Sequence record: ON287372.1
Direction: 5' to 3' (one strand)
Length of the DNA stretch: 64,000 nucleotides
Shown here: positions 1 to 64,000 of the stretch, in pieces
Position numbering within the stretch: the first letter of the stretch is position 1
Layout: every line of letters starts with the position of its first letter
Notes under the pieces: generated by a model
Database searches by the model: none
Told to the model about the DNA's origin: nothing
Seen by the model: only the letters and a program-made list of their open reading frames with translations
Program-made: the position numbers and the translations under genes

Positions 1-656
1 TTACCGCGCGCCGGCAGTTCACGATCAAGATCTTTCAGCAGATCGATGTCTTCAACTTTCTTCGAAGACTTTTCGACTGGTTGTTTCAGCGCTTTAGGCT
101 TGATTGCCTTAGCCGCATTAGTAACCTTAGTAGCCTTTCCGCTATTCGGAGCAGTATAACCGAGCTTCGCTAATGCTTCTGCGTTAGCTTTGAACCATTT
201 ACGGCTAGCTGCTTTAGGCCACAGATTTGCAGCCCCGACTTTAATTGGTTCAGGGAACCCGACCATAGAAAGACCGGCATCGATTACAGTTTTGGACAGT
301 TTACCTTTTGCCTTAGCCAGCGTATTCAGGCGAGTTCCGGAAATGCCGTATTCGCGGGTCAGCTCGGCAGTAGTGATTGTTTGAACCTGCTTCTTCTCAG
401 CTACCTTAGCATGGTAGCCCAGCTTAACCAGCGCGTTGTTGTTCAACTTAGCCCAGTTGGACAGCGCACGATTCGACCAGTGGTGCTTACCAGATCTGCC
501 CAATGGCTTAGGGAAACCGACCAGGCTCAAACCGGCTTCTTTTTCGGCTTTGTTCAACTGTCCGTTCGCCCAGCTACGGAACTTGCGGACAGGTACGTTG
601 AGGTTGGATGCTGCGGCGTTGGTGTCGAAGAAATCTACTACTTTTGGAGTTGCCAT
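1..656 (-). CDS. Tandem-repeat AlpA/excisionase-like winged-HTH DNA-binding protein; 3' end runs off the window
   Basis: Not in the ORF track. Manual translation from ATG at 656 is open to position 1 (MATPKVVDFF...). Two repeats: GLSLVGFPKPLGRSGKHHWS...ALVKLGY and GLSMVGFPEPIKVGAANLWP...ALAKLGY. GGAAAG upstream. Confidence 0.75.
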   Translation of the reverse strand, partial: MATPKVVDFFDTNAAASNLNVPVRKFRSWANGQLNKAEKEAGLSLVGFPKPLGRSGKHHWSNRALSNWAKLNNNALVKLGYHAKVAEKKQVQTITTAELTREYGISGTRLNTLAKAKGKLSKTVIDAGLSMVGFPEPIKVGAANLWPKAASRKWFKANAEALAKLGYTAPNSGKATKVTNAAKAIKPKALKQPVEKSSKKVEDIDLLKDLDRELPARG

Positions 657-729
657 GTTTCACTTTCCTTTACTAAGTTGAGTGGTTTGTTAATAAAAGC
701 ATAATACTCGACGTTAGAGTATTTTTAGA

Positions 730-1011
730 TCAGGCTGCTGCCGGTGCCGGAGTAGCCATTGTCTTAATGACTTCTGCAGATACCTTAAACAGCACACCCA
801 GTGCAATAACTGGAATTACTGAATCGATGCCAAAGATGATGCCCATGGCGATCAAAGCAGTTACGTTGATTACGTAGCCCACCGCTGCATCTTTGTACAC
901 CTTAGAGGCGATCCAAGAAATCAGCATGACAATGGTAACTACGAAACCTGCAGATGCATTCATGACGAATACAGTCATGATGAACAGGAACATCATCAGC
1001 TTAGTGATCAT
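730..1011 (-). CDS. Small multi-pass membrane protein (93 aa)
   Basis: ORF track; several hydrophobic segments; AGGAG RBS. Confidence 0.8.
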   Translation of the reverse strand: MITKLMMFLFIMTVFVMNASAGFVVTIVMLISWIASKVYKDAAVGYVINVTALIAMGIIFGIDSVIPVIALGVLFKVSAEVIKTMATPAPAAA

Positions 1012-1022
1012 GATAGAACTCC

Positions 1023-1238
1023 TTATACCGGTATTGAAGTACCGAATACCTTGTTGATTAATTTTGCAATCATGGTCAGTGGAACGACAATGAGAGCCGA
1101 GATACTTACTGCAATTGCCAGAAAGGTCAATTCAGCATATTTCTGAACCTTAAGGTCGAAGTCTGACCCCGGTACGACAAAGGTCTGATAGACAGCAACT
1201 ACTAGAACAACTAACATTACTACGATTAATTCAATCAT
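1023..1238 (-). CDS. Small membrane protein (71 aa)
   Basis: ORF track; two hydrophobic segments; packed in operon. Confidence 0.75.
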   Translation of the reverse strand: MIELIVVMLVVLVVAVYQTFVVPGSDFDLKVQKYAELTFLAIAVSISALIVVPLTMIAKLINKVFGTSIPV

Positions 1239-1241
1239 TTG

Positions 1242-1403
1242 TTAGTACCTTGAGAATATACCAGGGAACATCAGAGCGTACAACGCACCGAGCATACGAG
1301 AGATCAAGAGATCGAGTACGATGAAGTTTACTAAGGAGAAGCCTTTTTTGTCGAAGACAGCCAGCGCCAGTAGGAACAGGATGACGAGTACTAAGAATTC
1401 CAT
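1242..1403 (-). CDS. Small membrane protein (53 aa)
   Basis: Manual translation MEFLVLVILFLLALAVFDKKGFSLVNFIVLDLLISRMLGALYALMFPGIFSRY; fills the gap between neighbours. Confidence 0.65.
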   Translation of the reverse strand: MEFLVLVILFLLALAVFDKKGFSLVNFIVLDLLISRMLGALYALMFPGIFSRY

Positions 1404-1468
1404 TTTGCATTACCTTCTATTAATAAGTTGATTGAGGAGGGTTCATAACGCCCTCCTCTCGGATTGTG

Positions 1469-1942
1469 TTACGCTAATACAGGCTCAGCATCGTCGCCAG
1501 TCATCACCTCCTGGGATGACTCAGCTTTTGCTGCTTTCTTTTTGGCTTTTGGGTTGAGAGTATTGTTCACCACTTCGGCGCCAAAGAGTACGATGGCGGC
1601 AGCGATAGATGAATTGAAGTTTTCGTTAGCACGAGTGATACGGGCTACGAAGAAGTTACTGATCACGTCAATTGCTTTGATGAAGCAGAAGATTGCGCAG
1701 ATCAGCAGGAAGATTTCAGGGAAGGTCAGCAGCAACCAGGTAAAGGTAAAACCGAATACGAAAGAAACGGCTGCGTTAGCGAGATGGCTAACGATCACGG
1801 AATTACGGCGCTGAGATTTAACTGCTTTGATAGCTTTCTCCGCGTCGGCTTCAGCAACGATTTCAACGTTCAGTACTGCAACGTCTTCAGCTTTGATACG
1901 GCGAGTCAGAGAACGGATGAAAGATTTAGCTTTAGTGAACAT
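1469..1942 (-). CDS. Hypothetical membrane protein (157 aa)
   Basis: ORF track; central hydrophobic helices; GAGG RBS. Confidence 0.8.
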   Translation of the reverse strand: MFTKAKSFIRSLTRRIKAEDVAVLNVEIVAEADAEKAIKAVKSQRRNSVIVSHLANAAVSFVFGFTFTWLLLTFPEIFLLICAIFCFIKAIDVISNFFVARITRANENFNSSIAAAIVLFGAEVVNNTLNPKAKKKAAKAESSQEVMTGDDAEPVLA

Positions 1943-2037
1943 AATGTATTCCTCAATGGATTGGGTTTATGGGTGGAGTGTGTTTGGAGCGATCTCTTTT
2001 TTGAACTCAACGGTCGCGACGTTGAATCCTAAAGAGA

Positions 2038-2376
2038 TTACGCGGTTGCCAGATCTGCTTCAGGAGCTTCTTCAGTTACTACAGGACGACGGGATTCAAC
2101 CCAACGACTGTAAGAGCTAGACAGACGATTAACCAGGCGCATGGTAGCGTAGAACGCCATCAACGGCCAGGTAACTGCAATGACGTTTGCCAGGGCAATC
2201 AGAACCATGATGGTCAACAGAGTCGACATGCCGAAGTTCAGAGTGTTTTTCACTTCTTTCGTTACCGCACCGTCTTCTTCGTTGATAGCCAGGATCTCAA
2301 CTTTGATCACTGGGACTTTCTTAGCGATAGATTTGATACGGTTAACGATTGGGTTGTTAGAGAGTTTGTTGAACAT
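2038..2376 (-). CDS. Hypothetical membrane protein (112 aa)
   Basis: ORF track; AAGGA RBS; downstream of the early promoter at 2434. Confidence 0.8.
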   Translation of the reverse strand: MFNKLSNNPIVNRIKSIAKKVPVIKVEILAINEEDGAVTKEVKNTLNFGMSTLLTIMVLIALANVIAVTWPLMAFYATMRLVNRLSSSYSRWVESRRPVVTEEAPEADLATA

Positions 2377-2433
2377 GTTACTTTCCTTTTTAATTGAAGT
2401 TAATTTACTAGACTACTCTAGTTATTCGCCAAG

Positions 2434-2442
2434 GTTATATAG
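2434..2442 (-). promoter_or_regulatory. Putative phage early (virion RNAP) promoter, CTATATAAC
   Basis: Recurring intergenic motif resembling the phiKZ early consensus TATATTAC; carries an upstream ATTTCCA box shared with 3352 and 27858. Confidence 0.65.
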
Positions 2443-2533
2443 ACTTGAAAACTAATGGAAATCGAATTTTACGTACATTCTCTTTTTATGAGAAGGGTGT
2501 TTGCCCATGCTACTAACATGGGCAAACCGTTGG

Positions 2534-3148
2534 TTACCTCCTTAGTTGCTTATTGATAATCTTCCACTTTCTTTTCAGGAAAGTGAAAACCAAACTGATC
2601 TTAGTACCAAGACCATTAATCAGAGAAGACCGGGTGTGACCGGTCTTCTCTTTATGTTCTTTAACGGTAAAGTATCTAAAGACAGCTTTAATCGACGCCA
2701 GACGCCGTTCGACCAATACCATGAAATCATAAGCAAACTTAGCTATGAACATGGATATTGAAAAGGACTTGAGCCATGCCGTGCAGATAAAGAATAATGC
2801 TGTACGTGCCACTTTCCTCAATATTGTTTGAAACAATAATGATTCCATAGTAGCTGCTTCTAACTTCTCGGTGACCTCGCCGAAACGTACTCGCTTCAGC
2901 AAGCAGTAGATAACGACCTTGGATGCCTCTACATCGTAACCCCTCTCGATATTATCAAGAAGGATACAGAGCAAAGTCAAACCATCACTAGAGTAGTCAG
3001 TGGTATCCATTTTACTGGCGTAGACATTCAGTTCTTCAATGAACTTTTTCTTGTCGGATTTATTAAGAGACTTAAATCTCTTAGCATCTTCGACGACACC
3101 TTTGTCAATCCAAAGACTAGGTGTTTTGAAATCGTACTCGATTTCCAT
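2534..3148 (-). CDS. Hypothetical protein (204 aa)
   Basis: ORF track 2534..3223; start moved to MEIEY at 3148, which has an AGGAG RBS. Confidence 0.75.
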   Translation of the reverse strand: MEIEYDFKTPSLWIDKGVVEDAKRFKSLNKSDKKKFIEELNVYASKMDTTDYSSDGLTLLCILLDNIERGYDVEASKVVIYCLLKRVRFGEVTEKLEAATMESLLFQTILRKVARTALFFICTAWLKSFSISMFIAKFAYDFMVLVERRLASIKAVFRYFTVKEHKEKTGHTRSSLINGLGTKISLVFTFLKRKWKIINKQLRR

Positions 3149-3350
3149 GGTACTGCTCCTATCCCGGACGAATGTTCCGGAACTCAGTTTAACGCATGCA
3201 AATGCACACGCTCCTCGACTCACGTAGTCCGTAAGTCAAAACTGGTTAACGCTTTCAATAGGAGTATAAGTTTTCTAGCTAATTGCAGTAAAGTCCTTTT
3301 ATGGATGAGTTTAAGGTTTACAAAGGGTATTACTTCTACCTTTGCGACCG

Positions 3351-3390
3351 GGTTATATAGATGCCAAAAAAATTGGAAATGGGTATAATA
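3351..3390 (-). repeat. 40-bp early-promoter cassette, copy 1 (contains CTATATAAC at 3352-3360)
   Basis: ggttatatagatgccaaaaaaattggaaatgg(g/a)tataata; 39/40 identical to 27857-27896. Confidence 0.9.
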
Positions 3391-3392
3391 CG

Positions 3393-3422
3393 CCTCTAGT
3401 AGACCAAAAGGTCTACTAGAGG
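3393..3422 (-). terminator. Intrinsic terminator-like hairpin
   Basis: 13-bp perfect stem cctctagtagacc-aaaa-ggtctactagagg right after the stop at 3430. Confidence 0.7.
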
Positions 3423-3429
3423 TTTTATG

Positions 3430-3528
3430 CTACCTAGCTTGAAGTGAGATAGCAATTAGAATTACGATCAATGGCAGCGCCAGGAATATAAAGCCTAAAG
3501 CAAAATAGATCTTTAGAAAGCGCGTCAT
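3430..3528 (-). CDS. Single-TM mini-protein (32 aa)
   Basis: Manual: MTRFLKIYFALGFIFLALPLIVILIAISLQAR; start overlaps the upstream stop (TAATG). Confidence 0.55.
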   Translation of the reverse strand: MTRFLKIYFALGFIFLALPLIVILIAISLQAR

Positions 3529-3695
3529 TATTTATCGGCCCGTACCAGTAGTTTGTACAGAACATAACCGCCGAGTGGATCAAAGATCATGGAGATCCAG
3601 AACCAGGTCTTAAAGCTTGCGCCTTTAGATTGGGCGCGTGAACCGATGATCAAAGAACCAATAATCCAGAGAACCAGTGCGATAACGATATGCAT
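3528..3695 (-). CDS. Small membrane protein (55 aa)
   Basis: Manual: MHIVIALVLWIIGSLIIGSRAQSKGASFKTWFWISMIFDPLGGYVLYKLLVRADK; AAGGAAG RBS. Confidence 0.7.
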   Translation of the reverse strand: MHIVIALVLWIIGSLIIGSRAQSKGASFKTWFWISMIFDPLGGYVLYKLLVRADK

Positions 3696-3720
3696 TTTCT
3701 ACTTCCTTTAACTAAGAGAT

Positions 3721-3751
3721 AAAATAGAGTTAGGCGGAAACCGCCTAACTC
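3721..3751 (-). terminator. Intrinsic terminator
   Basis: gagttaggcgg-aaa-ccgcctaactc, with a U-tract on the minus strand. Confidence 0.75.
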
Positions 3752-3757
3752 GTATGG

Positions 3758-4033
3758 TTACATTAACGATTTTATTTTTTCAATCTTCTCTTCGATTTCT
3801 TCAACCGGAGCGTCTAAGTAATAAGCAATCTCTTCTGCCATTACTCCACGATCTAAACACTCAGCGATACCTAAGAGATGATTCAATTCACGTGAACGAT
3901 TGGCTAATGCATTCACATCGCCATTATGGCGCTTGTACTCTTCGAAGGCTTTATCTTGGTTACGAACCGCGAGTTCTAATTCGTCTTGGATAAAGCCACC
4001 GTCGAGAGATAATTTACCAGCGTAAGAATTCAA
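3758..4033 (-). CDS. Hypothetical protein (91 aa)
   Basis: ORF track; helical acidic protein; overlaps upstream gene. Confidence 0.75.
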   Translation of the reverse strand: MNSYAGKLSLDGGFIQDELELAVRNQDKAFEEYKRHNGDVNALANRSRELNHLLGIAECLDRGVMAEEIAYYLDAPVEEIEEKIEKIKSLM

Positions 4034-4187
4034 TACAAACCCTCCCGTTATCGTCCGTTGGTTCTGACAGGGTATGGTACCCGTTCAGACGTTTGAGATC
4101 GATATCCGGTTGATACCCGATAATGTTTTCAATTACCGACTTCACCGTACGGATAGGCCTTACTACCGGTAAATCTTCTTCTTTCAT
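4014..4187 (-). CDS. Hypothetical protein (57 aa)
   Basis: ORF track 4014..4214; start trimmed to MKEED with GAGGG RBS. Confidence 0.6.
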   Translation of the reverse strand: MKEEDLPVVRPIRTVKSVIENIIGYQPDIDLKRLNGYHTLSEPTDDNGRVCIEFLRW

Positions 4188-4198
4188 TTTACCCTCGC

Positions 4199-5077
4199 TT
4201 ACTCCGGACCCCACATGCTTTGAGTAGGGTCAGTAGGAGTTACTTTAGGTTGTTCTGGCGTAAAGGTAGCTTCCAGGTAACCATTGACGTATTTAGAGCC
4301 AACATTATTAAAGTCAAAGGATTCAATCCAATCCTTCAAGCGTTTTTCGTGAGCTTCATCAACCGTCGTATCGGCTTTATCGGTTACCTGAAACTCAACG
4401 TCGGCTCCATCGAGTTTCATAGTGAAGTTGTAACCAATAGCCAGCATTAGCTTAACTAATTCAGCTTGGGTTTTATCTACAACAATTTTAGTTGCGACCG
4501 GAACCGACTCTGCTGGAGCAGGGTCTTCAGTAGGAGCGTTGGAGTCCTCTGTGTCTTCAGTAAACCAGATATCAATTGTGCGGTAATCTACCGAGATTTT
4601 ATTGAACCAACCAACAGGCTTTTCTTCAGGCAGCCCGATGTAAGCACGAATAGGGACTTCTCGACTGAACCCCTGGTCATCCACGTCACAGACGGCGAAG
4701 CAACGAGGGACGAACAACCAACCCCAGTTATTGAAGCCGAGTTCAAAGTCGGATACAGAAGTACCGAATGCTTTAGGGTCAACGACCTCCAATTTAACGG
4801 AGACGATTGCTTCTTCGCTATCTAAACGAAGACCACCGGCACGAATTACGTAATCCGGATTGACGGCCAAATCATAATGATCTTGACCGTGGTACTGTCT
4901 ACGAGTAGCGTGGCCAACAAACCGACCGTACATATCGGTACTGGTGTATTGGGACCGCAGAATGCCAAAGACAGTCTGCATATCGCGATAAGATAAATTC
5001 ATCGCTTTGGCAGATTCAAAAATACCAAACGTAATTACGTAGGTATTGTCGGACAATTGCTTTACAGTTGTTTTCAT
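4199..5077 (-). CDS. Hypothetical protein (292 aa)
   Basis: ORF track; AGGAGAG RBS; acidic/Pro linker suggests two domains. Confidence 0.85.
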   Translation of the reverse strand: MKTTVKQLSDNTYVITFGIFESAKAMNLSYRDMQTVFGILRSQYTSTDMYGRFVGHATRRQYHGQDHYDLAVNPDYVIRAGGLRLDSEEAIVSVKLEVVDPKAFGTSVSDFELGFNNWGWLFVPRCFAVCDVDDQGFSREVPIRAYIGLPEEKPVGWFNKISVDYRTIDIWFTEDTEDSNAPTEDPAPAESVPVATKIVVDKTQAELVKLMLAIGYNFTMKLDGADVEFQVTDKADTTVDEAHEKRLKDWIESFDFNNVGSKYVNGYLEATFTPEQPKVTPTDPTQSMWGPE

Positions 5078-5169
5078 CGTACTACTCTCCTAATACCGTA
5101 GCCTCTACGAATGTCGTTATTGACCTGTGAGAACTACGGTTGGGGTGTCGAGCGGAATTGCTCAGGGGT

Positions 5170-5694
5170 TTACTGACCTTTGATTTTAGCCAGTGCGATC
5201 GCCGCCGCGCCACGATACTTATTGACGTAGATGTCAATTTCATAATCGAGCTCATTAGCGAAGATGGTTTGAATTTCGGTAGGCACTGGAACTTCGAAAG
5301 AATCCAATACCACTTTAATCATGTAGGCGCCTTTGACATCACAAGGCACGTATGCGTCGCACATGCCTTTAAAGTCCAACGCAGTACCTTCAGCAGCCTG
5401 CCAGCGTTCATTCATGTCAGCAATGCTACAGCCGTCGTAGTTGGCGGAGTCGAATGCATGACTAACGCCATCTTCATCGACGAACTGGATAAATCCATAG
5501 TTGAGGTTATCGACATAACTGAAGTCATGTCCACGATCGCTCAGTACTGAACCAACGGCCAGGGCGAATACGCCGCAATCACCAGAGTTGATTTCACGGT
5601 CAATGTTCTTAGTATCTGGATTGAATACCACAAACATCTTTTTGAATACGTCTGCCGCAGCTTTGAAATCGTCTTTGAATTTTTGGATAGACAT
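5170..5694 (-). CDS. Hypothetical protein (174 aa)
   Basis: ORF track 5170..5853; start trimmed to MSIQK with AAGGA RBS, downstream of the promoter at 5746. SGDCGVFA recalls a Cys-centred papain-like motif (unverified). Confidence 0.75.
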   Translation of the reverse strand: MSIQKFKDDFKAAADVFKKMFVVFNPDTKNIDREINSGDCGVFALAVGSVLSDRGHDFSYVDNLNYGFIQFVDEDGVSHAFDSANYDGCSIADMNERWQAAEGTALDFKGMCDAYVPCDVKGAYMIKVVLDSFEVPVPTEIQTIFANELDYEIDIYVNKYRGAAAIALAKIKGQ

Positions 5695-5745
5695 TTTGTT
5701 TTCCTTTATAAAAGAGACAGTGTTTTGGTTTTCGCTTTCATAGTG

Positions 5746-5754
5746 GTGATATAG
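5746..5754 (-). promoter_or_regulatory. Putative early promoter CTATATCAC
   Basis: Motif match in a divergent intergenic region. Confidence 0.65.
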
Positions 5755-5771
5755 GCGTAAATTAAGTTTGA

Positions 5772-5776
5772 TATGA
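5772..5776 (+). promoter_or_regulatory. Possible late promoter TATG(A)
   Basis: phiKZ late consensus is TATG; about 25 nt upstream of the first gene of the plus-strand island; the same TATGACC occurs at 43155. Short motif, so weak evidence. Confidence 0.35.
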
Positions 5777-5799
5777 CCTATAACCGAGAGTATCTCAAG

Positions 5800-6342
5800 A
5801 TGAAGACAATTAAGGTGTTTAGTACACCCGTTCCCTTGATGGGATTCCTGCACTGGTGTTTCTTGTTCGTTGTATATCTACTGGCTTTGGTTGTTGCCGC
5901 AGTAGTGACTCCGTTCTTACCAATCTTTGCCACTAAGGATGCTCGTCTCCCTAAATGGCTGGACTGGTTCATGATGCCAGATAATGACTTAGATGGCGAC
6001 AATGGTTGGAAGACGGAACACACCACCTGGCGTAAGAACCTTCCGCCTCGCACAGCGCAATATGTTTGCCGAGTACTGTGGCTGTACCGTAACCCACTTT
6101 ATAACTTCAGTATTCGTTTCTTGGGCGCACCAAAGTCATCCGTCAAACCTACGATAAAAGGTCCGGCCTGGAATAATCAAACAGGGTTTTATAAAAACCA
6201 TTACTGGATGATTTATTACATGGGCCCGAGTTTCATCAAGGGTAAACGAATCAAGATATATCTCGGTTGGAAGCTCAAGACGGAGAATTTCGATAGCTAC
6301 CAGTTAGCGGTTCAATTCAACCCGTTTAAGAGCGATAAATAA
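5800..6342 (+). CDS. Conserved phage protein of the 'W-F-x-x-PDN-LDGD...W-x-x-RNP-Y-x-F' family, often near tail/lysis genes
   Basis: ORF track 5773..6342, start at MKTIK; N-terminal hydrophobic segment; motif recognised from memory. Confidence 0.7.
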   Translation: MKTIKVFSTPVPLMGFLHWCFLFVVYLLALVVAAVVTPFLPIFATKDARLPKWLDWFMMPDNDLDGDNGWKTEHTTWRKNLPPRTAQYVCRVLWLYRNPLYNFSIRFLGAPKSSVKPTIKGPAWNNQTGFYKNHYWMIYYMGPSFIKGKRIKIYLGWKLKTENFDSYQLAVQFNPFKSDK

Positions 6343-6361
6343 CTTAATCTGATAAGGCGAA

Positions 6362-7966
6362 GTGATTACAATGAATGAAGCTATCTCAATTTCAAAACTA
6401 CCGGAGCAGATGGATCTTTACGACACGGATTATCTCAGTGTTGTAGATACGGCCAACATGCAGACTGGTAAGATTACGGTCCAGACTCTCCGCGATCTCC
6501 TTAACTACAAAGGAGCCTTCTCTTCCATTTCTGATGGCATAGCTAAGACTAAAATTGGCCAAGTCTTCTACGTTTACAAACCAGAAGAAAATGGGGATAA
6601 TTTTAAAGTAAGTCCATTCCTGCGGTATGGAGCAGGCGCAGTCGAACTTAAAGACGAGCTTGGTAATGAGATATTCTTCTATATCTCCGATAAAATTATC
6701 AAGTCACTTATCGATCGCGTTAGTGTTCTCTACGATCAACAGTTCAAAGGTGAGACAGTAGGCGACTACGGTAAGTCTAAGGCATTGACTGAATGGAAAG
6801 GTGAACGCGGTCAATTCGATGTATGGCCGACATTGAGCCAGCCATTGAATGGCGCAGGTACTTCCTTTGGCGGTAGCGAATACCGTGCTTTCCTGATGGT
6901 TAATGGTAACGGCGAAATTGTTACCCAGCTTAGAGATAAGAATCGTCCAATCACACGCATCACGCATACGCCATATGTTGCCGACTCTGGCCGTTCCGGT
7001 CCCGATGGACAAATGTCACGCATTCTTAAGATTCCCGCCAACGGTAAGACAGATGTAAACAACGAATACGAAATGGAGTTCTCTACTGGGAACACCAATA
7101 AGCCAGTGGTAAAAATTCGACACCCATTGTTATTTGAAGGAGCGCCGGGTTGGGAAACGCGTACAATTACGGTTCCTGACGAAGCTAAATTCCGACCTAA
7201 CTCATCTATCTACTATCAGAAGATACCTACTGAAGCAACTTCCGGTACGATTATCCCTGGCGTAGATTATCGAGTTAAAATGGGCCGTTCTGCCACGGGT
7301 ACTGCCTTGCACGTCTATATCCGTAATCCGCAAGGTAACTTTATCTGTTCGCTGGTTAACTCCGGAATGAGCGCCTACCTCAGCTTTAAAGTTAAGGGTG
7401 ACACTAAGTACGGACTGTACAAAGTTTTTCCCAAAGCTGAGTATTACCTTAGTGGTGATGGCGCTAACATGACTCACCTGATGATCGATGGCTATACTAC
7501 TGATCCAGACGGGAACCCAGCTGATATTGCCAAGACTCCAGGAACGGCCCCTACAGATGCTGCCTGTGGTTTTGATAACATTACCCTCATCGCATTGCCT
7601 AAGGAAACTACGATGGTTACAGGCACCAAACTGACCGATCCTTTCAACAATGCTACGTTTAACGTTAACGATGCGTTTACGTTGACTCGTGCGGTGAAGG
7701 ATTCGATCCGTGCTCCAGGTCAGTACATCGATAAGACTGTAGTTACAGGTGTTAACTTCGACGCCAAAACAACTACGACTGAGGTTGTTAAGGTCGCTAA
7801 TCCAGGATTCGTCCTTGATTTGACATATAACCGTAACTATCGTTTCGGTGCCCCCGCATCGACTGTAACTACTATCATGTCGATGATTGTTCCTTACGAA
7901 GCCTGGGACTTGGTACATTTAAACTTCATGAATCCGGAAATAATGGGATACGGTAAAGATGCCTAA
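6362..7966 (+). CDS. Tail fibre/tailspike-associated virion protein (534 aa)
   Basis: N-terminus (ISKLPEQ...AFSSISDGIAKTKIGQVFYVY) parallels that of the 9600 tailspike; beta-rich body. Confidence 0.7.
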   Translation: MITMNEAISISKLPEQMDLYDTDYLSVVDTANMQTGKITVQTLRDLLNYKGAFSSISDGIAKTKIGQVFYVYKPEENGDNFKVSPFLRYGAGAVELKDELGNEIFFYISDKIIKSLIDRVSVLYDQQFKGETVGDYGKSKALTEWKGERGQFDVWPTLSQPLNGAGTSFGGSEYRAFLMVNGNGEIVTQLRDKNRPITRITHTPYVADSGRSGPDGQMSRILKIPANGKTDVNNEYEMEFSTGNTNKPVVKIRHPLLFEGAPGWETRTITVPDEAKFRPNSSIYYQKIPTEATSGTIIPGVDYRVKMGRSATGTALHVYIRNPQGNFICSLVNSGMSAYLSFKVKGDTKYGLYKVFPKAEYYLSGDGANMTHLMIDGYTTDPDGNPADIAKTPGTAPTDAACGFDNITLIALPKETTMVTGTKLTDPFNNATFNVNDAFTLTRAVKDSIRAPGQYIDKTVVTGVNFDAKTTTTEVVKVANPGFVLDLTYNRNYRFGAPASTVTTIMSMIVPYEAWDLVHLNFMNPEIMGYGKDA

Positions 7967-9515
7967 AATTTATTACATCGACCCCTCTTCCCGCACTAAC
8001 GGAGATGGTACAATTAACAAACCGTTCAACTCACTGAATGAAATTGTTAAGCAACCCTACCCGTATACTGCGTTGATTAAACGGGGAACAGTAGAGAGAG
8101 TCTCTATCACTCTACCTAGTATGACCGGACAAGTAGAGCGGACAACAATCGGCTCTTATGGTTCTGGTATTCGTCCGGTTCTTTTACCTAAGAGCGCAGG
8201 TAGTCCAATAATTACCTCAACACTAGTTAAACACCTGCTGATTACTGATATCGATTTGACGATCGATCTTTTCTCCTACACCTCAGAGAATGCGATCTTC
8301 CTTCGGGCAGACAGTGAAGGTGTTGGTAACAATGTTGCTGACGTAGGTATCACCAACGTCGACGTTATTTATCAGACTACCGTCGTGACTAAGACAAAGG
8401 CATTCTTTATCGATGCCATTGGCGGTGCTAATTTGACGTACAGTAATGATGACTTGTACATCAAGAATTGTAACGTCTACGGCGGACATTGGGCGGCGCA
8501 GATCAACGGAGGTGGTGCTTATTACAGCATTAACGGAGGCGATACCTATCGCGCTAAACGGATGTTAATCGATAACTGTTCCCACATCGATGGTGTTGGT
8601 GACTCATGGATGGCAATGCGTGCTAATGGTGAAGGTAAAGCTTGTATCACGAACTGTTATTCTAAGTCATCTGCTTACCGGACTGATACAAGCATCTATA
8701 CCGCGGCCATCTGGATGTATGGGTGCGAGAATACTGGTATAGAGTACTGCGAAGTTGCAGGGACACTACCTAACCGTTACGACAAGATGGGATTCGATAT
8801 CGACGGTAACAATAAAGATGTCTGGGTTCGTTACTGTTACAGCCACAACAACGCCGGCGGCTTCATCATGTTCGCCGACGCAGAAAGTAAAGGGAAGAAC
8901 TTCGCTTCATTAGCTGAGGCAGAACAATTCCTTATTACGGAGCAGCACGGTATTCAGAATTGCGTATTCGAATACTGTCTGTCCTACAATGATGGCGTTG
9001 CTCGTGGTGGATATGGCGGACGCTGGCCTAAGATAACGCTCGTAAGTAACCCGGTTAATTGCGCAGTTCGTAACTGTACGATCATCGATACGATCAGTAA
9101 GACCGATCTACACCTAGTCGAGCTGCTGGAGTACTACTACGAACCTATCTGGAAGAAATACCCGATGGTGATGGAGAACAACGTGTTCTACTTCAAGTAT
9201 CCTCGATACCGTGAAGGTAGCGGTCCTCCTGGGGAAATTGGTTATGGCAACTTCAAGAACATCATCTGGCGTAACAACATCTTCTGGACAGAGACAGGGG
9301 ATCCACGCGATTGGAACCCTCGGTCAGGTACGGTAGTTAACTCTATCTTTACCGATCCTAAATTGTCTTACTTAACGGATGTTCCTCCGAGTGGCCTGGA
9401 AGCTGCTAAGTTGATTAAGTTGTTGACAGGCTCTGCTGCACTCAATAGCGGTACTACCAACTCATTACCGGACATCCTTGGTAATCGTGGTAACAACATC
9501 GGCTGGTTGCAGTAA
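7959..9515 (+). CDS. Right-handed beta-helix (pectin-lyase-like) protein, candidate polysaccharide depolymerase (518 aa)
   Basis: YYIDPSSRTNGDGTINKPFNSL start motif; Asn/Cys/Gly beta-helix repeats (IEYCEV, FDIDGNN, VRYCYSHNNAGG); D-ILG-N...NIG C-terminal motif. Confidence 0.75.
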   Translation: MPKIYYIDPSSRTNGDGTINKPFNSLNEIVKQPYPYTALIKRGTVERVSITLPSMTGQVERTTIGSYGSGIRPVLLPKSAGSPIITSTLVKHLLITDIDLTIDLFSYTSENAIFLRADSEGVGNNVADVGITNVDVIYQTTVVTKTKAFFIDAIGGANLTYSNDDLYIKNCNVYGGHWAAQINGGGAYYSINGGDTYRAKRMLIDNCSHIDGVGDSWMAMRANGEGKACITNCYSKSSAYRTDTSIYTAAIWMYGCENTGIEYCEVAGTLPNRYDKMGFDIDGNNKDVWVRYCYSHNNAGGFIMFADAESKGKNFASLAEAEQFLITEQHGIQNCVFEYCLSYNDGVARGGYGGRWPKITLVSNPVNCAVRNCTIIDTISKTDLHLVELLEYYYEPIWKKYPMVMENNVFYFKYPRYREGSGPPGEIGYGNFKNIIWRNNIFWTETGDPRDWNPRSGTVVNSIFTDPKLSYLTDVPPSGLEAAKLIKLLTGSAALNSGTTNSLPDILGNRGNNIGWLQ

Positions 9516-9523
9516 TAAACAAC

Positions 9524-9549
9524 GAGTAGAGCGGGTAACCGCTCTACTC
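9524..9549 (+). terminator. Hairpin (terminator-like) followed by TATG
   Basis: gagtagagcgg-gtaa-ccgctctactc, then tattatg. Confidence 0.65.
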
Positions 9550-9599
9550 TATTATGCAAGTTCCTATGAATTCCAGCTTAAACTTAATAAGGTTGTAAC

Positions 9600-11777
9600 A
9601 TGGATAACGGACAAAAGATTTCCCAGTTACCCAAGTCTTCTACGCCGCAAGAAAGGGATTACTTTCCATTCAATACGGCGAACCAGGGTAGTATCGTCGA
9701 GACTTCGGTTTTGACCCTAAATGATTTACGTCTTCAGATGGATTACCGTACTGCTTTCGCTTCTCTGGAAGACGGGGTTAACAGTACTCAAGTTGGGGAC
9801 AAGTTCTTCGTTTACGAGAACGCAAGTAAGTTCTTTGTCGTTGAATACACCCGCAATGATGCAGGTGCAGTACCGACTCTGAATGAGCAACAAGCTATCA
9901 AACGTCTGATGACCCGCGAAGGGTTGCAGTACGCAAAGACTCACCGTACCTTACCATCGATTAGTTCTCTCCGTTCTACGAAACCGACCTACGATAATGA
10001 AGTTGTTTCGGTAGACAGTTATCGTACAGGTAAAGGGATTGGCGGCGGTAAATTTGCTTTCATCAAATCCGACAAGACGTCTGTAGATGATGGCGGCGCT
10101 GTGATCGTTGGTAACGACGGAAGTCGCTGGAAGCGTGTATTTGACGATGCAGGTACAATTAACCCAATCTATTGGGGTGCCGTTCCAAATGACGACACAA
10201 TCGATTCTGCGCCTGCATTCACCAACATGTCGAAGTGGAGCGAAGGCGTACCTGTAGTTGATGCAACTACTCGTGCTGCCCTGGGTAACGTCAAGATGGT
10301 AACTGCTCCAGGTCGTTACTACATTAAGACCCCGATAACGCTCCAGTGTAAATCTATCGACTACGACTTCAGCGGATCTATCTTAGATTGCCAGCAGTTG
10401 ACACCAGGTACCGCATCTGCACCAAACATCGCTATCAAATGGATGAACATGCGTGGTTACCCAATGGGAACTATGTCTTGCTTGAACCTACGTGCGTATG
10501 GTCCTGGACTGGACAAGTTCGTTGACTTCATGCACATGGATGATGCGACGGCTTATTACTGGGCAAACAACTCCATGAGTTTCATCAATGGCGGTTGTGA
10601 TCGGTTCGGGACTGGCTTCACTTATAGTTCCAATACCTACTACGTTAAGTTCTATAACTTCCAGTTCAACTATAATGACATCTGCTACACTAACAATGCA
10701 GCAATGACTAACGCCGGGGAACAAGTTCATTTTGTATCTTGCTTCTTCACTCAGTCTAATGTCATGATAAACATGAACCGTGGTCATACCGTGTTCGATA
10801 ACTGCAGTTTCGACTATGCGTACAAAACCTACGTTAAGATCGACTCTGGCTCTCCGAATCTTCGGTTCAATGATGGCTGGTTTGAAGGTGAGGGGCCGTA
10901 CACCAACGCCTTCATCTTTGGGGACACTGCATCAGCTAACGCTAAGTTCAGCGGGACTAACTTTATCTTCCGTGGTGCTAACACTAAAGCCTCGGCTAAC
11001 GTCTTCTACGTTGGCGACAGCAACCGTGTGGAGTTAGATGGGTGCTATCTGACCAACATGGGTGTTGAGTCTGATAATGCTGCTGTTACTGGTCTGGTAT
11101 CAGGTACGGGTATCTTCCGTATTAAGGACACTAAGTTCTTTAATAACATCCCAAACATGTCGAACATTATCCAACCAGATAACCCACTGGAAAACTATAT
11201 CCGACCAACTCTGTTCTCAGACAGTACTTTCTGGGCACATGAGCTTTGGATTCCTGAACCGGGCGGTACTGGTTGTGAAATTCGTAAGAGTCGTTTGGGT
11301 TGGGGTACCTCGACATCCACTAACTTCTCATTGCAGAAACTCAATGGCTACATTCAGATAGGTAGTAACACCGTACCTAAAGGCGGTAACTATAAACTCT
11401 GCATTGGCTCTCTGCCGTTGGTTGGAAATGGACCGGTAGTATTCAAGATTAAATGCGGGACTTACGCCGCTTCTCCTGGTCGTTGGAGATTCCAAATTGT
11501 CTATTGCGACGCAACCTTCTTTGGTGCCGATCAAGACAAATCTCCGATTATCCACAAAGAAGCTTTGGGTCCGTATTATGACTTACAGACCCGTGGAAAT
11601 GGTACTGCATTCCAAGAGTATTATGGCCCAACTCAGATCCCTGGGTTCTCTGGACAGAGTAAGTTTTTCGCTACTCCGCCACCATGGGCGACCCACGCTT
11701 ACCTCATGATTGACGTGACCAACCTGGCCATGAATATGGCTCATCGGATTACTGATATTTATATGAGGCAAATTTAA
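9600..11777 (+). CDS. Tailspike / capsule or EPS depolymerase (725 aa)
   Basis: Tailspike neck motif SISSLRST...VDSYRTGKGIGGGKF...DDGG...GSRWKR, then NPIYWGA-P-DD...DSAPAF and G-YYI beta-helix entry. Confidence 0.85.
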   Translation: MDNGQKISQLPKSSTPQERDYFPFNTANQGSIVETSVLTLNDLRLQMDYRTAFASLEDGVNSTQVGDKFFVYENASKFFVVEYTRNDAGAVPTLNEQQAIKRLMTREGLQYAKTHRTLPSISSLRSTKPTYDNEVVSVDSYRTGKGIGGGKFAFIKSDKTSVDDGGAVIVGNDGSRWKRVFDDAGTINPIYWGAVPNDDTIDSAPAFTNMSKWSEGVPVVDATTRAALGNVKMVTAPGRYYIKTPITLQCKSIDYDFSGSILDCQQLTPGTASAPNIAIKWMNMRGYPMGTMSCLNLRAYGPGLDKFVDFMHMDDATAYYWANNSMSFINGGCDRFGTGFTYSSNTYYVKFYNFQFNYNDICYTNNAAMTNAGEQVHFVSCFFTQSNVMINMNRGHTVFDNCSFDYAYKTYVKIDSGSPNLRFNDGWFEGEGPYTNAFIFGDTASANAKFSGTNFIFRGANTKASANVFYVGDSNRVELDGCYLTNMGVESDNAAVTGLVSGTGIFRIKDTKFFNNIPNMSNIIQPDNPLENYIRPTLFSDSTFWAHELWIPEPGGTGCEIRKSRLGWGTSTSTNFSLQKLNGYIQIGSNTVPKGGNYKLCIGSLPLVGNGPVVFKIKCGTYAASPGRWRFQIVYCDATFFGADQDKSPIIHKEALGPYYDLQTRGNGTAFQEYYGPTQIPGFSGQSKFFATPPPWATHAYLMIDVTNLAMNMAHRITDIYMRQI

Positions 11778-11783
11778 CAAATT

Positions 11784-11808
11784 GGCCGGGAAACCGGCCT
11801 ATTTTATT
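11784..11808 (+). terminator. Intrinsic terminator
   Basis: ggccgg-gaaa-ccggcc followed by tattttatt. Confidence 0.7.
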
Positions 11809-11833
11809 CGATCCCTAAGGACCAGAGACTACC

Positions 11834-13105
11834 ATGAAACACACGCGGAACATCATCCAGAACAAACGCGAAGAATTCTCGTGCCCTGCATTTGAATCAA
11901 TCGCAATCCCAGACTACGTAAACGACGCAGAGCTGGCGACTGAATTAGAAGAAACTCGCGTTGGTATCAGCGACCGCCTGGATGAGTCAGAGAGCCTGAC
12001 TGACCGCGCTGATCGCATGACCGACATGACCGAATTTGTCGAGCAGCAAGTTAACCCTGCTGAAAACACCCCAATCAACGAAGTAGCACTGATTGAACAA
12101 GTCACTGCTGCTAACCTGGACGGTACTGGTATCGATGTTGAAGAAGTGATGCCGTCTGTTGAATCCTACGTAGGCTCTACCGTTTCGGTAGAAGGCTTCA
12201 AGGACAAAATTAAGGCTCTAGTAGAAGCTGTCTCTGATCTGGTTGAATCGGCCAAAAAAGCCTTTACTGACTTTATGAAGGCAACCTTCACTCGCCTGGG
12301 CGCGCTGAAAAAACGCATTCAAGACATCGAAGGCAAACTGTCTTCTGCCGAATTCCCTGAAGTAGTGGACGTACCTAAAGGCCTGGCTAAACGTGCCCTG
12401 GTAGTAGGTAACGACACTATCGACAATCCCTCTGCCCTGTCCGCTGCACTGGAGTTATTCGTTAAGGATCTCCAGAGTAAAGGTATCGGCCTGTCTGAAA
12501 TGGTTGCCAACGACTACGATGATTTCGTAGAGATCGTTGTCCAAGCAGCTCGCAACTCCGGCCGCGGTAAAGACAAAGATCGCCTGCGTGCAGAACTGCG
12601 CACTAAGCTGACCAAACAGTTTAACACCTTCCAGAAAAAAGCAGCGGCCCTTTATAAAGGCAACGGCAAAGAGCTGGGTTCTTTCTACGTAGGTGCTAAC
12701 TTTGGTGAGCAAGCTGCTGATGAGAAAGATATCATTGGTCTGGCTCGTAAGACCGAAGTTGATATCGGCCCTGCTGCTAACGACCACAGCCGCCAAGTTC
12801 AGTTCAAAGGTTTGAACAAATCTTCTGCAACTGACATCCTGCGCAAGCTGAAAACTGTCTCTGGTAACCTGGCCACTTTCTCTAAGACCAATGCGATGGC
12901 TAACATCGACTGGGCTTCAGCAGAACTGTCCGGCGTGTTTACCTGGATCCTGGAAGGTGAAGATACCCGTTCCTTGTGGTCGCTGATCAACGCAGTGTCC
13001 CGCATGTACACTCGTCTGTACACCGGCCCGGTTTCTTCTTACACCACTCAGTTCTTCCGCGTAGCTAACGCTGAGCTGGACCTGATCGAGAAAGCAATCG
13101 GCTAA
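11834..13105 (+). CDS. phiKZ-like internal head (ejection) protein with cleavable propeptide (423 aa)
   Basis: Acidic N-terminal propeptide with A/S-X-E sites (AFE, ATE, SVESY, SVEGF) then KDKIKALVEAV helix, typical of phiKZ/SPN3US inner-head paralogues. Confidence 0.8.
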   Translation: MKHTRNIIQNKREEFSCPAFESIAIPDYVNDAELATELEETRVGISDRLDESESLTDRADRMTDMTEFVEQQVNPAENTPINEVALIEQVTAANLDGTGIDVEEVMPSVESYVGSTVSVEGFKDKIKALVEAVSDLVESAKKAFTDFMKATFTRLGALKKRIQDIEGKLSSAEFPEVVDVPKGLAKRALVVGNDTIDNPSALSAALELFVKDLQSKGIGLSEMVANDYDDFVEIVVQAARNSGRGKDKDRLRAELRTKLTKQFNTFQKKAAALYKGNGKELGSFYVGANFGEQAADEKDIIGLARKTEVDIGPAANDHSRQVQFKGLNKSSATDILRKLKTVSGNLATFSKTNAMANIDWASAELSGVFTWILEGEDTRSLWSLINAVSRMYTRLYTGPVSSYTTQFFRVANAELDLIEKAIG

Positions 13106-13118
13106 TCGCCAAAAGTGC

Positions 13119-13152
13119 AAAAAAAAAAGAAAGGACGAAAGTCCTTTCTTTT
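13119..13152. terminator. Bidirectional terminator between convergent genes
   Basis: A-run, aaagaaaggac-gaaa-gtcctttcttt, T-run. Confidence 0.8.
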
Positions 13153-13175
13153 GTGCCGTCCTTTCGGAGGCACAT

Positions 13176-13553
13176 CTATTGGTAAATAAATGGAGTGGCT
13201 AATGTTTGCTCTAATTCATAAAGACGTAGAGTAACCTCGCCAGGAGATTGCGTTATTTTCACTTCGGGTAAGTGCGAGTGAATACGTTTACAATACTCCT
13301 CAAAGGTCAGGCGAATGTTGTGGGAATCGTAAGATTCTTGGAAGATATCCGTTATATCCGAAAGCTGCCAAAACATGCTGCGTTTGATATTCTCCATATC
13401 TTTCCTGAAGCGAGCATCGATTCTTCTCATCGCAAACATATGCTTTGGAAGACTGACAAAGAGATAATGAAACCAGGCTTGTACCGCAGGGAAGGATTTA
13501 TAGAGCATAATCATTCCAACAATAGCGAGTAACAATTTAAAATTCTCAAACAT
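13176..13553 (-). CDS. Hypothetical protein with N-terminal TM (125 aa)
   Basis: ORF track. Confidence 0.7.
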   Translation of the reverse strand: MFENFKLLLAIVGMIMLYKSFPAVQAWFHYLFVSLPKHMFAMRRIDARFRKDMENIKRSMFWQLSDITDIFQESYDSHNIRLTFEEYCKRIHSHLPEVKITQSPGEVTLRLYELEQTLATPFIYQ

Positions 13554-13584
13554 GATTATCTACACCAGGGATGAAAAGATGGGT

Positions 13585-14019
13585 TTATTTAATACGGACG
13601 ATAGTACGGGCAAATTCCGTCTGAGACAGCCTATAAGCTGTTTTGATCTTACTCTTCAGCTTAGGGTGATATGTCTCATTGTATTTGAATACGGAAGGTT
13701 TGTGGAACACTACGATAGTAACGAGCGTATCTCGTACTAGCTTTTCCATTAACCCGACGTAATCGAAATCGGTTTCGCAAAGAGTCTTCAGAAACTCCCA
13801 GGGATGAATGATGACGAAGGTTCGTTTAGTTAACTTAGGTACGATCTCTTCCAAAGTCGAAATCAACTTAGGTGTCGATTGCGTACTCTTGATGACAACA
13901 TCCTCATCGAGAGAATAAGTCAGATCACTCATGTACTGTAACCCAACTTGTTTAACCTTGCAGCTAACAAACACAACCTCGGCAACAGGAGCCATTGATA
14001 ACGCGCTTTTGATTTTCAT
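13585..14019 (-). CDS. Hypothetical protein (144 aa)
   Basis: ORF track; abuts the upstream stop. Confidence 0.75.
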   Translation of the reverse strand: MKIKSALSMAPVAEVVFVSCKVKQVGLQYMSDLTYSLDEDVVIKSTQSTPKLISTLEEIVPKLTKRTFVIIHPWEFLKTLCETDFDYVGLMEKLVRDTLVTIVVFHKPSVFKYNETYHPKLKSKIKTAYRLSQTEFARTIVRIK

Positions 14020-14021
14020 CG

Positions 14022-14441
14022 CTATCCTTTATTAGGAGCAATCCAGTCGTTATGGTATTCACGTTCGAAATTATCTGCGCTTACCGCGAAGAAGCTATCG
14101 ACCATCTCATCGGTCAACGGATAGTTCTTGATGAGCTTCGGTGTATTGAAACAATCCATGTAGTCACGGCCGAAGTCTTTCAGAACGACTTTCTTGAACT
14201 TACGCCAATCGATCTTCAATAGACTAGATTCTTCGATGTAGTAATACTTCAGCAACAGACGCATCTCCATTGCTTTCATATCCAGTTCGCTATTACCGAA
14301 GCGACGGACTAAGTTGCACTTCTTATCAAGGTTCCATTTCTTGCTGAGCAACTTGATGATAGAAGAAAGGTCACGGCGAATTGGGCCGTAAGAAACACCG
14401 AGTAAACCAACGAGATGATCCAAACGTTCTGTACGATTCAT
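14022..14441 (-). CDS. Hypothetical protein (139 aa)
   Basis: ORF track; AGAG RBS. Confidence 0.8.
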   Translation of the reverse strand: MNRTERLDHLVGLLGVSYGPIRRDLSSIIKLLSKKWNLDKKCNLVRRFGNSELDMKAMEMRLLLKYYYIEESSLLKIDWRKFKKVVLKDFGRDYMDCFNTPKLIKNYPLTDEMVDSFFAVSADNFEREYHNDWIAPNKG

Positions 14442-14465
14442 GTTTAACTCTCTTTAAAAATGGAC

Positions 14466-14493
14466 AAAAAATAAAAGGAGCCGAAGCCCCTTT
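14466..14493 (-). terminator. Intrinsic terminator with UUCG loop
   Basis: Minus strand AAAGGGGC-UUCG-GCUCCUUU-UAUUUUUU. Confidence 0.75.
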
Positions 14494-14508
14494 ATTTATT
14501 AGTAACCC

Positions 14509-14865
14509 TTACTTGATGTAAGAGTTGCGAACAGTGACGATATGAGTACCGCCGTTAGGTACGTTACCGGTACCGTCGATGATATCGAAAGTGATTTCAT
14601 CGATTGGGTAACCTGACAACCAGCCGCGTTGGTTGGCGTTAGTGGCCGCTTTGATAATCGACTTGATGCGATTGATCAGCAGCGTCACGTTGCCGTTCTG
14701 GGCGACTTTGTTGGTGTATTTATCGGCATAAGAGATGCCGTTGATTTTCAGGCGAACTGGAGAACGGAAGACGATACGTACGCCTTCGAGTTCCATTACC
14801 TGAGCTTCCAGGTCGGACAGGCTGAAGGTGGTATTCTGTTTTACTGCGTTATTTGTATTGCTCAT
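14509..14865 (-). CDS. Hypothetical early protein (118 aa)
   Basis: ORF track 14509..14916; start trimmed to MSNTNN with AGGAG RBS; own promoter and terminator. Confidence 0.8.
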   Translation of the reverse strand: MSNTNNAVKQNTTFSLSDLEAQVMELEGVRIVFRSPVRLKINGISYADKYTNKVAQNGNVTLLINRIKSIIKAATNANQRGWLSGYPIDEITFDIIDGTGNVPNGGTHIVTVRNSYIK

Positions 14866-14939
14866 GTTTTTGTCTCCTTGACAAAAGTGGATTGGAATTA
14901 TTGATAACGAAAACATTTATTTGATTCGTTATCAATAGA

Positions 14940-14948
14940 GTGATATAG
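14940..14948 (-). promoter_or_regulatory. Putative early promoter CTATATCAC
   Basis: Motif match in intergenic region. Confidence 0.65.
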
Positions 14949-14957
14949 ATATGAGAT

Positions 14958-15263
14958 TTATTTCATTTGGTAACTTTTACGGTAAGTTTTATCAAGTTCC
15001 CCGCCGAACCCTTTCAGTACCAGATCCTCACTGAAGAAGCCAGTGCCCCAGAGGATAGGTTTACCCATAGTACGAGCTTTAGTTAACTCATCCCAGAGTT
15101 TACGTCCGTCATCACTACTCCCTACGATGTTACGGAACTTACCATCGTTGGACAAAAGGAACATACCGTTATCGGAGAATCCACCATGAGTAACGGTTTC
15201 CCCGAATGATTCTTCCATATCGGAAGCTGCTACGATTGCAGTTGGAAGTGACATCATGACCAT
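14958..15263 (-). CDS. Hypothetical protein (101 aa)
   Basis: ORF track; GGAGAG RBS. Confidence 0.75.
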   Translation of the reverse strand: MVMMSLPTAIVAASDMEESFGETVTHGGFSDNGMFLLSNDGKFRNIVGSSDDGRKLWDELTKARTMGKPILWGTGFFSEDLVLKGFGGELDKTYRKSYQMK

Positions 15264-15279
15264 CTTAAAACTCTCCAGA

Positions 15280-15306
15280 AAATAGGCTAGGGGAAATCCC
15301 CTAGCC
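15280..15306 (-). terminator. Intrinsic terminator
   Basis: ggctagggg-aaat-cccctagcc with UAUUUU on minus. Confidence 0.75.
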
Positions 15307-15313
15307 GTTATGA

Positions 15314-15559
15314 TTACTCTTCGCCAGTGTGCTTCAACTTACGGCGAGTATCGGAGAAACGCTCACCGAATACTTTACCGTGATTAGCGCACATCCAGCA
15401 ACTACATGCTTTAGGCGTCGTTGCAACCTTACCGATAACAACTTTGTCACTAACGATACGATTACCATTGAACCAGTAACCAGCAACGCCATAGTGGCGA
15501 ACAGCTTGTTTCTTAAGTTCACGTTTGTAACGACGGAAAGCACGAGTACGATTTGCCAT
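15314..15559 (-). CDS. Small basic protein with C-S-C-W-M-C motif (81 aa)
   Basis: MANRTRAFRR...TPKACSCWMCANH...RRKLK; resembles a widespread uncharacterised family. Confidence 0.75.
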   Translation of the reverse strand: MANRTRAFRRYKRELKKQAVRHYGVAGYWFNGNRIVSDKVVIGKVATTPKACSCWMCANHGKVFGERFSDTRRKLKHTGEE

Positions 15560-15693
15560 TATTTTAAATCCCGAATTACCTTACGCCCTAGAAGACTATC
15601 TCCTAGGGCTAGGTAGTTTTTCGGAATGAGTATTCGCCCGCTGGCGAGAGAGACAGGTTGACATTATTAACTTACACCCCAACTTAAAAATCG

Positions 15694-16128
15694 TCAGTTA
15701 ACATAGAGTGAGTATGTTCGCGTCTGTAAACTAGTTTCGTTACGTCGGACGTAAACGAGCTTAGCCACATCGAACGTACCTCGGTTAATTTCATTGGCGA
15801 TGCATTCGCCCAAAACACGGAATCCAGAAGCCAGGCCAAGATCGCCATAGCCTACGATATCCGTGTCTACGCTGAGCGATGTAAAGGCTACATCCCCATC
15901 CTTTTTCGGGGCACGTCTTCTCTTCGCAGCAGCGACATAAATTACCGAAGTACGTAACATCCGATCGCCAAGCATGAGAACTTTAAATCCCCCGCCATCG
16001 TTGTAGATCACGGCGTTATTAAACCCTAACTTGGTATTGGTGCCGACGGTGATATTAGCTAACGAAGTTAAGGCGCGGTTAGCCTTGGTAAACTTACCGC
16101 GTCGACCTTTGTAGAAAGCAAATTTCAT
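15694..16128 (-). CDS. Hypothetical protein (144 aa)
   Basis: ORF track; coupled to the upstream gene. Confidence 0.7.
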   Translation of the reverse strand: MKFAFYKGRRGKFTKANRALTSLANITVGTNTKLGFNNAVIYNDGGGFKVLMLGDRMLRTSVIYVAAAKRRRAPKKDGDVAFTSLSVDTDIVGYGDLGLASGFRVLGECIANEINRGTFDVAKLVYVRRNETSLQTRTYSLYVN

Positions 16129-16475
16129 TTCGTCTTACCTCGATAGATCTCACCAGGACAACGATAGTCGAGGATTTCATCCATGGTGAGATTCAAATTG
16201 ACAGAGTCCATCCTTGGACTACGTGGAGTATATCGTAAGAGATCCGGGGTAGACTCATCAGCAGGAAATGCGAACGCAGGAAGCGGGAAGCAAATTGCAT
16301 TACCTGTACGAGCCGAGTACTCCGTCAACCGTATGAGTTTATGCATCCGGTCAGCATCAGAGAAAGGAATGTCGTACTTAGCCGCTATGTCCTCTAACAG
16401 ATATCCCTGATCCAGTTCATGAGCAAAGACTTCCATCGTGAGGTCTTTACTCGTGTATCGACTTTGGGTCATCAC
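16125..16475 (-). CDS. Hypothetical protein, possible N-terminal HTH (116 aa)
   Basis: GYLLEDIAAKYDIPFSDADRM resembles an HTH. Confidence 0.7.
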   Translation of the reverse strand: MMTQSRYTSKDLTMEVFAHELDQGYLLEDIAAKYDIPFSDADRMHKLIRLTEYSARTGNAICFPLPAFAFPADESTPDLLRYTPRSPRMDSVNLNLTMDEILDYRCPGEIYRGKTK

Positions 16476-16764
16476 GTTTTACCTTGAAGAGTGAGGAGAG
16501 ATGCTCTCCAGTGTTGATAGAGATAGGGCACTCAATAATCTGCTCGCCTTCCATCATTAGACGATTGATCTTATCTTGTTCCATGGGATCGAAGGAAAGC
16601 GTAATGGGGTTAATGCTCAGCTTGTGGGTACCGTCCAAATACTCCAACACCGATTTAATCGCCACCCCTACTTGGTCGTGAGATGAACTATTCCGCGCAT
16701 CTTCAGCAATCTGGTTAAGGTCGGCGATGAAACGTTCGCGTAACTCAGCCCCGTCGAAATACAT
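16447..16764 (-). CDS. Hypothetical protein (105 aa)
   Basis: ORF track 16447..16869; start trimmed to MYFDG with GGAG RBS. Confidence 0.7.
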   Translation of the reverse strand: MYFDGAELRERFIADLNQIAEDARNSSSHDQVGVAIKSVLEYLDGTHKLSINPITLSFDPMEQDKINRLMMEGEQIIECPISINTGEHLSSLFKVKRDDPKSIHE

Positions 16765-16933
16765 AATTGATACTCCGTTTGATGAGTGAGATTGTACCCG
16801 ATCCAAGAGAGCCGACGGCGCGCCAGGTGAGTACGCAGAATACGACGAAGGTGAAGAATACCATTGCAAATAGCAACCCTATTCCCCACATAAGGCCAGG
16901 GTAGTTACCCTGGTTGTTTTCATCAACGTCCAT
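16745..16933 (-). CDS. Small membrane protein (62 aa)
   Basis: ORF track; TM segment; start MDVDE. Confidence 0.55.
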   Translation of the reverse strand: MDVDENNQGNYPGLMWGIGLLFAMVFFTFVVFCVLTWRAVGSLGSGTISLIKRSINYVFRRG

Positions 16934-16934
16934 A

Positions 16935-17285
16935 CTACTCGTCCTTAGGGGCACTCTTCAGAAGTTCAGGATGTGCGTCCAGGTAATCATTGGCTGCTTT
17001 GAATGCTTCGCTGTTTGTTTTAGCGAACACACGCAGCATAAAGGTGCGATAATACTGAGTACTCCAAGTGTTCTTCTTCGGCTCTGGAGCAAACATCCGC
17101 ACGCTAAGCGCAACGATGATGTCGCCGTCTTCGAATTCCCCAACGTCAATATCTACATCGGAGCTATGGTAAGCGCGATTGACCATCTTACAATGAGCTA
17201 AAGACTTATCGTCCTTCATCGTAGAATAGCGAATGCTTACACCAGTAGCGCGCTTAACGACTTGCTGCTCGTAAGGCATCGACAT
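16935..17285 (-). CDS. Hypothetical protein (116 aa)
   Basis: ORF track; coupled. Confidence 0.75.
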   Translation of the reverse strand: MSMPYEQQVVKRATGVSIRYSTMKDDKSLAHCKMVNRAYHSSDVDIDVGEFEDGDIIVALSVRMFAPEPKKNTWSTQYYRTFMLRVFAKTNSEAFKAANDYLDAHPELLKSAPKDE

Positions 17286-17728
17286 TAGTTTAAACCACCT
17301 TTTTGATACTCGGAGATAAGCAGCTCTAGAATAGGACCTGGCTCTGGTTTCTTATCTAAGAAAATGGATTGGACATCGCGGAGTAATTCCCCGATAGAGG
17401 ATGCGTTTGGCATCTCATCATTGGGGAAATGTCCAAATTCAAAATTGTCCTCGCCCAACATTAGCGCATAATTCAATGCGCCCAGTTCATAAAGTGGCAT
17501 ATCGCGTAAGTCGGATTTTATTTCTCCGACAGTGCGATCGTTACGATAATCTGTGCTATAAATAGCACGGGCTATATTAGTAACCATGTTGGCTTTCAAT
17601 GCCATTACAGAACCGTGGTTACGTTGCAGTTGCCCGTTGATAAACCCAACTGTTGCACTAGCTAAGCCATAAGAGGACATCAGTTTACCGTAGATAGCTG
17701 GGAAATCATTTTGTAGTGAAGTAGTCAC
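17285..17728 (-). CDS. Hypothetical protein (147 aa)
   Basis: ORF track; coupled. Confidence 0.75.
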   Translation of the reverse strand: MTTSLQNDFPAIYGKLMSSYGLASATVGFINGQLQRNHGSVMALKANMVTNIARAIYSTDYRNDRTVGEIKSDLRDMPLYELGALNYALMLGEDNFEFGHFPNDEMPNASSIGELLRDVQSIFLDKKPEPGPILELLISEYQKGGLN

Positions 17729-18392
17729 GGAGTTGCTCCTGAGTAAAGGTATTTGGGAATTTAGCGTTAAGCGTCTTTATTGTTACGCGGTAAGTGGCGG
17801 TGCGAAGAGACTCTTTGAACTGGACCTCTTCTTCGTATTTATCGAACTCGGTCATGAGATCGCGATAGATAGGTAAAGCCTTGATGCGTTCCGGTGCCAT
17901 AGTCATTAACGTATACGTCTCAGACAAGAACACTGGAAGGAACGAAAGATCCACGGTATCCTTACATGAAAGATTAGAGAGAACGTCCCCAATCTTAACA
18001 ATCCAGAATCCATCCAGATCGCAGCGGGAGTGGCGAAGTATTTCTGCTGACACCCGATACAAACGATTAACGCCTGAAGTACCTTTGAACTCATCTGTCA
18101 GTTCAGACAATATATTCATAGCCCTCGTCATTTCAATGGCAGCTTTATCGGGTAACGTTCTTGAATTTAAGAACGCATAAGCGATATCTTTCTTCTCTGA
18201 CTGAGTATCTTCCAAAACATCGTGGAGCCATGCGGCGGTAATCAGCGCGGGTACTGGGTGATATCGGGTTACGATATTGGCGACTTGCTCGGGGTGTCTC
18301 CAATAAGGAATGTCGCTTCCTTTTCTTTTTTGCCCGATTGCAGAATGGGCAGCTATTGCGAATGTCTTAGCGAACTCAATTAGTTGTTCCAT
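17706..18392 (-). CDS. HD-domain RelA/SpoT-type small alarmone hydrolase (Mesh1/SAH-like), 228 aa
   Basis: AHSAIGQKRKGSDIPYWRHP...AAWLHDVLEDT...VKIGDVLSNL matches SpoT/Mesh1 HD motifs. Confidence 0.85.
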   Translation of the reverse strand: MEQLIEFAKTFAIAAHSAIGQKRKGSDIPYWRHPEQVANIVTRYHPVPALITAAWLHDVLEDTQSEKKDIAYAFLNSRTLPDKAAIEMTRAMNILSELTDEFKGTSGVNRLYRVSAEILRHSRCDLDGFWIVKIGDVLSNLSCKDTVDLSFLPVFLSETYTLMTMAPERIKALPIYRDLMTEFDKYEEEVQFKESLRTATYRVTIKTLNAKFPNTFTQEQLRDYFTTK

Positions 18393-18430
18393 GTAACACC
18401 TCTCTATATTAGTCGGAGATACGTTAAAAG

Positions 18431-18455
18431 CGAGTAGGGGAAGAACCCCTACTCG
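18431..18455 (-). terminator. Terminator-like hairpin
   Basis: cgagtagggg-aagaa-cccctactcg. Confidence 0.7.
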
Positions 18456-18463
18456 TCTATGGT

Positions 18464-19534
18464 TTAAAGTTTAGAGGGAAACGGTTTCAACTTCATGCCG
18501 CCAATGTTAACCTCAGTCATTTTGAGATGTTTGATTTTAGCTGGGATGTAGTTACCCCCATCGTCACGGGCAAAGACGGCCTCGTAACGTGCCCCCATTT
18601 TGTCCAGGAAAGCAGGAACCTTATCCGGATCGATAGCCAGCACGAAACTATCGTACTTAGGCGTAGGGGATGTAATACCCGGTAAGTTAGCGTGGACGTG
18701 ACCCACGTAGATAGGAGGGAGATGGATAGATGGAAGATAGATCATCCCGTGGAGCTGCAGGATCTGATGAGCCACCATCGGATCTTTTGCCTCGATCGCC
18801 TTAATCATCGCATCAGTAGACAGCCGGTCATTCCAGATATCTACAACTGCTGTTACTTGCTCCGCGGTAAGGAAACAAATGGACTTACCGTAGACGGTAT
18901 GACTAACGCCGTAATAGTACTTAGCGGCTTGTTCAGACAACCATAGGTCATAGTCAGTCCCTTTAGGGATGACTGTATATTCCAGATCCTCAGCGCCATG
19001 TGGCACATGGATATACGGCGTCGTGTAGTAAGTCTTCTCTGCTTCATCCAGCGGGTCGTAAGGGAACTTAACCGGAGTACGTTCCCCGAAGCTTTGCCAT
19101 GTAGTGTAGGTATCGTTAGGGTGGACTCTAGAACGATAGCACGCTGTCCATTCACCGTCGCGCTTAACGAGATCGTAACCTTCGTAATAGGTCATATTCG
19201 ACATCTGGTCGTATTTGACTTTACCTGGGTCGATCTCTTCAAGTACATCGATTTGATGACCGGCTTGTAAAAGATCACAAACTCGGAGTATGACACGAAC
19301 TATGTTAGGTTTTGTTTGCCAGAAAGAGGTAACTGCCGCGAGTAACGCAGGTTGGTCAGTTATATGGTTTCTCAGCTCGTGCAGCGGAAAACGACTACTC
19401 AGCAAATAAGAGTATTCGCCATCAGCCACGAGGAACAAGTCAATGAACCCCTCTGCGAAGTTAACCATCCAAGGAGTAAAACGTTTGGAGTTCTGGAAAC
19501 CTTTCTTGTATTTCTCTAATGTAGCGATGCTCAT
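18464..19534 (-). CDS. Hypothetical protein (356 aa)
   Basis: Long ORF; coupled start. Confidence 0.85.
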   Translation of the reverse strand: MSIATLEKYKKGFQNSKRFTPWMVNFAEGFIDLFLVADGEYSYLLSSRFPLHELRNHITDQPALLAAVTSFWQTKPNIVRVILRVCDLLQAGHQIDVLEEIDPGKVKYDQMSNMTYYEGYDLVKRDGEWTACYRSRVHPNDTYTTWQSFGERTPVKFPYDPLDEAEKTYYTTPYIHVPHGAEDLEYTVIPKGTDYDLWLSEQAAKYYYGVSHTVYGKSICFLTAEQVTAVVDIWNDRLSTDAMIKAIEAKDPMVAHQILQLHGMIYLPSIHLPPIYVGHVHANLPGITSPTPKYDSFVLAIDPDKVPAFLDKMGARYEAVFARDDGGNYIPAKIKHLKMTEVNIGGMKLKPFPSKL

Positions 19535-19992
19535 TTTAGGCCCTTCTTAATGCAAAGTTGTAGGAAGGCTACGTGATCATTTATCACAAAGCCGAAATAG
19601 TCGAGTGCTTTCGAATACAGTGTAGAGTTAAACAACTCTACTTTAACGAACGGCCGGGAACCGGAATAGATCTGCCAAGCTTCAGAACGAGGATGACGAC
19701 TTACGGATAGATTAGCCGCACACCCATACTCGCAACCAATGCCCTCTATAATGACCCCTGCTTCTTTCAAAGCGTTAACAAATACCGTTGGGTAGGTAGG
19801 TTCGTTATAATGGATCCAGAGGATCTGTGGTTCGCTTCCTGGGTTCTTTAAGAAGAGGGCAGTTAAATGTTTCTTAGAGTCATCACTGACTCTTTCCGTT
19901 ACAGTGAAGTTGAAAGTTTTACCTTTCGCTCCTTCGTACTGATAGCGCGTGTAGAAACTACGGCGCATCCCGCGAATTGAAGTTACGGCCAT
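19531..19992 (-). CDS. Hypothetical protein (153 aa)
   Basis: ORF track; GAGGT RBS. Confidence 0.8.
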   Translation of the reverse strand: MAVTSIRGMRRSFYTRYQYEGAKGKTFNFTVTERVSDDSKKHLTALFLKNPGSEPQILWIHYNEPTYPTVFVNALKEAGVIIEGIGCEYGCAANLSVSRHPRSEAWQIYSGSRPFVKVELFNSTLYSKALDYFGFVINDHVAFLQLCIKKGLK

Positions 19993-20111
19993 ACCTCACC
20001 ACCACAGAGGAAAAAGAACATGGCTAATACGCAAAGACCCAATGGCACGCAGTAGAATAAAGCTGTACCAATTGATTCTATCCAGATTGAGATATTTTCC
20101 TTACGAGTCAT
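19983..20111 (-). CDS. Single-TM mini-protein (42 aa)
   Basis: Manual: MTRKENISIWIESIGTALFYCVPLGLCVLAMFFFLCGGEVWP; ATGA overlap with the upstream stop; GGAGG RBS. Confidence 0.6.
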   Translation of the reverse strand: MTRKENISIWIESIGTALFYCVPLGLCVLAMFFFLCGGEVWP

Positions 20112-20233
20112 TGCAAGCCTCCATGAGCATTTAGTAGAAAGATGATAGCGCCTACGGTAGCCATAGGTACGACTAAAACGAATACTAACGTCAGGATAAT
20201 TTCCAACCGACGTTTCCAGATCTTACGCACCAT
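20108..20233 (-). CDS. Single-TM mini-protein (41 aa)
   Basis: Manual: MVRKIWKRRLEIILTLVFVLVVPMATVGAIIFLLNAHGGLQ. Confidence 0.6.
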   Translation of the reverse strand: MVRKIWKRRLEIILTLVFVLVVPMATVGAIIFLLNAHGGLQ

Positions 20234-20774
20234 TGAAAATCTTCCGTGTGAATTCACGTTCTGCTGCCACAGTAGTTACGCCGTGAGCAATAAGGATACC
20301 TTGGATATAACCCAACCAACGATGTTTCTTGGTATCAGATTGATCTTCGTTAGTAGACAGCTCTTCCAGCATCCAGACCAAATGACTACCGGTCATGGTA
20401 GGGTCTTCCAGATTAAGCGCCATGGCCATGTCTTTATAACGCTTAACTAAAGACGGGAAAAAGTCTACAGGTAGGTAATCGAGCGGTATCGACTTATAGA
20501 TATAGTCCATCGGAGTAAAGTCGGTGTCTTCGCTCAGCCAATCACGACCAGTCGAACGAAGGTAATCTTTATCTTCTTTCGTGTTAGCATTAGCTACCAG
20601 ATTAACCGCATGAGGGAAAGCGGAAGTCACTCCATCCAGAATACGAAGAATAGACCCAGCGACCATGACGGCTGCTTCTTCTTTTGTTTTTGCAATACGA
20701 GCGCAGTGTTGAACATTGGAATTGATTGCTACTTTCAACTCGTCGAGGAGTTGTTCTCTCGTTTTGTTAGCCAT
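20223..20774 (-). CDS. Hypothetical two-domain phage protein (183 aa)
   Basis: C-terminal HLVWML...KKHRWLGYIQGIL motif of a common phage family; GGAG RBS. Confidence 0.8.
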   Translation of the reverse strand: MANKTREQLLDELKVAINSNVQHCARIAKTKEEAAVMVAGSILRILDGVTSAFPHAVNLVANANTKEDKDYLRSTGRDWLSEDTDFTPMDYIYKSIPLDYLPVDFFPSLVKRYKDMAMALNLEDPTMTGSHLVWMLEELSTNEDQSDTKKHRWLGYIQGILIAHGVTTVAAEREFTRKIFNGA

Positions 20775-20787
20775 GATTTACTCCGGA

Positions 20788-20814
20788 CAAAAATAAGAGA
20801 GGGCCGAAGCCCTC
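20788..20814 (-). terminator. Intrinsic terminator, UUCG loop
   Basis: gagggc-cgaa-gccctc with a U-tract on minus. Confidence 0.7.
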
Positions 20815-20823
20815 ATGCTTTAA

Positions 20824-21276
20824 TTACTTAGTGACGACATCGTAACTGATGATTTTTTCAACTTTCACTCGATCGCCATGTTCCATGGAATGAGCAGTAA
20901 CGATAGCACGAATACCCATTGCGAAAGGTACGTTATCGTCAACCATCTCTCTGAGACGTTTACTCGGCTCAATGACGAGATAGGGCTCATCTACCTTAAG
21001 GTCGGCATCCACCAAGATCCCGACGCTCTTAAACGGATCCTTTTCTTCGAGACGCTTAAGGTAATCTTTGATGTCGACCCAATTACTTAAATCCGGCCGA
21101 CCGAACGTACCTACGATTTTACCGATATTACTTTTTGTAAATTTATCGATAACTTCTTCCGAAGCATTATAGATTCGGCCGTCGATCTTAGACGGGACAC
21201 CTAACTTACTTACGAAGATAGTGATAGTGCCATCTTCGTTGATTACACGTCGACATTCGTTCATTAACAGTACCAC
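20824..21276 (-). CDS. Hypothetical protein, possibly degenerate T4 gp21-like protease fold (150 aa)
   Basis: DGRIYN...IVGTFGRPD...MGIRA pattern; tentative. Confidence 0.65.
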   Translation of the reverse strand: MVLLMNECRRVINEDGTITIFVSKLGVPSKIDGRIYNASEEVIDKFTKSNIGKIVGTFGRPDLSNWVDIKDYLKRLEEKDPFKSVGILVDADLKVDEPYLVIEPSKRLREMVDDNVPFAMGIRAIVTAHSMEHGDRVKVEKIISYDVVTK

Positions 21277-21322
21277 TCATCAGGCCATTGAAACATTTAC
21301 TGTTCCTTTATTTTAGACAATA

Positions 21323-21344
21323 GAGTAGGGTGTTCACCCTACTC
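21323..21344 (-). terminator. Terminator-like hairpin
   Basis: gagtagggtg-tt-caccctactc. Confidence 0.6.
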
Positions 21345-21352
21345 CGGTATAA

Positions 21353-21601
21353 TCAATTTTGAGTAAACACGATAGCGATCAGGTAGATGTACAACCCGAC
21401 CATCATCAGAGGGAAACCAAACTTACGCTTAGACAGCTTGGTGAACATGCACGCCATTACTACTGCGAAGGCAATGATAGAGACTAACGGCGCAACCCAG
21501 AATGGCACCGCTCTCCAGATATCCCCGAAAAAGAATACCAGTATTGACGTCGTGACCAGCGCCGCTGGAACGGTCAATATCAACGCCAATGTCTTACTCA
21601 T
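21353..21601 (-). CDS. Membrane protein (82 aa)
   Basis: ORF track 21353..21688; start trimmed to MSKTL with GGAGG RBS, overlapping the tdk stop. Confidence 0.7.
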   Translation of the reverse strand: MSKTLALILTVPAALVTTSILVFFFGDIWRAVPFWVAPLVSIIAFAVVMACMFTKLSKRKFGFPLMMVGLYIYLIAIVFTQN

Positions 21602-22175
21602 ACTCACCATTCCTCCAATGCTTACGGCAAACCGCCACGTAAGAATCGTTACCACCGATCTGAACCTGAGGCCCTGCGCGCAGCACATTGCCGTCCCCGT
21701 CTAAACGAAGAACGTGAGTCGACTTAGCGCCGCAATGACAGATGGACTTAACTTCAACGAGCTTGTCCGCAATAGCCAACAGTTTACCGGAACCAGGGAA
21801 AGCATTCCCGGTGAAGTCGTTTCGTAAACCGTAACAGAGCACCGGTATACCCATGGTATCTACAATGTACGCCAATTCGGTTACATGCGCTTCAGTCAGG
21901 AACTGAGCTTCATCTACCAAGATACAATGGAGTTTTCCCTCGTTGAGAATATCCAGGTTTACCAGTGAAAGAATAGCAGTATCGTCCCGAACCAGTACTG
22001 CTTCTGCTTCCAAACCGATGCGACTAACGACCGCGAATTCAGAATCGCGATTGTCAACTGCTGGTTTCAGAATCAGAGTGCGCATGCCGCGCTCTTTGTA
22101 GTTGTACGCCGATTGAATCAGTTGAGAACTCTTCCCTGAGTTCATCGAAGCGTAGTAGAAATATAAACTTGCCAT
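21594..22175 (-). CDS. tdk: Thymidine kinase (type II)
   Basis: YASMNSGKS P-loop, ILVDEAQFL, YGLRNDF, zinc-binding ICHCG...VCRKH. Confidence 0.97.
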   Translation of the reverse strand: MASLYFYYASMNSGKSSQLIQSAYNYKERGMRTLILKPAVDNRDSEFAVVSRIGLEAEAVLVRDDTAILSLVNLDILNEGKLHCILVDEAQFLTEAHVTELAYIVDTMGIPVLCYGLRNDFTGNAFPGSGKLLAIADKLVEVKSICHCGAKSTHVLRLDGDGNVLRAGPQVQIGGNDSYVAVCRKHWRNGEYE

Positions 22176-22188
22176 CTAGCAGTTTCCT

Positions 22189-22488
22189 TTATAGCGTGAA
22201 TACCTCAAACCACCAACCTGCAATCACGCATCCAGCGACAGAACCTAAAGCGCACCAAATGACGGCATTGGTTACTGGCGTTACTACCTTAACGTAAAGA
22301 ACCCAAAGTACTGCCAGGTTCTCGATAAGGAGTGAGACTACGATGATGAAGATCAGATGAGGATAGATGTCTTCAGGAGCTGCCAGGAATTGGAAGTATC
22401 CCAAGACTACGACAACGAATTGCAGGAAGTAGATGAAACTCTCTATCTTCCCGCCTTTTCGTGGGTAAGGCTGGTCAGTCTTTAGCAT
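22189..22488 (-). CDS. Membrane protein (99 aa)
   Basis: ORF track; three TM segments. Confidence 0.75.
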   Translation of the reverse strand: MLKTDQPYPRKGGKIESFIYFLQFVVVVLGYFQFLAAPEDIYPHLIFIIVVSLLIENLAVLWVLYVKVVTPVTNAVIWCALGSVAGCVIAGWWFEVFTL

Positions 22489-22804
22489 GGTGAATGCTCC
22501 GTCGTTTAGACTTGTTATCGAGTCGCTCCCGTTCCATCATGTTCATGATTGCTTCACAAAGTGCGCCGCCACAAACCACCATCGGTACCAGAGCATAATG
22601 ACTTGCTTCATCGGTCAATTGAGGTAAACCCAAAAATCCGAAGAATGTCATAAGACATGCAACAATTAGTACCACCGTTGGAACAGTTTCTAATTTACCC
22701 AATATCTCAGAACGACGAATAAGGGTAAAGTTAAAAACCATGACAACGAAGAGGATGAAGTAAAACGAAGATTGGAAGTTCTCGGAACGGATAAACTCTA
22801 TCAT
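22475..22804 (-). CDS. Membrane protein (109 aa)
   Basis: ORF track; three TM segments. Confidence 0.75.
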   Translation of the reverse strand: MIEFIRSENFQSSFYFILFVVMVFNFTLIRRSEILGKLETVPTVVLIVACLMTFFGFLGLPQLTDEASHYALVPMVVCGGALCEAIMNMMERERLDNKSKRRSIHHAKD

Positions 22805-22805
22805 G

Positions 22806-23108
22806 TTATTTACCTGTGGCGTAGAAAAGGAGACAGATGGAGACGATAAACGAAAGGAGACTTACCATAGCTGCTATGTCAATATACCCTTTCGTGTACC
22901 AGTGAATCGCAACCAGCAAGCTGCAGTTGATTGCATACCCGTAAGTAAGGAAAACGAACCCTAAGACGAATGCGCTAAGTTCAGCTGCGATGATCAAGTC
23001 ATCATGACTGAGTGTTCGGTAGTAAAGAGAAGTCACTACAATGGTTAACGTAAATACAGACCACAATACTACCTTATTTAAAGAGTTCACTGAACTCTCC
23101 TTAATCAA
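22806..23108 (-). CDS. Membrane protein (100 aa)
   Basis: ORF track; three TM segments. Confidence 0.7.
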   Translation of the reverse strand: MIKESSVNSLNKVVLWSVFTLTIVVTSLYYRTLSHDDLIIAAELSAFVLGFVFLTYGYAINCSLLVAIHWYTKGYIDIAAMVSLLSFIVSICLLFYATGK

Positions 23109-23145
23109 ACAAAAAAATAGAGGACGAGGGTTTACGCCCTCGCCT
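23109..23145 (-). terminator. Intrinsic terminator
   Basis: Minus AGGCGAGGGC-GUAA-ACCCUCGUCCU then U-run. Confidence 0.7.
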
Positions 23146-23151
23146 TATGAA

Positions 23152-23280
23152 TCAGTCTTCGTCATCAATGACGGTACCAGCTTCTTCCTCTTCCTCTTCT
23201 TCCTCATCGAGCTCCCCCGCAGCAGAAGAACAGATCATTGCCTTCATTAGAAACTCCATAAAACCATCTAATGCGCTCAT
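23152..23280 (-). CDS. Highly acidic mini-protein (42 aa)
   Basis: Manual: MSALDGFMEFLMKAMICSSAAGELDEEEEEEEEAGTVIDDED; AGGAG RBS; own promoter and terminator. Confidence 0.7.
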   Translation of the reverse strand: MSALDGFMEFLMKAMICSSAAGELDEEEEEEEEAGTVIDDED

Positions 23281-23323
23281 CGATATCAACTCCTAAATTT
23301 GTTTTGGTTAACTATTCAAGATA

Positions 23324-23332
23324 GTGATATAG
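23324..23332 (-). promoter_or_regulatory. Putative early promoter CTATATCAC
   Basis: Motif match about 45 nt upstream of the acidic mini-gene. Confidence 0.65.
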
Positions 23333-23351
23333 TCGTGAAAAGAATTCGAAT

Positions 23352-24407
23352 TTAGGGGTTAAAAAAGTGATCTGGAACTCTACCCTTTATTCCGTCACAG
23401 AACTTTTTAAGAGCCACCATAAATTCATCAGTCATGTAGGGAACGTCGATATCCTCTACGGTATAATAATCGAATGTACAGAGATATGCCCTACTTCTAA
23501 GCTTAGTGCATGCCCTAGTTATGGAGTTTTCCTTAAATCCATTTTTAGCCATGTGGGATATCTTGACTTTAAAACGCTGCCCTCTATTAAAACCAGGTAT
23601 ATCAGTATCTAAAGTAACAACCGCGGTTCTTCCAAACCCTAACTCCGATACATCTAAATCATCAGGTACAATTAGGTTAGGTTGACCCACTTCCTGATTT
23701 ATCCTCTCCCACCTAAACTTAAATCTAACTCCTTTTACTGAAGCGCTGGTGGGAATCTCGTACGGGAACCCACGGTCAGCGAGTTCCCTAAGTCTTCCAT
23801 ATATGGTAAACCCAGATTTAAATCTACCATGATCGTAAACTAATGTACCCTTGTAATAACCAACCGACTTCAAATTAGTCTCTACAGCATGACGTATGTT
23901 ACCTGCTGGGGTAGTCCATTCTAAGTTGGTCATGGAAGGGTTAGTTTTATCGCCATCAATATGGTTCACTTGCAAATCTTTAAATTCCACTTTTCTCAAT
24001 TCTAATGGCCTTGGGATAAAAGTAGAGGCAATTAAACGATGTAACAAGTAAGTTACTCCATCATGCTCCGCCTTATGGTAGTCTTCCGAGATAGCAATAG
24101 ATTTACTTCTGTCGATGGTGATTAATCCATTTGCCCTAGTTACGGATTCCGACACACCATTGCTAACACTAATTTTACAAATGTTCCCTTTTGTTGAGAT
24201 TAGCCAATCTCCCCATTGTTGGATTAAAGGGCCAGATTTACGTTTACTCCAGTAATATCTAGGGAATTCCCAAAATTCATATTCCGGGTACCTGGTCAAG
24301 AATAACCTTAGTTTCTCTACGATACACAACTCACCATTAGCGCCAAATTCTTTTTCAAATTTAGCAATGAAATCAGCATGGTTATCTTTACCATTAAAAA
24401 TGTTCAT
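23352..24407 (-). CDS. Free-standing HNH homing endonuclease (NUMOD4/HNH-like, 351 aa)
   Basis: YLLHRLIASTFIP...QVNHIDGDKTNPSMTNLEWTT..NIRHA; visibly more AT-rich than its neighbours. Confidence 0.9.
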   Translation of the reverse strand: MNIFNGKDNHADFIAKFEKEFGANGELCIVEKLRLFLTRYPEYEFWEFPRYYWSKRKSGPLIQQWGDWLISTKGNICKISVSNGVSESVTRANGLITIDRSKSIAISEDYHKAEHDGVTYLLHRLIASTFIPRPLELRKVEFKDLQVNHIDGDKTNPSMTNLEWTTPAGNIRHAVETNLKSVGYYKGTLVYDHGRFKSGFTIYGRLRELADRGFPYEIPTSASVKGVRFKFRWERINQEVGQPNLIVPDDLDVSELGFGRTAVVTLDTDIPGFNRGQRFKVKISHMAKNGFKENSITRACTKLRSRAYLCTFDYYTVEDIDVPYMTDEFMVALKKFCDGIKGRVPDHFFNP

Positions 24408-24432
24408 ACGAAAAGTTTACTCCATTAATTGT

Positions 24433-24467
24433 CATAATAATGCCGGGAAATCCCGGCATTATTTTTT
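24433..24467. promoter_or_regulatory. Hairpin with T-tract on plus and TATGA on minus, between phoH and HNH
   Basis: cata-ataatgccggg-aaat-cccggcattat-tttt; orientation opposite to the other terminators of minus-strand genes. Confidence 0.55.
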
Positions 24468-25257
24468 ACTTGTAAATGTCCAGGGCAGTAGAACAAAGTT
24501 TAGATCTTACGCAGTCATCATCAGTAAATTCAATGATAGGTACGTCTATAGATTTAGACTTAATTCGGTTAATCAGGTCAACTAGACCAGATTTAGTTCC
24601 TTTAGGAAGGTCGCATTGATTAGGGTCACCGTTTACGATGATAGTGACATTCTCCCCCACACGAGTTAAGAACAACCGCATTTGGTTAACAGTTACATTT
24701 TGCGCCTCATCAAGGATAACGATGGCGTCCTCAAAAGTCCGTCCGCGCATAAATGCAAAGGGAGCTATTTCGACCTTTCCAATTTCTTCACGTAAACAAT
24801 ACTTCAGCCAACCGTCACCCATACGTTTACGTAAGATGTCATAAACTGGCCTGAAGTAAGGTGCAAATTTTTCATTGGCGTCGCCCGGAAGGAAGCCCAT
24901 TTCCTCTTCTGCAGTAACCATAGGTCGAGTTACAATAATTTTCTCGTACCTTTTTTCAGAAAGTTGTTCTACTGCATACGCACTGGCTAAGAAGGTTTTT
25001 CCAGAGCCGGCCGAGCCTGTAGCTACGATGAGGTCAGATAGTTCTAATGCATTAAGGTACAGTGCCTGATTATCATTACGAGGCTCTATTGGCCGAGTGT
25101 CCTTTTTACACTTAGCCATACCTATACTTTCGTGACTAGCAAATCCGTTGTCGTTGGTTGGGAACTCAACGAGATTGCTTTCAAAACCACGGTTAGCTTG
25201 TCTCTTTGCTTTACGAACATCGCGACGTTTAACTGTCGCGGCTTTTTGACGTCCCAT
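24466..25257 (-). CDS. phoH: PhoH-family ATPase
   Basis: GSAGSGKTFLA, TRP, GFLPG, FMRGRTF, DEAQN, GD..Q.DL motifs. Confidence 0.95.
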   Translation of the reverse strand: MGRQKAATVKRRDVRKAKRQANRGFESNLVEFPTNDNGFASHESIGMAKCKKDTRPIEPRNDNQALYLNALELSDLIVATGSAGSGKTFLASAYAVEQLSEKRYEKIIVTRPMVTAEEEMGFLPGDANEKFAPYFRPVYDILRKRMGDGWLKYCLREEIGKVEIAPFAFMRGRTFEDAIVILDEAQNVTVNQMRLFLTRVGENVTIIVNGDPNQCDLPKGTKSGLVDLINRIKSKSIDVPIIEFTDDDCVRSKLCSTALDIYK

Positions 25258-25385
25258 CTATACCACCTTATCTGGAGGATTAAGAGGTTTCTGAAACGGG
25301 GGATTCAGAAACGTTTTGCGTTCATAAAAAATAAAAAGAATAGCGTAAATAAATCCTCCTACCCGAATGGATAGGAGGGGATGGA

Positions 25386-25751
25386 TTATTCGATGACTTT
25401 CCACGCATCGCGCTTGGCGTACTTGTGATAGAACTGCTTACTAGCACCGTTACGCGACATGCCGATAATGAGATTGCCGTTTTCGGTGGTGATCTTCGCC
25501 ATCAGTACGAAACCAGCGTCACACTGGAAGAAGCTGACAACGTAGATCAGGTTATCCTTATCGATGCCGTTGTCATTATACAGCAGCTCGCAACGAGAGA
25601 CTTTGTTAGTGCGCAGGTTAGTTACACGGGCCGCGGTGTCGCCAACAACGAAGTCGTACTCAGGAGCATCGCTTACGCCAATCAACGCTGCGTTAGCGTT
25701 CAAAGAGAAGAATGACAGTACGACGATGAGAGTTGAAAGAATGAGTTTCAC
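25386..25751 (-). CDS. Secreted small protein, paralogue family A (121 aa)
   Basis: Signal peptide ...NANA; C-x6-NGID-x12-C. Confidence 0.85.
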   Translation of the reverse strand: MKLILSTLIVVLSFFSLNANAALIGVSDAPEYDFVVGDTAARVTNLRTNKVSRCELLYNDNGIDKDNLIYVVSFFQCDAGFVLMAKITTENGNLIIGMSRNGASKQFYHKYAKRDAWKVIE

Positions 25752-25763
25752 GATACTGGTTCC

Positions 25764-26117
25764 TTATGGAATGAAGATGTATTCTTCGCGTGTCCACGAA
25801 GCGGAGTAGGTTGCCTTACCAGCTTTGTTGATTACGTAGATGGTAAGTACTTTGTTTTTGGCGGTTATCCTGGCAGCGATTGTAGTGTCATCACCACAAA
25901 GGTAGATGTCGCCGTAATAACGGTTACCGTCTTTGTCAATGCCACTCGGTTGACTGTATTCCTTGCAGTAAGTGCTCTTACCGGTTTTTACGTTATAGGC
26001 AACAGCAGCACCTTCAACGAAGTCGAAAGCGTACTTACCGGGTTCCATGACGCGCAGAGTGGAAGCACCAGCGCTTACGGAGAAAATGCAAAGTAATGCT
26101 AAGATAATCTTTTTCAC
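25764..26117 (-). CDS. Secreted small protein, family A (117 aa, GTG start)
   Basis: Signal peptide ...SAGA; C-x6-SGID-x12-C; AAGGA RBS. Confidence 0.85.
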   Translation of the reverse strand: MKKIILALLCIFSVSAGASTLRVMEPGKYAFDFVEGAAVAYNVKTGKSTYCKEYSQPSGIDKDGNRYYGDIYLCGDDTTIAARITAKNKVLTIYVINKAGKATYSASWTREEYIFIP

Positions 26118-26127
26118 AGGGGTTTCC

Positions 26128-26550
26128 TTATTTAACTTTAACCCAGCCACTGACAGGGAACGGCTCGCTATAGATGATTTTATCGTTGCGGTCGTAGAAT
26201 GTGACCCAGAGTACTTTGTCGTCTACCAGCAGTTTACCCGCAACCCACATCTTTTCAGGGCACTGGTAAGAAGTAGCGGTATAGACCTTACCTACATCGT
26301 CGATACCGTTGAAGTTATCGTGGAACTTACAACGAATGACTTTACCGGTTTTGTTGGAATAGAAGTCCAGGCGGTTATCAACCAGAGCAATGCGGTTATT
26401 GCGATTGTCTTTCAAGGTATATCCAGCAGCTGCATGTGCAGTCGATGGAGTCAGTAAAGGGAAGTCGTTGAACGGTGAAGTCAACAGAGAGAAACCGAAC
26501 GGTACGAGCATTACGCCCAGGGCAGCTACGATATAAGTTAAGAATTTCAT
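26128..26550 (-). CDS. Secreted small protein, family A (140 aa)
   Basis: Extended signal ...TAHA; C-x6-NGID-x12-C. Confidence 0.85.
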   Translation of the reverse strand: MKFLTYIVAALGVMLVPFGFSLLTSPFNDFPLLTPSTAHAAAGYTLKDNRNNRIALVDNRLDFYSNKTGKVIRCKFHDNFNGIDDVGKVYTATSYQCPEKMWVAGKLLVDDKVLWVTFYDRNDKIIYSEPFPVSGWVKVK

Positions 26551-26556
26551 GTTTGA

Positions 26557-26934
26557 TTACTCCTCGATTACGTTTACGCGCCAGGATTTAAGTGGCAGCT
26601 CAGTTGCCCACTCTACTTCGGAAGGAGTGGACGCAGTCATAATCCCAACCTGAACGACGGATGTAGTTGGGTAGAAAGCAACAGACAGAAGGCGAGAGTC
26701 AGTGCAGATGAATTCTGCATGCATGTAATTACCCAAGCGCTTGTCGGTTCCCTGGAATTTCTCTTGGAAACGGCAGATGACAGTTTCTTCTTTTCCTTTG
26801 GTAACCGTGGCGATGTTCTCAGCCAACAGGAAACGATAACCGTCTTCACCACGAACTTGAATAACGGTAGCATCGGCATTAGTACTACCGAGGATAGCGA
26901 AAACTGCGATAAAGATGATAGCCTTGATAGACAT
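26557..26934 (-). CDS. Secreted small protein, family A (125 aa)
   Basis: Signal ...NADA; C-x6-QGTD-x12-C. Confidence 0.85.
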   Translation of the reverse strand: MSIKAIIFIAVFAILGSTNADATVIQVRGEDGYRFLLAENIATVTKGKEETVICRFQEKFQGTDKRLGNYMHAEFICTDSRLLSVAFYPTTSVVQVGIMTASTPSEVEWATELPLKSWRVNVIEE

Positions 26935-26959
26935 GTGGAATACTCCCGTTTAGTGAATG

Positions 26960-26985
26960 AAAAATAAATGGGGACCGAAGTCCCC
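26960..26985 (-). terminator. Intrinsic terminator, UUCG loop
   Basis: ggggac-cgaa-gtcccc with a U-tract on minus. Confidence 0.7.
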
Positions 26986-26993
26986 TGGTGTTG

Positions 26994-27446
26994 TTAGCCG
27001 ATTTTACACTGAGGTATTTGACACCCAGGCATGGCGGAAGTGACATAATGGAGTGCATCGTTGTGATGCTTCCAAGGGGCTGTAAAGCCGTACCATGACG
27101 CGCATGCAACGATCAGAAGGTTACCAAGTACTTCGCCCTGGGCAATCTCACCAAATGCGATCACGCGGGTTCCTAGCTCGGTTTCCAGCTTAATGCACTC
27201 TGGCAGATCGAGGTAGGTGGTGAAGTCATATTCGTAAGCTACGACCACCGCAAACTTCTCATCTTTGATATTGAAATATTTGATGGTGTTACGGTCAGCC
27301 TTAGCCAGTTCGAATGCTTCACCAAACTCATTACCGAGAATGCCTTTAACAATAGCAGTCTGGAATGGAGAATCCGACAGGGCAATGAATGCGTGGCCTT
27401 TAACGTCTGACTTTACGAATTTCTTAAGATGTTGAATGGAGTTCAT
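26994..27446 (-). CDS. Hypothetical protein (150 aa)
   Basis: ORF track; AAGGA RBS. Confidence 0.8.
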   Translation of the reverse strand: MNSIQHLKKFVKSDVKGHAFIALSDSPFQTAIVKGILGNEFGEAFELAKADRNTIKYFNIKDEKFAVVVAYEYDFTTYLDLPECIKLETELGTRVIAFGEIAQGEVLGNLLIVACASWYGFTAPWKHHNDALHYVTSAMPGCQIPQCKIG

Positions 27447-27498
27447 GATTATTTCCTTATTAGAGAATGAGTATAAAGAGTGGATTGGATTTAGTTTT

Positions 27499-27801
27499 TT
27501 ATTTAACTTCGTAAACGTCGATGTAAGTTGGTTTATCGGTTACGGCATCAAACATTGCAACAGTTACGTTGTTGCCATCGATGGACTTACGGAGATACAA
27601 GTGATCACCGTTAGAACATTTGTAGCCTGAAGTTCTTTCTTTTACGAAGACGAACTTACAGGTCAGATTGTCTATGGATACGTAGTCACCTACTATGGTA
27701 ACAACTTCATTCTTATCAGACACTAGAACCATATCGGCACTAGCTTGAGCTGAGAAGAAAGAAGTAGCGATTAAAGCCAGGGAGATGATTAATTTTTTCA
27801 T
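27499..27801 (-). CDS. Secreted small protein, divergent/shortened family A-like (100 aa)
   Basis: Signal ...AQASA; Cys pair only 13 residues apart; own early promoter. Confidence 0.8.
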   Translation of the reverse strand: MKKLIISLALIATSFFSAQASADMVLVSDKNEVVTIVGDYVSIDNLTCKFVFVKERTSGYKCSNGDHLYLRKSIDGNNVTVAMFDAVTDKPTYIDVYEVK

Positions 27802-27856
27802 TATAGTTTCCTTTTTAAGTCGGTAGTTTTAGGGCTTTTCTATCAGCCTTCACCGC

Positions 27857-27896
27857 GGTTATATAGATGCCAAAAAAATTGGAAATGGATATAATA
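27857..27896 (-). repeat. 40-bp early-promoter cassette, copy 2 (CTATATAAC at 27858-27866)
   Basis: 39/40 identical to 3351-3390. Confidence 0.9.
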
Positions 27897-27899
27897 GCA

Positions 27900-27927
27900 C
27901 TCTTCTGGGGAATTAACCCCAGAAGAG
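27900..27927 (-). terminator. Terminator-like hairpin (AATTAA-loop family)
   Basis: ctcttctgggg-aattaa-ccccagaagag. Confidence 0.7.
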
Positions 27928-27938
27928 CAACTATGACG

Positions 27939-28208
27939 TTAGCGTTTAAATACAGTACGAAAATCGTTCTTGAACCCATGTACTGCAATAACTAACATCC
28001 CTTGCGGAATAAACAAGTAAGAGAAGAAGTTATTCACAGCCAACCCATGAAACTTATCGTAGGCCCAGATAAGAATAACGGGGAGGAACCGAGCTGCGAG
28101 AATATACGGGAAATATTCAAACGGAGCCGTCATCAACAAGACGACGTATAACGCAAACAGCAGACTCACGAACCAGCTAATGAGAATGCTTTTCTTACTG
28201 TTGGTCAT
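27939..28208 (-). CDS. Membrane protein (89 aa)
   Basis: ORF track; hydrophobic. Confidence 0.75.
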   Translation of the reverse strand: MTNSKKSILISWFVSLLFALYVVLLMTAPFEYFPYILAARFLPVILIWAYDKFHGLAVNNFFSYLFIPQGMLVIAVHGFKNDFRTVFKR

Positions 28209-28212
28209 TTAA

Positions 28213-28611
28213 CTACCCTAAAAGAGTTTCGGAAATGTTACCCAATGGATTTCGGTGTACTCGAACTTTACGACGTAACCCGGAACGAGCCTCGCCATAA
28301 TCCAGCGTCCCACGTACGATGAGCAGTGCAGGTCGCTTTTCTTTCTTCGCCTCGACCAAGAACTTATTCACCTTCATGGAATCCATCATGGCACGGAATG
28401 GATCAATTCCTTTTCGGGTAGTGCAATAGAACACCGACCGATATTGACCCTTGATATCTCTCCACGGATGACTCATTGCGAAAAGAATATCCTTTATGTC
28501 AGGAATCGGATAATACCCCATCAAAACCCTCAAGTTAACATCCTTGTCAACTTGAATAGCTTGGATGTTCTCTAGATCCATAAAGACTCTACTGGCGAAC
28601 ATCGAGCACAT
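28213..28611 (-). CDS. Hypothetical protein (up to 132 aa)
   Basis: ORF track; start uncertain. Confidence 0.7.
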   Translation of the reverse strand: MCSMFASRVFMDLENIQAIQVDKDVNLRVLMGYYPIPDIKDILFAMSHPWRDIKGQYRSVFYCTTRKGIDPFRAMMDSMKVNKFLVEAKKEKRPALLIVRGTLDYGEARSGLRRKVRVHRNPLGNISETLLG

Positions 28612-28957
28612 CCTTAGCAGACCAAATCCCTTCGTAGATTACCTTACCCTCTCGGTCTTTATAAACCAAGTCAAACTGATCAGGTTCGTAGAAGTAACTG
28701 AGGTCTACGTAAGTGGTCGAGGAACGAGGCAATGACCAGCACACGTACTTAAGCGTATAGAACCGCCCCATATCCTCATCTACGCCGTTTACTCGCGTAT
28801 CATAACCGCAACTACGGGAAATGTTTACCGTGCGAACATGAAGCGTAGAGCCCGTAAGAATCCCTTCGAACAAATACCCATCCTTGAACACCACTGGATC
28901 TTTAGCGAACGATCCGAATGATGTCAACATCAATAACGCAGCTAACCACTTAAACAT
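28589..28957 (-). CDS. Secreted small protein, family A (122 aa)
   Basis: Signal ...GSFA; C-x6-NGVD-x12-C; GGAGG RBS. Confidence 0.85.
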   Translation of the reverse strand: MFKWLAALLMLTSFGSFAKDPVVFKDGYLFEGILTGSTLHVRTVNISRSCGYDTRVNGVDEDMGRFYTLKYVCWSLPRSSTTYVDLSYFYEPDQFDLVYKDREGKVIYEGIWSAKDVLDVRQ

Positions 28958-28959
28958 GA

Positions 28960-29346
28960 TTAACCTCCTTTCATTTCCTCTGCTTTGAAGTAAGCCAGGA
29001 TGTGCGGGTGAATCTCTTTAACTGCAGCCAACATCCCGTTGACTTTATCGGAGATATTCAGATCACGGAAAGCATCGTAGTTCTCGTTACTGAGTTCTAC
29101 GGTGTTATCCATGGTTTTCAAAGCCCCAGCGTGAACCAGCTTCAGACCCACATTGCGGAAGATCTGATACTCCAACACCGGCCCAGTCAGTACCAGTACC
29201 CCAGAGAAATCTGGACTGCTACGTTCCATGACGTAAGATGGGTTGAAGCCGAATACGGCTGAGATCTGATACCCGTCTCCCAGTTGCTCACGGATACGCT
29301 TCTCAGACTTTTCACTTAACTTAACTTCGTTGATTTCATACTGCAT
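28960..29346 (-). CDS. Hypothetical protein (128 aa)
   Basis: ORF track 28960..29457; start trimmed to MQYEI, overlapping the upstream stop. Confidence 0.75.
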   Translation of the reverse strand: MQYEINEVKLSEKSEKRIREQLGDGYQISAVFGFNPSYVMERSSPDFSGVLVLTGPVLEYQIFRNVGLKLVHAGALKTMDNTVELSNENYDAFRDLNISDKVNGMLAAVKEIHPHILAYFKAEEMKGG

Positions 29347-29776
29347 CGTTTTCGTATCCCAGTGGCAGTTGCAGAGTAACTTTCCCTTTAGCCGTGTAAC
29401 CACGGTTCTTGGAGAATGTCGCGTTGAGGTAAGTGAAGCCTTTCTCTTCTTCATCAATGAAGCGAGAGAAGTGTATTACGGTCGCAGCATGCTGATGGAT
29501 AGCAGCAGTAACGAATCCGTTGGTGTTTTCTTCATTGAAGAAGTAAACTTTAGCTTCTCCACCAAATGCCAGCTCCTTAAGATCGTCTTCCGTCAACGTA
29601 CTCAGATAGCTACGAGAAGAGGCGATCTGTTCAGGTGGGATGAACTCCACCAAGTTAATAGTAGAACCAAACCATTCTTTCAGCTCGGCAAGTGAAACTG
29701 AACCGTCAGTGACGATAAAGGAGCGTGGGTCTTTCTTAATAAAACTTGCTACCATGTCAAACAGTGGGGAGAACAT
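29336..29776 (-). CDS. Hypothetical protein (146 aa)
   Basis: ORF track; coupled to the AAA gene. Confidence 0.75.
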   Translation of the reverse strand: MFSPLFDMVASFIKKDPRSFIVTDGSVSLAELKEWFGSTINLVEFIPPEQIASSRSYLSTLTEDDLKELAFGGEAKVYFFNEENTNGFVTAAIHQHAATVIHFSRFIDEEEKGFTYLNATFSKNRGYTAKGKVTLQLPLGYENDAV

Positions 29777-31035
29777 TACGCTACCTCTTTAATTTGGTTT
29801 GATTTGAAAGTGACCTTCTGACAGAGCTCGTTATAGAACCCTTCGAAGTCATCGGCGTTGTTTAACATAATCTGCTGCAGCGCCGCACCAGTGATGTCGT
29901 TAAACTCCTGGTCAGTAGGTAATTTACGACGGTAGTTTAACTCAGTAAAGAGTTCAATCTCTTTATGGGTCAGCGGCTTAATCTCAATGCAGAGATCGAC
30001 ACGACCTGGACGGATGAAGGTAGGATCCAACTCTTCGACGTGGTTAGACGTGATGAAGATGATTCGGTTATCCAGAGGCACTGGGCCATCTAATGCATTG
30101 AGCATTGACTTCATGTCGACCTGGTTGATAGGGGGCTTATCGTTAGAAGGATAGTTCCTAAGGTCGGTCGGGTTCTCCCCGAGTTTGTTTAACCCTTTAG
30201 TCATCGGCTTGGCGTTAATATCTTCGATAACCCCAATGCACCCTTCATAGGTGTTCCTCAGGTTCGCACCGATGTTGTACGGATCGCGGCGTGGGTCATG
30301 TACCATGATATCCATATTGAGGTACCCGGCCACCGCACGGATCAATGAAGTCTTACCTGTGCCAGGAACACCATGTAAGAGAATGACCAACTTGTAAGGA
30401 ATTCCACGATCGTAATACCATTGACGATTCTTCTTGAAATTATCAATAGTGGAAATGATCTTGGTTTTGGTTTCCTTATCAATAACCACTGTACTCAGAT
30501 CGCGACGAGGAATTTTCACCCCACGCCCAGCTCCCCATTCCATGATACCGGTGTGAGTTCCCCGATCAGGATCGGTGCTGATATCTTTGAAGAATTGATC
30601 GATCAACTTATGGTCACGGGTGTAGAAACGGAAAGACATGTCCATGGATCCGTCATTACGGCCGTTGCTCTGAACCATCCGTTTAGTGAAACTCACCGGC
30701 CGCCATTTGTAGAAGAACCAATGCGTCCCAACACCGGCAGTTCGCTTGGTGTCATTACCTAAAGCAGGTTGAACCGAACGCGCCAGCCTGGACCATTTAC
30801 TCTCTGCATACCACCGATCAAAGCTAAGGAACGTTTCGTAGTTGAAGACCGTCTCAAAGTTAATCTTAGTGGACAGGTGGTGTAGGAAGAAACCACCTAC
30901 GCGTTTAGGGATACCTTTGACTACTGCGGTAATGAACATCACGCCAGAACCACCGAACAACACGCTGAGTAACATGTTGTCCTTCGCCATGTGGTTGAAC
31001 TTTTCCAACACTGCCATGATAGAGTCAAGAATCAT
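29776..31035 (-). CDS. BCS1-like membrane-anchored AAA+ ATPase (419 aa)
   Basis: N-terminal TM; BCS1_N-like region; WYYDRGIPYK..LLHGVPGTGKTS (Walker A), VIEDI (Walker B), LNALDG, TSNH..LDPTFIRPGRVD. Confidence 0.9.
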   Translation of the reverse strand: MILDSIMAVLEKFNHMAKDNMLLSVLFGGSGVMFITAVVKGIPKRVGGFFLHHLSTKINFETVFNYETFLSFDRWYAESKWSRLARSVQPALGNDTKRTAGVGTHWFFYKWRPVSFTKRMVQSNGRNDGSMDMSFRFYTRDHKLIDQFFKDISTDPDRGTHTGIMEWGAGRGVKIPRRDLSTVVIDKETKTKIISTIDNFKKNRQWYYDRGIPYKLVILLHGVPGTGKTSLIRAVAGYLNMDIMVHDPRRDPYNIGANLRNTYEGCIGVIEDINAKPMTKGLNKLGENPTDLRNYPSNDKPPINQVDMKSMLNALDGPVPLDNRIIFITSNHVEELDPTFIRPGRVDLCIEIKPLTHKEIELFTELNYRRKLPTDQEFNDITGAALQQIMLNNADDFEGFYNELCQKVTFKSNQIKEVA

Positions 31036-31049
31036 TGTAGAGTTACCTA

Positions 31050-31547
31050 TTATAGTGCCGTGAAAGATTTAGCAAATTCTTCCAGAGGTCGGCTGAATGT
31101 TTCCCCAGTCGCAACAGAGCGATAGGTTACAGTGCGAACGTACTCAGGTTTGGCCGCTTCCATGTTACTGAAAGAGATGACCTTGTACAGGCCGCCTTTA
31201 TGGTGCTGGTAAAGGCAATCACGAGAAACGTCGCTTATGATTTCCAGGATTACCTTACTGGGCAGCTCCCCGCCGGTAGAAATGCAACTGAGTTCCCAGA
31301 TCTTCGAGATGTAGACAGTGAACGGGTGCAGTGAATTGATCGTAGCAACACTCAATACCCCGTTGCTGATAACGGTATCGCAGTTATCTGGGTACGTCAT
31401 GTAAGTCCCATCTGCCCATTCTACATAAGCGATCTTCACCTTACGACTTTTCAGTTTCTTGAACTTACTGTAGTCTGGGTGAGTCCCTATGTTCTGAATT
31501 GAGGCAGACGGATGAAACTCAACGAAGTAAGAATCATTTACTTGCAT
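31050..31547 (-). CDS. Protein with C-terminal DUF1653-like domain (165 aa)
   Basis: LYQHHKGGLYKV...VTYRS..TGETFSRPLEEF; start trimmed to MQVND. Confidence 0.75.
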   Translation of the reverse strand: MQVNDSYFVEFHPSASIQNIGTHPDYSKFKKLKSRKVKIAYVEWADGTYMTYPDNCDTVISNGVLSVATINSLHPFTVYISKIWELSCISTGGELPSKVILEIISDVSRDCLYQHHKGGLYKVISFSNMEAAKPEYVRTVTYRSVATGETFSRPLEEFAKSFTAL

Positions 31548-31992
31548 GGAAGTGAACTCCGGTGAATTCCAACTCAATCCATTCAGGCTGGTTGAAATGT
31601 ACATCACGCGCAAAACCGCAGGACAGCGACTCCAGGTTAATAGAGAACCGCAGACCTAAGTCGGTACGTTCACCCAGGGAGTCCAGGTGGAACGTAGAGA
31701 TGGCATCTTTCCGGAAGATAAATTCCGGTTTGGCATCACCCAGACGATATGGCGTGTTCCCAATTGCCCAGAGCGCATCGACGATTTTTATCTTACGGAG
31801 TTTCATCTCTTTGAGGATATCTACGTCGGGGTGTTCCCGCAAGTAACTGATACGCTCATGACGAGAGATGCGGATCCGGCGCGTAAGAAGAGAAGATGGC
31901 CCCGTTATCAGACGGAAGAATTCTTTGACCTCGCCGTAATTTACCTCGCCCATAGTACACAGAGTTTCTAAGTAGTCTTTGGTATTGTCCAT
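31534..31992 (-). CDS. Hypothetical protein (152 aa)
   Basis: ORF track; AAGGA RBS. Confidence 0.75.
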   Translation of the reverse strand: MDNTKDYLETLCTMGEVNYGEVKEFFRLITGPSSLLTRRIRISRHERISYLREHPDVDILKEMKLRKIKIVDALWAIGNTPYRLGDAKPEFIFRKDAISTFHLDSLGERTDLGLRFSINLESLSCGFARDVHFNQPEWIELEFTGVHFHASK

Positions 31993-32020
31993 GACATTTC
32001 CTTAACATCTAAAAAGTTAT

Positions 32021-32048
32021 AAATAGGTAGGGTCAAGTAACCCTACCT
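32021..32048 (-). terminator. Terminator-like hairpin
   Basis: aggtagggt-caagta-accctacct. Confidence 0.7.
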
Positions 32049-32059
32049 GCTATGTTGTT

Positions 32060-32515
32060 TTATTTCCAGATCATGTCAAAGGTGATGATCTGATGGAAAT
32101 CGCGATTGCTCGGTTGCAGGTGGAAGTTGTTCACCGTTTTCAACTTCGCTTTCTTCAGGATAACACGAGGAACGAACTTAAACGTTTGCTGCGTACCTGC
32201 CAGTGCTTTCAGGAAGGTTTTGTTAGTGCAACCTTCCACCGGGGAGATCAGCGCGTAGATACCATCAGGGGTACGACGGAAATCGTGCAGGTAAGCTACT
32301 GGGTTCTCTACAGTGTCGTAACCGTTGTTCGGCAGAGGAGAGTAAGAGTACGGTTCTGCCAGCTTAGAGGAGCCTGCATCAGGGTAAGGTAAACCGAATG
32401 CGCACTTAACATGGCCGCTGTTCAACAATACCTGATTAAAGGCAGTATAGCCCACTTTGTTAACCAGATCGGAAGAAGCGATGAAGACACGACGAGCAAT
32501 AGTTTTATCAGACAT
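32060..32515 (-). CDS. Hypothetical protein (151 aa), possibly distant paralogue of 20824..21276
   Basis: ORF track; VKCAFGLP...AYLHDF..TPDGIYA pattern. Confidence 0.75.
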   Translation of the reverse strand: MSDKTIARRVFIASSDLVNKVGYTAFNQVLLNSGHVKCAFGLPYPDAGSSKLAEPYSYSPLPNNGYDTVENPVAYLHDFRRTPDGIYALISPVEGCTNKTFLKALAGTQQTFKFVPRVILKKAKLKTVNNFHLQPSNRDFHQIITFDMIWK

Positions 32516-32525
32516 TTGACTTTCC

Positions 32526-32975
32526 TTAACCTTTAATTGATTGAATGATTTTACTAACTTTGTTTACTGACTCTACAAAGACAGCTTGGTTCATGACAAC
32601 AGCCAGGGCAGGATATTCAACCGCTGGCTCAAGGTACTGTGTAACGATAGGTTGATCGAGGAACTCGTAATAGGCCAAGGTGAGCTTATTTAACTCATCG
32701 TGACCGTTTACAACTACCATGGAACCGAAGTCCATCTGACCGGATTCGCGCACGTTAAAGTAGGAGAGGTTCTCCAGTAGATCAAAGGTGGAATACATCT
32801 CGCTGAGACGTACTGCCTTCAATGCCCCTTCGGAGATCACCTCACCGTCCTTATTGATAACCGGGATGAAGTTAACCATCGCCGCATCCTTACTGTTCAT
32901 CCAGGTATCAACAACCTGAACAATTTCCCCGGTTTCCTTTTCGCGTAACAGATCAAACTCAACTGGAACGTACAT
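32526..32975 (-). CDS. Hypothetical protein (149 aa)
   Basis: ORF track. Confidence 0.8.
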   Translation of the reverse strand: MYVPVEFDLLREKETGEIVQVVDTWMNSKDAAMVNFIPVINKDGEVISEGALKAVRLSEMYSTFDLLENLSYFNVRESGQMDFGSMVVVNGHDELNKLTLAYYEFLDQPIVTQYLEPAVEYPALAVVMNQAVFVESVNKVSKIIQSIKG

Positions 32976-32981
32976 GTTTTT

Positions 32982-33371
32982 CTACTCCGTAAGTAGTAAA
33001 TCTTTTTCTTTGACTTCGAGGTCGTCCTCAAAACCATCGAGACGCATTAAGCGGTGCTCGGCAGCTATCCCATTACCTGTAATGCCACCAACCGTAATTT
33101 CACCTTTAGCAAATACAGTCTTGTACCCGTCGGCTGTAAGTTTGGCAACCGCAATATCACCTAGAACCACCCAGCTTCTAACGCTGGGTTTGAAACCACC
33201 TGATGATTTAATCGCCTCCCCCGTGCAGATAGTTACCCCTTCCAAAGAATACATACTTTCCCCATCAGGAAGCAGTCCAACTACAGTCACCACCTTACCG
33301 ACTTCGCTACGACCTTCTTCCTTAGCCTGGGAAATTATAACTGCCATACAACCAGGTTCAATTGGTTTCAT
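32982..33371 (-). CDS. Hypothetical phage protein (129 aa)
   Basis: PIEPGCMAVII...GKVVTVVG pattern common in phage hypotheticals. Confidence 0.8.
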   Translation of the reverse strand: MKPIEPGCMAVIISQAKEEGRSEVGKVVTVVGLLPDGESMYSLEGVTICTGEAIKSSGGFKPSVRSWVVLGDIAVAKLTADGYKTVFAKGEITVGGITGNGIAAEHRLMRLDGFEDDLEVKEKDLLLTE

Positions 33372-33379
33372 AACCCTTC

Positions 33380-33934
33380 CTAATTACAGCAACAGTGCTT
33401 CTTTATCTGGGAATGACTTTCCCAGATGCGATATTCGACATCATCCATAGAGATACCAGTACCGCGATGAATAGATCCATCAAACCCTGAACGGATCAGT
33501 CTCGTGATAATATCTGGATCATCTAAGAATACGTAGGCAGGTAAAGCTACTTCCAGAAGAGAAGGATTTCTCCCAATGCACTCTAGAACGTAGTTACTGC
33601 TCAGCGTACCTTCCTTGATGAGATCTTGATAGTGACACGTCTCCTTGACGTACCTCTCATGAGTTAATATCAACTTATAAACTTCAACCTTACTCATAAT
33701 GCGAAGGAGTTGTTTGAACTCAATACCAGAGTAATCCTTATCGATTATGAAAGGATTATTAATCTCAATTGTTGCCGAATACACCGTAGGTCTATTGCCC
33801 TTCAGATCAGCGTTGTTCGGATTATGAGCGTAATACTCAGCGGTTGCTTTATTACCAGCAAACGTGATGGATGGGTGCACTGATTCAGCGATTGGGGCTT
33901 TGCGAACTAAACCGCGATATACCTTATACTCCAT
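33380..33934 (-). CDS. ADP-ribosyltransferase-like protein (ART-PolyVal-like, 184 aa)
   Basis: VYRG...F...AEYYA...VY...INNPF...GFDG...EY.IW...QIK; start trimmed to MEYKV; own early promoter. Confidence 0.65.
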   Translation of the reverse strand: MEYKVYRGLVRKAPIAESVHPSITFAGNKATAEYYAHNPNNADLKGNRPTVYSATIEINNPFIIDKDYSGIEFKQLLRIMSKVEVYKLILTHERYVKETCHYQDLIKEGTLSSNYVLECIGRNPSLLEVALPAYVFLDDPDIITRLIRSGFDGSIHRGTGISMDDVEYRIWESHSQIKKHCCCN

Positions 33935-33974
33935 AAAAGGTTTTCCTTTAATTAATAATTCTTTCTTCAATAAA

Positions 33975-33983
33975 GTAATATAG
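33975..33983 (-). promoter_or_regulatory. Putative early promoter CTATATTAC
   Basis: Exact match to the phiKZ early consensus TATATTAC. Confidence 0.7.
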
Positions 33984-34011
33984 GCGTCAAAAAAGTTTAG
34001 ATTCAAACAAA

Positions 34012-34055
34012 AAATAAAGCCGAGGAGGTAGAGCAAAAGCTCTACGCTCCAAGGC
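34012..34055 (-). terminator. Intrinsic terminator
   Basis: ggaggtagagc-aaaa-gctctacgctcc stem with flanking gcc/ggc and U-tract. Confidence 0.65.
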
Positions 34056-34062
34056 GTTTATG

Positions 34063-35706
34063 TTACTTGATGGTGTATCTCACTACAGTACCATCGATGG
34101 TCGTAACCTGGATATCCAGACCCACAGCAAATTTGATCGCGCAAACGCCGATCTTGTTAACCAGAGGAGTTGAATTAGAGTACGACTCGATTACACGACG
34201 AACGCTGTGCAGCTCATGACGCAGAGTTTCTGGGAAGATAGCCGATACCGTATTAAGGGTATCGTAACCGCCCTCCAGGACCATTACGCCTTTGGTCAGC
34301 ACACCATGACGCAACTCTGGCTTGCTCCATTCTTCAGGAACAGTAGTGATTGCCTGAACATATACCCAACCGGTAAGGTTAGCCGATGCCGCACGTGTTC
34401 CGTTAACGTAACCGTAACCCGATACGGTATTGCGATGCTCGTCATTATCCCATTTCAGGATAGGAGGCGCATCCTCGTGCTCGGCTTTGGTGTAGAACGT
34501 GAATGGATAGCTGCTATGCTGGGAAATCCCAACACGCATCTCAGACGTTTTAGGGACAACCAGTTCCATGAAGTCAAACTCAGTGATTGCGCCACCTTCA
34601 ATAACTTTAGGGGCAACCGGCGCATCCTTAGCTTTAACTTTATCGAAGATCGACGTGGCTGCAGCCGGCGCGCTATCTACACCAGATGGAGTCCAGTAAA
34701 GATATTGGATATCGGAAAACTGAGCCGCTGTACGGACCAAGGAACGATCCCAGCCTTTCTCTGCAACCAACGCCTTAGCTTCATCGATTTCGCGTACAGT
34801 AGGCTCTTCGGTCGGACGTTGATAGTTAACACCGTCGGTTTCACGGATGTAACGGGTCAACGCCAGATCTTCGCCGCCTTCTACCAGGGCATCGAACAGC
34901 ATACCCAGAGAAGTACCGACCACATTAGTCTGGTCTGGGGTCAGGCTGTTAGCCCACAACCAGACCAGTGCATCGCGCTTACGGTTGTCTTTAATCGCAT
35001 GATACAGCTTAGCGTTATCGACGTATTGCTTGATGCGGTTACGGTGGCGGTGATTGCGCAGAGCACCGTAGGTAGCCAGTGATTTCGCATGAGACAGAAT
35101 ATCCAACGACCAACGGTTCAGAGCATTACGCATTACTGACACTTTCTCAGCAGCTGCGTTTTCTTCGCCAGTGTAGTTAACTTTAACCGGGTTCAGAGGA
35201 ATAGCACCGAGAGTACCGTGGAAGTGCAACCACTGACCGTCGTTAGGTACTGCAGTATCGCTACCGCGGCTCAGTGTACGGTAGCCGTTAACTGGAGAAC
35301 GCTCAACCGCAGCCTGGAGCTTCAGAAGCAGGTTAGAGACTTCCACCGGCAGTTCGGCCAACTTACCAGTTTCGGTATTAAAGGCGACAGAGGAAACTTC
35401 GCCACCGGCATCAATCGTAACGAGATTACCGTTAGCTTCCAGCCAACGTTTACACGTCCGGCAGGTCAGCTCTTTACGATCCTGCTCACCAAAGGAGTCC
35501 AGGTAGATGTCGTACAGGGATTTACCCGAGTTAGCGTGCGGTACGTTGACGCGGAAGATGGAGTAGAATGAGCTTTCGCCGAAACGGAGGTTAGGCTCGC
35601 TGCTGTTGCGCTTGATGTTTTCTTTAACTACTTCAACCAACAGGTCGAAGTCGAATCGAGATTTACCGGCTTCGTGCTCAGTACCTACGTTTTGAATCTG
35701 TTCCAT
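34063..35706 (-). CDS. Conserved large phage protein of unknown function (547 aa)
   Basis: Long ORF; TCRTCKRW, WLHFH and RTAAQFSDI..W motifs recall a family seen in large phages. Confidence 0.85.
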   Translation of the reverse strand: MEQIQNVGTEHEAGKSRFDFDLLVEVVKENIKRNSSEPNLRFGESSFYSIFRVNVPHANSGKSLYDIYLDSFGEQDRKELTCRTCKRWLEANGNLVTIDAGGEVSSVAFNTETGKLAELPVEVSNLLLKLQAAVERSPVNGYRTLSRGSDTAVPNDGQWLHFHGTLGAIPLNPVKVNYTGEENAAAEKVSVMRNALNRWSLDILSHAKSLATYGALRNHRHRNRIKQYVDNAKLYHAIKDNRKRDALVWLWANSLTPDQTNVVGTSLGMLFDALVEGGEDLALTRYIRETDGVNYQRPTEEPTVREIDEAKALVAEKGWDRSLVRTAAQFSDIQYLYWTPSGVDSAPAAATSIFDKVKAKDAPVAPKVIEGGAITEFDFMELVVPKTSEMRVGISQHSSYPFTFYTKAEHEDAPPILKWDNDEHRNTVSGYGYVNGTRAASANLTGWVYVQAITTVPEEWSKPELRHGVLTKGVMVLEGGYDTLNTVSAIFPETLRHELHSVRRVIESYSNSTPLVNKIGVCAIKFAVGLDIQVTTIDGTVVRYTIK

Positions 35707-35804
35707 TTTTTATCTACCTTTTGATTAAGAGTTTACGGGTTGGTTGCCGGTGAAGTCAGAGGGGTCTTCCTGCTGAAATGCTCCACGGTCTTCAGGTTCG
35801 TCGA

Positions 35805-36191
35805 TCAGTAACATATACGTCGTTCTAATCCCATTGGTAAGTGTTTACTCCGGTTGGTAGTTGACCAGAGTTCACCTTCGCGTACATCAAACGTTCGATG
35901 AGATGTACTGATATACCCTAACGCCAATAGGGTTTCGGATTTTGTTGAAACGCAACTAATGACAATAGTGGAATCCGGATAGTTGCTTTTGATAGAGAGA
36001 AATTTCCTCCGCTCCAGCTCTACGCTATCGTCGATCATGAGGAAATGGAACCCGCCTTTACCCAGGATGAATTCACCTGGTTTATTGGCCGCCTGAAGGA
36101 TGGCGCTTTGGTTAGTGTTGTGATCAATCAGGACACCGCTCAGGGCAGGGATAGCCAAGCCGGCATAAACGTGAATGATTTTTTCGTTCAT
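35805..36191 (-). CDS. Hypothetical protein (128 aa)
   Basis: ORF track; coupled. Confidence 0.7.
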   Translation of the reverse strand: MNEKIIHVYAGLAIPALSGVLIDHNTNQSAILQAANKPGEFILGKGGFHFLMIDDSVELERRKFLSIKSNYPDSTIVISCVSTKSETLLALGYISTSHRTFDVREGELWSTTNRSKHLPMGLERRICY

Positions 36192-36649
36192 TATTCAATC
36201 TCGAAAGTTTGAGAAACACGAGCAGGTTGACGAATATCCCGCACCAACACCGCTTCCAATACCCCATGACCACGGAGGTATTCAATTGCCACATGTGCAA
36301 CGAAGACCATTTTTACAGGGAAGCCATAGTTCATGCGCTCAGGACCATAATCTTCCGAGATCCTTACGCTACCTGAGCCAAATACATGGACAGGTAATTT
36401 CGTAGCCCGAATCTCGCGGAAGAGCGTTTCGAACTCGACATCATTGTTAATCCAGACACAACGGAATTGCCCATCAACAACGATCACGTTAGGGTTCTCT
36501 CGAGCTAAAGAGACGAAGTGACCCTTACCTGGAAAGAGTTTACCGAAACCAAACGCCAGATCGTTCGGGTTGGCTGAGAAGTGCAGGGTAATGTAACGCT
36601 TCACTTCTTCTTCGTAAGTGCGGATGGTATCTGTCAGTTTTGCTACCAT
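36191..36649 (-). CDS. Hypothetical protein (152 aa)
   Basis: ORF track; AGGAG RBS. Confidence 0.8.
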   Translation of the reverse strand: MVAKLTDTIRTYEEEVKRYITLHFSANPNDLAFGFGKLFPGKGHFVSLARENPNVIVVDGQFRCVWINNDVEFETLFREIRATKLPVHVFGSGSVRISEDYGPERMNYGFPVKMVFVAHVAIEYLRGHGVLEAVLVRDIRQPARVSQTFEIE

Positions 36650-36667
36650 GATTATCTCCTAGAACAG

Positions 36668-36700
36668 AATATAACCTTCCTCTATCTGAATAGAGGAAGG
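36668..36700 (-). terminator. Terminator-like hairpin
   Basis: ccttcctctat-ctga-atagaggaagg. Confidence 0.7.
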
Positions 36701-36707
36701 CGTTATT

Positions 36708-37685
36708 TTAAAACGATACCGAGATCGCGTAACGCGTAACACCATCGTGCTGATCGGCGGCAGAAATGTTTAACTTACCACCTTTCACGATAGGTTCTAA
36801 CGCTTCCCAGAGGAATGTTACAATTGCACGCGGGTCGTGCACCGTACAAATGAAGTCTACATCTTGATCGTCCAGGTAGTAGTCCACCTCAAAACGATCA
36901 GCGGTATAACGGAAACGACCTAATGACAGTTCGGTTGTAAACCCGATATCTTCGAAGAGCTGATCGAGCGGAACCGTTAATAAACCACTGCGATCCATCG
37001 GGTTATAGTTGGTTGCGGCCTGATCTACAATGCGTTTCAGATACAGATCAATTAAGCACTCGATGACAGGTTGGAATCGATCTGCGAAATGTACTTTAGC
37101 CAGGTTACGTTTAGCCGCTTCGAAATCGCGTTTGTAATCGGCGATCCCATTAAGCATCAGATCTACACCTTCCTTGACGTAGTCTCGCTCTAGAACAAAC
37201 TCCACGTAACCTATCGAGCTAGCGCTAAGCGCAGCGGTAGGGTGAACATGATGAACATAAGTATCGATCTGGAAGATCTGTTTGGCATCGACATGGAAAT
37301 AACCCTGATCAGCCATTAGACGATCAACTTCTCCATCGAAGAGATTTTTTAGATACGGGTAAACCTCCCCGGAACCGGTTAGGACATATTTCGATTCGCG
37401 ATAGCTATTTGCGTAATAGATACACTGTGCAGAAGACACCGAGATAACGCCGTTATGTTGACGAACGACTTTAGTGTCCGCATTATCCGAGTAAAACCCT
37501 GTTCCAGTCAATATCAACTCGGCTACTTTGGCGGCCCGTTCCTTAACTGAGGTTTCGAATTCGTTAACATCAGACTCCATCTTAATGCGATCGAGTATCT
37601 CAGCGGCGCTATCGTTTATCAATAGATTACTTCCCACAACCGGTTCTTCTTTATTACCAAACCAGCTTTTAAATAACTTAATCAT
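36708..37685 (-). CDS. Hypothetical protein, paralogue pair B (325 aa)
   Basis: RQHNGVISVS motif shared with 38024..38995. Confidence 0.85.
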   Translation of the reverse strand: MIKLFKSWFGNKEEPVVGSNLLINDSAAEILDRIKMESDVNEFETSVKERAAKVAELILTGTGFYSDNADTKVVRQHNGVISVSSAQCIYYANSYRESKYVLTGSGEVYPYLKNLFDGEVDRLMADQGYFHVDAKQIFQIDTYVHHVHPTAALSASSIGYVEFVLERDYVKEGVDLMLNGIADYKRDFEAAKRNLAKVHFADRFQPVIECLIDLYLKRIVDQAATNYNPMDRSGLLTVPLDQLFEDIGFTTELSLGRFRYTADRFEVDYYLDDQDVDFICTVHDPRAIVTFLWEALEPIVKGGKLNISAADQHDGVTRYAISVSF

Positions 37686-38014
37686 TCCATTGCTCCGAAT
37701 TTAAGTGGACGGATTTTACTACCGCGGAATACCAACCCGTAGCTGGATTCCTCTCGCATCAATACGAACTCACCGTTCTCTTTGAACTCCAGTCCGTACT
37801 CAGGGTTAGGTACCTTTTTAAAGGCCGTAGGATCAGAAGGATCTGCGCCGCCAACGGTAGTCTCCTCCACTTCCCCGCAGTCTAAACGCATGTCGCCACA
37901 ATAGATGTAGATCTTACCATCTCGTTGAACATACGTCCCCTTCTTACCATCAAACAACACCGCGTCGATGTAGTCCATGGTATCCCGATCGTAAACGCTA
38001 TTAACCGCTTTCAT
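37682..38014 (-). CDS. Hypothetical protein (110 aa)
   Basis: ORF track; AAGGA RBS. Confidence 0.8.
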   Translation of the reverse strand: MKAVNSVYDRDTMDYIDAVLFDGKKGTYVQRDGKIYIYCGDMRLDCGEVEETTVGGADPSDPTAFKKVPNPEYGLEFKENGEFVLMREESSYGLVFRGSKIRPLKFGAME

Positions 38015-38023
38015 TTCGTTTCC

Positions 38024-38995
38024 TTATTTGAAAGAAATGGTGATATCGAAATATTTCTCATCCCGTGAGATGACAGTCACTTTACTACCTGCCATATACC
38101 GCTCGAAGAGCTTGGTGTAAAACTCTTCCGACGTACCGGACAGACGTTTAGTCCAAGTACGTAACATAGGGCTATTTTCAAAGGACAGATTGATCTGACC
38201 CCGGTTAAACGAGCCACAAACAATATCCACCCACAGAGGACCGATTTTACTGTTACGAGAAAACTCTTTCGGGTACTCGAATGAGAATGACCCGTCGGCG
38301 TTCATGCAGTTACTTTCAGTAGGGATAAAGTTCACGTAGACACTTTCGTACTTATCCCAGAAACTGTTGTAAACCGGTTTGAAAATACCGTCGAAGTATT
38401 CAGCGAACAGATAATACCGAGCAGCGTCTAAATCGTATTTGAGCTCTTCTACTGTCTTAAAGCGTACTATGTCTTGAGGGCGCTGATAAGAATGAGAGAC
38501 GGTGAGGATCAATTCGCTAGGGCAGTCAAACCGATCATTTTCGTTGGTCTTACTTACACCCCCTAAATCAAGTATCGGGGTTGTTTCAACTGGGACGTAA
38601 CCGTATGCCTCCATCTCAAAATCTATCTCCTTTTTAAACGTGCTAAAGGTAATCTGCGACTTACGTTGTTCCTCCAAGCCAGCGTGTTTAAGGAGGATCG
38701 TTTTAGCATCGTTCATTGCCCGGATAGATGAGATGACGATCTCTGCGCTAATGGAAATCGCTCCGTTGTGTTGGCGGAGATAAATGCCGAATTCGTCAGC
38801 ATGAATTAGACGAGTGCTCGTTGCCGCCTGCGCAATATCCTTTGCTACCGATTGGATATAACCGTGGGCGCGGCTGATGAAGTCTCTAGCTTCTGTCAGC
38901 AGTTGCTCAGTAGAAACGGCTTCATCGCCCTTAGGTTTAGATGAAGGTACAGTAGTTTCTTTTTCTTTACGGGTAAAGTGATCACGTAATGCCAT
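38024..38995 (-). CDS. Hypothetical protein, paralogue pair B (323 aa)
   Basis: RQHNGAISIS motif; AGGAG RBS. Confidence 0.85.
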   Translation of the reverse strand: MALRDHFTRKEKETTVPSSKPKGDEAVSTEQLLTEARDFISRAHGYIQSVAKDIAQAATSTRLIHADEFGIYLRQHNGAISISAEIVISSIRAMNDAKTILLKHAGLEEQRKSQITFSTFKKEIDFEMEAYGYVPVETTPILDLGGVSKTNENDRFDCPSELILTVSHSYQRPQDIVRFKTVEELKYDLDAARYYLFAEYFDGIFKPVYNSFWDKYESVYVNFIPTESNCMNADGSFSFEYPKEFSRNSKIGPLWVDIVCGSFNRGQINLSFENSPMLRTWTKRLSGTSEEFYTKLFERYMAGSKVTVISRDEKYFDITISFK

Positions 38996-39029
38996 GATAA
39001 TAACTCCTTAAAATTAGTTGATGAGATAG

Positions 39030-39554
39030 TTAGGATGCTGAACGCACCCGAGTAAAGATTTTGAATTGACCGACGCCTTCCACAGTGCGGATATCTTCCA
39101 ATACGAAACCTGATTCTGTCAAAGTTTCCTTGGAATCAATGCGCATGAGTTCAGCGATGATATCGTTCTTCAGATGGACGTTACCTTCGTATTCGTTTTC
39201 CAATACGGTCAGGTAGAGCTTGTCCACTGAAAGGATGTAACGGTTGTAGAGACTAGGGCCGCCGCAGATCACTAGCTCGTTGTAGCGGTGTTGCTTAGCT
39301 ACTTGAGTGGCATCGTACAGATCAGGCACCACCGTAGCACCTGGGACTTCTGGAGAGCCGCTAGCCATCACGATATTCAAACGACCAGGTAATGGTTTGC
39401 CAATCCCCATGTAGGTACGGTAACCCATGATGATGGCCTTATGCCGTGTCTTACGTCTGAACCATTGCATGTCGATCGGCTCATTCCACGGCAAAGTATC
39501 ATCCTTACCAACCAACATGTTTTTATCCATTGCTACGATCATGCTTACGATCAT
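39030..39554 (-). CDS. folA: Dihydrofolate reductase
   Basis: IVAMDKN..VG....LPW...DMQWF...IIMGYRTY..IGKPLPGRLNIV, ICGG..LY, LYLT. Confidence 0.95.
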   Translation of the reverse strand: MIVSMIVAMDKNMLVGKDDTLPWNEPIDMQWFRRKTRHKAIIMGYRTYMGIGKPLPGRLNIVMASGSPEVPGATVVPDLYDATQVAKQHRYNELVICGGPSLYNRYILSVDKLYLTVLENEYEGNVHLKNDIIAELMRIDSKETLTESGFVLEDIRTVEGVGQFKIFTRVRSAS

Positions 39555-39571
39555 TTTCCTTTCCTTTTTAA

Positions 39572-40051
39572 TTAACCAACGGTTTCAACGAAGTCACGGG
39601 CCGATTTAATTTCTTCCGGATATTGCTCGATGAATAATTCAGCTTCGAGGATATCCTTCATCGACCAGTTTTGAGATTCCAAGATTGCAATAGCAAATGC
39701 TTTGATTAACGGAGATTTATCATTGAGTTTTTTCTCCGTTGCCTCAGTAACTTCGACGATAATTCGGTTAACATTATCGTACGGAGTTTCATCTACTAAG
39801 AAGAAGTGGTATATTGCCTTATTAACCTCTGCGTAATATTTGCTATTAGCGTAAACTTTTTTAGGGTTACCCAATGACTTATTTGTTATAACGCCACTGA
39901 TATAGAGGCTGTCAATTTCCAGAACCGTGTAAAGACCGATTACTTTAAAGATAGTATAAACCGATTCCTCTTCACTAAAGAAACTGACGATCAGTGCCGA
40001 GATCAGAATCAATAACCCGGATTTTACAGGATCCAATAACTTGCTATTCAT
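39572..40051 (-). CDS. Hypothetical membrane protein (159 aa)
   Basis: ORF track; N-terminal TM. Confidence 0.75.
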   Translation of the reverse strand: MNSKLLDPVKSGLLILISALIVSFFSEEESVYTIFKVIGLYTVLEIDSLYISGVITNKSLGNPKKVYANSKYYAEVNKAIYHFFLVDETPYDNVNRIIVEVTEATEKKLNDKSPLIKAFAIAILESQNWSMKDILEAELFIEQYPEEIKSARDFVETVG

Positions 40052-40075
40052 GATGTACCTTACTCAATGAAGTGA

Positions 40076-40104
40076 ATAAATCCCAGGGGATTAACTCCCC
40101 TGGG
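40076..40104 (-). terminator. Intrinsic terminator (TTAAC-loop family)
   Basis: cccagggga-ttaac-tcccctggg. Confidence 0.75.
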
Positions 40105-40118
40105 CTATGACAGTTTGA

Positions 40119-40817
40119 TCAACCAATGCGATAAGGGAACCCGTGACCATCGAGTTCCTGCGCCGCGGCCTCATCGAGTTTAACGATGAACCGACTCACC
40201 GCAACCATCAGGCTGAGTAGCTCTTTAGCGGTAGTTACCTTGGCGATACCCCACGACTCATCGTCGTTGTCTTCATCGAACTGGAACGTATTCATTCCGA
40301 CGTAGATAGGATCAACGAAGGTGTCCATGATCTCGACCGACTCGCCGCTGTAGGAGAAATCGCTCCCAATGACGTAGTCAATTCCGATGATGTTCCGCCG
40401 CCAGATATCCATATTGACAATGAACGGAATCGATACTTTCTCAGCATCTGTCAAATTATCGAAATTGGAATGGCCGGCGATAGCGTAGAATACCTTGATC
40501 GTCGTTTTGGTAGCTTCGCGATAGTTCCCAACTGAGTTTTCCATCTTGAACAGATAGTCCATGATGAATTTGTAGTGGTCACCGGAAACCAGACGGCAGT
40601 AGGTTTTGTAGTTGATATCCAGCAAACGTTCCCAATAATCAGACGAACGATATTGGGAAACGACGCGTTCCGGACAATGTCCAGTCCAGCGGAATTCAGC
40701 CAGCTGAGTAGTCAGTTCGGCAACCTTAAGCGCATGTTCTACGGAATGGTCACCGAAGTAGCGTGCGTGGTTTGCAATTTGAAGCTCTGATCGAATCTTC
40801 TTCTCTACAGTTTTCAT
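40119..40817 (-). CDS. Hypothetical protein (232 aa)
   Basis: ORF track. Confidence 0.85.
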   Translation of the reverse strand: MKTVEKKIRSELQIANHARYFGDHSVEHALKVAELTTQLAEFRWTGHCPERVVSQYRSSDYWERLLDINYKTYCRLVSGDHYKFIMDYLFKMENSVGNYREATKTTIKVFYAIAGHSNFDNLTDAEKVSIPFIVNMDIWRRNIIGIDYVIGSDFSYSGESVEIMDTFVDPIYVGMNTFQFDEDNDDESWGIAKVTTAKELLSLMVAVSRFIVKLDEAAAQELDGHGFPYRIG

Positions 40818-41047
40818 TAACGTTCTTCTCCAACGGATTGCGTCACGTTACTAGTACTACCAACCTCAATGATACCGATCCCAGATATGCCAATGTACTC
40901 CTTACCAGTACGCTGGACTTCTATGCGATATACACCGCGATGATTAACGGTATCAACATGTACTACAGATATCCCGTCTTTAGCTAGCTCATCGCCGTCA
41001 CAAGCAGTTAACAATGCCAACGATAACAGAACTAAAATCTTTTTCAC
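40817..41047 (-). CDS. Small lipoprotein (76 aa)
   Basis: MKKILVLLSLALLTA-C lipobox. Confidence 0.8.
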   Translation of the reverse strand: MKKILVLLSLALLTACDGDELAKDGISVVHVDTVNHRGVYRIEVQRTGKEYIGISGIGIIEVGSTSNVTQSVGEER

Positions 41048-41328
41048 TTCATTTCTCCAGAGTTACGGATAACCTCGATAAATGGAGGTTGGTTTTCAGC
41101 AGTACAGAAAGCTGCATAGACGCGTTCATTCTTTTCGTTAGTCCCAGTGAATACAGCGCCGCTATAACCACCTGAGCAGTCCATGGTACGTTGCATCAAG
41201 TTGATGCCTTTGTATCCCATCGCTTCAATCTCCGTGATGTTCTTGGAGTTCTCAGTGAGGTTTTGATAAGCGGAAACAGCGGCTACTATTAAAACTGGGA
41301 TTGCGATAAAGAGAACTGACCTTGCCAT
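41044..41328 (-). CDS. Small membrane-anchored/exported protein (94 aa)
   Basis: N-terminal hydrophobic segment; Cys pair. Confidence 0.75.
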   Translation of the reverse strand: MARSVLFIAIPVLIVAAVSAYQNLTENSKNITEIEAMGYKGINLMQRTMDCSGGYSGAVFTGTNEKNERVYAAFCTAENQPPFIEVIRNSGEMK

Positions 41329-41357
41329 TGTAAGACCTTTAGCTATTTGCGGTTAAA

Positions 41358-41753
41358 TCAAGAAATCCAGGAGTATGTCAGATAGTGAGTATCGAACGGG
41401 AAGTCGATTAGCTTAGATTTGATCATAGCGATAAATTCAACCCGCTCAGATTCAAGTAACCAGCCATCGCTATTCTCAACGTTCTCAAGAAGCAAGTTGA
41501 CATCTTCTTTAGTTAATAAATAGTAATCGCATTGGTTGGTGGCATCGAACAACCCAGCCATGGTATTTCTAACGTCATACCACTTGCGGTAGTACTGAAT
41601 CTCTTCCTTCTCCGGGTTATCGGACAAACAAGGGTAATCTATCATGTACCTGCAGCCGTGTTCGCTGAGCGCACCGAAACGCTCGTGTACTTCTACTACT
41701 TTGGGATTAACTGCGCTCTTCGGTACCTTACAGAAATCAATATCCAGACCCAT
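41358..41753 (-). CDS. Phage protein of the MGLD...YxRK family (131 aa)
   Basis: ORF track 41358..41840; start trimmed to MGLDIDF; EIQYYRKW. Confidence 0.75.
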   Translation of the reverse strand: MGLDIDFCKVPKSAVNPKVVEVHERFGALSEHGCRYMIDYPCLSDNPEKEEIQYYRKWYDVRNTMAGLFDATNQCDYYLLTKEDVNLLLENVENSDGWLLESERVEFIAMIKSKLIDFPFDTHYLTYSWIS

Positions 41754-41769
41754 TCCTTTAACCCCTACT

Positions 41770-42300
41770 TTACTGATCGAAACCATAAACGATACGAACA
41801 TCGCCATGCTCAGCAACTTCTTCACGTACAAAAGCGCCAAAGGTACCTAGCACCGAACTAAGCTTACTTTCCCAGGTAACCAGAACGGAATCGTAATCGT
41901 CTACTTTATTAGCCGATGCCATATGGACGGTTTTACCCCAGCTATTTCCTGAATAGCTATCTAATTCGGTTTTCCCATCCCAGGCGAGAAACTCTTTACG
42001 AGAAAGGTAGCCACGGCGAGGAATGACTGTACCCGAATCCATCAGGGCAATTAACTCAGATCCCATAAACCAGTTACGCCCATAGTCGTAATCCCACTCA
42101 AACTCAGAGGAGAATAAAACCTCAGGAGCCCCGTTTCGTTTAGAGAGGATAAAGTCCACTTCATCAGCCAGATAGTTTGATTTACCGTAACCAAACAGTT
42201 GACTCAGCTCACTACTTTTAAAAGGGCCGAAGGTGCTGTAGGTATCAACCCAGACATTGCCCTTTTTACGTTGTGACTCTGCGTAAATATAAGTTCCCAT
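41770..42300 (-). CDS. Hypothetical phage protein (176 aa)
   Basis: MGTYIY..E....W...VRIVYGFD ends typical of a common phage family; similar to 51819..52223. Confidence 0.8.
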   Translation of the reverse strand: MGTYIYAESQRKKGNVWVDTYSTFGPFKSSELSQLFGYGKSNYLADEVDFILSKRNGAPEVLFSSEFEWDYDYGRNWFMGSELIALMDSGTVIPRRGYLSRKEFLAWDGKTELDSYSGNSWGKTVHMASANKVDDYDSVLVTWESKLSSVLGTFGAFVREEVAEHGDVRIVYGFDQ

Positions 42301-42316
42301 CTTTTTACCTTCAGAA

Positions 42317-42823
42317 TTATTGACGAATTGTTTTGTTCATGGCTTCGTTAGTGAAGTCGATAGATGGAGTATCTACCATTACTGCAATATCTGGGTAATG
42401 CAGCGTTAGGAGGGCCTCAATTTCTTTGATTGCATCAGTGCGGAGGATTGCGCAACGGCAAACACCGCCACTAATACGTTCGTAATCTTTTTCACTATAT
42501 TTGATTCTGAAGGTAACGGCTGAGTTAACTTCAATAGTGCCGATGACGACATAGTCAGCCACTTCTGCTTTGTAGCTGAAATAGGATTCGCCGGATTTAC
42601 TAGAGTGAACTGCCCATTTATCAGCCAGGCATGCCGTAGCGGTAATCGAAGCCAGGTCAGTAAACATTACGCCCATAGCGCGCTCTACGTCACACATAAC
42701 GGTTTCGATAAATTTACTAACCTTACGATCCTCATCGCGACGGAAATAGGCGATAGCCTCAGCGGTAGCTGGAGATTGGATGAAGTGTTTCAGAGCTTCT
42801 TTACGGGATTCTGGAGTAGTCAT
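42317..42823 (-). CDS. Hypothetical early protein (168 aa)
   Basis: ORF track; AAGGA RBS; downstream of the promoter at 42868. Confidence 0.8.
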   Translation of the reverse strand: MTTPESRKEALKHFIQSPATAEAIAYFRRDEDRKVSKFIETVMCDVERAMGVMFTDLASITATACLADKWAVHSSKSGESYFSYKAEVADYVVIGTIEVNSAVTFRIKYSEKDYERISGGVCRCAILRTDAIKEIEALLTLHYPDIAVMVDTPSIDFTNEAMNKTIRQ

Positions 42824-42867
42824 TTTGTTTTCCTTATTTAGGTTAATTTGAACTGCTATTCAGAAAG

Positions 42868-42876
42868 GTAATATAG
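42868..42876 (-). promoter_or_regulatory. Putative early promoter CTATATTAC
   Basis: Exact match to TATATTAC. Confidence 0.7.
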
Positions 42877-42887
42877 ACATTAAATAG

Positions 42888-42919
42888 GTTGGAGTGGGGT
42901 TAACCACTCCAACTATTTT
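42888..42919. terminator. Hairpin in divergent intergenic region
   Basis: gttggagtgg-ggttaa-ccactccaac-tatttt; T-tract on plus although no plus-strand gene precedes it. Confidence 0.45.
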
Positions 42920-43184
42920 CCCCACGGCTAACGGTTTGAGGGTTAGCTTCATAATACGAAAGCCGACGTAAAAAATAAAAAGATGACCCGTACCTAATTA
43001 GGGTTAGGGTGGTTATAAATAGACGACTTGCTATGAAAGGTATTGGTGCCTTTTTTAAGGATCGGTATTCGATCAAGGATATTTACGAAGGGTTAAAATT
43101 AGGTTGGAATTAAGAATATCAGGGGCGCCTATACAGCGTGCCTTGGTATCATTTTATGACCGTTTATCTCCCTTAGGATTCAGA

Positions 43185-43736
43185 ATGTTAAAGTACAACC
43201 CGAACAAAGACGGCCAGACTCAGATCTACGATCTGTTGAATGCCAGCTTAAAGAAAGCTACCTCTAAGGTGTCTTCTGCTGATGTATCTCTAGCTGACCC
43301 CACTTCTCCTTCAGAGAATGGTGTGGGTTACAATACCGAGGTTAAGGTTTCTGTTGTCCCTGGATCTAAGATCATCAAGAACGACAGTCCTCCTATTTTT
43401 CTGCGATATACTCGCATTAATTTTGCTAAGGTCATTCGTGACAATGGCGGAGTATTGAACTTCACGGATAACCACGCGAAGTATATTGATGACTCCTCAT
43501 TAATGAATAAGTTCCTTTCCATTTGCGGCGTAAAAATCACTGCCGCTGAATTGACCATGACTCGTAAGGACAGCGACCAGCTGATTGAAGCTGAATTCAA
43601 AGTTGCCGATAAGCATTACGGTTTGACTGGCTCTGCGATTATGGTTATTAGCAACGAAACCTCTGGTCTGGATGATGCATTCCCTGGAGAATACCTCCGC
43701 GGATTCAACGACCCAGAACACACTTTAAGTAAATAA
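43185..43736 (+). CDS. phiKZ-like virion structural protein (baseplate/fibre-anchor family, 183 aa)
   Basis: ORF track 43104..43736, start trimmed to MLKYN; NTEVKV...LRYTRINF...FKVADKHYGLTGS anchor-domain pattern; TATGA at 43155. Confidence 0.75.
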   Translation: MLKYNPNKDGQTQIYDLLNASLKKATSKVSSADVSLADPTSPSENGVGYNTEVKVSVVPGSKIIKNDSPPIFLRYTRINFAKVIRDNGGVLNFTDNHAKYIDDSSLMNKFLSICGVKITAAELTMTRKDSDQLIEAEFKVADKHYGLTGSAIMVISNETSGLDDAFPGEYLRGFNDPEHTLSK

Positions 43737-43750
43737 AGGAAAATAACAAA

Positions 43751-44250
43751 ATGCTTTATGACTTCCGCGTTAACTCGATGGAAAACATCGCGCAGCTCTT
43801 GAACAAAGTCAAATCCTCATTGCCGATAATAAAGACGCGACTGTAAAGGTGAAACGTTGGAATGCCAACTCGCTTTACCGCGCCGCCGGCATTTCTTCGT
43901 TGCGCGCTGAGAAGATTACCGATTATGGAACGGAGTCGGATCTGCTAGCTGACATCACTAAGACCACCGGAGTGATATTCGACCGTTACTGGCGGATCTC
44001 GATTAATAAATACACTGACTATCTTTACGTAACCATTGACTACAGTACTAGCTATAACCCGGCTATGTACGGCACTGCTTATTTCGTTGTTATTCAGAAA
44101 GATGACGTTCGTGATTCTCTCCCATTCGTTTACGATGATAAAAACGTAAATGGCGAGACTGGGTTCAATGAGGCAGTTGTTCTTAATGCAGCTCGCTCTG
44201 GTAAGAGCCCTGAACAGATTCTGGAAAGTATGGGTATTCCAAAAGGTTAA
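43751..44250 (+). pseudogene. Virion-protein paralogue split by an apparent -1 frameshift (or sequencing error)
   Basis: ATG at 43751 gives MLYDFRVNSMENIAQLLNKVK... and stops at 43846; the -1 frame is open from 43774 to 44250 (EQSQILIADNKDATVKVKRW...). Confidence 0.6.
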
Positions 44251-44263
44251 TAGGGGGTAAGGG

Positions 44264-44836
44264 ATGATTTTCTCAATTGACCCCACTCTTACGTCGGATG
44301 AGATGATTCGCCAGCTTCTCGGGTTTTCTTGTGGACAACCTATTGGGTACAATGACGTCAGTATAGGGTTACCTGAGCAAGTCTATACTGATCCGGGTGG
44401 AACGAATACTGAACTGAAGATCACTCGTAAGCCAGGCTCTACCAACATTAAACCAGGTGGGCCACAAACCATCATTCGTCGCTACCGTCGGTTGGAGATG
44501 GGTTACTTCTGCAGCGGGCTCCATCCAGAGGAAACCGAGTATTTCTCCTCTATGGACCCTACCCTAGAAAATTTCAACAGAATGTTCCACACCAAATTCA
44601 CTAAAGCGGATCTTAATATCGAGATAACGTATCGTGAAGAAGGTAAATATCGGGATGTTAAAGTAACGGTCGCTGAAACCCATTACGGTTTCTACGGATC
44701 CTTTATTTTCTCTCGTAATGAAGGGGATGGTAAAGTAAGTATCATTGACGCTTACTCTGGGGAAATGCCTGGGTTCGAAGGCGGTACTTATCAAACACCC
44801 GTTTCCATCGGTATCTTCGACGGTGTTGAACCGTAG
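44264..44836 (+). CDS. phiKZ-like virion structural protein (same anchor family, 190 aa)
   Basis: NTELKIT...RRYRRLEM...VTVAETHYGFYGS parallels 43185 gene; GGGGG RBS. Confidence 0.8.
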   Translation: MIFSIDPTLTSDEMIRQLLGFSCGQPIGYNDVSIGLPEQVYTDPGGTNTELKITRKPGSTNIKPGGPQTIIRRYRRLEMGYFCSGLHPEETEYFSSMDPTLENFNRMFHTKFTKADLNIEITYREEGKYRDVKVTVAETHYGFYGSFIFSRNEGDGKVSIIDAYSGEMPGFEGGTYQTPVSIGIFDGVEP

Positions 44837-44861
44837 CAAAAAAGAAAGTCTGATTGAAAAG

Positions 44862-44897
44862 CATAGAGAGTACTCCCAAGCGGGAGTACTCTCTTTT
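44862..44897. terminator. Bidirectional terminator between convergent genes, preceded by CATA
   Basis: agagagtactccc-aagc-gggagtactctct-ttt. Confidence 0.8.
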
Positions 44898-44901
44898 ATG
44901 G

Positions 44902-45471
44902 TCAGCTACGGGTAAAACGGGAAATGAATACATTACCGCTTCGAGCTTCAGTGAACTCCATCATCAAATAGAGCTTGGTATCAGCGATGTTATCGCCGGT
45001 TTTGAGCTTGGCATTTATCTCAAAGTTTACCGTCAGTTTCTCCTGACCGTAAACCACTGGCTTAAACCACTCAATCAACCGAGGCGCTAAATCAATCATG
45101 GTTTGGTTGAGATTATGGATGTCGATAACTACGTCGGAGTTAACTGCGTTGTAGAAAGTACAAGTAACTCCGCTGGTGTTTAGATCAAAACGACTTCCCT
45201 GGGCGGCGTAACGAATGTTGTGAATTTCTTCACCTTCACCATAAATCTCAAAACCAGCATTAGTAAACGCCTCTACCATTTCATCGCCACGAGTTTCTTT
45301 AACGATGCGCTGGATATTGGCAAATACGAACACCGGACAAGCTGGGTTTTTGATGGACATAATCTCATCAGCTGCCTTACTGCATTCTTTCCAGAGAGCT
45401 TCTAATGGGGTGTTGTCAAAGATGCTAGTTTTACGTTGTTTCTTGATCTTTTCAAAAAGTGGAGATGACAT
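44902..45471 (-). CDS. Hypothetical protein (189 aa)
   Basis: ORF track; AAGGA RBS. Confidence 0.8.
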   Translation of the reverse strand: MSSPLFEKIKKQRKTSIFDNTPLEALWKECSKAADEIMSIKNPACPVFVFANIQRIVKETRGDEMVEAFTNAGFEIYGEGEEIHNIRYAAQGSRFDLNTSGVTCTFYNAVNSDVVIDIHNLNQTMIDLAPRLIEWFKPVVYGQEKLTVNFEINAKLKTGDNIADTKLYLMMEFTEARSGNVFISRFTRS

Positions 45472-45488
45472 GATTTTTTCCTTATTCA

Positions 45489-45521
45489 GAATAAACCTAG
45501 GGGCACTTACGTACCCCTAGG
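45489..45521 (-). terminator. Terminator-like hairpin
   Basis: cctagggg-cacttacgta-cccctagg. Confidence 0.6.
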
Positions 45522-45536
45522 ATCGGTAGTTATTAT

Positions 45537-46646
45537 TTAGTCTGTAAAGTCCGTTTCGTTAAAGAAGTTCTCCACCAACCGCCCCATTGGAGTGAGGCGA
45601 TGAGCGCCATTCACAACGGCGAGTACGCCAATGTTAATCAATTCGGCAACATGAAGAGATTCTTCATGATCTGGATCTTCTTCGCCCAGGGAGTCGTACC
45701 CATGAAACGCATACTTCAGGTTTTCATCATCGCGGATACGATAGAAGGCCAAACGAGCAGTGCTATACAGAGGCCCATCTACTGTGGCGATATCAGCATC
45801 TTCTTCTTCGGTATTCAAAGAAGTGATGTTGTCGAACACAGACTGACCCAGGTTAGTAAGGCCGATCGAACCCATCTTAGAGTTGTCGATGTAGTAGATC
45901 AGCGACAGATCGATCAGTGCTTTGATCGTCTCCGGTGGGATACTATCGTAGTCTGCAGAATCCAGAGCACCGTTATTAGCTACTTCAATCAGCATGATAC
46001 CGCCGCCGGTAAGATCGTGAACCATCTTAACCAGCTCAGGGATCGTGTAGACCGCACGAAGAGATTCACTAACCGAAGGTGACTCTTTGATGACTACATT
46101 GGCCCCAGTACTTTTCAGCTGCTCTACAAGTGCCATTATATCCATTCTTCCGTTCCAGTCCACGATATCATCGGATTGGACGGTAGTTGCGATCCCAGCA
46201 CATTTCAACAGACGGCTCAGGATCAATGCAGCTGATGTTTTACCTGAACGGACAGGTCCGGTAATGGTGATAGTCAGCTCTTTGGACTGTTCGCGTTTGT
46301 AACGACGAGGACGCATCATCAGTTCCTTCAGCTCATTAGTTGGTGCAGGCTCAGCCTCAATGGCTTTGTTCAGGCTATCCCAGCCTTCTTCAGACAGAAG
46401 GCGAGTAATCGTGTACGCCATGTTGAATACACCCGGCGCAATGGCGATGTGACCTGTACATACATTGCCGTCTTCGCACATTGTGAGGATCGGATGGATC
46501 ACATTACTGACGTCTACGTCCTGCAACCCATACTTCTCTACCAGATGATCGAAGGCCTTTTTGTACCAGTCCTTATCGGACAGATCGACTGTGATCGAAA
46601 TTGGTTTGGCGGGGTTGTGGATATTAGTATCAATTCTGTATTTCAT
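45537..46646 (-). CDS. Mosaic protein with a P-loop-like segment and two winged-helix-like segments (369 aa)
   Basis: ITITGPVRSGKTS; LIDLSLI...LTNLGQ and LINIGVL...LTPMGR. Confidence 0.7.
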   Translation of the reverse strand: MKYRIDTNIHNPAKPISITVDLSDKDWYKKAFDHLVEKYGLQDVDVSNVIHPILTMCEDGNVCTGHIAIAPGVFNMAYTITRLLSEEGWDSLNKAIEAEPAPTNELKELMMRPRRYKREQSKELTITITGPVRSGKTSAALILSRLLKCAGIATTVQSDDIVDWNGRMDIMALVEQLKSTGANVVIKESPSVSESLRAVYTIPELVKMVHDLTGGGIMLIEVANNGALDSADYDSIPPETIKALIDLSLIYYIDNSKMGSIGLTNLGQSVFDNITSLNTEEEDADIATVDGPLYSTARLAFYRIRDDENLKYAFHGYDSLGEEDPDHEESLHVAELINIGVLAVVNGAHRLTPMGRLVENFFNETDFTD

Positions 46647-46657
46647 TACAGGCGTTC

Positions 46658-46945
46658 CTATTTTTTAGCATCGCGGATTTCGTAACGAATGCAGGCGCGT
46701 TCATTACCAGAGTAACCAGGCTCTAATACAGAACCTTCACCAAAAGCAAAGCTCACGATATTACGCAAGCAATCATCGTACCCAGGGTTAGACATCACCA
46801 CTGGATAAGTACGACGATATTCTTCAGTCAGTTTATCAAACAGACTGTCGGCCAGATCAGTGCGATCAGGATCGTAGAAAATGGAAATGGGTTTAACTTC
46901 TTCAGGTTGGTTGTCCAACAAAGTGATAATTTCCCGAGTAGCCAC
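46658..46945 (-). CDS. Hypothetical early protein (95 aa)
   Basis: ORF track; AGGAG RBS, GTG start. Confidence 0.75.
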   Translation of the reverse strand: MATREIITLLDNQPEEVKPISIFYDPDRTDLADSLFDKLTEEYRRTYPVVMSNPGYDDCLRNIVSFAFGEGSVLEPGYSGNERACIRYEIRDAKK

Positions 46946-47003
46946 AATAAATCTCCTTACCGTAATAATAGACAGTGTAAGATCATTACGACCCTACACT
47001 GTA

Positions 47004-47012
47004 GTGATATAT
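47004..47012 (-). promoter_or_regulatory. Putative early promoter ATATATCAC
   Basis: One mismatch to the recurring motif, in an intergenic region. Confidence 0.55.
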
Positions 47013-47054
47013 ACCTGAGTTTACTTTAACCCGAAGTAATTCGATCCGTACTAT

Positions 47055-47228
47055 TCATTTACGCTCCCCAAGAACGCCCATGGCCACAGCTAATGCTAAG
47101 TGACTACGCTTCAGAACGACTTTACGCCGGACGGATCTATACGTAACATACCCGTTAGTCCCGGTTACAGGGGTCTTACCTAAATTACCTGGCTTCATGA
47201 TTACCTCAGTAGATTTTAATTTCGCCAT
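47055..47228 (-). CDS. Small basic protein (57 aa)
   Basis: 3' part of the ORF-track frame; start MAKLK overlaps the upstream gene end. Confidence 0.45.
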   Translation of the reverse strand: MAKLKSTEVIMKPGNLGKTPVTGTNGYVTYRSVRRKVVLKRSHLALAVAMGVLGERK

Positions 47229-47943
47229 CAAATGAGAATTCTGGAATACCTTCCGAACGCATGAGTTCCCAGAACCCGCCACCAATCGCTTTGACTTTAG
47301 TGGTATTGACATCATCGTCATCCCACTTCTGACGAAGCAACTCAAACATCTCTTCAACGGTGTGTTCCTTAACCACCGAACCAATACGCCAGCACTCAGT
47401 GCCGGTTTGGTAATATTCCCTTAAGTTATCGAGATCTTCCAAATACTCTTCGATAGGGGCACGTCCAAAGAACTCAGTGTTAAAGTACGGGTTATCTTTT
47501 TGGAAGTAGAGCTCGAAAGTACCTTTCACTTTATAGTCGGTACTCAGAGCTTTACGGTAGTGGTTCAAAGCACTGAGGAAATACTCAGCCCCGTCTTCCG
47601 ACATAGTGATGATTTTACCATCATGTTCACACGGACCGAAGTCTCTGTAAAATGTAGTAAACAGGCTAGAGAACTCCGAAGAGACAATTGCTTGCGGGAA
47701 CAACAATTGGCCCTTGTAGAAGAAATAATGACGATCGGTACAATCGAGAACGCCCGTCATTTTAGTCAGAGTTTCTTCAGTGACGCCTTCACCGTAACCG
47801 CCGATTATTTTACCAGTGGCATCCAGAGTGATCAAACCACAACCTAAGTCATGACGAACTTGGTCGTAGCCCTTATTAATCTTAATACCTTGAACAACGG
47901 TATCTTGATTGAAACTAATATCAAATACTGCACCCATGATCAC
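47206..47943 (-). CDS. Hypothetical protein (245 aa)
   Basis: ORF track. Confidence 0.85.
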   Translation of the reverse strand: MIMGAVFDISFNQDTVVQGIKINKGYDQVRHDLGCGLITLDATGKIIGGYGEGVTEETLTKMTGVLDCTDRHYFFYKGQLLFPQAIVSSEFSSLFTTFYRDFGPCEHDGKIITMSEDGAEYFLSALNHYRKALSTDYKVKGTFELYFQKDNPYFNTEFFGRAPIEEYLEDLDNLREYYQTGTECWRIGSVVKEHTVEEMFELLRQKWDDDDVNTTKVKAIGGGFWELMRSEGIPEFSFDGEIKIY

Positions 47944-48342
47944 CTACTTACTTTTATTCAGAAGTGGATTTTTCAGCATGTAGAATTTGGTTCTTTCTAC
48001 AACGCCAGTGATATAGTCCGGATCTAACCCAGCATCCTGGATTGCGTTAGTAATCATATCCAGGATTTGGAAATCCCAGAACTTATTACGACGCGCCTGT
48101 TCAATGAATTGACTCCAGTCGATGACCTTTCCTTTATTAAGGATAGCTGCGACAGAAATCTCTAAAGGAACGCCGTGCGTAGCCTTCAGTTCAAACAACC
48201 GGTCACCTGGGAAAACCTGGTTACCAGAATACATGGGGGTAACTTCCATTTTGTAACCGATTACTTTCATTCGCTTTTGGCGAGGCTCTGGCATTTTCGA
48301 TTCGATAACATCTTCATTACGACGAGACAATTCGCTGTACAT
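47944..48342 (-). CDS. Protein resembling an isolated alanyl-tRNA synthetase helical subdomain (132 aa)
   Basis: GDRLFELKATHGVPLEI...GKVIDWSQF parallels AlaRS G..AFKLYDTYGFPLDL...G..VD..GF. Confidence 0.6.
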   Translation of the reverse strand: MYSELSRRNEDVIESKMPEPRQKRMKVIGYKMEVTPMYSGNQVFPGDRLFELKATHGVPLEISVAAILNKGKVIDWSQFIEQARRNKFWDFQILDMITNAIQDAGLDPDYITGVVERTKFYMLKNPLLNKSK

Positions 48343-48361
48343 TAGAAAATCCTCCTGATTT

Positions 48362-48386
48362 CCGTAGGGGTAGTTAGCCCCTACGG
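48362..48386 (-). terminator. Terminator-like hairpin
   Basis: ccgtagggg-tagttag-cccctacgg. Confidence 0.7.
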
Positions 48387-48396
48387 ATTATGATAG

Positions 48397-49251
48397 TTAA
48401 ACGGTGAACGGGTATTTGATCGGCGGATGGGCGACGTAGTCTTCCAATGCGACAGACTCTTTGGTTAGCGTATCGATACCAACAATCCCCGCCAGAAGCA
48501 GCAGAGGATCTAGCCACAGAGTAGCATTGGATTCCATGACCGGACGTTTCATTTCTTCAACGAACAGATCGTACTGGTTCTCGTAGACATGAACGTTGAT
48601 CATGTGGTGCGTTACTTTACCCGGAACCAGGCCAGTCAGGCGAGCAACCAGATCCAGGAAGAAGTAACACTGCATCATGTTAGCCGGTAAGCCCAGAGGT
48701 ACATCTACTGAGCGACTGACTGAAGTCATGTGCAATTTACCGTCGAAGATAGAGAAGGTATGCGTATGCATACACGGACGCAGACAGCCGTAGTCAAACT
48801 CACCTGGGTTCCAGAAGGTGACAACCTCCCCACGATCGTCAATACCTTGTCTCAGGTTATTGATGACTTTCTTCAACTGGTCGAAGTGCTCGCCGAATTG
48901 GTTAACCCAGTCACGAGCCTGGACACCGTAGATACGACCGAGGTCGTCTTCCCCTTTGCGGTTAGGGTTAGCTAACCACGATTTGTTTTCGTTAGCATTA
49001 CCGTCCCAGGTTTTACTGCCCAGTTCACGCAGATCAGCTGCGCTGTCTTTACCCTGAAGATAACCGATGAACTCACCAAAAGCGCCACGGTAAGGAACCT
49101 TACGCGTAGTGACAACCGGAACTTCACAGTTACCGACGTCATAAACGAACGTATGGTTCAGTACAGTTTTACACTTAACGCCGGTGCGTGGGTTCTCAAT
49201 CCAAATACCTTCGTCGATGATACGATTACCTAAATCAGAATACTGCTGCAT
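48397..49251 (-). CDS. thyA: Thymidylate synthase
   Basis: PVVTTRK, DLGRIYG.Q.R, DDRG, LRPCMH (catalytic Cys), RSVDVPLGLPAN, HVYENQ. Confidence 0.97.
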   Translation of the reverse strand: MQQYSDLGNRIIDEGIWIENPRTGVKCKTVLNHTFVYDVGNCEVPVVTTRKVPYRGAFGEFIGYLQGKDSAADLRELGSKTWDGNANENKSWLANPNRKGEDDLGRIYGVQARDWVNQFGEHFDQLKKVINNLRQGIDDRGEVVTFWNPGEFDYGCLRPCMHTHTFSIFDGKLHMTSVSRSVDVPLGLPANMMQCYFFLDLVARLTGLVPGKVTHHMINVHVYENQYDLFVEEMKRPVMESNATLWLDPLLLLAGIVGIDTLTKESVALEDYVAHPPIKYPFTV

Positions 49252-49263
49252 TTCTTTCCCCTG

Positions 49264-49689
49264 TTAAATAACATCGGATAAAAACTGGCCCGGTGACAGC
49301 TCGATCTTTGAGACTAACGGATGATTAAGCGCTTGGCACTCCCGAACCCACGATTCGAAGTTATTGTCCAAAAGATTGATGAAACCTTCTGGTGAACCGC
49401 GAGACTTATAGCGCTCGATGAAGTCAGCTTTTGCCTCCAGGCACGGATAAACGAGAGTAAATGGAATCCCGGCCGAAATAAGTGCATCTCGAACGATTTC
49501 GTGCGAAGACACAAAGACAAAGTCCAGTTCCCCTGAGTCTAATAGTTTCTGAATATGGGAAATGTAATTACCAGGGAATAGGCTCTTATCGAACTTAGAG
49601 GAATCCGAGTCCGAACAGTTTAACCCGGAGTTGAACAGGGTACTTTTACCTACACCAGGGAATCCAGAGATTACTTTACTTTTCATCAT
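49264..49689 (-). CDS. Small P-loop NTPase/kinase-like phage protein (141 aa)
   Basis: VISGFPGVGKST; DSDSS.F; FP.NYI. Confidence 0.8.
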   Translation of the reverse strand: MMKSKVISGFPGVGKSTLFNSGLNCSDSDSSKFDKSLFPGNYISHIQKLLDSGELDFVFVSSHEIVRDALISAGIPFTLVYPCLEAKADFIERYKSRGSPEGFINLLDNNFESWVRECQALNHPLVSKIELSPGQFLSDVI

Positions 49690-49955
49690 TTTGTACCTTT
49701 ACATGGTGGTTCACATGCACACTGCTCTAGTTCGTAATCTGGACGCAGGTGCCATTTACACGGATACTCTCGCCAATCCTTATCCGGGTTATAACCCTCT
49801 TTCTTAGCTAACTTAATCGCGTTCTTCAGCGTGAGTCGATTAATGATTCTGAACGGAACTGTTGTCTTAAAAGAAAGGAAAGAGAGTGTATGACTAGCTC
49901 GTTTAAACTTGGCGGGAGACTGATCCATGGCGGAATAATAAGAGATAGTACGCAT
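49686..49955 (-). CDS. Hypothetical basic protein (89 aa)
   Basis: ORF track; coupled. Confidence 0.65.
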   Translation of the reverse strand: MRTISYYSAMDQSPAKFKRASHTLSFLSFKTTVPFRIINRLTLKNAIKLAKKEGYNPDKDWREYPCKWHLRPDYELEQCACEPPCKGTK

Positions 49956-49956
49956 T

Positions 49957-50349
49957 CTATTTCTTCTCGACGTAGAAGAATACCCAGGTCTTACTGTGGT
50001 CTACTTCATGAGCCAGCTTCTTAATGGCGTCTATGAATTCCAGGTCAGCAATAGCAGTAATGCCATGAGCTTCCAAACTAGCCAATACATTTAGCAAGTC
50101 AGGGTGAACGGCAAAACCGTTACCGGCCGGTATAGACGTATCAGGTTCATCGCGGAACTGAGAATAACAGTCCTGGATGAACAGAAGGAACTCTGGCGTT
50201 TTGGCCGTAGCTACTTCTTCAAAGTGATGATAGAAAAGCTCATCGCTAATCACGCCACCGTCAAACTCTTTCGAGATATTAATCCACTGACGAGTGATGT
50301 TATTCAGGTCAGGTTTAGGGAGAGTAGCTAATTTCAATACAAGGCTCAT
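49957..50349 (-). CDS. Hypothetical protein (130 aa)
   Basis: ORF track 49957..50409; start trimmed to MSLVL with AGGGG RBS. Confidence 0.75.
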   Translation of the reverse strand: MSLVLKLATLPKPDLNNITRQWINISKEFDGGVISDELFYHHFEEVATAKTPEFLLFIQDCYSQFRDEPDTSIPAGNGFAVHPDLLNVLASLEAHGITAIADLEFIDAIKKLAHEVDHSKTWVFFYVEKK

Positions 50350-50359
50350 TACATCCCCC

Positions 50360-50725
50360 TTAAGAGAAGTCGAAGAGAACAGTCTCGGTTTCGAAGTCTG
50401 CTTCGGCAAGAACCTTAGTTACTGCGCCATGGAGTATTTTCAACTCCCCTGCAAACTCACCTTGCTCCTTACTCAGAAGAACCTCGACAGCCATCTGGAT
50501 AGCTTTGATCGAATCCTTACTCAATATCTGAGCATATGCCGTATTAAAGTCACCACCCTGACCTAAGGCAGAGAAGATTGCCAGAGACAGTTTATAGGCA
50601 CCTTTGATAGACAGGTACGGAGTCTTTTTTACATTAAGGGGTAAGCCGTAACTTCCCCCGGCGTTAAGCGGATGATCAGCCAGTTCATCTTTCTTACAAG
50701 TATAAATATCAAGCCATACGCCCAT
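50360..50725 (-). CDS. Hypothetical protein (121 aa)
   Basis: ORF track; GAGGA RBS. Confidence 0.8.
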   Translation of the reverse strand: MGVWLDIYTCKKDELADHPLNAGGSYGLPLNVKKTPYLSIKGAYKLSLAIFSALGQGGDFNTAYAQILSKDSIKAIQMAVEVLLSKEQGEFAGELKILHGAVTKVLAEADFETETVLFDFS

Positions 50726-50777
50726 TTTAAAATTCCTCAGTGATTTACGTTAACTATAAGTAGTGGTCGATACGTAC

Positions 50778-50810
50778 AAAAAAATAAAGCCAGGGGAATT
50801 AACCCCTGGC
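50778..50810 (-). terminator. Intrinsic terminator (AATTAA-loop family)
   Basis: gccagggg-aattaa-cccctggc with a U-tract on minus. Confidence 0.8.
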
Positions 50811-50817
50811 GTATGAT

Positions 50818-51159
50818 TTAACTACTTTGGACCTTCCAGGAATGTGGCCAAATAATTGGCTGATAATCCGCAAAGGAAACTGTCTTACCTTTATCAACTT
50901 CCCGCAGAATCGATTCGGTCAGAGTACTAAGCTCGTCGGCCGTTGAAATGAAATTACGGTTGTTGTAGCGAAGGTCGAACTTATACCCAAGGGCAGGTAC
51001 CTGGAACTTATCTTCGAACAGTTTTCCATTGAATGAGATGTCACCGAACTCATTCAACGATACGAAGTGCCAGGCCTGATCGCCAACAATTTTGTACGTT
51101 GCTGACTTGGTCAAAGCTTCAACGACTAAAAAGATTTCTTTTCCCATTGGATTCACCAA
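50818..51159 (-). CDS. Hypothetical protein (113 aa)
   Basis: ORF track. Confidence 0.75.
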   Translation of the reverse strand: MVNPMGKEIFLVVEALTKSATYKIVGDQAWHFVSLNEFGDISFNGKLFEDKFQVPALGYKFDLRYNNRNFISTADELSTLTESILREVDKGKTVSFADYQPIIWPHSWKVQSS

Positions 51160-51731
51160 ATATAAATGAAGTGTTCATTGTCGATCCCTTTCAGACCAGC
51201 CATAGCAGCACCTACCGCCTCCTGAAGACATCCCAGGAAAATCATTGGGTGATTACCTGGATTATTACAGGCGCGTTTCACGGCCCGTCTGAAGTCATCC
51301 ACGGTACACATGTCATGAATGATGTGGAAGACTGTGGCTTTTAATTCTGACCGGGTCATCAATACTCTGAGTTTCTCAATCTCAGACTGATAACCAACTA
51401 TGATCGTCTGTTTGCTGTAGAGGGTGCGATCTGCAACAAACTCCATGATCTGTTCATCATCCTGACTGTAGTTCTTAATGACTATCGTAAAGAGATCTTT
51501 GGTTTTAGGGCAGAAGCTAGTAGAGGATCCTTCAGTAGCTAGACACTTATTTGTTACCCAGTTACCGCCTAACTCCTCATTGACAGTGTATTCGATTCCG
51601 TCAATGACATCGCCATCGTTGATAACGGCACCTGTACGTGTATGGTAAGGAACACCATAACGCCAGTGCAGTTGCGCTGGAAGTTCTCCAGTGTAAATGG
51701 CCGGATACTTATCATCTTCAGAGTGGTACAT
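51153..51731 (-). CDS. Hypothetical protein (192 aa)
   Basis: ORF track; AAGGA RBS. Confidence 0.8.
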   Translation of the reverse strand: MYHSEDDKYPAIYTGELPAQLHWRYGVPYHTRTGAVINDGDVIDGIEYTVNEELGGNWVTNKCLATEGSSTSFCPKTKDLFTIVIKNYSQDDEQIMEFVADRTLYSKQTIIVGYQSEIEKLRVLMTRSELKATVFHIIHDMCTVDDFRRAVKRACNNPGNHPMIFLGCLQEAVGAAMAGLKGIDNEHFIYIW

Positions 51732-51818
51732 TACGGTATTCCTTATACGTTATTCAGGTTTCTTAAATTTAACTAGAGTTTATAATTTATTTTTTAAGCG
51801 ATAAATATATTTCTCCTA

Positions 51819-52223
51819 TTAGAAGAAGTTAAAGACCAAACGTTCGACGCCCAGTTTCTTTAGCGTAGCCAAACGCTCAAACCAACCCTCGCCGAGATGC
51901 TCTCTCCATGTAGCACTATACCCTTCACCGATAGGTAACGTATGGCGCCCGTGGCGACGATCTTCGACCACTTGATCATAGTCGAAATCAAAGAGATACT
52001 TGGTTAGTAACGTGTAGTTAAAATCGCTTTCGCAACATATCGGCTCACCTGCCTTTTCGAAATTATGCGGGAGTGGAGGTACTTTTGCATAATTCCGTAC
52101 ATCGGCAAACCAACCGTAGATGAAATAACTTTGAAAGTTAAACCAATCTTCATCCGTCGTTATTTCTTCCCACTGACCATCAGGACCTTTACGTTCTAAC
52201 CGACCTTCGAAGTGTGCGCTCAT
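51819..52223 (-). CDS. Hypothetical phage protein (134 aa)
   Basis: Start trimmed to MSAHF; Y..FADVRN...P and RLVFNF family motif. Confidence 0.8.
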   Translation of the reverse strand: MSAHFEGRLERKGPDGQWEEITTDEDWFNFQSYFIYGWFADVRNYAKVPPLPHNFEKAGEPICCESDFNYTLLTKYLFDFDYDQVVEDRRHGRHTLPIGEGYSATWREHLGEGWFERLATLKKLGVERLVFNFF

Positions 52224-52224
52224 T

Positions 52225-52674
52225 TTAATCCTCTTTATTGCCCAGGCTGAACTCAAGAACAAAACGTTTATTGGTTACAGCCTCCTCGTAAGGCGTACCC
52301 ACAAACATAGCCAGTAAATCCAACCAACGTTTACTCATTTCTTCCGTGATTAAATCTGCCTTCGGTTTATTACCCGCAAGAATAGATCTAGACCCAATGT
52401 CCTTCGTCATTGGAGTTTTACAGATACGGCGAGAGTTAATTTCCTGCAATACTTCTTCGACAGGTCTTTTTAACTCTTCGCTAGTTGGAATATATCCGTA
52501 TCTATCCCAGCCATGCTCTTCGATAATAGGAATTATTTCGCGCTTCTCTTGAGTTGTGAGAGTGAATACGCGAATGACGAATTCGAATATAGATTGGTTA
52601 CTGTAACCAAACCAGAAACCAACTCGTATAAGCCTGCGGACTTTGACCTGACTGAAAACCTCTAACGAATCCAT
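52225..52674 (-). CDS. Hypothetical protein (149 aa)
   Basis: Start trimmed to MDSLE with AGGGG RBS. Confidence 0.75.
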   Translation of the reverse strand: MDSLEVFSQVKVRRLIRVGFWFGYSNQSIFEFVIRVFTLTTQEKREIIPIIEEHGWDRYGYIPTSEELKRPVEEVLQEINSRRICKTPMTKDIGSRSILAGNKPKADLITEEMSKRWLDLLAMFVGTPYEEAVTNKRFVLEFSLGNKED

Positions 52675-52684
52675 TTTAATCCCC

Positions 52685-53095
52685 TTATTTATTCGGGTTA
52701 AGACGACCGATATATTCGCCGTACCAATACCCGTCATCTTTCAAAGTCAATTTGTAATAGAACGACCGACACCATCCACGATACCCGTAATGACTCTCCG
52801 GGTAGCGGGTGTGTTTATCGTTTATGTCACGTTTGGCTTTAATGGGGATGTAGAAATCGCACCCGTTTTTTATTTTCGTTGACAGATCCATTCCCAGTTT
52901 GAACCGGAACTCTTTAGTCACTGGATCAACGAAGAAATCAACGGAGTTGTACTCGTACCCAATTGAAGCAACAAACTCAGGGGACAGCATACATGTCCCC
53001 TGCTTAGCGCCGATGCGTAAGGTGAATACTTTAGGCTTCTTCTTTTTATTTATCACCAGAGTAACTTTTGGCCTAACTACATTAATAAAAGTCAT
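52685..53095 (-). CDS. Hypothetical protein (136 aa)
   Basis: ORF track. Confidence 0.75.
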   Translation of the reverse strand: MTFINVVRPKVTLVINKKKKPKVFTLRIGAKQGTCMLSPEFVASIGYEYNSVDFFVDPVTKEFRFKLGMDLSTKIKNGCDFYIPIKAKRDINDKHTRYPESHYGYRGWCRSFYYKLTLKDDGYWYGEYIGRLNPNK

Positions 53096-53366
53096 TAGTC
53101 ATCCCCGTGTCCATGTATTTGCCCATGACTACGACGTCAGCATTACGGCCGTATTGTTTCACCGCACTACGCGTTTTCGTCTTGGCCTTATAACCGGTCT
53201 TCAGACGATAGTAGAGCGATTTAAGTTGACGGACAGACATTCTGTCCAGTTTACGTTTTGGAATGCCCCAGTCCATTACCAGGTGCTCTACGTAGATATC
53301 CCGAGTATTAGACTTGTACTCTTTAAACTCGAAGGACACGGAGAAAGTGTTGCTGTAAGTTGCCAT
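53082..53366 (-). CDS. Hypothetical basic protein (94 aa)
   Basis: ORF track; GAGGT RBS. Confidence 0.75.
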   Translation of the reverse strand: MATYSNTFSVSFEFKEYKSNTRDIYVEHLVMDWGIPKRKLDRMSVRQLKSLYYRLKTGYKAKTKTRSAVKQYGRNADVVVMGKYMDTGMTNDFY

Positions 53367-53374
53367 TCTTTACC

Positions 53375-53857
53375 TCAACGGAATCCAGTGATTTTCAACA
53401 GAGCCGATACAGGCACCTCGGAAACGTCCTGAGTGGAATCTAATCCGAGATAGTTATTAACGACCGTAGCAGGGGTACGTTCGACTTTAACGTTCACGAT
53501 GCCGCGCTGTAACCCTACCGATACCCTTACTGCAATCTGCCCGTATTTCAGAGTTTGGACAGTGATGCGTTGCGTATGGATACCAGAGGCGTTAGTAACT
53601 GAGTTAAACGTAACCGGTACCATGGCACCTAAAGAGTGCCCGTCTACGATAATGTTATCGATGACGATCTCTTCAAGTTCCCTAAAGTCGGTTAAACGGA
53701 ATAGCTTATGGACGCAATTAGGAGCAACTATCAGCGATCTCGTTTCTTTAGTACGATCAGCCGGGTCAGCGACGAGGTCACGAATAGCGCTGAGCATTTC
53801 ATGTTCCATCATTGACCGGTCATTAAGAACTTCCAGGATTTTATCTTTCAGGTTCAT
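53375..53857 (-). CDS. Hypothetical protein (160 aa)
   Basis: ORF track; coupled. Confidence 0.8.
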   Translation of the reverse strand: MNLKDKILEVLNDRSMMEHEMLSAIRDLVADPADRTKETRSLIVAPNCVHKLFRLTDFRELEEIVIDNIIVDGHSLGAMVPVTFNSVTNASGIHTQRITVQTLKYGQIAVRVSVGLQRGIVNVKVERTPATVVNNYLGLDSTQDVSEVPVSALLKITGFR

Positions 53858-54333
53858 GATTCAATGTACGCCTCTAATTTCATGATGATGGATTGGATGT
53901 TGGAGATAAACAGCTCTTTTGCCATTTTGTTCTGTTCAACATCATCACCCATTACAGTACCACGAATAGTGAACGTTGGGATGGTGAACTCCAACATGTC
54001 TTCAGCCATGATGTAATCTTCATCATCATGCCAAGGCGCCACCATCAAACCGTATTCCAGGGTCAGTATCCCAGAGATGAATAGTTCGTCCATGATTTCC
54101 TGGATGTAGCGACTCGGGGCTTTTCCGTCGTTAATACCGAAGGTGATGTAGGGTTGACTACCCGGACGATCGGGGTGACCAATACATGACCAGAGAGGAA
54201 CTATCTGAGGGATCTGGAACAGGTCGTAGACCAACTCAGGTAAATCTTTATCGGCACCAGGGTACCCTGCTTTGTGCCAATCGCTGAAGCGGTCTACAGC
54301 CTTCGAGTAATCGATCTGTTTCAAACCTTTCAT
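53854..54333 (-). CDS. Hypothetical protein with SC-x-GH motif (Tyw3-like, tentative; 159 aa)
   Basis: LPELVYDL...PLWSCIGHP. Confidence 0.6.
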   Translation of the reverse strand: MKGLKQIDYSKAVDRFSDWHKAGYPGADKDLPELVYDLFQIPQIVPLWSCIGHPDRPGSQPYITFGINDGKAPSRYIQEIMDELFISGILTLEYGLMVAPWHDDEDYIMAEDMLEFTIPTFTIRGTVMGDDVEQNKMAKELFISNIQSIIMKLEAYIES

Positions 54334-54686
54334 TAGTGGGTTCCTTTTACTGGTATAACTTGGTTGGGGCTACGCTCGAACATCAACGGCATGGAAATTG
54401 TACCGTCTTTAGCAATCAGCATAGCCTGGATAATTTCTTCAGACGCCCAGGTGATTTGAACCGGCAACGCAGTGAAGTCGCCACCAATCTCCAGAGCAGT
54501 ATTGTCCTTCAACGCTACGGCAGCCGCGTAGGTATCCTTCGCATTAGCCGGAACACTTGGACGATAAACGAACAGCCAGTTTTCGAGAGGGCCTTCTTCC
54601 TTATCATCCATGACCAGCACCAGACGTTCGCCATAGGCCACAGACATCAATCCATCTTCTACTTTATTCAACGTTAAAGAGTTCAT
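54333..54686 (-). CDS. Hypothetical protein (117 aa)
   Basis: ORF track; GAGGT RBS. Confidence 0.8.
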   Translation of the reverse strand: MNSLTLNKVEDGLMSVAYGERLVLVMDDKEEGPLENWLFVYRPSVPANAKDTYAAAVALKDNTALEIGGDFTALPVQITWASEEIIQAMLIAKDGTISMPLMFERSPNQVIPVKGTH

Positions 54687-54727
54687 GTTTTTACCTCGAT
54701 TCTAACTAAAGAAAATAATGTGAACGT

Positions 54728-54758
54728 GAAAATAAACGAGAGGGAATTAACCCTCTCG
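54728..54758 (-). terminator. Intrinsic terminator (AATTAA-loop family)
   Basis: cgagaggg-aattaa-ccctctcg. Confidence 0.75.
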
Positions 54759-54765
54759 CCTATGA

Positions 54766-55005
54766 TTACGAATTGTACTTTAGATCAACCATTTCCTTCA
54801 GACCAGTAGCTTCTGCACCCAGCGCTTTACGCTTGACTGCACAAATAGCTTCCAGTTCTTCCAGATTGAACCACCCATCCAACTGAACCTGCGCAGTGGC
54901 GTCGTTGTGGAAGTTGATCCACTCACTAGTGCCAGCAATGAGTTCATGAGCGGTTTCGAGGATACGTTGCTCCTCTTCTTCCTTGGTAATGATTTTCAGG
55001 CCCAT
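54766..55005 (-). CDS. Hypothetical protein (79 aa)
   Basis: ORF track. Confidence 0.75.
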   Translation of the reverse strand: MGLKIITKEEEEQRILETAHELIAGTSEWINFHNDATAQVQLDGWFNLEELEAICAVKRKALGAEATGLKEMVDLKYNS

Positions 55006-55009
55006 CGGA

Positions 55010-55402
55010 TTACCCCTGGATACGGTAAACTGAAATGTGGCTGTTCACTTTCAGCGACAGGTCGGCGTGTTTCCAGATTACCGGATGGAAGGTAGCGAAA
55101 CGCTTCTGTTCCATGACAGCGTATATGTTGCTACCGCGGATACCGCGTAGACGATTGTCTAAGGCACTAGGTGCCGTTCCAAGTGGTACGTTAACCAAAC
55201 GCTTGACCAGTTCATCTCCGAAGACTGTGGAGCTAATAAACGCCTTAACTTCGATGAAGATCTTTTCGCTGGAAACTAAGATGGTATCGCCTTTATTGCG
55301 ATTCACCACCTTGATTAGATCCAGGGATACTTGAAGTGCCGCTCCCTCTAGATCACGATAGCTTCTGAGTTCGCTGGTATGCTTGATTTTCTTAACGGTC
55401 AT
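55010..55402 (-). CDS. Hypothetical protein (130 aa)
   Basis: ORF track; GGAG RBS. Confidence 0.75.
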   Translation of the reverse strand: MTVKKIKHTSELRSYRDLEGAALQVSLDLIKVVNRNKGDTILVSSEKIFIEVKAFISSTVFGDELVKRLVNVPLGTAPSALDNRLRGIRGSNIYAVMEQKRFATFHPVIWKHADLSLKVNSHISVYRIQG

Positions 55403-55416
55403 CTTTACAGCTCCAA

Positions 55417-55740
55417 TTAGGCTGACAGCAGGTTTTTCGGAGAGAGCTTGTATGACTGAGTCACAGGCTCGGCGCTACCGATCAACACGGAACGGATGTC
55501 GATCTTATCCTGGGTCTTGCTAGCGACTTCGTGCGCAGAGAACCGAACCCCTTTACGGTTGAACGGATCGTGCGTTTTGGCATCGGCGATCGCCAGCAGA
55601 TCGAGATCGGACTCTTTCTTCGTAGAGTCAGTGAAGTAAGCGCGATACTCGCCATTGTTCTCTACGGAGAGGATAAAGCGATCACCAGCTTTCAGACCTT
55701 TGAAGCCCTTCGGAACAGGGATCAGTTTTACACCTTTCAT
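55417..55740 (-). CDS. Hypothetical protein (107 aa)
   Basis: ORF track; GAGG RBS. Confidence 0.8.
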   Translation of the reverse strand: MKGVKLIPVPKGFKGLKAGDRFILSVENNGEYRAYFTDSTKKESDLDLLAIADAKTHDPFNRKGVRFSAHEVASKTQDKIDIRSVLIGSAEPVTQSYKLSPKNLLSA

Positions 55741-55765
55741 TTAAAAACCTCTTAATGCAGTTTAG

Positions 55766-56197
55766 TTAAACGATAAATGCCAGCACGAATAAACTCAGTG
55801 CAAACACACAACCGTTGAGATGGAACAGTTTGAAATTAGGGAACCCTGTCTTATCACGTTTGTAGTAATAAGCAAAGGGTACGAACGACCACGTTACGGA
55901 GAAAAGATGTTCACGAGGAATCGCCTTTCTCAAGTTAACGTAATCGATCAAGTGAGTAAGGATCATAGTTTCCACAAAGAAAGTGGCGGCTAGAACCAGG
56001 TTACCAGTTAGAACAACGTAAAACGGGAACAGCAGCGGCATTACCGTAGAAGCGAACAATGCTAATACGGTATCGACGTATAGCTCACGGTGCGAGTTCA
56101 GTAGAACTTTGCTCACTTGGCTTTTCCTTTGGTTTACGGTTCTTGAACGCATTAAGTGCAAAGTGCGTCCCCCGAGAAGCCAAGGTAGTGGCGACAC
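55766..56197 (-). CDS. Membrane protein (true start probably downstream of 56197)
   Basis: ORF track; TM segments in the 3' two-thirds. Confidence 0.6.
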   Translation of the reverse strand: MSPLPWLLGGRTLHLMRSRTVNQRKSQVSKVLLNSHRELYVDTVLALFASTVMPLLFPFYVVLTGNLVLAATFFVETMILTHLIDYVNLRKAIPREHLFSVTWSFVPFAYYYKRDKTGFPNFKLFHLNGCVFALSLFVLAFIV

Positions 56198-56240
56198 GAA
56201 TAACGATCGCCTTACCCATTGCTATCAGAAATTTTTCCAT
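56085..56240 (-). CDS. Small protein (51 aa)
   Basis: 3' part of the ORF-track frame, MEKFLIAMGKAIVIRVATTLAS... Confidence 0.5.
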   Translation of the reverse strand: MEKFLIAMGKAIVIRVATTLASRGTHFALNAFKNRKPKEKPSEQSSTELAP

Positions 56241-56349
56241 CTTTTTCTTTTTCCTGTTTGGAGATGATCTTCTCACCCGCCTTGACAACCATGTTGGCGA
56301 TGATACTGAAGAAGACGATCTTTGAAATGATTTCCAAAAGCGGTCCCAT
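56212..56349 (-). CDS. Small protein (45 aa)
   Basis: Manual: MGPLLEIISKIVFFSIIANMVVKAGEKIISKQEKEKDGKISDSNG; GGAGG RBS. Confidence 0.65.
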   Translation of the reverse strand: MGPLLEIISKIVFFSIIANMVVKAGEKIISKQEKEKDGKISDSNG

Positions 56350-56364
56350 TTGGAACCTCCTGGT

Positions 56365-56832
56365 TTAGTTGAGGGATTTAATGAACTTGACAATACCTGA
56401 AATACCTTCTGAGTTATTCAGTGTATGCCATACGCCATGTTCATCGAAACGAATTTGCAGCGCGATGATCGGATACCGATTACCGCCGTTATCTTCCAGA
56501 ACGACACGCATTTCTTTAATGGTGTCGCTCTTATTACTGGCGATCTTAAGCGGGATAGCCAGGCCGTTGAAATAATCCTGACGAAGATGATTTACCCGGC
56601 GGTCGATGTACCAAGGGTCAACTGGAACCTTGTAAACCATTTTGACTTTACGGGACTTATCCGTGTAGTCGTTAAGGATAATGTCTGGAGTTCCGCCGAT
56701 CGCATACGATAAGTTCTTAAGTTCAGAACAAGGGAAAACAAATACTCCCAAAGTGCTAGCAAGAGATTGACCTAAAACCGAGTCTCCAAAACTAAAGTGC
56801 TTTGCTTCACCATTTACTTCGAAGCTACCCAT
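56365..56832 (-). CDS. Hypothetical protein (155 aa)
   Basis: ORF track. Confidence 0.8.
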   Translation of the reverse strand: MGSFEVNGEAKHFSFGDSVLGQSLASTLGVFVFPCSELKNLSYAIGGTPDIILNDYTDKSRKVKMVYKVPVDPWYIDRRVNHLRQDYFNGLAIPLKIASNKSDTIKEMRVVLEDNGGNRYPIIALQIRFDEHGVWHTLNNSEGISGIVKFIKSLN

Positions 56833-56847
56833 GATATTCTATCCCTA

Positions 56848-57309
56848 TTAATAAAGGTTTTCGGAGAACAGCTCGCCCCTGGAGAAAACAGGCTCACGCA
56901 TCTGACCGGCATGTGTGGCAATGATCAATGCATCTTTTCGGGTATGGTATTCATCGAACTGGTCGATGAACCCCTGGTCATCCATACGCTTATGTTCCAG
57001 ATGTAAACCAAGCTCCCCTAAAGTACTGACCATTTCCCGCATCAATACCTGCGTATGTCGTGCGGCAGCAATGATGTACTCTTTACCGTGTTGATCGGTA
57101 TAGCGATTAGCTGCGCAGACAATGCGGCGCTGTACGATAGGGCCGTGGTCCCAACGCTTGATGCAGACTTCAGGGAGATGGGCTAACTTGCAGAGCCCTT
57201 TGCTCACGTTGTCATCTTCCTGCCTTTTCATAGCTCGTTTACCCATCTCTATTGATTCGTTCAGCGCTTCCTCAATAGTAGGAAACTCAAGTCCAACTAC
57301 CTCTTTCAT
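56848..57309 (-). CDS. Conserved phage hypothetical protein (153 aa)
   Basis: IVCAANR...RH...QGFIDQF..YHTRKDA...GELFSENLY family motif. Confidence 0.85.
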   Translation of the reverse strand: MKEVVGLEFPTIEEALNESIEMGKRAMKRQEDDNVSKGLCKLAHLPEVCIKRWDHGPIVQRRIVCAANRYTDQHGKEYIIAAARHTQVLMREMVSTLGELGLHLEHKRMDDQGFIDQFDEYHTRKDALIIATHAGQMREPVFSRGELFSENLY

Positions 57310-57779
57310 TCCTTTCCGCCTTTAATAACAGAGAATGGGTTAGCGCGAGCTACTGAGCGCTCCATCGGTACGAAGTCGTTCACCTTAGTCAGGTTATCGA
57401 CATCTGGGTTAGTCTTAACTAAACTACCCAGACTGCTCTGAACGGTTTCCTCGCCCATCCACTTAACTGGCATTGGCAATGGATAAATGCCCAGGTCTTG
57501 GTGGTTAGGTGCCCACATCATCTCGATGTGATCCCAGGCGAAGAAGTCTTTTTGTTTACGGCCGCCAAAGCCAGCTTCGAATTCAATCCCTGCATTAGAG
57601 ACGTGCATACGGGCTGCTCTCATGGAGATGTTGAGATTAACAACGCCATTGTTAGCGTAGCTACGAATGACTGGGTTAGCAATCCCATCGGCATTTACGG
57701 ACATGAAGATCTTACCGTCGCCATTTTCGGACAGCATTGTGTAGAACGAATTGAACAGATATTGGTTAACGCAGAACAT
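57306..57779 (-). CDS. sspB: SspB-like ClpXP protease adaptor
   Basis: YLFNSFY..L..N...Y.NNG.V.LNIS.RA......IEFEAGFGG parallels E. coli SspB; C-terminal PFSVIKGG resembles the ClpX-binding tail. Confidence 0.8.
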   Translation of the reverse strand: MFCVNQYLFNSFYTMLSENGDGKIFMSVNADGIANPVIRSYANNGVVNLNISMRAARMHVSNAGIEFEAGFGGRKQKDFFAWDHIEMMWAPNHQDLGIYPLPMPVKWMGEETVQSSLGSLVKTNPDVDNLTKVNDFVPMERSVARANPFSVIKGGKE

Positions 57780-57794
57780 GCACTAACTCCCTAA

Positions 57795-58202
57795 TTAGTT
57801 GAGGTTGTTGTATTTACGGCCATCGAAGTAGAACTTGATCTGTTGGAACCAAGAACCCTGATTGGTGTCGATTGCTGCTTCGTAGCGAACCCACGCTGCA
57901 TTCACATCACGACGGATATGCCGACTGAAAACTTTCAAGCTATTACGCATAGGGTCTTTCTTGACCGCTACCATAACCAGCTCGTAAAGTGCGAGTTTGG
58001 ACAAGAAACTAATACGACGTGCCCTGATTTTATTTTTTGGCGAGGTGAATTCCTTCTCCCCGAAATTCTGCCAGGTGAAACGAGATAACTTACTTTCTAA
58101 TAAATGAAGGTAGTCTTCCCGGTCTGAATGATGGTTGATGCAATTGAATTCTGCTTTTGCTTGCGCAAGTAAACCGGAGAAGCTACGTTTCATCATTTTC
58201 AT
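57795..58202 (-). CDS. Hypothetical early protein (135 aa)
   Basis: ORF track; AAGGA RBS; promoter at 58254. Confidence 0.75.
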   Translation of the reverse strand: MKMMKRSFSGLLAQAKAEFNCINHHSDREDYLHLLESKLSRFTWQNFGEKEFTSPKNKIRARRISFLSKLALYELVMVAVKKDPMRNSLKVFSRHIRRDVNAAWVRYEAAIDTNQGSWFQQIKFYFDGRKYNNLN

Positions 58203-58253
58203 TTACGAATTCCTTAAAAGGGTTAATTTAGAGTTTGTACTCTATTCAATTAA

Positions 58254-58262
58254 GTAATATAG
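58254..58262 (-). promoter_or_regulatory. Putative early promoter CTATATTAC
   Basis: Exact match to TATATTAC. Confidence 0.7.
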
Positions 58263-58265
58263 CTT

Positions 58266-58766
58266 TCAAATGGATTCGAAATCGTATTCAGTCTTCAATG
58301 TCTCCCAGAAACAAACCAGAGCGGTTCCTCCTCGAGCATCTTGGACTTTCCATTCCCCAATCCATGTGGGCTTACCAGAATCCCAAGTTGCTTTACCGAA
58401 TACGTAGTAATGCATAAGCGGTAATTTGTTATTCTTGAATGCTTCGAGTTGTCGCGGATACGCTTCAATCTTAGCCCGGTTACCTTCATGAATAACCTTC
58501 AAGAAGTTGTCATCGTGCACAGTGGTAAACGTGTTACCTACCTTCTTGGCCTCATATCCCCAGAGCTTCCGTAGCTCCTCATGTTGATACCCCGTCTTAG
58601 CGTAGTACCACAGACCTTCCATGGATTCGAAATGCCCTAACGTTGGGTGTTCGAATGGAGTTCGGCTGAAGTGGGACAGGAATCTCCCGAGCATACTCCT
58701 TGATTTGGAGTAGATGTTGATGTGGGTTTCTCCGTCCTTGTTTGGATCGAGTTCTGCGTCTCCCAT
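58266..58766 (-). CDS. NADAR/YbiA-like protein (tentative; 166 aa)
   Basis: HINIYSKS...LGRFLSHF..TPF....FESMEGLWYYAK...GYEAKKVG. Confidence 0.6.
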   Translation of the reverse strand: MGDAELDPNKDGETHINIYSKSRSMLGRFLSHFSRTPFEHPTLGHFESMEGLWYYAKTGYQHEELRKLWGYEAKKVGNTFTTVHDDNFLKVIHEGNRAKIEAYPRQLEAFKNNKLPLMHYYVFGKATWDSGKPTWIGEWKVQDARGGTALVCFWETLKTEYDFESI

Positions 58767-59167
58767 ACTTTCCCCTTATTAGATCTATTGTTAGAATCAG
58801 TGAAGTACATAGCCATGAATATCAGGGCAATCATTGCGAAGAGTATTGAATACTTCCTGTCTTTTATTTGAGCAATACGCTCCTTCTCGATCGCAGCAGC
58901 ATCAACAGTATCCATCTCTTCCAACATTGTAGTGATGAATTCGTCTTGGAGTTCTTTAGCTTTTGATTCTGCCCCGCTTCTACGTCTGTACGTCGTGTAG
59001 TAATGATTACCGACTTGATCCATGTACTGGCTGGTTTTCTTGTCTACTAGGCTGAGCGGTAAATCATTGTTCCCCATGATTGCACCGTTGGCGTTAACTA
59101 CGACAAAACCTACCAATCCATCGTTGTCTTCTTGTTCCCTAACGTAAAAGAATTTGCCGCCAGACAT
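58637..59167 (-). CDS. Hypothetical membrane protein (176 aa; 3' end overlaps the next gene by 130 nt)
   Basis: ORF track; AAGGA RBS; TM near residue 110. Confidence 0.7.
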   Translation of the reverse strand: MSGGKFFYVREQEDNDGLVGFVVVNANGAIMGNNDLPLSLVDKKTSQYMDQVGNHYYTTYRRRSGAESKAKELQDEFITTMLEEMDTVDAAAIEKERIAQIKDRKYSILFAMIALIFMAMYFTDSNNRSNKGKVWETQNSIQTRTEKPTSTSTPNQGVCSGDSCPTSAELHSNTQR

Positions 59168-59185
59168 TATAATTCCTTCTGATGT

Positions 59186-59216
59186 AAAATAAGGTGAGAG
59201 GAATTACCCTCTCACC
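59186..59216 (-). terminator. Intrinsic terminator (AATTAC loop)
   Basis: ggtgagagg-aattac-cctctcacc. Confidence 0.75.
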
Positions 59217-59229
59217 GCTATGACACTTA

Positions 59230-60129
59230 TTAACTACCGAATGTGGCAGAGAGTGGTTTCTTACCGTAGTGGCGAATGTAGATGTTGCGGATAGTACTTT
59301 CACCCATGGTATTCAGGAACATCTCAACTGCGTTACATGAGTACCCGCGGACGATCTCTTTGAAGTGCACTACAGCATAGCTCATCGAACGTTGGCGGAT
59401 AGTGTTATCCAGAATACGTTTGAGTTGCTCGTAGTCGCCAAGGACTGATCTGAAGACCTGATCTTTCTTGGCTTCGTAGAGATCCATGCCGTGTTTGATC
59501 ACGATCTCATTAATCAACTCTTCTTTATTCTTTTTGCCAGACTCATCGAATTCGCTGACGTATTGCTTAACCGTCTTGGGGCTACCAACCTCAACGGCCA
59601 GTTCCAGCTTCTCTGACATGGCAGAAGAACCATCTACTTTGGCTGCTGGGTCAGTAATGCCGGTAGAGCCGAAGCCACCTTCGCCACGCTCAGTAGTTTC
59701 ACTGAACTCAGTGACTACTTTGAACGATGGACGGATAACTGGAATGAACATCAGTTGTGCGATGCGATCACCTGGTTTGATAGTAATCACTTTACCGCCT
59801 TCGTAAGGATCAGCGAAGTTACGGTTCCAGACCGGTGCCTGGATTTGTCCCTGGAAATCGGAGTCGATCAGGCCCAGAGTATTACCCAGGATTACGCCAT
59901 CTTTGGTACCCAGACCAGAACGTGGCAACAGGATAGCGGCTACTTCGGTATTGTCCATGTGCACTGCGATACCCAATGGGATCATGACAACTGCACCAGG
60001 AGGAATAGAGACTTCTTTATCGATACAGGCCAGCACGTCGATGGCCGCAGCACCTGCGGTTTTGTAGTCAGGTACAGCCCATTCTGCGGACTTGTAACGA
60101 GGGTCAATCAGTTTGAGTTCTACGTTCAC
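59230..60129 (-). CDS. dut: Trimeric dUTPase with about 140-aa C-terminal extension
   Basis: AAAIDV, LLPRSGLG, GLIDSDFQG, GDRIAQL, TERGEGGFGSTG, then an extra helical domain. Confidence 0.95.
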   Translation of the reverse strand: MNVELKLIDPRYKSAEWAVPDYKTAGAAAIDVLACIDKEVSIPPGAVVMIPLGIAVHMDNTEVAAILLPRSGLGTKDGVILGNTLGLIDSDFQGQIQAPVWNRNFADPYEGGKVITIKPGDRIAQLMFIPVIRPSFKVVTEFSETTERGEGGFGSTGITDPAAKVDGSSAMSEKLELAVEVGSPKTVKQYVSEFDESGKKNKEELINEIVIKHGMDLYEAKKDQVFRSVLGDYEQLKRILDNTIRQRSMSYAVVHFKEIVRGYSCNAVEMFLNTMGESTIRNIYIRHYGKKPLSATFGS

Positions 60130-60186
60130 AGGTGAATCCTTTATTTAGTTGAAAGGGTACTTCTACAAAGAAATACAAAATAGCGT

Positions 60187-60216
60187 AAAAAAGAAGGAGA
60201 GCCGAAGCCCTCCTCT
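60187..60216 (-). terminator. Intrinsic terminator, UUCG loop
   Basis: Minus GAGGAGGGC-UUCG-GCUCUCCUUC-UUUUUU. Confidence 0.75.
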
Positions 60217-60281
60217 TAAAATGGCTAATCCATTAAACACAAAAACGTTTACGAAGCATCATGCAACAGACGCTCATATAA

Positions 60282-62342
60282 TCACTGTTGTGCTCGTTGG
60301 CTAGAGGTGTAGATGAACTTGTACGGATCAGCTAACCCGTATTGACCCATCTTACCAACTGGCGTATCGTACAGGTACAAGTTACCGTTGCCTTGAGTCG
60401 CCATCGAGAATGAACCGTCTTTCTGGTTCAATACCGAAGAGAACACCAGTACCATGGAGCGACCGAAGTTAACACTATCGGGGTGACCAGCGGTAATCAG
60501 CGCACCATTCAACGCGTCATTGATCGTACTTGCATCGATCTTCAGCACGTAGTTAGCAGTAGCTGTGTTCGTACCGTAATCCAAGATAGGTCGACCGTAT
60601 GAGTTGAGGTATTCATTCTTACAACGAATCCCTACCGTACCCGCAGTCGCCATTGAGGTAGCGCCAGCAAACGGATCAACTGACCCGTTCCAGGAGAACT
60701 TATTAAGGTACTCACTGAAACGAGATTTGATACCCAGACCAGGAGACTGACGATCCAGACCGTAAGAAGTACCGTTACCCAGGTTACCTGTGATCAGGCA
60801 ATTCTCACTGAGGACGTTTGCACCGTATCCGGTAATCCCATTGCCCAATGACATTTGAACAGTGGAATTAAGTACGAACAGATAAGGTACTTTATCGACA
60901 GCCGTAGCTTCTGCAATAATGCCGGAGACACTATCGGTAACGATAATGTTTTCCAGGTAAACCTGAGAGTTACCTTTCACGCACAATACCGGCGTAGTAG
61001 AGATAACCTTAAGGTCAGTGTCCGGGCTACGGTTATTCGTGGTCTGAACGTAAACCAGAGTACCGTCTGCAAAATAGCTACCTGCAGTAACTGCCGCCAG
61101 GGAAGCAACCTTGGTCAGTTTAACGCCCCGACCAGATGTACCTTTACCGGCGTAGTCAACCACCCCAGCGATATCGGTAGTCAACGGCGCAGAGAACACA
61201 CCATCGCGACCGTTTACCTTATTCCAAGTAGGAAGCTTATACGCGCCACTCAGCGTTATTTTACCCGTCCCAGAGGAAACGATATCCAGAGAACGATCCA
61301 CGATGTCCGCGGAGATCCCTTCACCGTAATTGAAGGTTGAACCTTCTTTAACTACGATGGTACGCGCCAATGGGGTTTTGGTAATCGCAGCATTGAAGGT
61401 ACGGTAAGGAGACTGCTCGGTACCCTGACCATTCAGGTCATTACCATTAACAGAGTCCACGTAATAAACCGTACCGCTACGAGAACGCTTAACCTTCAAC
61501 GTATACGTCGGCGTATAGTCAACAGACGTATCGGTGAAAGTCGCATTGACCAATGGCAGGTTGCTGGAAGTTTCAAAGATCGGTGGTAGTTGTGGAGAGA
61601 TACGCAGCAACGCACCATTACGGTCGTAACTGGTTTCTTCACTTGCACCGACCACTTCCAACAATGAACCTGCACGAAAGCGCATCTTAACAGGGTTAGG
61701 TGTAGGGAGGGCAATGACTTCCGAAAACTTACCATCGGCACCCAGAGACAAAGCAGTGGCAGAATTGGTCGGCTTATAGCTAATTGCATCGCCCAATACC
61801 ACCTTACCCTGAACACGGCGGTTAGAGCCGGATACTTTCAACGTAGCGCCGTCTGAAGTGTATTCCGTACTGACATTACGAATCCATTTACGGATAGCGT
61901 TCGTATCAGAGAAGTACACATTGACCGATCCTTTGATGATCAGCGCATTATCGTTAGCCCGCATCGTAAAGACTGCTACAGTGGAACTCAGCAACTTAGG
62001 TGTCACTGGCTCAACGACGATATCAGTATCATCCAGCTGAGTGCCGTATTCAGCATTAATCTGTTTGATCAGATCAGAAGTTGTCGTGATGTTACCCAGG
62101 GAAGTAAAGATGATAGGTACCGTAAAGATACCTGCGAAATCAACTTTGTTGTACTCGATAACTTTTGAGTCGCGGTATGGGGAGCTTTCCATTGCAACCA
62201 TGGTGACTTTGGTATCGTAGTTCGGGTGATCGCCAGCAGTCGGGCCAATGAAGTAAACGTCATTAGGGGAAATGAACGTTCCCTTTTCCTGGTTAATCGC
62301 ACTGACCAACAGAACCTTACTTTGTTGGGAGTAATTACTCAT
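60282..62342 (-). CDS. Virion fibre protein: phiKZ-type anchor domain plus pectin-lyase-like beta-helix (686 aa)
   Basis: DTKVTM...SPY...IEYNKVDF...LIKQINAEYG anchor; YYVDSVNGNDLNGQGTEQSPYRTF beta-helix start. Confidence 0.8.
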   Translation of the reverse strand: MSNYSQQSKVLLVSAINQEKGTFISPNDVYFIGPTAGDHPNYDTKVTMVAMESSPYRDSKVIEYNKVDFAGIFTVPIIFTSLGNITTTSDLIKQINAEYGTQLDDTDIVVEPVTPKLLSSTVAVFTMRANDNALIIKGSVNVYFSDTNAIRKWIRNVSTEYTSDGATLKVSGSNRRVQGKVVLGDAISYKPTNSATALSLGADGKFSEVIALPTPNPVKMRFRAGSLLEVVGASEETSYDRNGALLRISPQLPPIFETSSNLPLVNATFTDTSVDYTPTYTLKVKRSRSGTVYYVDSVNGNDLNGQGTEQSPYRTFNAAITKTPLARTIVVKEGSTFNYGEGISADIVDRSLDIVSSGTGKITLSGAYKLPTWNKVNGRDGVFSAPLTTDIAGVVDYAGKGTSGRGVKLTKVASLAAVTAGSYFADGTLVYVQTTNNRSPDTDLKVISTTPVLCVKGNSQVYLENIIVTDSVSGIIAEATAVDKVPYLFVLNSTVQMSLGNGITGYGANVLSENCLITGNLGNGTSYGLDRQSPGLGIKSRFSEYLNKFSWNGSVDPFAGATSMATAGTVGIRCKNEYLNSYGRPILDYGTNTATANYVLKIDASTINDALNGALITAGHPDSVNFGRSMVLVFSSVLNQKDGSFSMATQGNGNLYLYDTPVGKMGQYGLADPYKFIYTSSQRAQQ

Positions 62343-62352
62343 AATGGTTCAC

Positions 62353-64000
62353 TTACCCTTTCTTAGTGTAGATAAAACGATACGGTGTTTCACGCTGATA
62401 ACATGGACGAGCGCCAACCGAGGTATTGTGCAGATACGCTTCACCTTTACCTTTCGGGTAAATGGAGAGAGCACTGCTATCCATCGAGCAGCTCCAATAG
62501 TGCGCCAGCGCAGAGCGTACCGAGTTCATCCCGTTGGTGTACCCGGCAGCATCTGGGTTATTCCACTTCGATTTGAACGCAGTCAAACTCAAGTTCAGGG
62601 AGTTGGTGTTATCACCAGTATCCTGAACGAAGTTACCTTCACACTCGGAGTAGTTACCGCCAATACGCATTATGGTGACGTTACCGGAGATAGAGGAACC
62701 AATACCGTTACCCGTCCCGTCGAACCCGCATTGCTTAACCACAGCATTGATTTCAACTACCCACGGCTTGATACCCATGGTAGGTGTTACTCGGTCGCTG
62801 TTATAACGGAAACCGCCACGTTGGCAGTATTGCGCAGTACATCCCTGGACGATTACGTTAGTACCCCAGCTATTGAAACCAGCGTCAGTCCAGCTCCACC
62901 CGAAGTCGCAGTTCTTAGCGTACAGATACCCTACAGACTTAGCCTGGGTAATCTCAGTATGGAAGCCGCGGTAGGTGTATTCGAATTTCAGGTTCTCGAT
63001 ATAAACAGAAGAACCGTTTTCGGTACGACCAGAGTTGGATGCGATGATACCTAATACTTGGTTATCCGGTTTACGATCGTTGAACAGGTGAACGTAAGTA
63101 CGACCAGACACCGTATCTATAAAGTACGTCGACTGATTCAGACGGCAATCATCCAGCGTCTTAGCAGCAGTCATTCGAACTGCACCGCCTGCTAATGTGG
63201 AGTTAGCCAAGTCAATAAATGCAGCCAAACGAATGCGGTCGGTAAACCACATGGATTCGCTTTGTTGCGTCCAGGTCAGGTCGTTTACAGTGGCGCTGAA
63301 TACAGGCTTGGTTGTACCATAGCCAATAACATCCAGTGAGCGGTTATTGACCGAGCTAGTCCAGCCATTATTGGCATCGTAACGAACATCGGTACCTTTC
63401 ACCATGATGATACGCGCTTGAGGAACGGCCATCAGTGCACGGTTGAACGATTTAAATGCTTTGCCTTCAGACTGACCATCGTTCAGGTCATTACCTGCTA
63501 CGTTATCGACGTAATAGGTTAATCCAGATTTAGCCTTACGAACAGAGACGTCATAATCGGTAGAGTACGTAATGTTGCCATTTGCGTACGATTTCAGGAT
63601 ACGTACATCTTCATGAATGTTACTCATGAATGACGGCAGAGTAGGCATGATATCCAGCAGTACGCCATTTTCGTCGTAACTGGTTTCACCGCGGTTACCT
63701 ACGATCTCCTTCATCGCGCCATTATTAAAGTGCGCCACCAGAATACCGTTGACCGGATAGCTTTCAAAAGCACGGTACTGGCGATCGGTATCGATACTGA
63801 CTGCTTTGATGCGGCTGTTCAGAACGATAGCCTGACTTGGGCCTGCAAAGCGAGTACCTGTTTCACCGAACGAATAACTATTACCCATAAAGGTAACGGA
63901 ACCGAAGTCACGTGAGAACTGATAGTGCGGACGCTCAAACCAGTCGACTACCAGAGAAGCTTCGCCCAGATAGATATCCGTTTTACCGATGTAGGCGTAA
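62353..64000 (-). CDS. Paralogous virion fibre/beta-helix protein; 5' end beyond the window
   Basis: Frame is open from 64000 (YAYIGKTDIYLG...) through the M at 63888; ETSYDENG and YYVDNVAGNDLNDG...KAFKSF match the 60282 gene. Confidence 0.85.
   Translation of the reverse strand, partial: YAYIGKTDIYLGEASLVVDWFERPHYQFSRDFGSVTFMGNSYSFGETGTRFAGPSQAIVLNSRIKAVSIDTDRQYRAFESYPVNGILVAHFNNGAMKEIVGNRGETSYDENGVLLDIMPTLPSFMSNIHEDVRILKSYANGNITYSTDYDVSVRKAKSGLTYYVDNVAGNDLNDGQSEGKAFKSFNRALMAVPQARIIMVKGTDVRYDANNGWTSSVNNRSLDVIGYGTTKPVFSATVNDLTWTQQSESMWFTDRIRLAAFIDLANSTLAGGAVRMTAAKTLDDCRLNQSTYFIDTVSGRTYVHLFNDRKPDNQVLGIIASNSGRTENGSSVYIENLKFEYTYRGFHTEITQAKSVGYLYAKNCDFGWSWTDAGFNSWGTNVIVQGCTAQYCQRGGFRYNSDRVTPTMGIKPWVVEINAVVKQCGFDGTGNGIGSSISGNVTIMRIGGNYSECEGNFVQDTGDNTNSLNLSLTAFKSKWNNPDAAGYTNGMNSVRSALAHYWSCSMDSSALSIYPKGKGEAYLHNTSVGARPCYQRETPYRFIYTKKG

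Follow-up and report, generated by a model that had tools for sequence, protein, structure and literature searches.

The window analysed in this study, a stretch of 64,000 nt of ON287372.1 (record positions 62001-126000), is derived from Totoro, a jumbo phage of Serratia (Moabitevirus) that resembles phiKZ and encodes split, multisubunit RNA polymerases of its own. An earlier note on this DNA had drawn on phiKZ for comparison, and the phiKZ-like nature of the phage is borne out by the annotated split beta/beta' RNA polymerase genes, a tubulin-like protein and a protein homologous to phiKZ gp123 over its full length (29% identity, E 2e-73).

Terminator hairpins of minus-strand genes, each with a plus-strand TATG beside the stem, were found at positions 3727-3751 (gene 3758-4033; TATG 3753-3756), 15285-15306 (gene 15314-15559; TATG 15309-15312), 18431-18455 (gene 18464-19534; TATG 18458-18461), 27900-27927 (gene 27939-28208; TATG 27932-27935), 32025-32048 (gene 32060-32515; TATG 32051-32054), 40082-40104 (gene 40119-40817; TATG 40106-40109), 50789-50810 (gene 50818-51147; TATG 50812-50815), 54737-54758 (gene 54766-55005; TATG 54761-54764) and 59193-59216 (gene 59230-60129; TATG 59219-59222). 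Imperfect hairpins are present at 23122-23145 (gene 23152-23280; TATG 23146-23149) and, with a long stem, at 34019-34055 (gene 34063-35706; TATG 34059-34062). The hairpin at 3393-3422 has a 13-bp stem, followed by TTT and TATG at 3426-3429; its nearest stop codon is about 100 nt away, and on the minus strand it lies directly upstream of an early-promoter cassette. The same cassette follows the hairpin 27900-27927 on the minus strand. At 48361-48387, a hairpin with TATG at 48389-48392 stands after the minus-strand thymidylate synthase gene; its sense face is devoid of a U-rich tail and is directly followed by the ribosome-binding site of the next gene. Read in the orientation of the minus-strand genes, the stop codon is followed after 1-100 nt by CATA and, another 0-4 nt on, by the hairpin and (T)TTATTTT.

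A mirror arrangement reported earlier at 44862 was confirmed: the hairpin 44865-44894, located at the convergent junction of a plus-strand gene (44264-44836) and a minus-strand gene (44902-45471), has a box on each of its faces (CATA, 44862-44865; TATG, 44897-44900). Likewise, TATG points in sense towards the tailspike and the HNH gene, as had been stated. The former follows the hairpin 9524-9549 at the end of the plus-strand gene 7959-9515 (TATG 9553-9556, with a second TATG at 9565-9568 and the tailspike start codon 32 nt further), while the latter is a minus-strand TATG (plus-strand CATA 24433-24436) at the hairpin 24436-24463, which lies at the end of the PhoH-like gene on the minus strand; the HNH gene starts 26 nt further. 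TATG, or CATA in two minus-strand cases, was present at all positions listed in the earlier note, reads TATGA at 8 of the 13 sites as claimed, and adjoins a GC-rich stem-loop at each site; the spacing, however, is 0-4 nt and not 1-5 nt. The plus faces of 3392-3423, 15285-15306, 18430-18456, 44865-44894 and 50789-50810 pass a plain hairpin-plus-T-run terminator scan, and 44865-44894 and 50789-50810 pass it on both faces.

Abundance and layout of the boxes

The window contains 18 intergenic perfect hairpins with a stem of at least 7 and at least 4 GC pairs. A TATG is located 0-5 nt from the stem on the plus side in 11 of them and on the minus side in one, while 0.2 would be expected on the plus side from the 120 plus-strand TATGs in the window (binomial P ~1e-17). 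Two further sites, 23146 and 34059, whose stems are imperfect, come in addition to these 11. For whole-record counts, the Totoro record was read as eight separate loci, yielding 76 intergenic hairpins. Among the 4-mers of the 9 nt preceding the stem, CATA ranks first (22/76 hairpins compared to ~0.7 expected, P ~4e-27); it is absent from distal control windows, and none of the hairpins carries the motif in the reverse, inward-reading orientation. The pairing of hairpin and TATG pointed out in the earlier note is far above expectation in the window as well as genome-wide, which confirms the sites as genuine and not attributable to chance.

TATG is the second most depleted 4-mer in Totoro (observed/expected 0.56). 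The depletion persists under synonymous-codon shuffling (0.61, z -21.8; for CATA 0.69, z -8.9) and was not seen in the control phages (T5-like 1.08, T4-like 0.96), indicating that TATG serves Totoro as an active signal.

On both faces of the 76 Totoro hairpins, the top trinucleotide is an outward-reading TAT at a gap of 0-4 nt. It occurs on the sense face in 47/76 (next base T in 30, G in 12, A in 5, C in 0), on the antisense face in 44/76 (G in 22, T in 17, A in 4, C in 1) and on both faces in 32 hairpins. The hairpins are thus flanked on both faces by an outward-reading TAT(G/T) box, of which TATG is the G-form. Three of five terminators earlier described as motif-free (14474-14493, 21323-21344 and 36675-36700) carry TATT or TATA on that face.

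In Totoro, the face towards the start of the next gene mostly reads TATT and the face towards the end of the preceding gene mostly TATG. In Moabitevirus, the G-form is found on 30/89 gene-end faces compared to 4/62 gene-start faces (Fisher P 5e-5); the counts are 8/19 and 0/14 in Moabite and 7/15 and 0/13 in BUCT660. This bias holds in both early-type and late parts of the genome. TATG and TATT boxes do not differ in the number of T in the 8 nt past the box (3.2 vs 3.4), which lends no support to the idea that G is used at sites lacking space for a U-run.

Terminator or antisense promoter

For phiKZ, 61 terminators were obtained by ONT-cappable-seq, and their published consensus, which the boxes of Totoro match, combines a stem-loop with a downstream TTAT completed by G or T (Putzeys et al. 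2024, PMC10914365). Our best reading, with a probability of roughly 0.5, is that the sites described here represent phiKZ-type intrinsic terminators that possess an additional, antisense face. Each would consist of a GC-rich stem-loop and a TAT(G/T) box 0-4 nt past the stem, at which the transcript would end. The box is present on both faces of many hairpins and TATG mostly faces the gene ends, which makes the plus-strand TATG the probable 3' box on the antisense side. After transcribing the hairpin, a polymerase that moves along the plus strand would meet TATG and stop, a median of 7 nt short of entering the last gene of the minus-strand operon. Such a face might serve to confine antisense transcription by a polymerase with a four-letter promoter core. 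A point against this reading is the bias of the G-form towards gene ends, which would not be expected if the terminators were purely symmetric.

The earlier note had offered, as one option, late promoters of the non-virion polymerase from which antisense transcription would enter the 3' ends of operons, providing a shut-off or antisense layer. It correctly named TATG as the core of the phiKZ late promoter, in which G is +1 (Yakunina et al. 2015, PMC4666361; structure PMC12809450). Totoro encodes the relevant polymerase subunit, the gp123 homologue, avoids TATG elsewhere in its genome and has TATG upstream of its capsid and sheath genes; in phage AR9, antisense RNA arises from seven late promoters (PMC5312081). 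The mapped ends of phiKZ (Tables S3 and S4, bioRxiv 10.1101/2023.10.13.562163) nevertheless argue against promoters at hairpins. Within 100 kb, 35 TATGs adjoin a hairpin. In 14 of them, an RNA 3' end maps on the same strand at -1 to +2 of the G, although these could be trimmed ends instead of release points, and none of the 35 has a mapped transcription start within 4 nt. Starts lie 21-49 nt past such TATGs (e.g. 3' end 101370, start 101390), and no more than four antisense RNAs with a defined start are found in the whole of phiKZ. The sequence context differs as well. GC content at -12 to -4 is 0.61 at the hairpin boxes compared to 0.41 at hairpin-free TATGs upstream of long genes (P 4e-6), and the TATGTA context seen ahead of the capsid and sheath genes occurs in 1/62 hairpin boxes but in 7/21 hairpin-free candidates. 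The strong phiKZ promoter P119L is hairpin-free, as are the late promoters of Totoro, and Totoro boxes also follow late structural genes. Antisense late promoters at these sites are accordingly regarded as improbable. The terminator box and the late-promoter start site spell the same four letters, a coincidence of note.

At four convergent phiKZ hairpins (25214-25234, 34917-34937, 114215-114234 and 133072-133092), 3' ends map on both strands. At antisense boxes of co-directional phiKZ junctions neither a 3' end nor a start was mapped, which is a further point against the terminator reading. We infer that the antisense faces of Totoro would terminate in the manner of the phiKZ boxes with mapped 3' ends.

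Conservation and readings of CATA in the mRNA

Comparison with Moabite and BUCT660 showed that the motif is kept at the orthologous terminators of 15285, 18431, 32025, 40082, 48361 and 50789. In Moabite, the flank is altered but CATA retained at the 18431 orthologue, which is annotated as terminator in that record, and stem and loop are altered but CATAGC retained at the orthologue of 32025. At 34019-34055, both relatives have an unrelated stem, yet CATA is kept 2 nt before it. The orthologues of 9524 in both phages have a box on the other face, too. No CATA was found in Moabite and BUCT660 at the orthologues of 3727 and 23122, the latter being a different hairpin in Moabite. CATA thus outlasts the turnover of stems and loops, across a sequence divergence of ~18%, which speaks for the two-faced terminator.

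In a second alternative, CAUA belongs to the sense mRNA and is read as RNA between stop codon and terminator hairpin, where it might, for example, help termination, protect or process the 3' end or bind a phage protein. It remains the main rival of the two-faced terminator, because the G-form in Moabitevirus almost exclusively faces gene ends, i.e. the 3' UTR of the preceding gene, as a CAUA box in that UTR predicts. The C of CATA persists even though it mostly meets a U in the opposite flank, and its retention is accordingly not due to pairing. At 48361-48387, hairpin and CATA are conserved despite the sense face without a U-rich tail, and in E. coli bases directly upstream of a terminator hairpin alter read-through (bioRxiv 10.64898/2026.07.06.736697). 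However, phiKZ, 201phi2-1 and FBKp24 carry the same four letters 3' of the hairpin, at the location of mapped 3' ends, and the CAUA reading would thus require a second, unrelated function for one motif. Moreover, the orientation is set by the hairpin and not by the gene, always outward. The Totoro flanks pair no better than permuted ones (-2.45 compared to -2.85 +/- 0.21 kcal/mol), with gaps in register for pairing in only 3/32, and no Rfam family matched. On balance, we consider a CAUA box unlikely. The suggestion of a phage-specific terminator code in the earlier note came close to the mark, except that a reading on the opposite strand suits the box better than one as CAUA on the mRNA.

Alternatively, the upstream CATA might be useless in Totoro and a remnant of an ancestral palindromic module of the kind seen in phiKZ (CATA-stem-TATG), the downstream half of which has drifted to TATT. 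In phiKZ, TATG is symmetric (12/28 gene-start and 18/46 gene-end faces) and the flanks pair more strongly than in Totoro (-3.4 vs -2.0 kcal/mol), and CATA is gone at the two compared sites named above. A useless copy would be expected to decay, since strong selection acts against TATG and CATA in the rest of the genome, whereas CATA has been kept even where the whole stem was replaced. In addition, TAT is followed by G or T in 39/44 antisense faces and by C in one only. We judge this origin to be very improbable.

Comparison with known systems

The virion polymerase of phage N4 uses hairpin promoters, and the earlier note had drawn this analogy. A DNA hairpin adjoining a possible start site is common to both cases, but Totoro hairpins have stems of 7-14 bp and loops of 3-8 nt with no common sequence, and no start was mapped at such hairpin sites in phiKZ. 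The analogy is inapplicable because the annotated Totoro polymerases are of the split beta/beta' type; its late promoters are also free of hairpins. Bidirectional intrinsic terminators, composed of an A-rich flank, a hairpin and a U-run, are common in bacteria. As in these, one hairpin in Totoro would serve both strands and the flanks are reverse-complementary in composition. In Totoro, however, each flank carries a defined short box with a final G or T instead of a plain A- or U-run, and the flanks are not co-adapted for pairing. The phiKZ late promoter shares the four letters on the would-be non-template strand and their avoidance elsewhere in the genome; it differs from the Totoro sites, which have a GC-rich instead of an AT-rich upstream region, a different downstream context and mostly aim into gene ends.

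The two-faced layout is common to Totoro, Moabite, BUCT660, phiKZ and 201phi2-1, and was not found in SPN3US. For 201phi2-1, a terminator motif A is reported to resemble the phiKZ terminator, and a motif B, found together with motif A at 21 terminators, makes the hairpin longer; 15 of its 132 termination sites are bidirectional (PMC11512511). CATA-stem-TATG is visible in the 201phi2-1 sequence, but in contrast to motif B, the Totoro flanks do not lengthen the helix. The closest match is provided by the terminators of phiKZ, which also feature a GC-rich stem-loop with TTAT and G or T a few nt on, at the ends of genes or operons of a phage with its own multisubunit polymerases. In phiKZ, TAT is present on 59/86 hairpin flanks (TATG in 34 of these) and on both faces of 24 hairpins. 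The published phiKZ motif, as far as the available text goes, comprises the downstream half only, whereas Totoro and phiKZ itself have a mirror copy upstream of the stem. Moabitevirus differs from phiKZ in that its G-form is nearly confined to the gene-end face, while the sense face carries TATT and a U-rich run.

Phage identity, polymerases and early promoters

The window is identical to positions 62001-126000 of the record of Serratia phage vB_SmaS-Totoro (ON287372.1, 278,767 bp, genus Moabitevirus). Totoro shares about 82% identity with its closest relatives (Moabite, 2050HW, BUCT660 and others) over the alignable third. Its annotation lists several split beta and beta' RNA polymerase genes as well as one tubulin-like protein, the capsid protein matched phiKZ-like phages at about 24% identity, and a full-length homologue of phiKZ gp123 (29% identity, E 2e-73) is encoded two genes downstream of the capsid gene. 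Judging from these genes, Totoro is a phiKZ-like jumbo phage that should be transcribed by its own virion and non-virion polymerases. In our own reading of the pairwise alignment with phiKZ gp123, three of the seven base-contact residues are unchanged, a fourth is replaced conservatively and the other three differ; with 29% identity overall, nothing firm follows for specificity.

A phiKZ-like early-promoter motif was found in Totoro. In the window, sigma-70-like promoter matches do not exceed the shuffled expectation, hence host-type promoters were dropped as an explanation. With regard to hairpin promoters of the N4 type, only polymerase genes of the multisubunit type are present among the Totoro annotations.

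The sequence TATAT[A/C/T]AC lies on the minus strand in intergenic gaps upstream of minus-strand genes, usually preceded by C and a T-rich stretch. By motif match it was located at 2434-2441, 3352-3359, 5746-5753, 14940-14947, 23324-23331, 27858-27865, 33975-33982, 42868-42875, 47004-47011 and 58254-58261. It matches the last bases of the early-promoter sequences published for phiKZ (...GTATATTAC or ...ATCTATATTAC, located some 10 nt ahead of the start). These sites are probably early promoters of the virion polymerase, which would mark the region as early. Two near-identical minus-strand blocks of about 50 nt (TATTATAYCCATTTCCAATTTTTTTGGCATCTATATAACC), at 3340-3392 and 27846-27899, directly follow the hairpins 3393-3422 and 27900-27927, and together with them form a repeated cassette of terminator plus early promoter. 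The minus-strand genes 14509-14865 and 14958-15263, both hypothetical in the Totoro record, are homologous to a Moabite pair labelled 'putative toxin protein' and 'putative antitoxin' on the basis of weak structure-prediction matches.

Hairpins with a box on both faces

The term box is used here for TAT(G/T) at 0-4 nt beyond a stem, read outward from the hairpin; its G-form, TATG, reads CATA on the opposite strand. The sense face is the side that follows the stem in gene direction and the antisense face the opposite side, towards the end of the preceding gene. The earlier note had described TATG beside hairpins at the ends of 13 minus-strand operons. All letters it quoted are present, with TATG taken as it reads in the window and as given in the cited papers, and every TATG adjoins a GC-rich stem-loop at 0-4 nt beyond the stem. 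Read in gene orientation, a stop codon is followed by CATA, the hairpin and (T)TTATTTT. As for terminator stem-loops, the stems (7-14 pairs with at least 4 GC pairs) sit in intergenic gaps 3' of stop codons. Terminator-like sites occur at about twice the shuffled expectation, and the Moabite record annotates orthologues of the Totoro hairpins as terminators.

Counted against background, TATG is strongly enriched: within the window it follows 11 of 18 intergenic perfect hairpins at 0-5 nt on the plus side, compared to 0.2 expected (P ~1e-17). For the whole record, analysed as eight separate loci that were never joined, the top 4-mer within 9 nt ahead of the stem is CATA (22 of 76 hairpins, about 0.7 expected). 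It was not found in control windows 20 nt further out, and at no hairpin did it occur in reverse orientation. These hairpins were detected as perfect stems, so that imperfect ones are missed. With a looser hairpin definition, 9.1% of the TATGs of the genome lie directly after a hairpin; the corresponding share is about 3% for words unrelated to it and 1.4% for CATA. The motif is also conserved, since orthologous terminators of Moabite and BUCT660 keep it despite changed loops, stems and spacers. At 34019-34055 the stem is unrelated in both relatives and CATA is still present 2 nt before it; at two sites the motif is missing from the orthologous positions.

On either side of the 76 intergenic hairpins, no trinucleotide is more frequent at a gap of 0-4 nt than outward TAT. 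It occurs on the sense face of 47 (next base T in 30, G in 12, A in 5 and C in none, making 42 with G or T), on the antisense face of 44 (G in 22, T in 17, A in 4 and C in 1; G or T in 39) and on both faces of 32. The TATG of the earlier note is therefore the G-form of a TAT(G/T) box. In the phiKZ study (PMC10914365), 61 terminators mapped by ONT-cappable-seq yielded a consensus in which a stem-loop precedes TTAT, with G or T as the next base. Totoro likewise has TTAT plus G or T within a few nucleotides of the stem, and its box corresponds to the downstream half of this consensus.

The flanks do not simply lengthen the helix, because the two boxes are out of register (equal gaps in only 3 of 32 hairpins) and the flanks pair no better than permuted ones (real -2.45 vs permuted -2.85 ± 0.21 kcal/mol; plus strand -1.97 vs -2.73). 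An extension of the helix by pairing of CAUA with the downstream flank was thus rejected for Totoro. A G.U pair just beyond the perfect stem occurs in a sense-only to antisense-only ratio of 4:4 among intergenic hairpins with antisense TATG and of 20:6 among those without, a trend in the direction of two-way hairpin use that is suggestive at best, as the numbers are too small. The terminators at 14474-14493, 20799-20814, 26970-26985 and 60195-60214 look different, with CTTCGG loops and a long T-run, and none of the four has the G-form on its antisense face. This split may be local, since TTCG loops and TATG boxes co-occur in phiKZ. A search of the window against Rfam gave no known RNA family above threshold.

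Outside the hairpins, TATG is avoided. It is the second most depleted 4-mer of Totoro, behind CTAG (observed/expected 0.56), with CATA in fourth place (0.65). When synonymous codons were shuffled within genes, keeping proteins and codon usage, the ratios were 0.61 for sense-strand TATG (z -21.8) and 0.69 for CATA (z -8.9). The observed/expected ratio is 0.59 in Moabite and, more weakly, 0.79 in phiKZ; T5-like and T4-like control stretches, whose 3 and 5 strong hairpins were too few for a flank control and which were used for 4-mer frequencies only, show no depletion (1.08 and 0.96). Antisense TATG is about four times rarer inside Totoro genes (1.07 per kb) than in intergenic regions (4.08 per kb). 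TATG is a live signal in Totoro.

Transcript ends, late promoters and the CAUA alternative

The supplement of the phiKZ preprint (bioRxiv 10.1101/2023.10.13.562163) lists all mapped starts and ends with their sequence, and was compared with two phiKZ stretches of 50 kb each. These contain 35 hairpin-adjacent TATG boxes, and for 14 of the boxes a 3' end maps on the same strand to -1, +1 or +2 of the G, at an end resolution of about 2 nt for ONT-cappable-seq and with 3' ends that are possibly trimmed. No start maps within 4 nt of any of the 35; the closest ones are 21-49 nt further along and belong to early, middle or other late promoters. For example, a 3' end maps to 101370, one base beyond the G of a hairpin-adjacent TATG, and a start to 101390, at the next TATG. 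The convergent hairpins 25214-25234, 34917-34937, 114215-114234 and 133072-133092 have TATG on each face, and 3' ends map there on either strand. At co-directional junctions within the 100 kb, antisense boxes have neither mapped ends nor mapped starts; co-directional phiKZ hairpins with CATA upstream include 23527-23544, 29350-29367, 101344-101362 and 120602-120621. The authors of the phiKZ study found just four antisense RNAs with a defined start in the whole phage.

The earlier note left two readings open, antisense late promoters of the non-virion polymerase or a terminator code. Its statement that TATG is the core of phiKZ late promoters agrees with the literature (PMC4666361, PMC12809450), and hairpin-free TATGs, often TATGTA, do lie 24-97 nt upstream of long Totoro genes such as those for capsid and sheath. 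The hairpin-adjacent copies, however, have a different context. In place of easily melted DNA, a GC-rich stem fills -12 to -4 (GC 0.61 vs 0.41 in hairpin-free candidates, P 4e-6). Downstream, the next two bases are TA in only 1 of 62 compared to 7 of 21, and the most frequent pair is TT, which the phiKZ terminator consensus shows as well. No hairpin accompanies P119L, a strong promoter of phiKZ. Furthermore, 30 of 34 TATG faces look into a gene end instead of preceding a middle or late gene in the sense direction, and the box is also found 3' of late structural genes. Together with the missing starts in phiKZ, this makes antisense promoters the disfavoured reading. A role in shut-off of early genes was rejected, as boxes follow late structural genes too and the same bias is seen in both genome regions.

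Of the two readings, the terminator code is the favoured one, in the form of intrinsic terminators of the phiKZ type, with the plus-strand TATG as the 3' box of the antisense face. We give this interpretation slightly better than even odds (about 0.52). The mapped ends show how the box behaves in phiKZ, as the counts do for its layout in Totoro; that the antisense faces stop plus-strand transcription in Totoro is inferred. Plausibly, they would limit the reach of antisense transcription by a polymerase with a promoter core of just four letters. Such a pressure would also agree with the strong scarcity of antisense TATG within genes.

The distribution of the G-form in Moabitevirus is not what a symmetric terminator model would lead one to expect. 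With gene classes taken genome-wide from our own strand-guided ORF calls (which agree with 102 of the 113 gene ends annotated in the window), the G-form occupies 30 of 89 faces towards a gene end and 4 of 62 towards a gene start, while TATT shows the opposite trend (17/89 vs 30/62). The bias of the G-form holds in early-type and late parts of the genome, and also in Moabite and BUCT660; in phiKZ, TATG is symmetric (12/28 gene-start vs 18/46 gene-end faces). The idea that G stands in where a U-run would not fit was not supported, since T counts after TATG and TATT are alike. Such a gene-end bias is what would result if CAUA were a 3' UTR element of the sense mRNA, and this explanation therefore keeps a fair share of the probability. 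Against it, the orientation of the motif is set by the hairpin and not by the gene, and identical letters 3' of phiKZ hairpins mark RNA ends.

Individual sites are affected by the terminator interpretation. The TATG at 9553, noted earlier as pointing in sense into the tailspike gene, is more likely the end signal of the gene at 7959-9515. A better candidate for a promoter is the second TATG (9565-9568), 32 nt ahead of the tailspike start codon. The two TATGs of this leader (9553 and 9565) resemble an end-then-start layout of phiKZ, where an RNA ends at a hairpin-adjacent TATG and the next unit often has its real start 20-50 nt on, sometimes at another TATG (101344-101390 and 27659-27710 of the two phiKZ stretches). 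Similarly, the minus-strand TATG at 24433-24436, which points in sense into the HNH gene, is by this interpretation the terminator box of the PhoH-like gene. The HNH endonuclease gene itself (23352-24407, minus strand) is flanked by the PhoH-like gene and the next small gene; Moabite and BUCT660 have no equivalent at this place, and the gene looks like a homing-type insertion in Totoro.

The 3' ends at the promoter +1 base, together with the shared word, suggest as a guess that a single polymerase pocket serves both settings. The start code and the stop code of phiKZ-like phages would then be the same TATG, told apart only by the hairpin, an idea we regard as rather unlikely. At a promoter, the beta-like subunit clamps the non-template TATG and sets the start at G; in an elongating enzyme that has passed a hairpin, the same pocket would catch TATG and hold the enzyme, so that the transcript ends at G. 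If true, this would also account for the strong avoidance of sense-strand TATG in genes, help to answer how a four-letter promoter can be specific, and explain the absence of the motif from SPN3US-like phages, should their pocket differ.

Comparison with known terminators

In the accessible text of the phiKZ and 201phi2-1 literature we did not find it stated that a mirror box lies upstream of the stem, that it is confined to gene-end faces in Moabitevirus, or that the terminator box equals the late-promoter core with 3' ends at the promoter +1 base. For genomes of Moabitevirus and other phiKZ-like phages, hairpin plus box provides a rule for marking operon ends. It also calls for caution in naming every TATG a late promoter, since a hairpin with TATG 0-4 nt behind it signals the end of an RNA, with the real start, if any, about 20-50 nt further on.

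The two-faced layout is not restricted to Totoro. In phiKZ, TAT is present on 59 of 86 hairpin flanks (34 of these TATG) and on both faces of 24 hairpins, and the layout is also present in Moabite, BUCT660 and 201phi2-1. Klebsiella phage FBKp24 has the TAT box on both faces, but TATG on the sense face only. Salmonella phage SPN3US lacks the layout. In the stretch of this phiKZ-like phage that was examined (50486-92237), 18 strong hairpins have only one outward TATG between them, and plain T-runs follow the hairpins; not every nucleus-forming jumbo phage therefore uses the box. Bacterial-style bidirectional terminators have paired A/U flanks that lengthen the helix, which is not the case in Totoro. 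For 201phi2-1, the respective study (PMC11512511) reports that motif B lengthens the hairpin and that 15 of 132 termination sites are bidirectional. The kind is already known, as the conserved hairpin with TTAT(G/T) in phiKZ and as the related motifs A and B in 201phi2-1, and Totoro is a further member of it.

Follow-up and report, generated by a model that had tools for sequence, protein, structure and literature searches.

Among the closest described systems are the lysozyme inhibitors MliC/PliC and ACP, and the phage T4 protein Spackle. MliC/PliC proteins are eight-stranded antiparallel barrels with a β1-β8 disulfide, an SxSGAxY motif on loop 4 and a YxxxTKG motif on β6, and Neisseria ACP consists of two four-strand sheets with a Cys38-Cys121 (β1-β8) disulfide and a long loop 4; both MliC/PliC and ACP insert loop 4 (β4-β5) into lysozyme, and PDB 3F6Z is the complex of P. 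aeruginosa MliC with lysozyme (PMC5507604). Spackle (gp61.3) is described in PMC7677548 and PMC7650644 as an early, small signal-peptide protein, which acts as a periplasmic inhibitor of the gp5 tail lysozyme.

The window (the whole stretch of 64,000 nucleotides analysed, from record ON287372.1) belongs to the 279 kb genome of Serratia phage vB_SmaS-Totoro, a Moabitevirus in the nucleus-forming family Chimalliviridae. An array of five paralogous genes for small secreted proteins, with a shortened sixth member, had been predicted there without database searches, and all six ORFs (A-F) were found as predicted on the (-) strand (Table 1), each annotated as a hypothetical protein. Genes A-D are in tandem, and E lies 1.7 kb upstream of them in a tightly packed operon, downstream of an AAA+ ATPase gene. 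The surrounding block is of early/middle type, with genes for thymidine kinase, phoH, DHFR and thymidylate synthase, and not one of structural genes. The 150-aa gene that invariably separates the F-type gene from the array (79% identity to Moabite gp147) keeps its position in the related loci L003, L004 and L016, has no match in Pfam or PHROG, and shows no signal-peptide features by the rule-based check. The longest ORF at B, from the most upstream GTG, reaches up to 26150 and encodes 128 aa.

Table 1. Positions of the six paralogs, the intervening gene and the putative transcription signals within the window.
Feature	Position	Strand	Length	Description
A	25386..25751	(-)	121 aa	GTG start; signal peptide end A-N-A; C-x6-NGID-x12-C
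B	25764..26117	(-)	117 aa	C-x6-SGID-x12-C; AF2-modelled
C	26128..26550	(-)	140 aa	
D	26557..26934	(-)	125 aa	C-x6-QGTD-x12-C
E	28589..28957	(-)	122 aa	Signal peptide end S-F-A; C-x6-NGVD-x12-C
F	27499..27801	(-)	100 aa	Both Cys, 13 residues between; without G[IV]D loop
Non-family gene	26994..27446	(-)	150 aa	Conserved; between F-type gene and array
Promoter-like motif CTATATAAC	27858..27866	(-)		Head of F unit; resembles phiKZ-type early promoter
Terminator-like hairpin	25355..25378	(-)		Closes D-C-B-A unit just before phoH; 10-bp stem, 6 GC pairs, T-rich tail
Terminator-like hairpin	26970..26985	(-)		Between 150-aa gene and D
Strong terminator-like hairpin	27898..27929	(-)		Ends E-containing upstream operon before F promoter; 13-bp stem, 7 GC pairs

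The motif on which the original prediction was based, C-x6-[NSQ]G[IVT]D-x12-C with 22 residues between the two Cys, is exact in 5/5 of A-E. Its sharing goes beyond chance, since each of A-E is picked out of the 456 window ORFs (E = 3e-4 to 3e-15) by a leave-one-out HMM trained on mature sequence alone, and the five are true paralogs. The mature domains of A-F contain exactly two Cys each, E having a 5-residue insert after the second. Across 34 family sequences the Cys pair is invariant, the spacing is 22 in 26, and the x-G-[IV]-D loop retains its G in 23 and its D in 28. Signal peptides, also part of the prediction, were assessed by rule-based features (n-h-c layout, small residues at -3 and -1). 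The N-termini of A-F have 1-2 K/R in the n-region, an uncharged hydrophobic core of 15-26 residues, and small residues at -3 and -1; such features were not found in the non-family neighbours by the same check, and the n-h-c layout, together with exactly one conserved Cys pair, is kept in 34/34 relatives. The N-terminal segment of C is 41 residues long, comprising a 21-residue hydrophobic helix and a linker ending A-H-A-A-A, and could serve either as a long signal peptide or as a membrane anchor.

The original prediction recognised no described family; the family is in fact already catalogued as PHROG 5474, which has the same length and layout as A-E, and whose entry itself carries no description of function, structure or motif. 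The PHROG 5474 HMM matches A (1.5e-5), B (1.7e-9), C (2.9e-7), D (3.2e-4) and E (2.3e-3) over 70-100 profile positions, and matches 29 of the 31 collected relatives; the D-type relatives are P0008 and P0022. For F, the match to PHROG 5474 is restricted to the signal peptide (E = 0.027), and its mature part was not recovered with the family HMM (E = 0.25). Aligned to the family by hhalign, F scored 98.2% over its whole length and 95.3% (E = 2e-8) when restricted to its mature part, and this profile-profile comparison identifies F as a homologous, distant member, as the prediction had it. These sequence features strongly indicate that A-F are Sec-exported proteins of a single family.

The β-sheet fold proposed for the family agrees with the AF2 models. 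The model of B (pLDDT 87.4) is all-beta, with eight strands and two short additional strands, preceded by 19 unstructured N-terminal residues, and the model of F (pLDDT 91.5) has eight strands that correspond one-to-one to those of B, in matching up-and-down order, so that B and F share the predicted eight-strand barrel. The mature domains of about 78-104 aa are thus strongly indicated by modelling to be small up-and-down, calycin/lipocalin-like eight-strand β-barrels. The two Cys are located on β4 and at the end of β5 (residues 51/74 of B, and 26/40 of mature F), where they would be expected to form a cross-strand disulfide in the periplasm, and in A-E the pair is strongly indicated to frame a protruding acidic loop, x-G-[IV]-D-[DKN]-x-G. 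Since F lacks the conserved loop, the loop is not a universal warhead. Foldseek groups the B and F models with lipocalin-like barrels (TM ~0.5). Among the best 50 matches, none of them significant, the closest neighbours include lipocalins, ZinT/YodA, Tp0751, the cathepsin C exclusion domain, BtaiB and potempin E, all small barrels that bind ligands or proteins. A comparison of such models with lysozyme inhibitors had been proposed as a check, and no MliC, PliC or ACP structure, including 5MY7, was found in the best 50 matches of either model. More generally, the profile, Pfam, PDB and Foldseek searches gave no significant sequence or structure match to characterised inhibitors.

An early promoter for F had also been predicted. 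The motif CTATATHAC, which resembles the phiKZ-group early promoter consensus (PMC7058600, Table 2), occurs in ten copies in the window, all on the (-) strand, against 1.65 expected. In Moabite and in L003, L004 and L016, it precedes the opening gene of the homologous unit by 65-75 nt. The data thus fit the prediction, and the unit headed by F appears to begin with this phiKZ-type early promoter motif. No promoter was recognised for genes D-C-B-A themselves, and no promoter-like motif follows the hairpin upstream of D; these genes are probably reached by read-through past this hairpin. Moabite has annotated terminators at the sites matching the hairpin upstream of D and that before phoH.

The claimed diversification of the family is borne out for some members and not for others. 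B, C, D and F rank with the most divergent genes when related phages are compared, at 25-50% identity where neighbouring genes mostly have 50-90%; the best Moabite match of B is 29%, C has 36% identity to Moabite gp145 and F 36% to gp148, and for D no Moabite gene is a clear orthologue (32% over 57 aa). By contrast, A (68% identity to Moabite gp143) and E (50% to gp152, 84% to L015) match their neighbours in conservation. Measured against close relatives, gene-wide dN/dS is 0.05-0.12 (A 0.10, B 0.05, E 0.12); each paralog is under purifying selection, and the paralogs are real genes under constraint. Such values argue against ongoing hypermutation and for paralogs that are old and have each been maintained.

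The family extends beyond this phage, with members in many further large phages as well as in prophages and bacterial defence islands. At least four diverged lineages of jumbo phages have them immediately upstream of phoH, within early/middle gene blocks. Ackermannviridae have one copy each (99 records), which is syntenic and retains 50% identity across genera, and in phage Magnus about 1.8 kb separates the family gene from a gene for an Rz-like spanin. In a lambda-like prophage, a lone member on the opposite strand occupies a moron position beside the terminase genes, next to genes for a secreted LprI/DUF1311 protein and a methyl-directed restriction enzyme. One chromosomal copy adjoins GmrSD and an integrase, and another adjoins a CARF protein and a nuclease; the association with defence islands was seen in 3/4 of the bacterial or prophage loci examined.

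The reading preferred here, which is held tentatively and at somewhat less than even confidence, is that A-F are periplasmic binders or inhibitors that shield the envelope during infection, the foremost target being cell-wall-cleaving enzymes. This reading draws on the family motif and export signals, on the modelled barrel with its ligand- or protein-binding neighbours, on the loop at β4-β5, the same loop number as in MliC/PliC/ACP, on two weak sequence leads (the non-significant PDB match 3f6z_B and the ACP match noted for Moabite gp145 and gp148), on the genomic context (upstream of phoH, as prophage cargo, and beside defence genes), on the early-promoter motif, on the purifying selection, and on the functional precedent of T4 Spackle. 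The proteins would be soluble in the periplasm, with C possibly membrane-tethered, and a shared scaffold and loop with differing surfaces (mature pI 4.9-9.1) could give each paralog its own target. They would guard the cell envelope during infection or lysogeny, peptidoglycan-cleaving enzymes being the leading target class, and candidate targets would include the tail-associated lysins of superinfecting phages, by analogy with Spackle and gp5, or host autolysins. The jumbo-phage array might then serve as a multi-specificity panel, and the copies that stand alone in prophages or defence islands as single-specificity exclusion factors. The low dN/dS and the 50% identity across Ackermannviridae genera fit a conserved, possibly host, target better than a fast arms race. 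Also counting against the reading are the failure to match any characterised inhibitor significantly, the disulfide position unlike that of MliC/PliC/ACP, the missing loop of F, the lack of a recognised promoter for D-C-B-A, and a defence-island association seen at three of four loci.

Other functions have to be weighed against this. The proteins might serve the phage's own cycle, either as lipocalin-like binders of small molecules or lipids, or as regulators of envelope remodelling or lysis timing that act on conserved host periplasmic components. The lipocalin/FABP/calycin class of the nearest structures, the strong purifying selection, the synteny with phoH and nucleotide-metabolism genes conserved in jumbo phages, and the single copy across Ackermannviridae genera, close to a spanin gene in Magnus, are all in line with such a role; however, barrels of 78-100 aa would usually be too small to hold a cavity of the lipocalin type, a single housekeeping task does not readily account for six diverged copies, and the lone cargo copies beside defence genes in bacteria and a prophage would be left unexplained, which makes a role of this kind rather unlikely. 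Orphan immunity arrays of bacteria are tandem sets of diverged, small, periplasmic genes, and the layout of A-F is similar. Immunity-like proteins directed against periplasm-acting toxins of neighbouring bacteria (T6SS effectors, bacteriocins) could keep the infected or lysogenic cell alive, and the match of the F model to the T6SS immunity protein BtaiB (9jdd_B, TMq 0.56), the occurrence of the family on mobile islands and as prophage cargo, and the DUF1311/LprI domain of the prophage neighbour all point in that direction. The BtaiB match is non-significant, however (E = 0.31), no cognate effector gene adjoins any member examined, and a single syntenic gene throughout Ackermannviridae is unlike a strain-specific immunity gene, so that an immunity role is considered distinctly unlikely.

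It is less probable still that A-F are distant but true members of the MliC/PliC/ACP superfamily, inhibiting c-type lysozyme in the classical manner via loop 4. In GenBank, the entries for Moabite gp145 and gp148 carry a note of an HHpred match to ACP (PDB 5MY7), and the label 'putative lysozyme inhibitor' on these two homologues comes from this weak match, which was not reproduced with HMMER against PDB. The lysozyme-inhibitor function put forward in the original prediction coincides with this label. The top PDB match of the 34-sequence family profile (A6) is indeed an MliC chain, 3f6z_B, and the barrels are of similar size and strand number with a conserved β4-β5 loop; yet this match is non-significant (E = 0.76) and covers only 48 residues, half of the domain, in a shifted register, while profiles A2 and A3 gave no match to PDB at all. 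Furthermore, none of the 31 members matches Pfam MliC even at E <= 10, the β1-β8 disulfide, SxSGAxY and YxxxTKG are all absent (TKG does not occur in the 34-sequence alignment), the Foldseek results given above do not include this superfamily, and a phage of an environmental or opportunistic bacterium has no obvious need to block animal lysozyme in its lytic cycle. Finally, because the signal peptides are assigned from rule-based features, the hydrophobic N-termini might be something other than export signals, in which case the proteins would never reach the periplasm, or A-F might be virion or assembly components. Such a reading is highly improbable in view of the signal layout and Cys pair kept in all 34 relatives, the unstructured N-terminal residues in the AF2 model, and the location in a block of early/middle rather than structural genes.

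Protection of the infected envelope by periplasmic binders or inhibitors is retained as the preferred reading. It is conceivable, though doubtful, that PHROG 5474 as a whole represents a new, widespread class of phage periplasmic exclusion/inhibitor proteins, structurally distinct from Spackle and from MliC/PliC/ACP, which nucleus-forming jumbo phages carry as a multi-specificity panel (as many as six paralogs under an early promoter) and Ackermannviridae, prophages and bacterial defence islands as single copies; if true, the family would constitute an envelope-level layer of inter-phage competition. Compared with the solved inhibitors (PDB 3F6Z, 3OE3, 4ML7, 5MY7), the modelled proteins resemble MliC/PliC/ACP in predicted export, a size of about 100 aa, a predicted eight-strand barrel, a Cys pair that would form one disulfide, and a conserved β4-β5 loop. 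By contrast, their Cys pair is on the β4-β5 hairpin rather than linking β1 and β8, and their loop 4 carries x-G-[IV]-D in place of the MliC/PliC motif. BtaiB, potempin E (8ehd) and the cathepsin C exclusion domain (2djg), which all act by enzyme binding, are similar to the F model in size and barrel class (TMq 0.47-0.58), but with E values of at least 0.3, identities of at most 11%, and neither motifs nor Cys pair in common. Spackle is helical in its published structures, whereas the models of this family are all-beta; it is a single gene rather than an array, and has no homology to A-F (A-E do not match the Spackle family phrog_1586, and F matches it only over residues 1-32, the signal peptide, with E = 0.06). 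As a small, early, periplasmic signal-peptide protein of a virulent phage, Spackle nevertheless offers, through superinfection exclusion, what would be the best functional analogy for A-F.

The region 25000-29500 is 100% identical to Serratia phage vB_SmaS-Totoro (ON287372.1, 278,767 bp; window positions are record positions minus 62,000), which is classed in Moabitevirus, a genus placed by taxonomy in the Chimalliviridae, the nucleus-forming jumbo phages. The six paralogs A-F, all annotated as hypothetical proteins in this record, lie within a long minus-strand block that also includes thymidine kinase, phoH, a RelA/SpoT-like gene, DHFR, thymidylate synthase and an AAA+ ATPase. The syntenic locus of the related phage Moabite has the same layout, with four tandem genes (gp143-146) between two terminators and adjoining phoH, gp148 as the F-type gene and gp152 as the E-type gene. 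The Totoro HNH endonuclease gene has no match in the Moabite locus, and is therefore probably a Totoro-specific homing-endonuclease insertion. The 89-aa protein encoded upstream of F gave no family match in the Pfam and PHROG scans; as a small membrane protein beside exported proteins, it could share an envelope-directed function with them. Elsewhere in the block lies a plus-strand island with the gene annotations pectin lyase and 'amylovoran biosynthesis protein'; the products may be tail-spike or depolymerase-type proteins.

Table. Features of the Totoro locus and of compared loci, with identity between Totoro and Moabite
Feature	Position	Strand	Identity to Moabite	Remark
Paralog A	25386-25751	-	68%	
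Paralog B	25764-26117	-	29% at best	
Paralog C	26128-26550	-	36%	
Paralog D	26557-26934	-	no clear orthologue	
Paralog E	28589-28957	-	50%	
Paralog F	27499-27801	-	36%	
150-aa gene	26994-27446		79%	neighbour
phoH			68%	neighbour
AAA+ ATPase			71%	neighbour
HNH endonuclease, 351 aa	23352-24407	-		between phoH and next conserved gene
89-aa protein	27939-28208	-	46% (gp150)	several hydrophobic helices, no Cys; between E operon and F promoter
Plus-strand island	5800-13105	+		
CTATAT[ATC]AC sites	2434, 3352, 5746, 14940, 23324, 27858, 33975, 42868, 48008, 58254	-		
Motif copy before F	27858-27866	-		
Strong hairpin	27898-27929			precedes motif copy
Short hairpin	26970-26985			between 150-aa gene and D
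Hairpin	25355-25378			after A
172-aa gene, Moabite gp149	L002 9696-10214			
172-aa gene, ERR13731096 relative	L016 79-597			
Short ORF, Moabitevirus-like contig	L004 2587-2751	+		in 285-nt gap between two array genes
Secreted LprI/DUF1311 protein, 254 aa	L008 8928-9692	-		lambda-like prophage, near family gene
Methyl-directed restriction enzyme	L008 11258-12055	-		lambda-like prophage, near family gene
Island after thiM	L005 6900-12000			Escherichia-like chromosome

All six ORFs were confirmed on the minus strand where the original prediction had placed them, as were the lengths, signal-peptide ends and C-x6-[NSQ]G[IVT]D-x12-C motif ascribed to A-E. Every mature domain of A-F contains exactly two Cys, and the mature pI spans 4.9 to 9.1. 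Leave-one-out HMMs built from mature parts only recover each of A-E among 456 window ORFs (E = 3e-4 to 3e-15), so the similarity is no signal-peptide artefact, and the family HMM matches A-F and no other window ORF. The mature part of F fails the simple HMM test (E = 0.25); a profile of F with three positional orthologues matches the family profile with 98.2% probability, both Cys aligning, and at 95.3% (E = 2e-8) after signal-peptide removal. F has lost nine inter-Cys loop residues in Totoro and Moabite; a long loop is retained in the F-type proteins from two metagenomic relatives. The 41-residue N-terminus of paralog C consists of a 21-residue hydrophobic segment, an 18-residue Pro/Ser/Thr-rich linker and then an A-H-A-A-A site, suggesting that this protein may stay anchored in the inner membrane instead of being released. 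For the bacterial clade, in which the h-region contains a Cys, the possibility that the proteins are lipoproteins was discarded, as position -1 holds F, L or I in place of G, A or S, with an A-x-A-type site further on.

The original prediction recognised no described family, but this one is already catalogued: HMM matches assign all five full-length paralogs A-E, and 29 of 31 relatives, to PHROG 5474 (function unknown). Scans of the six proteins and 31 relatives against Pfam, NCBIfam and PADLOC gave chance-level matches only, and four profiles and two individual proteins, run with HMMER against the PDB, returned nothing significant. The anticipated beta-sheet fold with a Cys pair proved largely right. 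AlphaFold2 models of B (pLDDT 87.4; residues 1-19 disordered, as expected of a signal peptide) and of mature F (pLDDT 91.5) are all-beta, and the eight strands of F map one-to-one onto eight strands of B through the 34-sequence family alignment, B having in addition one mini-strand within the loop and another short strand at the C-terminus. In the models one Cys is in beta4 and the other at the end of beta5, and the G-[IV]-D motif forms the tip of the beta4-beta5 hairpin; because the two Cys are on opposite sides of this single hairpin, a cross-strand disulfide is predicted. Foldseek searches of the PDB with both models gave no match below E = 0.03, none being significant, and the top neighbours (TM about 0.45-0.58) were lipocalins, FABPs, ZinT/YodA, Tp0751, the cathepsin C exclusion domain, Cap15, the T6SS immunity protein BtaiB and potempin E. 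The modelled fold class is a calycin-like small barrel, a class in which many members bind ligands or inhibit enzymes. Against BFVD, Foldseek returned only uncharacterised phage members (Moabite, Klebsiella Menlow, Escherichia Mt1B1_P17, nieznany) plus the Moabite label.

HMMER searches of 1.84 billion proteins with a five-sequence profile yielded only 32 cluster representatives; this profile is narrow, and other searches showed a wider family. From the Totoro proteins in the library of this exhaustive search only the five known copies were returned, with the proviso that very divergent F-like copies outside the window could escape the profile. One of the 32, P0010 (1284 aa, 15 matched stretches), was rejected as a tandem-domain relative, being an MBG-repeat adhesin without the Cys pair that summed weak repeat matches. 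In jumbo phages, one to four members lie directly upstream of phoH in diverged lineages, comprising Moabitevirus-like contigs (L003, L004), Klebsiella KpLz-2_45-like phages (L012, L013) and two further contigs (L017, L018). The Ackermannviridae carry a single copy, found in 99 phage records with about 50% identity between genera, the hosts being Klebsiella, Dickeya, Salmonella, Escherichia, Shigella, Serratia, Enterobacter and Yersinia. Bacterial and prophage members form a separate clade and occur singly. One, from a lambda-like prophage, is encoded next to the terminase genes but on the opposite strand; its gene is flanked by that of a secreted LprI/DUF1311 protein (PF07007, 28.3 bits against a cut-off of 22), and a methyl-directed restriction enzyme is encoded nearby (PADLOC mREase_II, E = 2e-62). 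A second is part of an island that follows thiM in an Escherichia-like chromosome and also contains a GmrSD/HNH protein and an integrase; the GmrSD-integrase part is shared with E. coli genomes (~81% identity, 51% query coverage). In one contig the family gene adjoins a CARF protein and a nuclease-type effector, and in another it lies within a resolvase/MerR element. The chromosomal member P0021, searched alone against GTDB species representatives, found nothing. Its first ~84 residues are shared with P0033 (137 aa, from a 1.2 kb contig), which continues into an unrelated hydrophobic C-terminus; P0033 may represent a copy that has been altered or disrupted.

The original prediction also held that the paralogs are diversifying, which is partly supported. 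B, C, D and F show 38-50% identity to an intermediate relative (L015/L016), most neighbours show 57-88%, and a few other genes are just as diverged. The tandem block contains four copies in Totoro and Moabite, three in L003 and two in L004, where a short ORF with a weak family-HMM match (E = 0.0066) may be the remnant of a lost copy. Gene-wide dN/dS among close relatives is 0.05-0.12 for A-E, in the same range as the neighbours, and pervasive positive selection is rejected at this level. The paralogs are thus old and functional genes, each maintained individually; turnover over long distances is high, without a sign of pervasive positive selection.

A sigma-70-type promoter scan of the window gave a count not above that of shuffled sequence, which is no surprise in a phage that has RNA polymerases of its own; de novo motif inspection of the intergenic regions was used in its place. 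A recurrent motif was found, CTATAT[ATC]AC, usually preceded by a T-rich stretch and often just downstream of a terminator hairpin, with 10 window matches, all on the minus strand, against 1.65 expected. It resembles the phiKZ-group early-promoter consensus (PMC7058600, Table 2). The sites near 3352 and 27858 also have a much longer near-identical block in common. One copy directly precedes F, downstream of a strong hairpin, and in Moabite, L003, L004 and L016 the homologous unit likewise has the motif 65-75 nt upstream of its first gene, in agreement with the proposal that F has its own putative early promoter. A 172-aa gene, missing in Totoro, separates the motif from the F-type gene in Moabite and the ERR13731096 relative. 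Downstream of the Totoro motif follow F, the 150-aa gene, a short hairpin, D-C-B-A and a final hairpin, and D has no such motif of its own, suggesting that F, the 150-aa gene and the array form one early unit in which the array is reached by read-through. E is part of the preceding operon.

To our knowledge, what large virulent phages do at the level of the cell envelope is understood in very few cases, and work on nucleus-forming jumbo phages has dealt almost wholly with cytoplasmic events. The predicted export, the Cys staple, conservation from Ackermannviridae to Chimalliviridae, the jumbo-phage arrays and the occurrence as cargo near bacterial defence genes make the PHROG 5474 family a candidate, and a tractable one, for a new mechanism of exclusion or inhibition in the periplasm. 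Should the function prove mundane, a defined structural family with a motif and clear anatomy would still replace dozens of "hypothetical protein" entries.

It is shown or strongly indicated that the proteins have export signals, fold as a barrel and keep an invariant pair of Cys on a single hairpin. The same holds for the family's conserved acidic loop, for surfaces specific to each paralog, for purifying selection, for an early or middle position in the genome and for repeated occurrence as cargo close to defence genes. On this basis we infer, tentatively and with somewhat less than even confidence overall, that the proteins would be periplasmic binders or inhibitors protecting the envelope of the infected or lysogenic cell, with peptidoglycan-cleaving enzymes as the leading target class. 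The targets could be tail lysozymes, after the logic of T4 Spackle, described in PMC7677548 as acting against the gp5 tail lysozyme, or alternatively the proteins could control host autolysins. The peptidoglycan-hydrolase link is weaker than the general binder/inhibitor claim. A role in the phage's own cycle, through ligand binding or lysis timing, is rather unlikely; the fold class includes ligand binders, and lone members occur in bacterial chromosomes. Immunity to interbacterial periplasmic toxins, BtaiB being among the structural neighbours, is unlikely, and proteins that are not exported, or that are structural, would be highly improbable given the export signals.

Membership in the classical MliC/ACP lysozyme-inhibitor family is very unlikely, although it underlies the sole existing functional label, which is here corrected and qualified. 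Moabite gp145 and gp148 bear the product name "putative lysozyme inhibitor" on the ground of an HHpred match to Neisseria ACP (PDB 5MY7), and the Moabite genome announcement adds nothing further on either. A weak lead is the best PDB sequence match of the 34-sequence profile, 3f6z_B (E = 0.76), from the P. aeruginosa MliC-lysozyme complex (PMC5507604); in this match the family domain is covered in its second half only, which pairs with the first half of MliC. Pfam MliC matched none of 31 family members even at E <= 10, and MliC/PliC/ACP structures were absent from the Foldseek top 50 for both the B and F models. Membership is thus not established, and the GenBank label stands on weak grounds. 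According to the ACP structure paper (PMC5507604), from which the features for comparison were taken, MliC/PliC/ACP proteins are defined by an eight-strand barrel, a beta1-beta8 disulfide, SxSGAxY on loop 4 and YxxxTKG on beta6. The eight-strand barrel is compatible with the B and F models, whereas the Cys of A-F sit in beta4 and beta5, and both sequence motifs are absent from the family alignment. The likeness would instead be functional, in a conserved beta4-beta5 loop carried, as predicted for A-E, on a small periplasmic barrel, and PHROG 5474 is a catalogued, uncharacterised family with defining features unlike those of every characterised inhibitor family.
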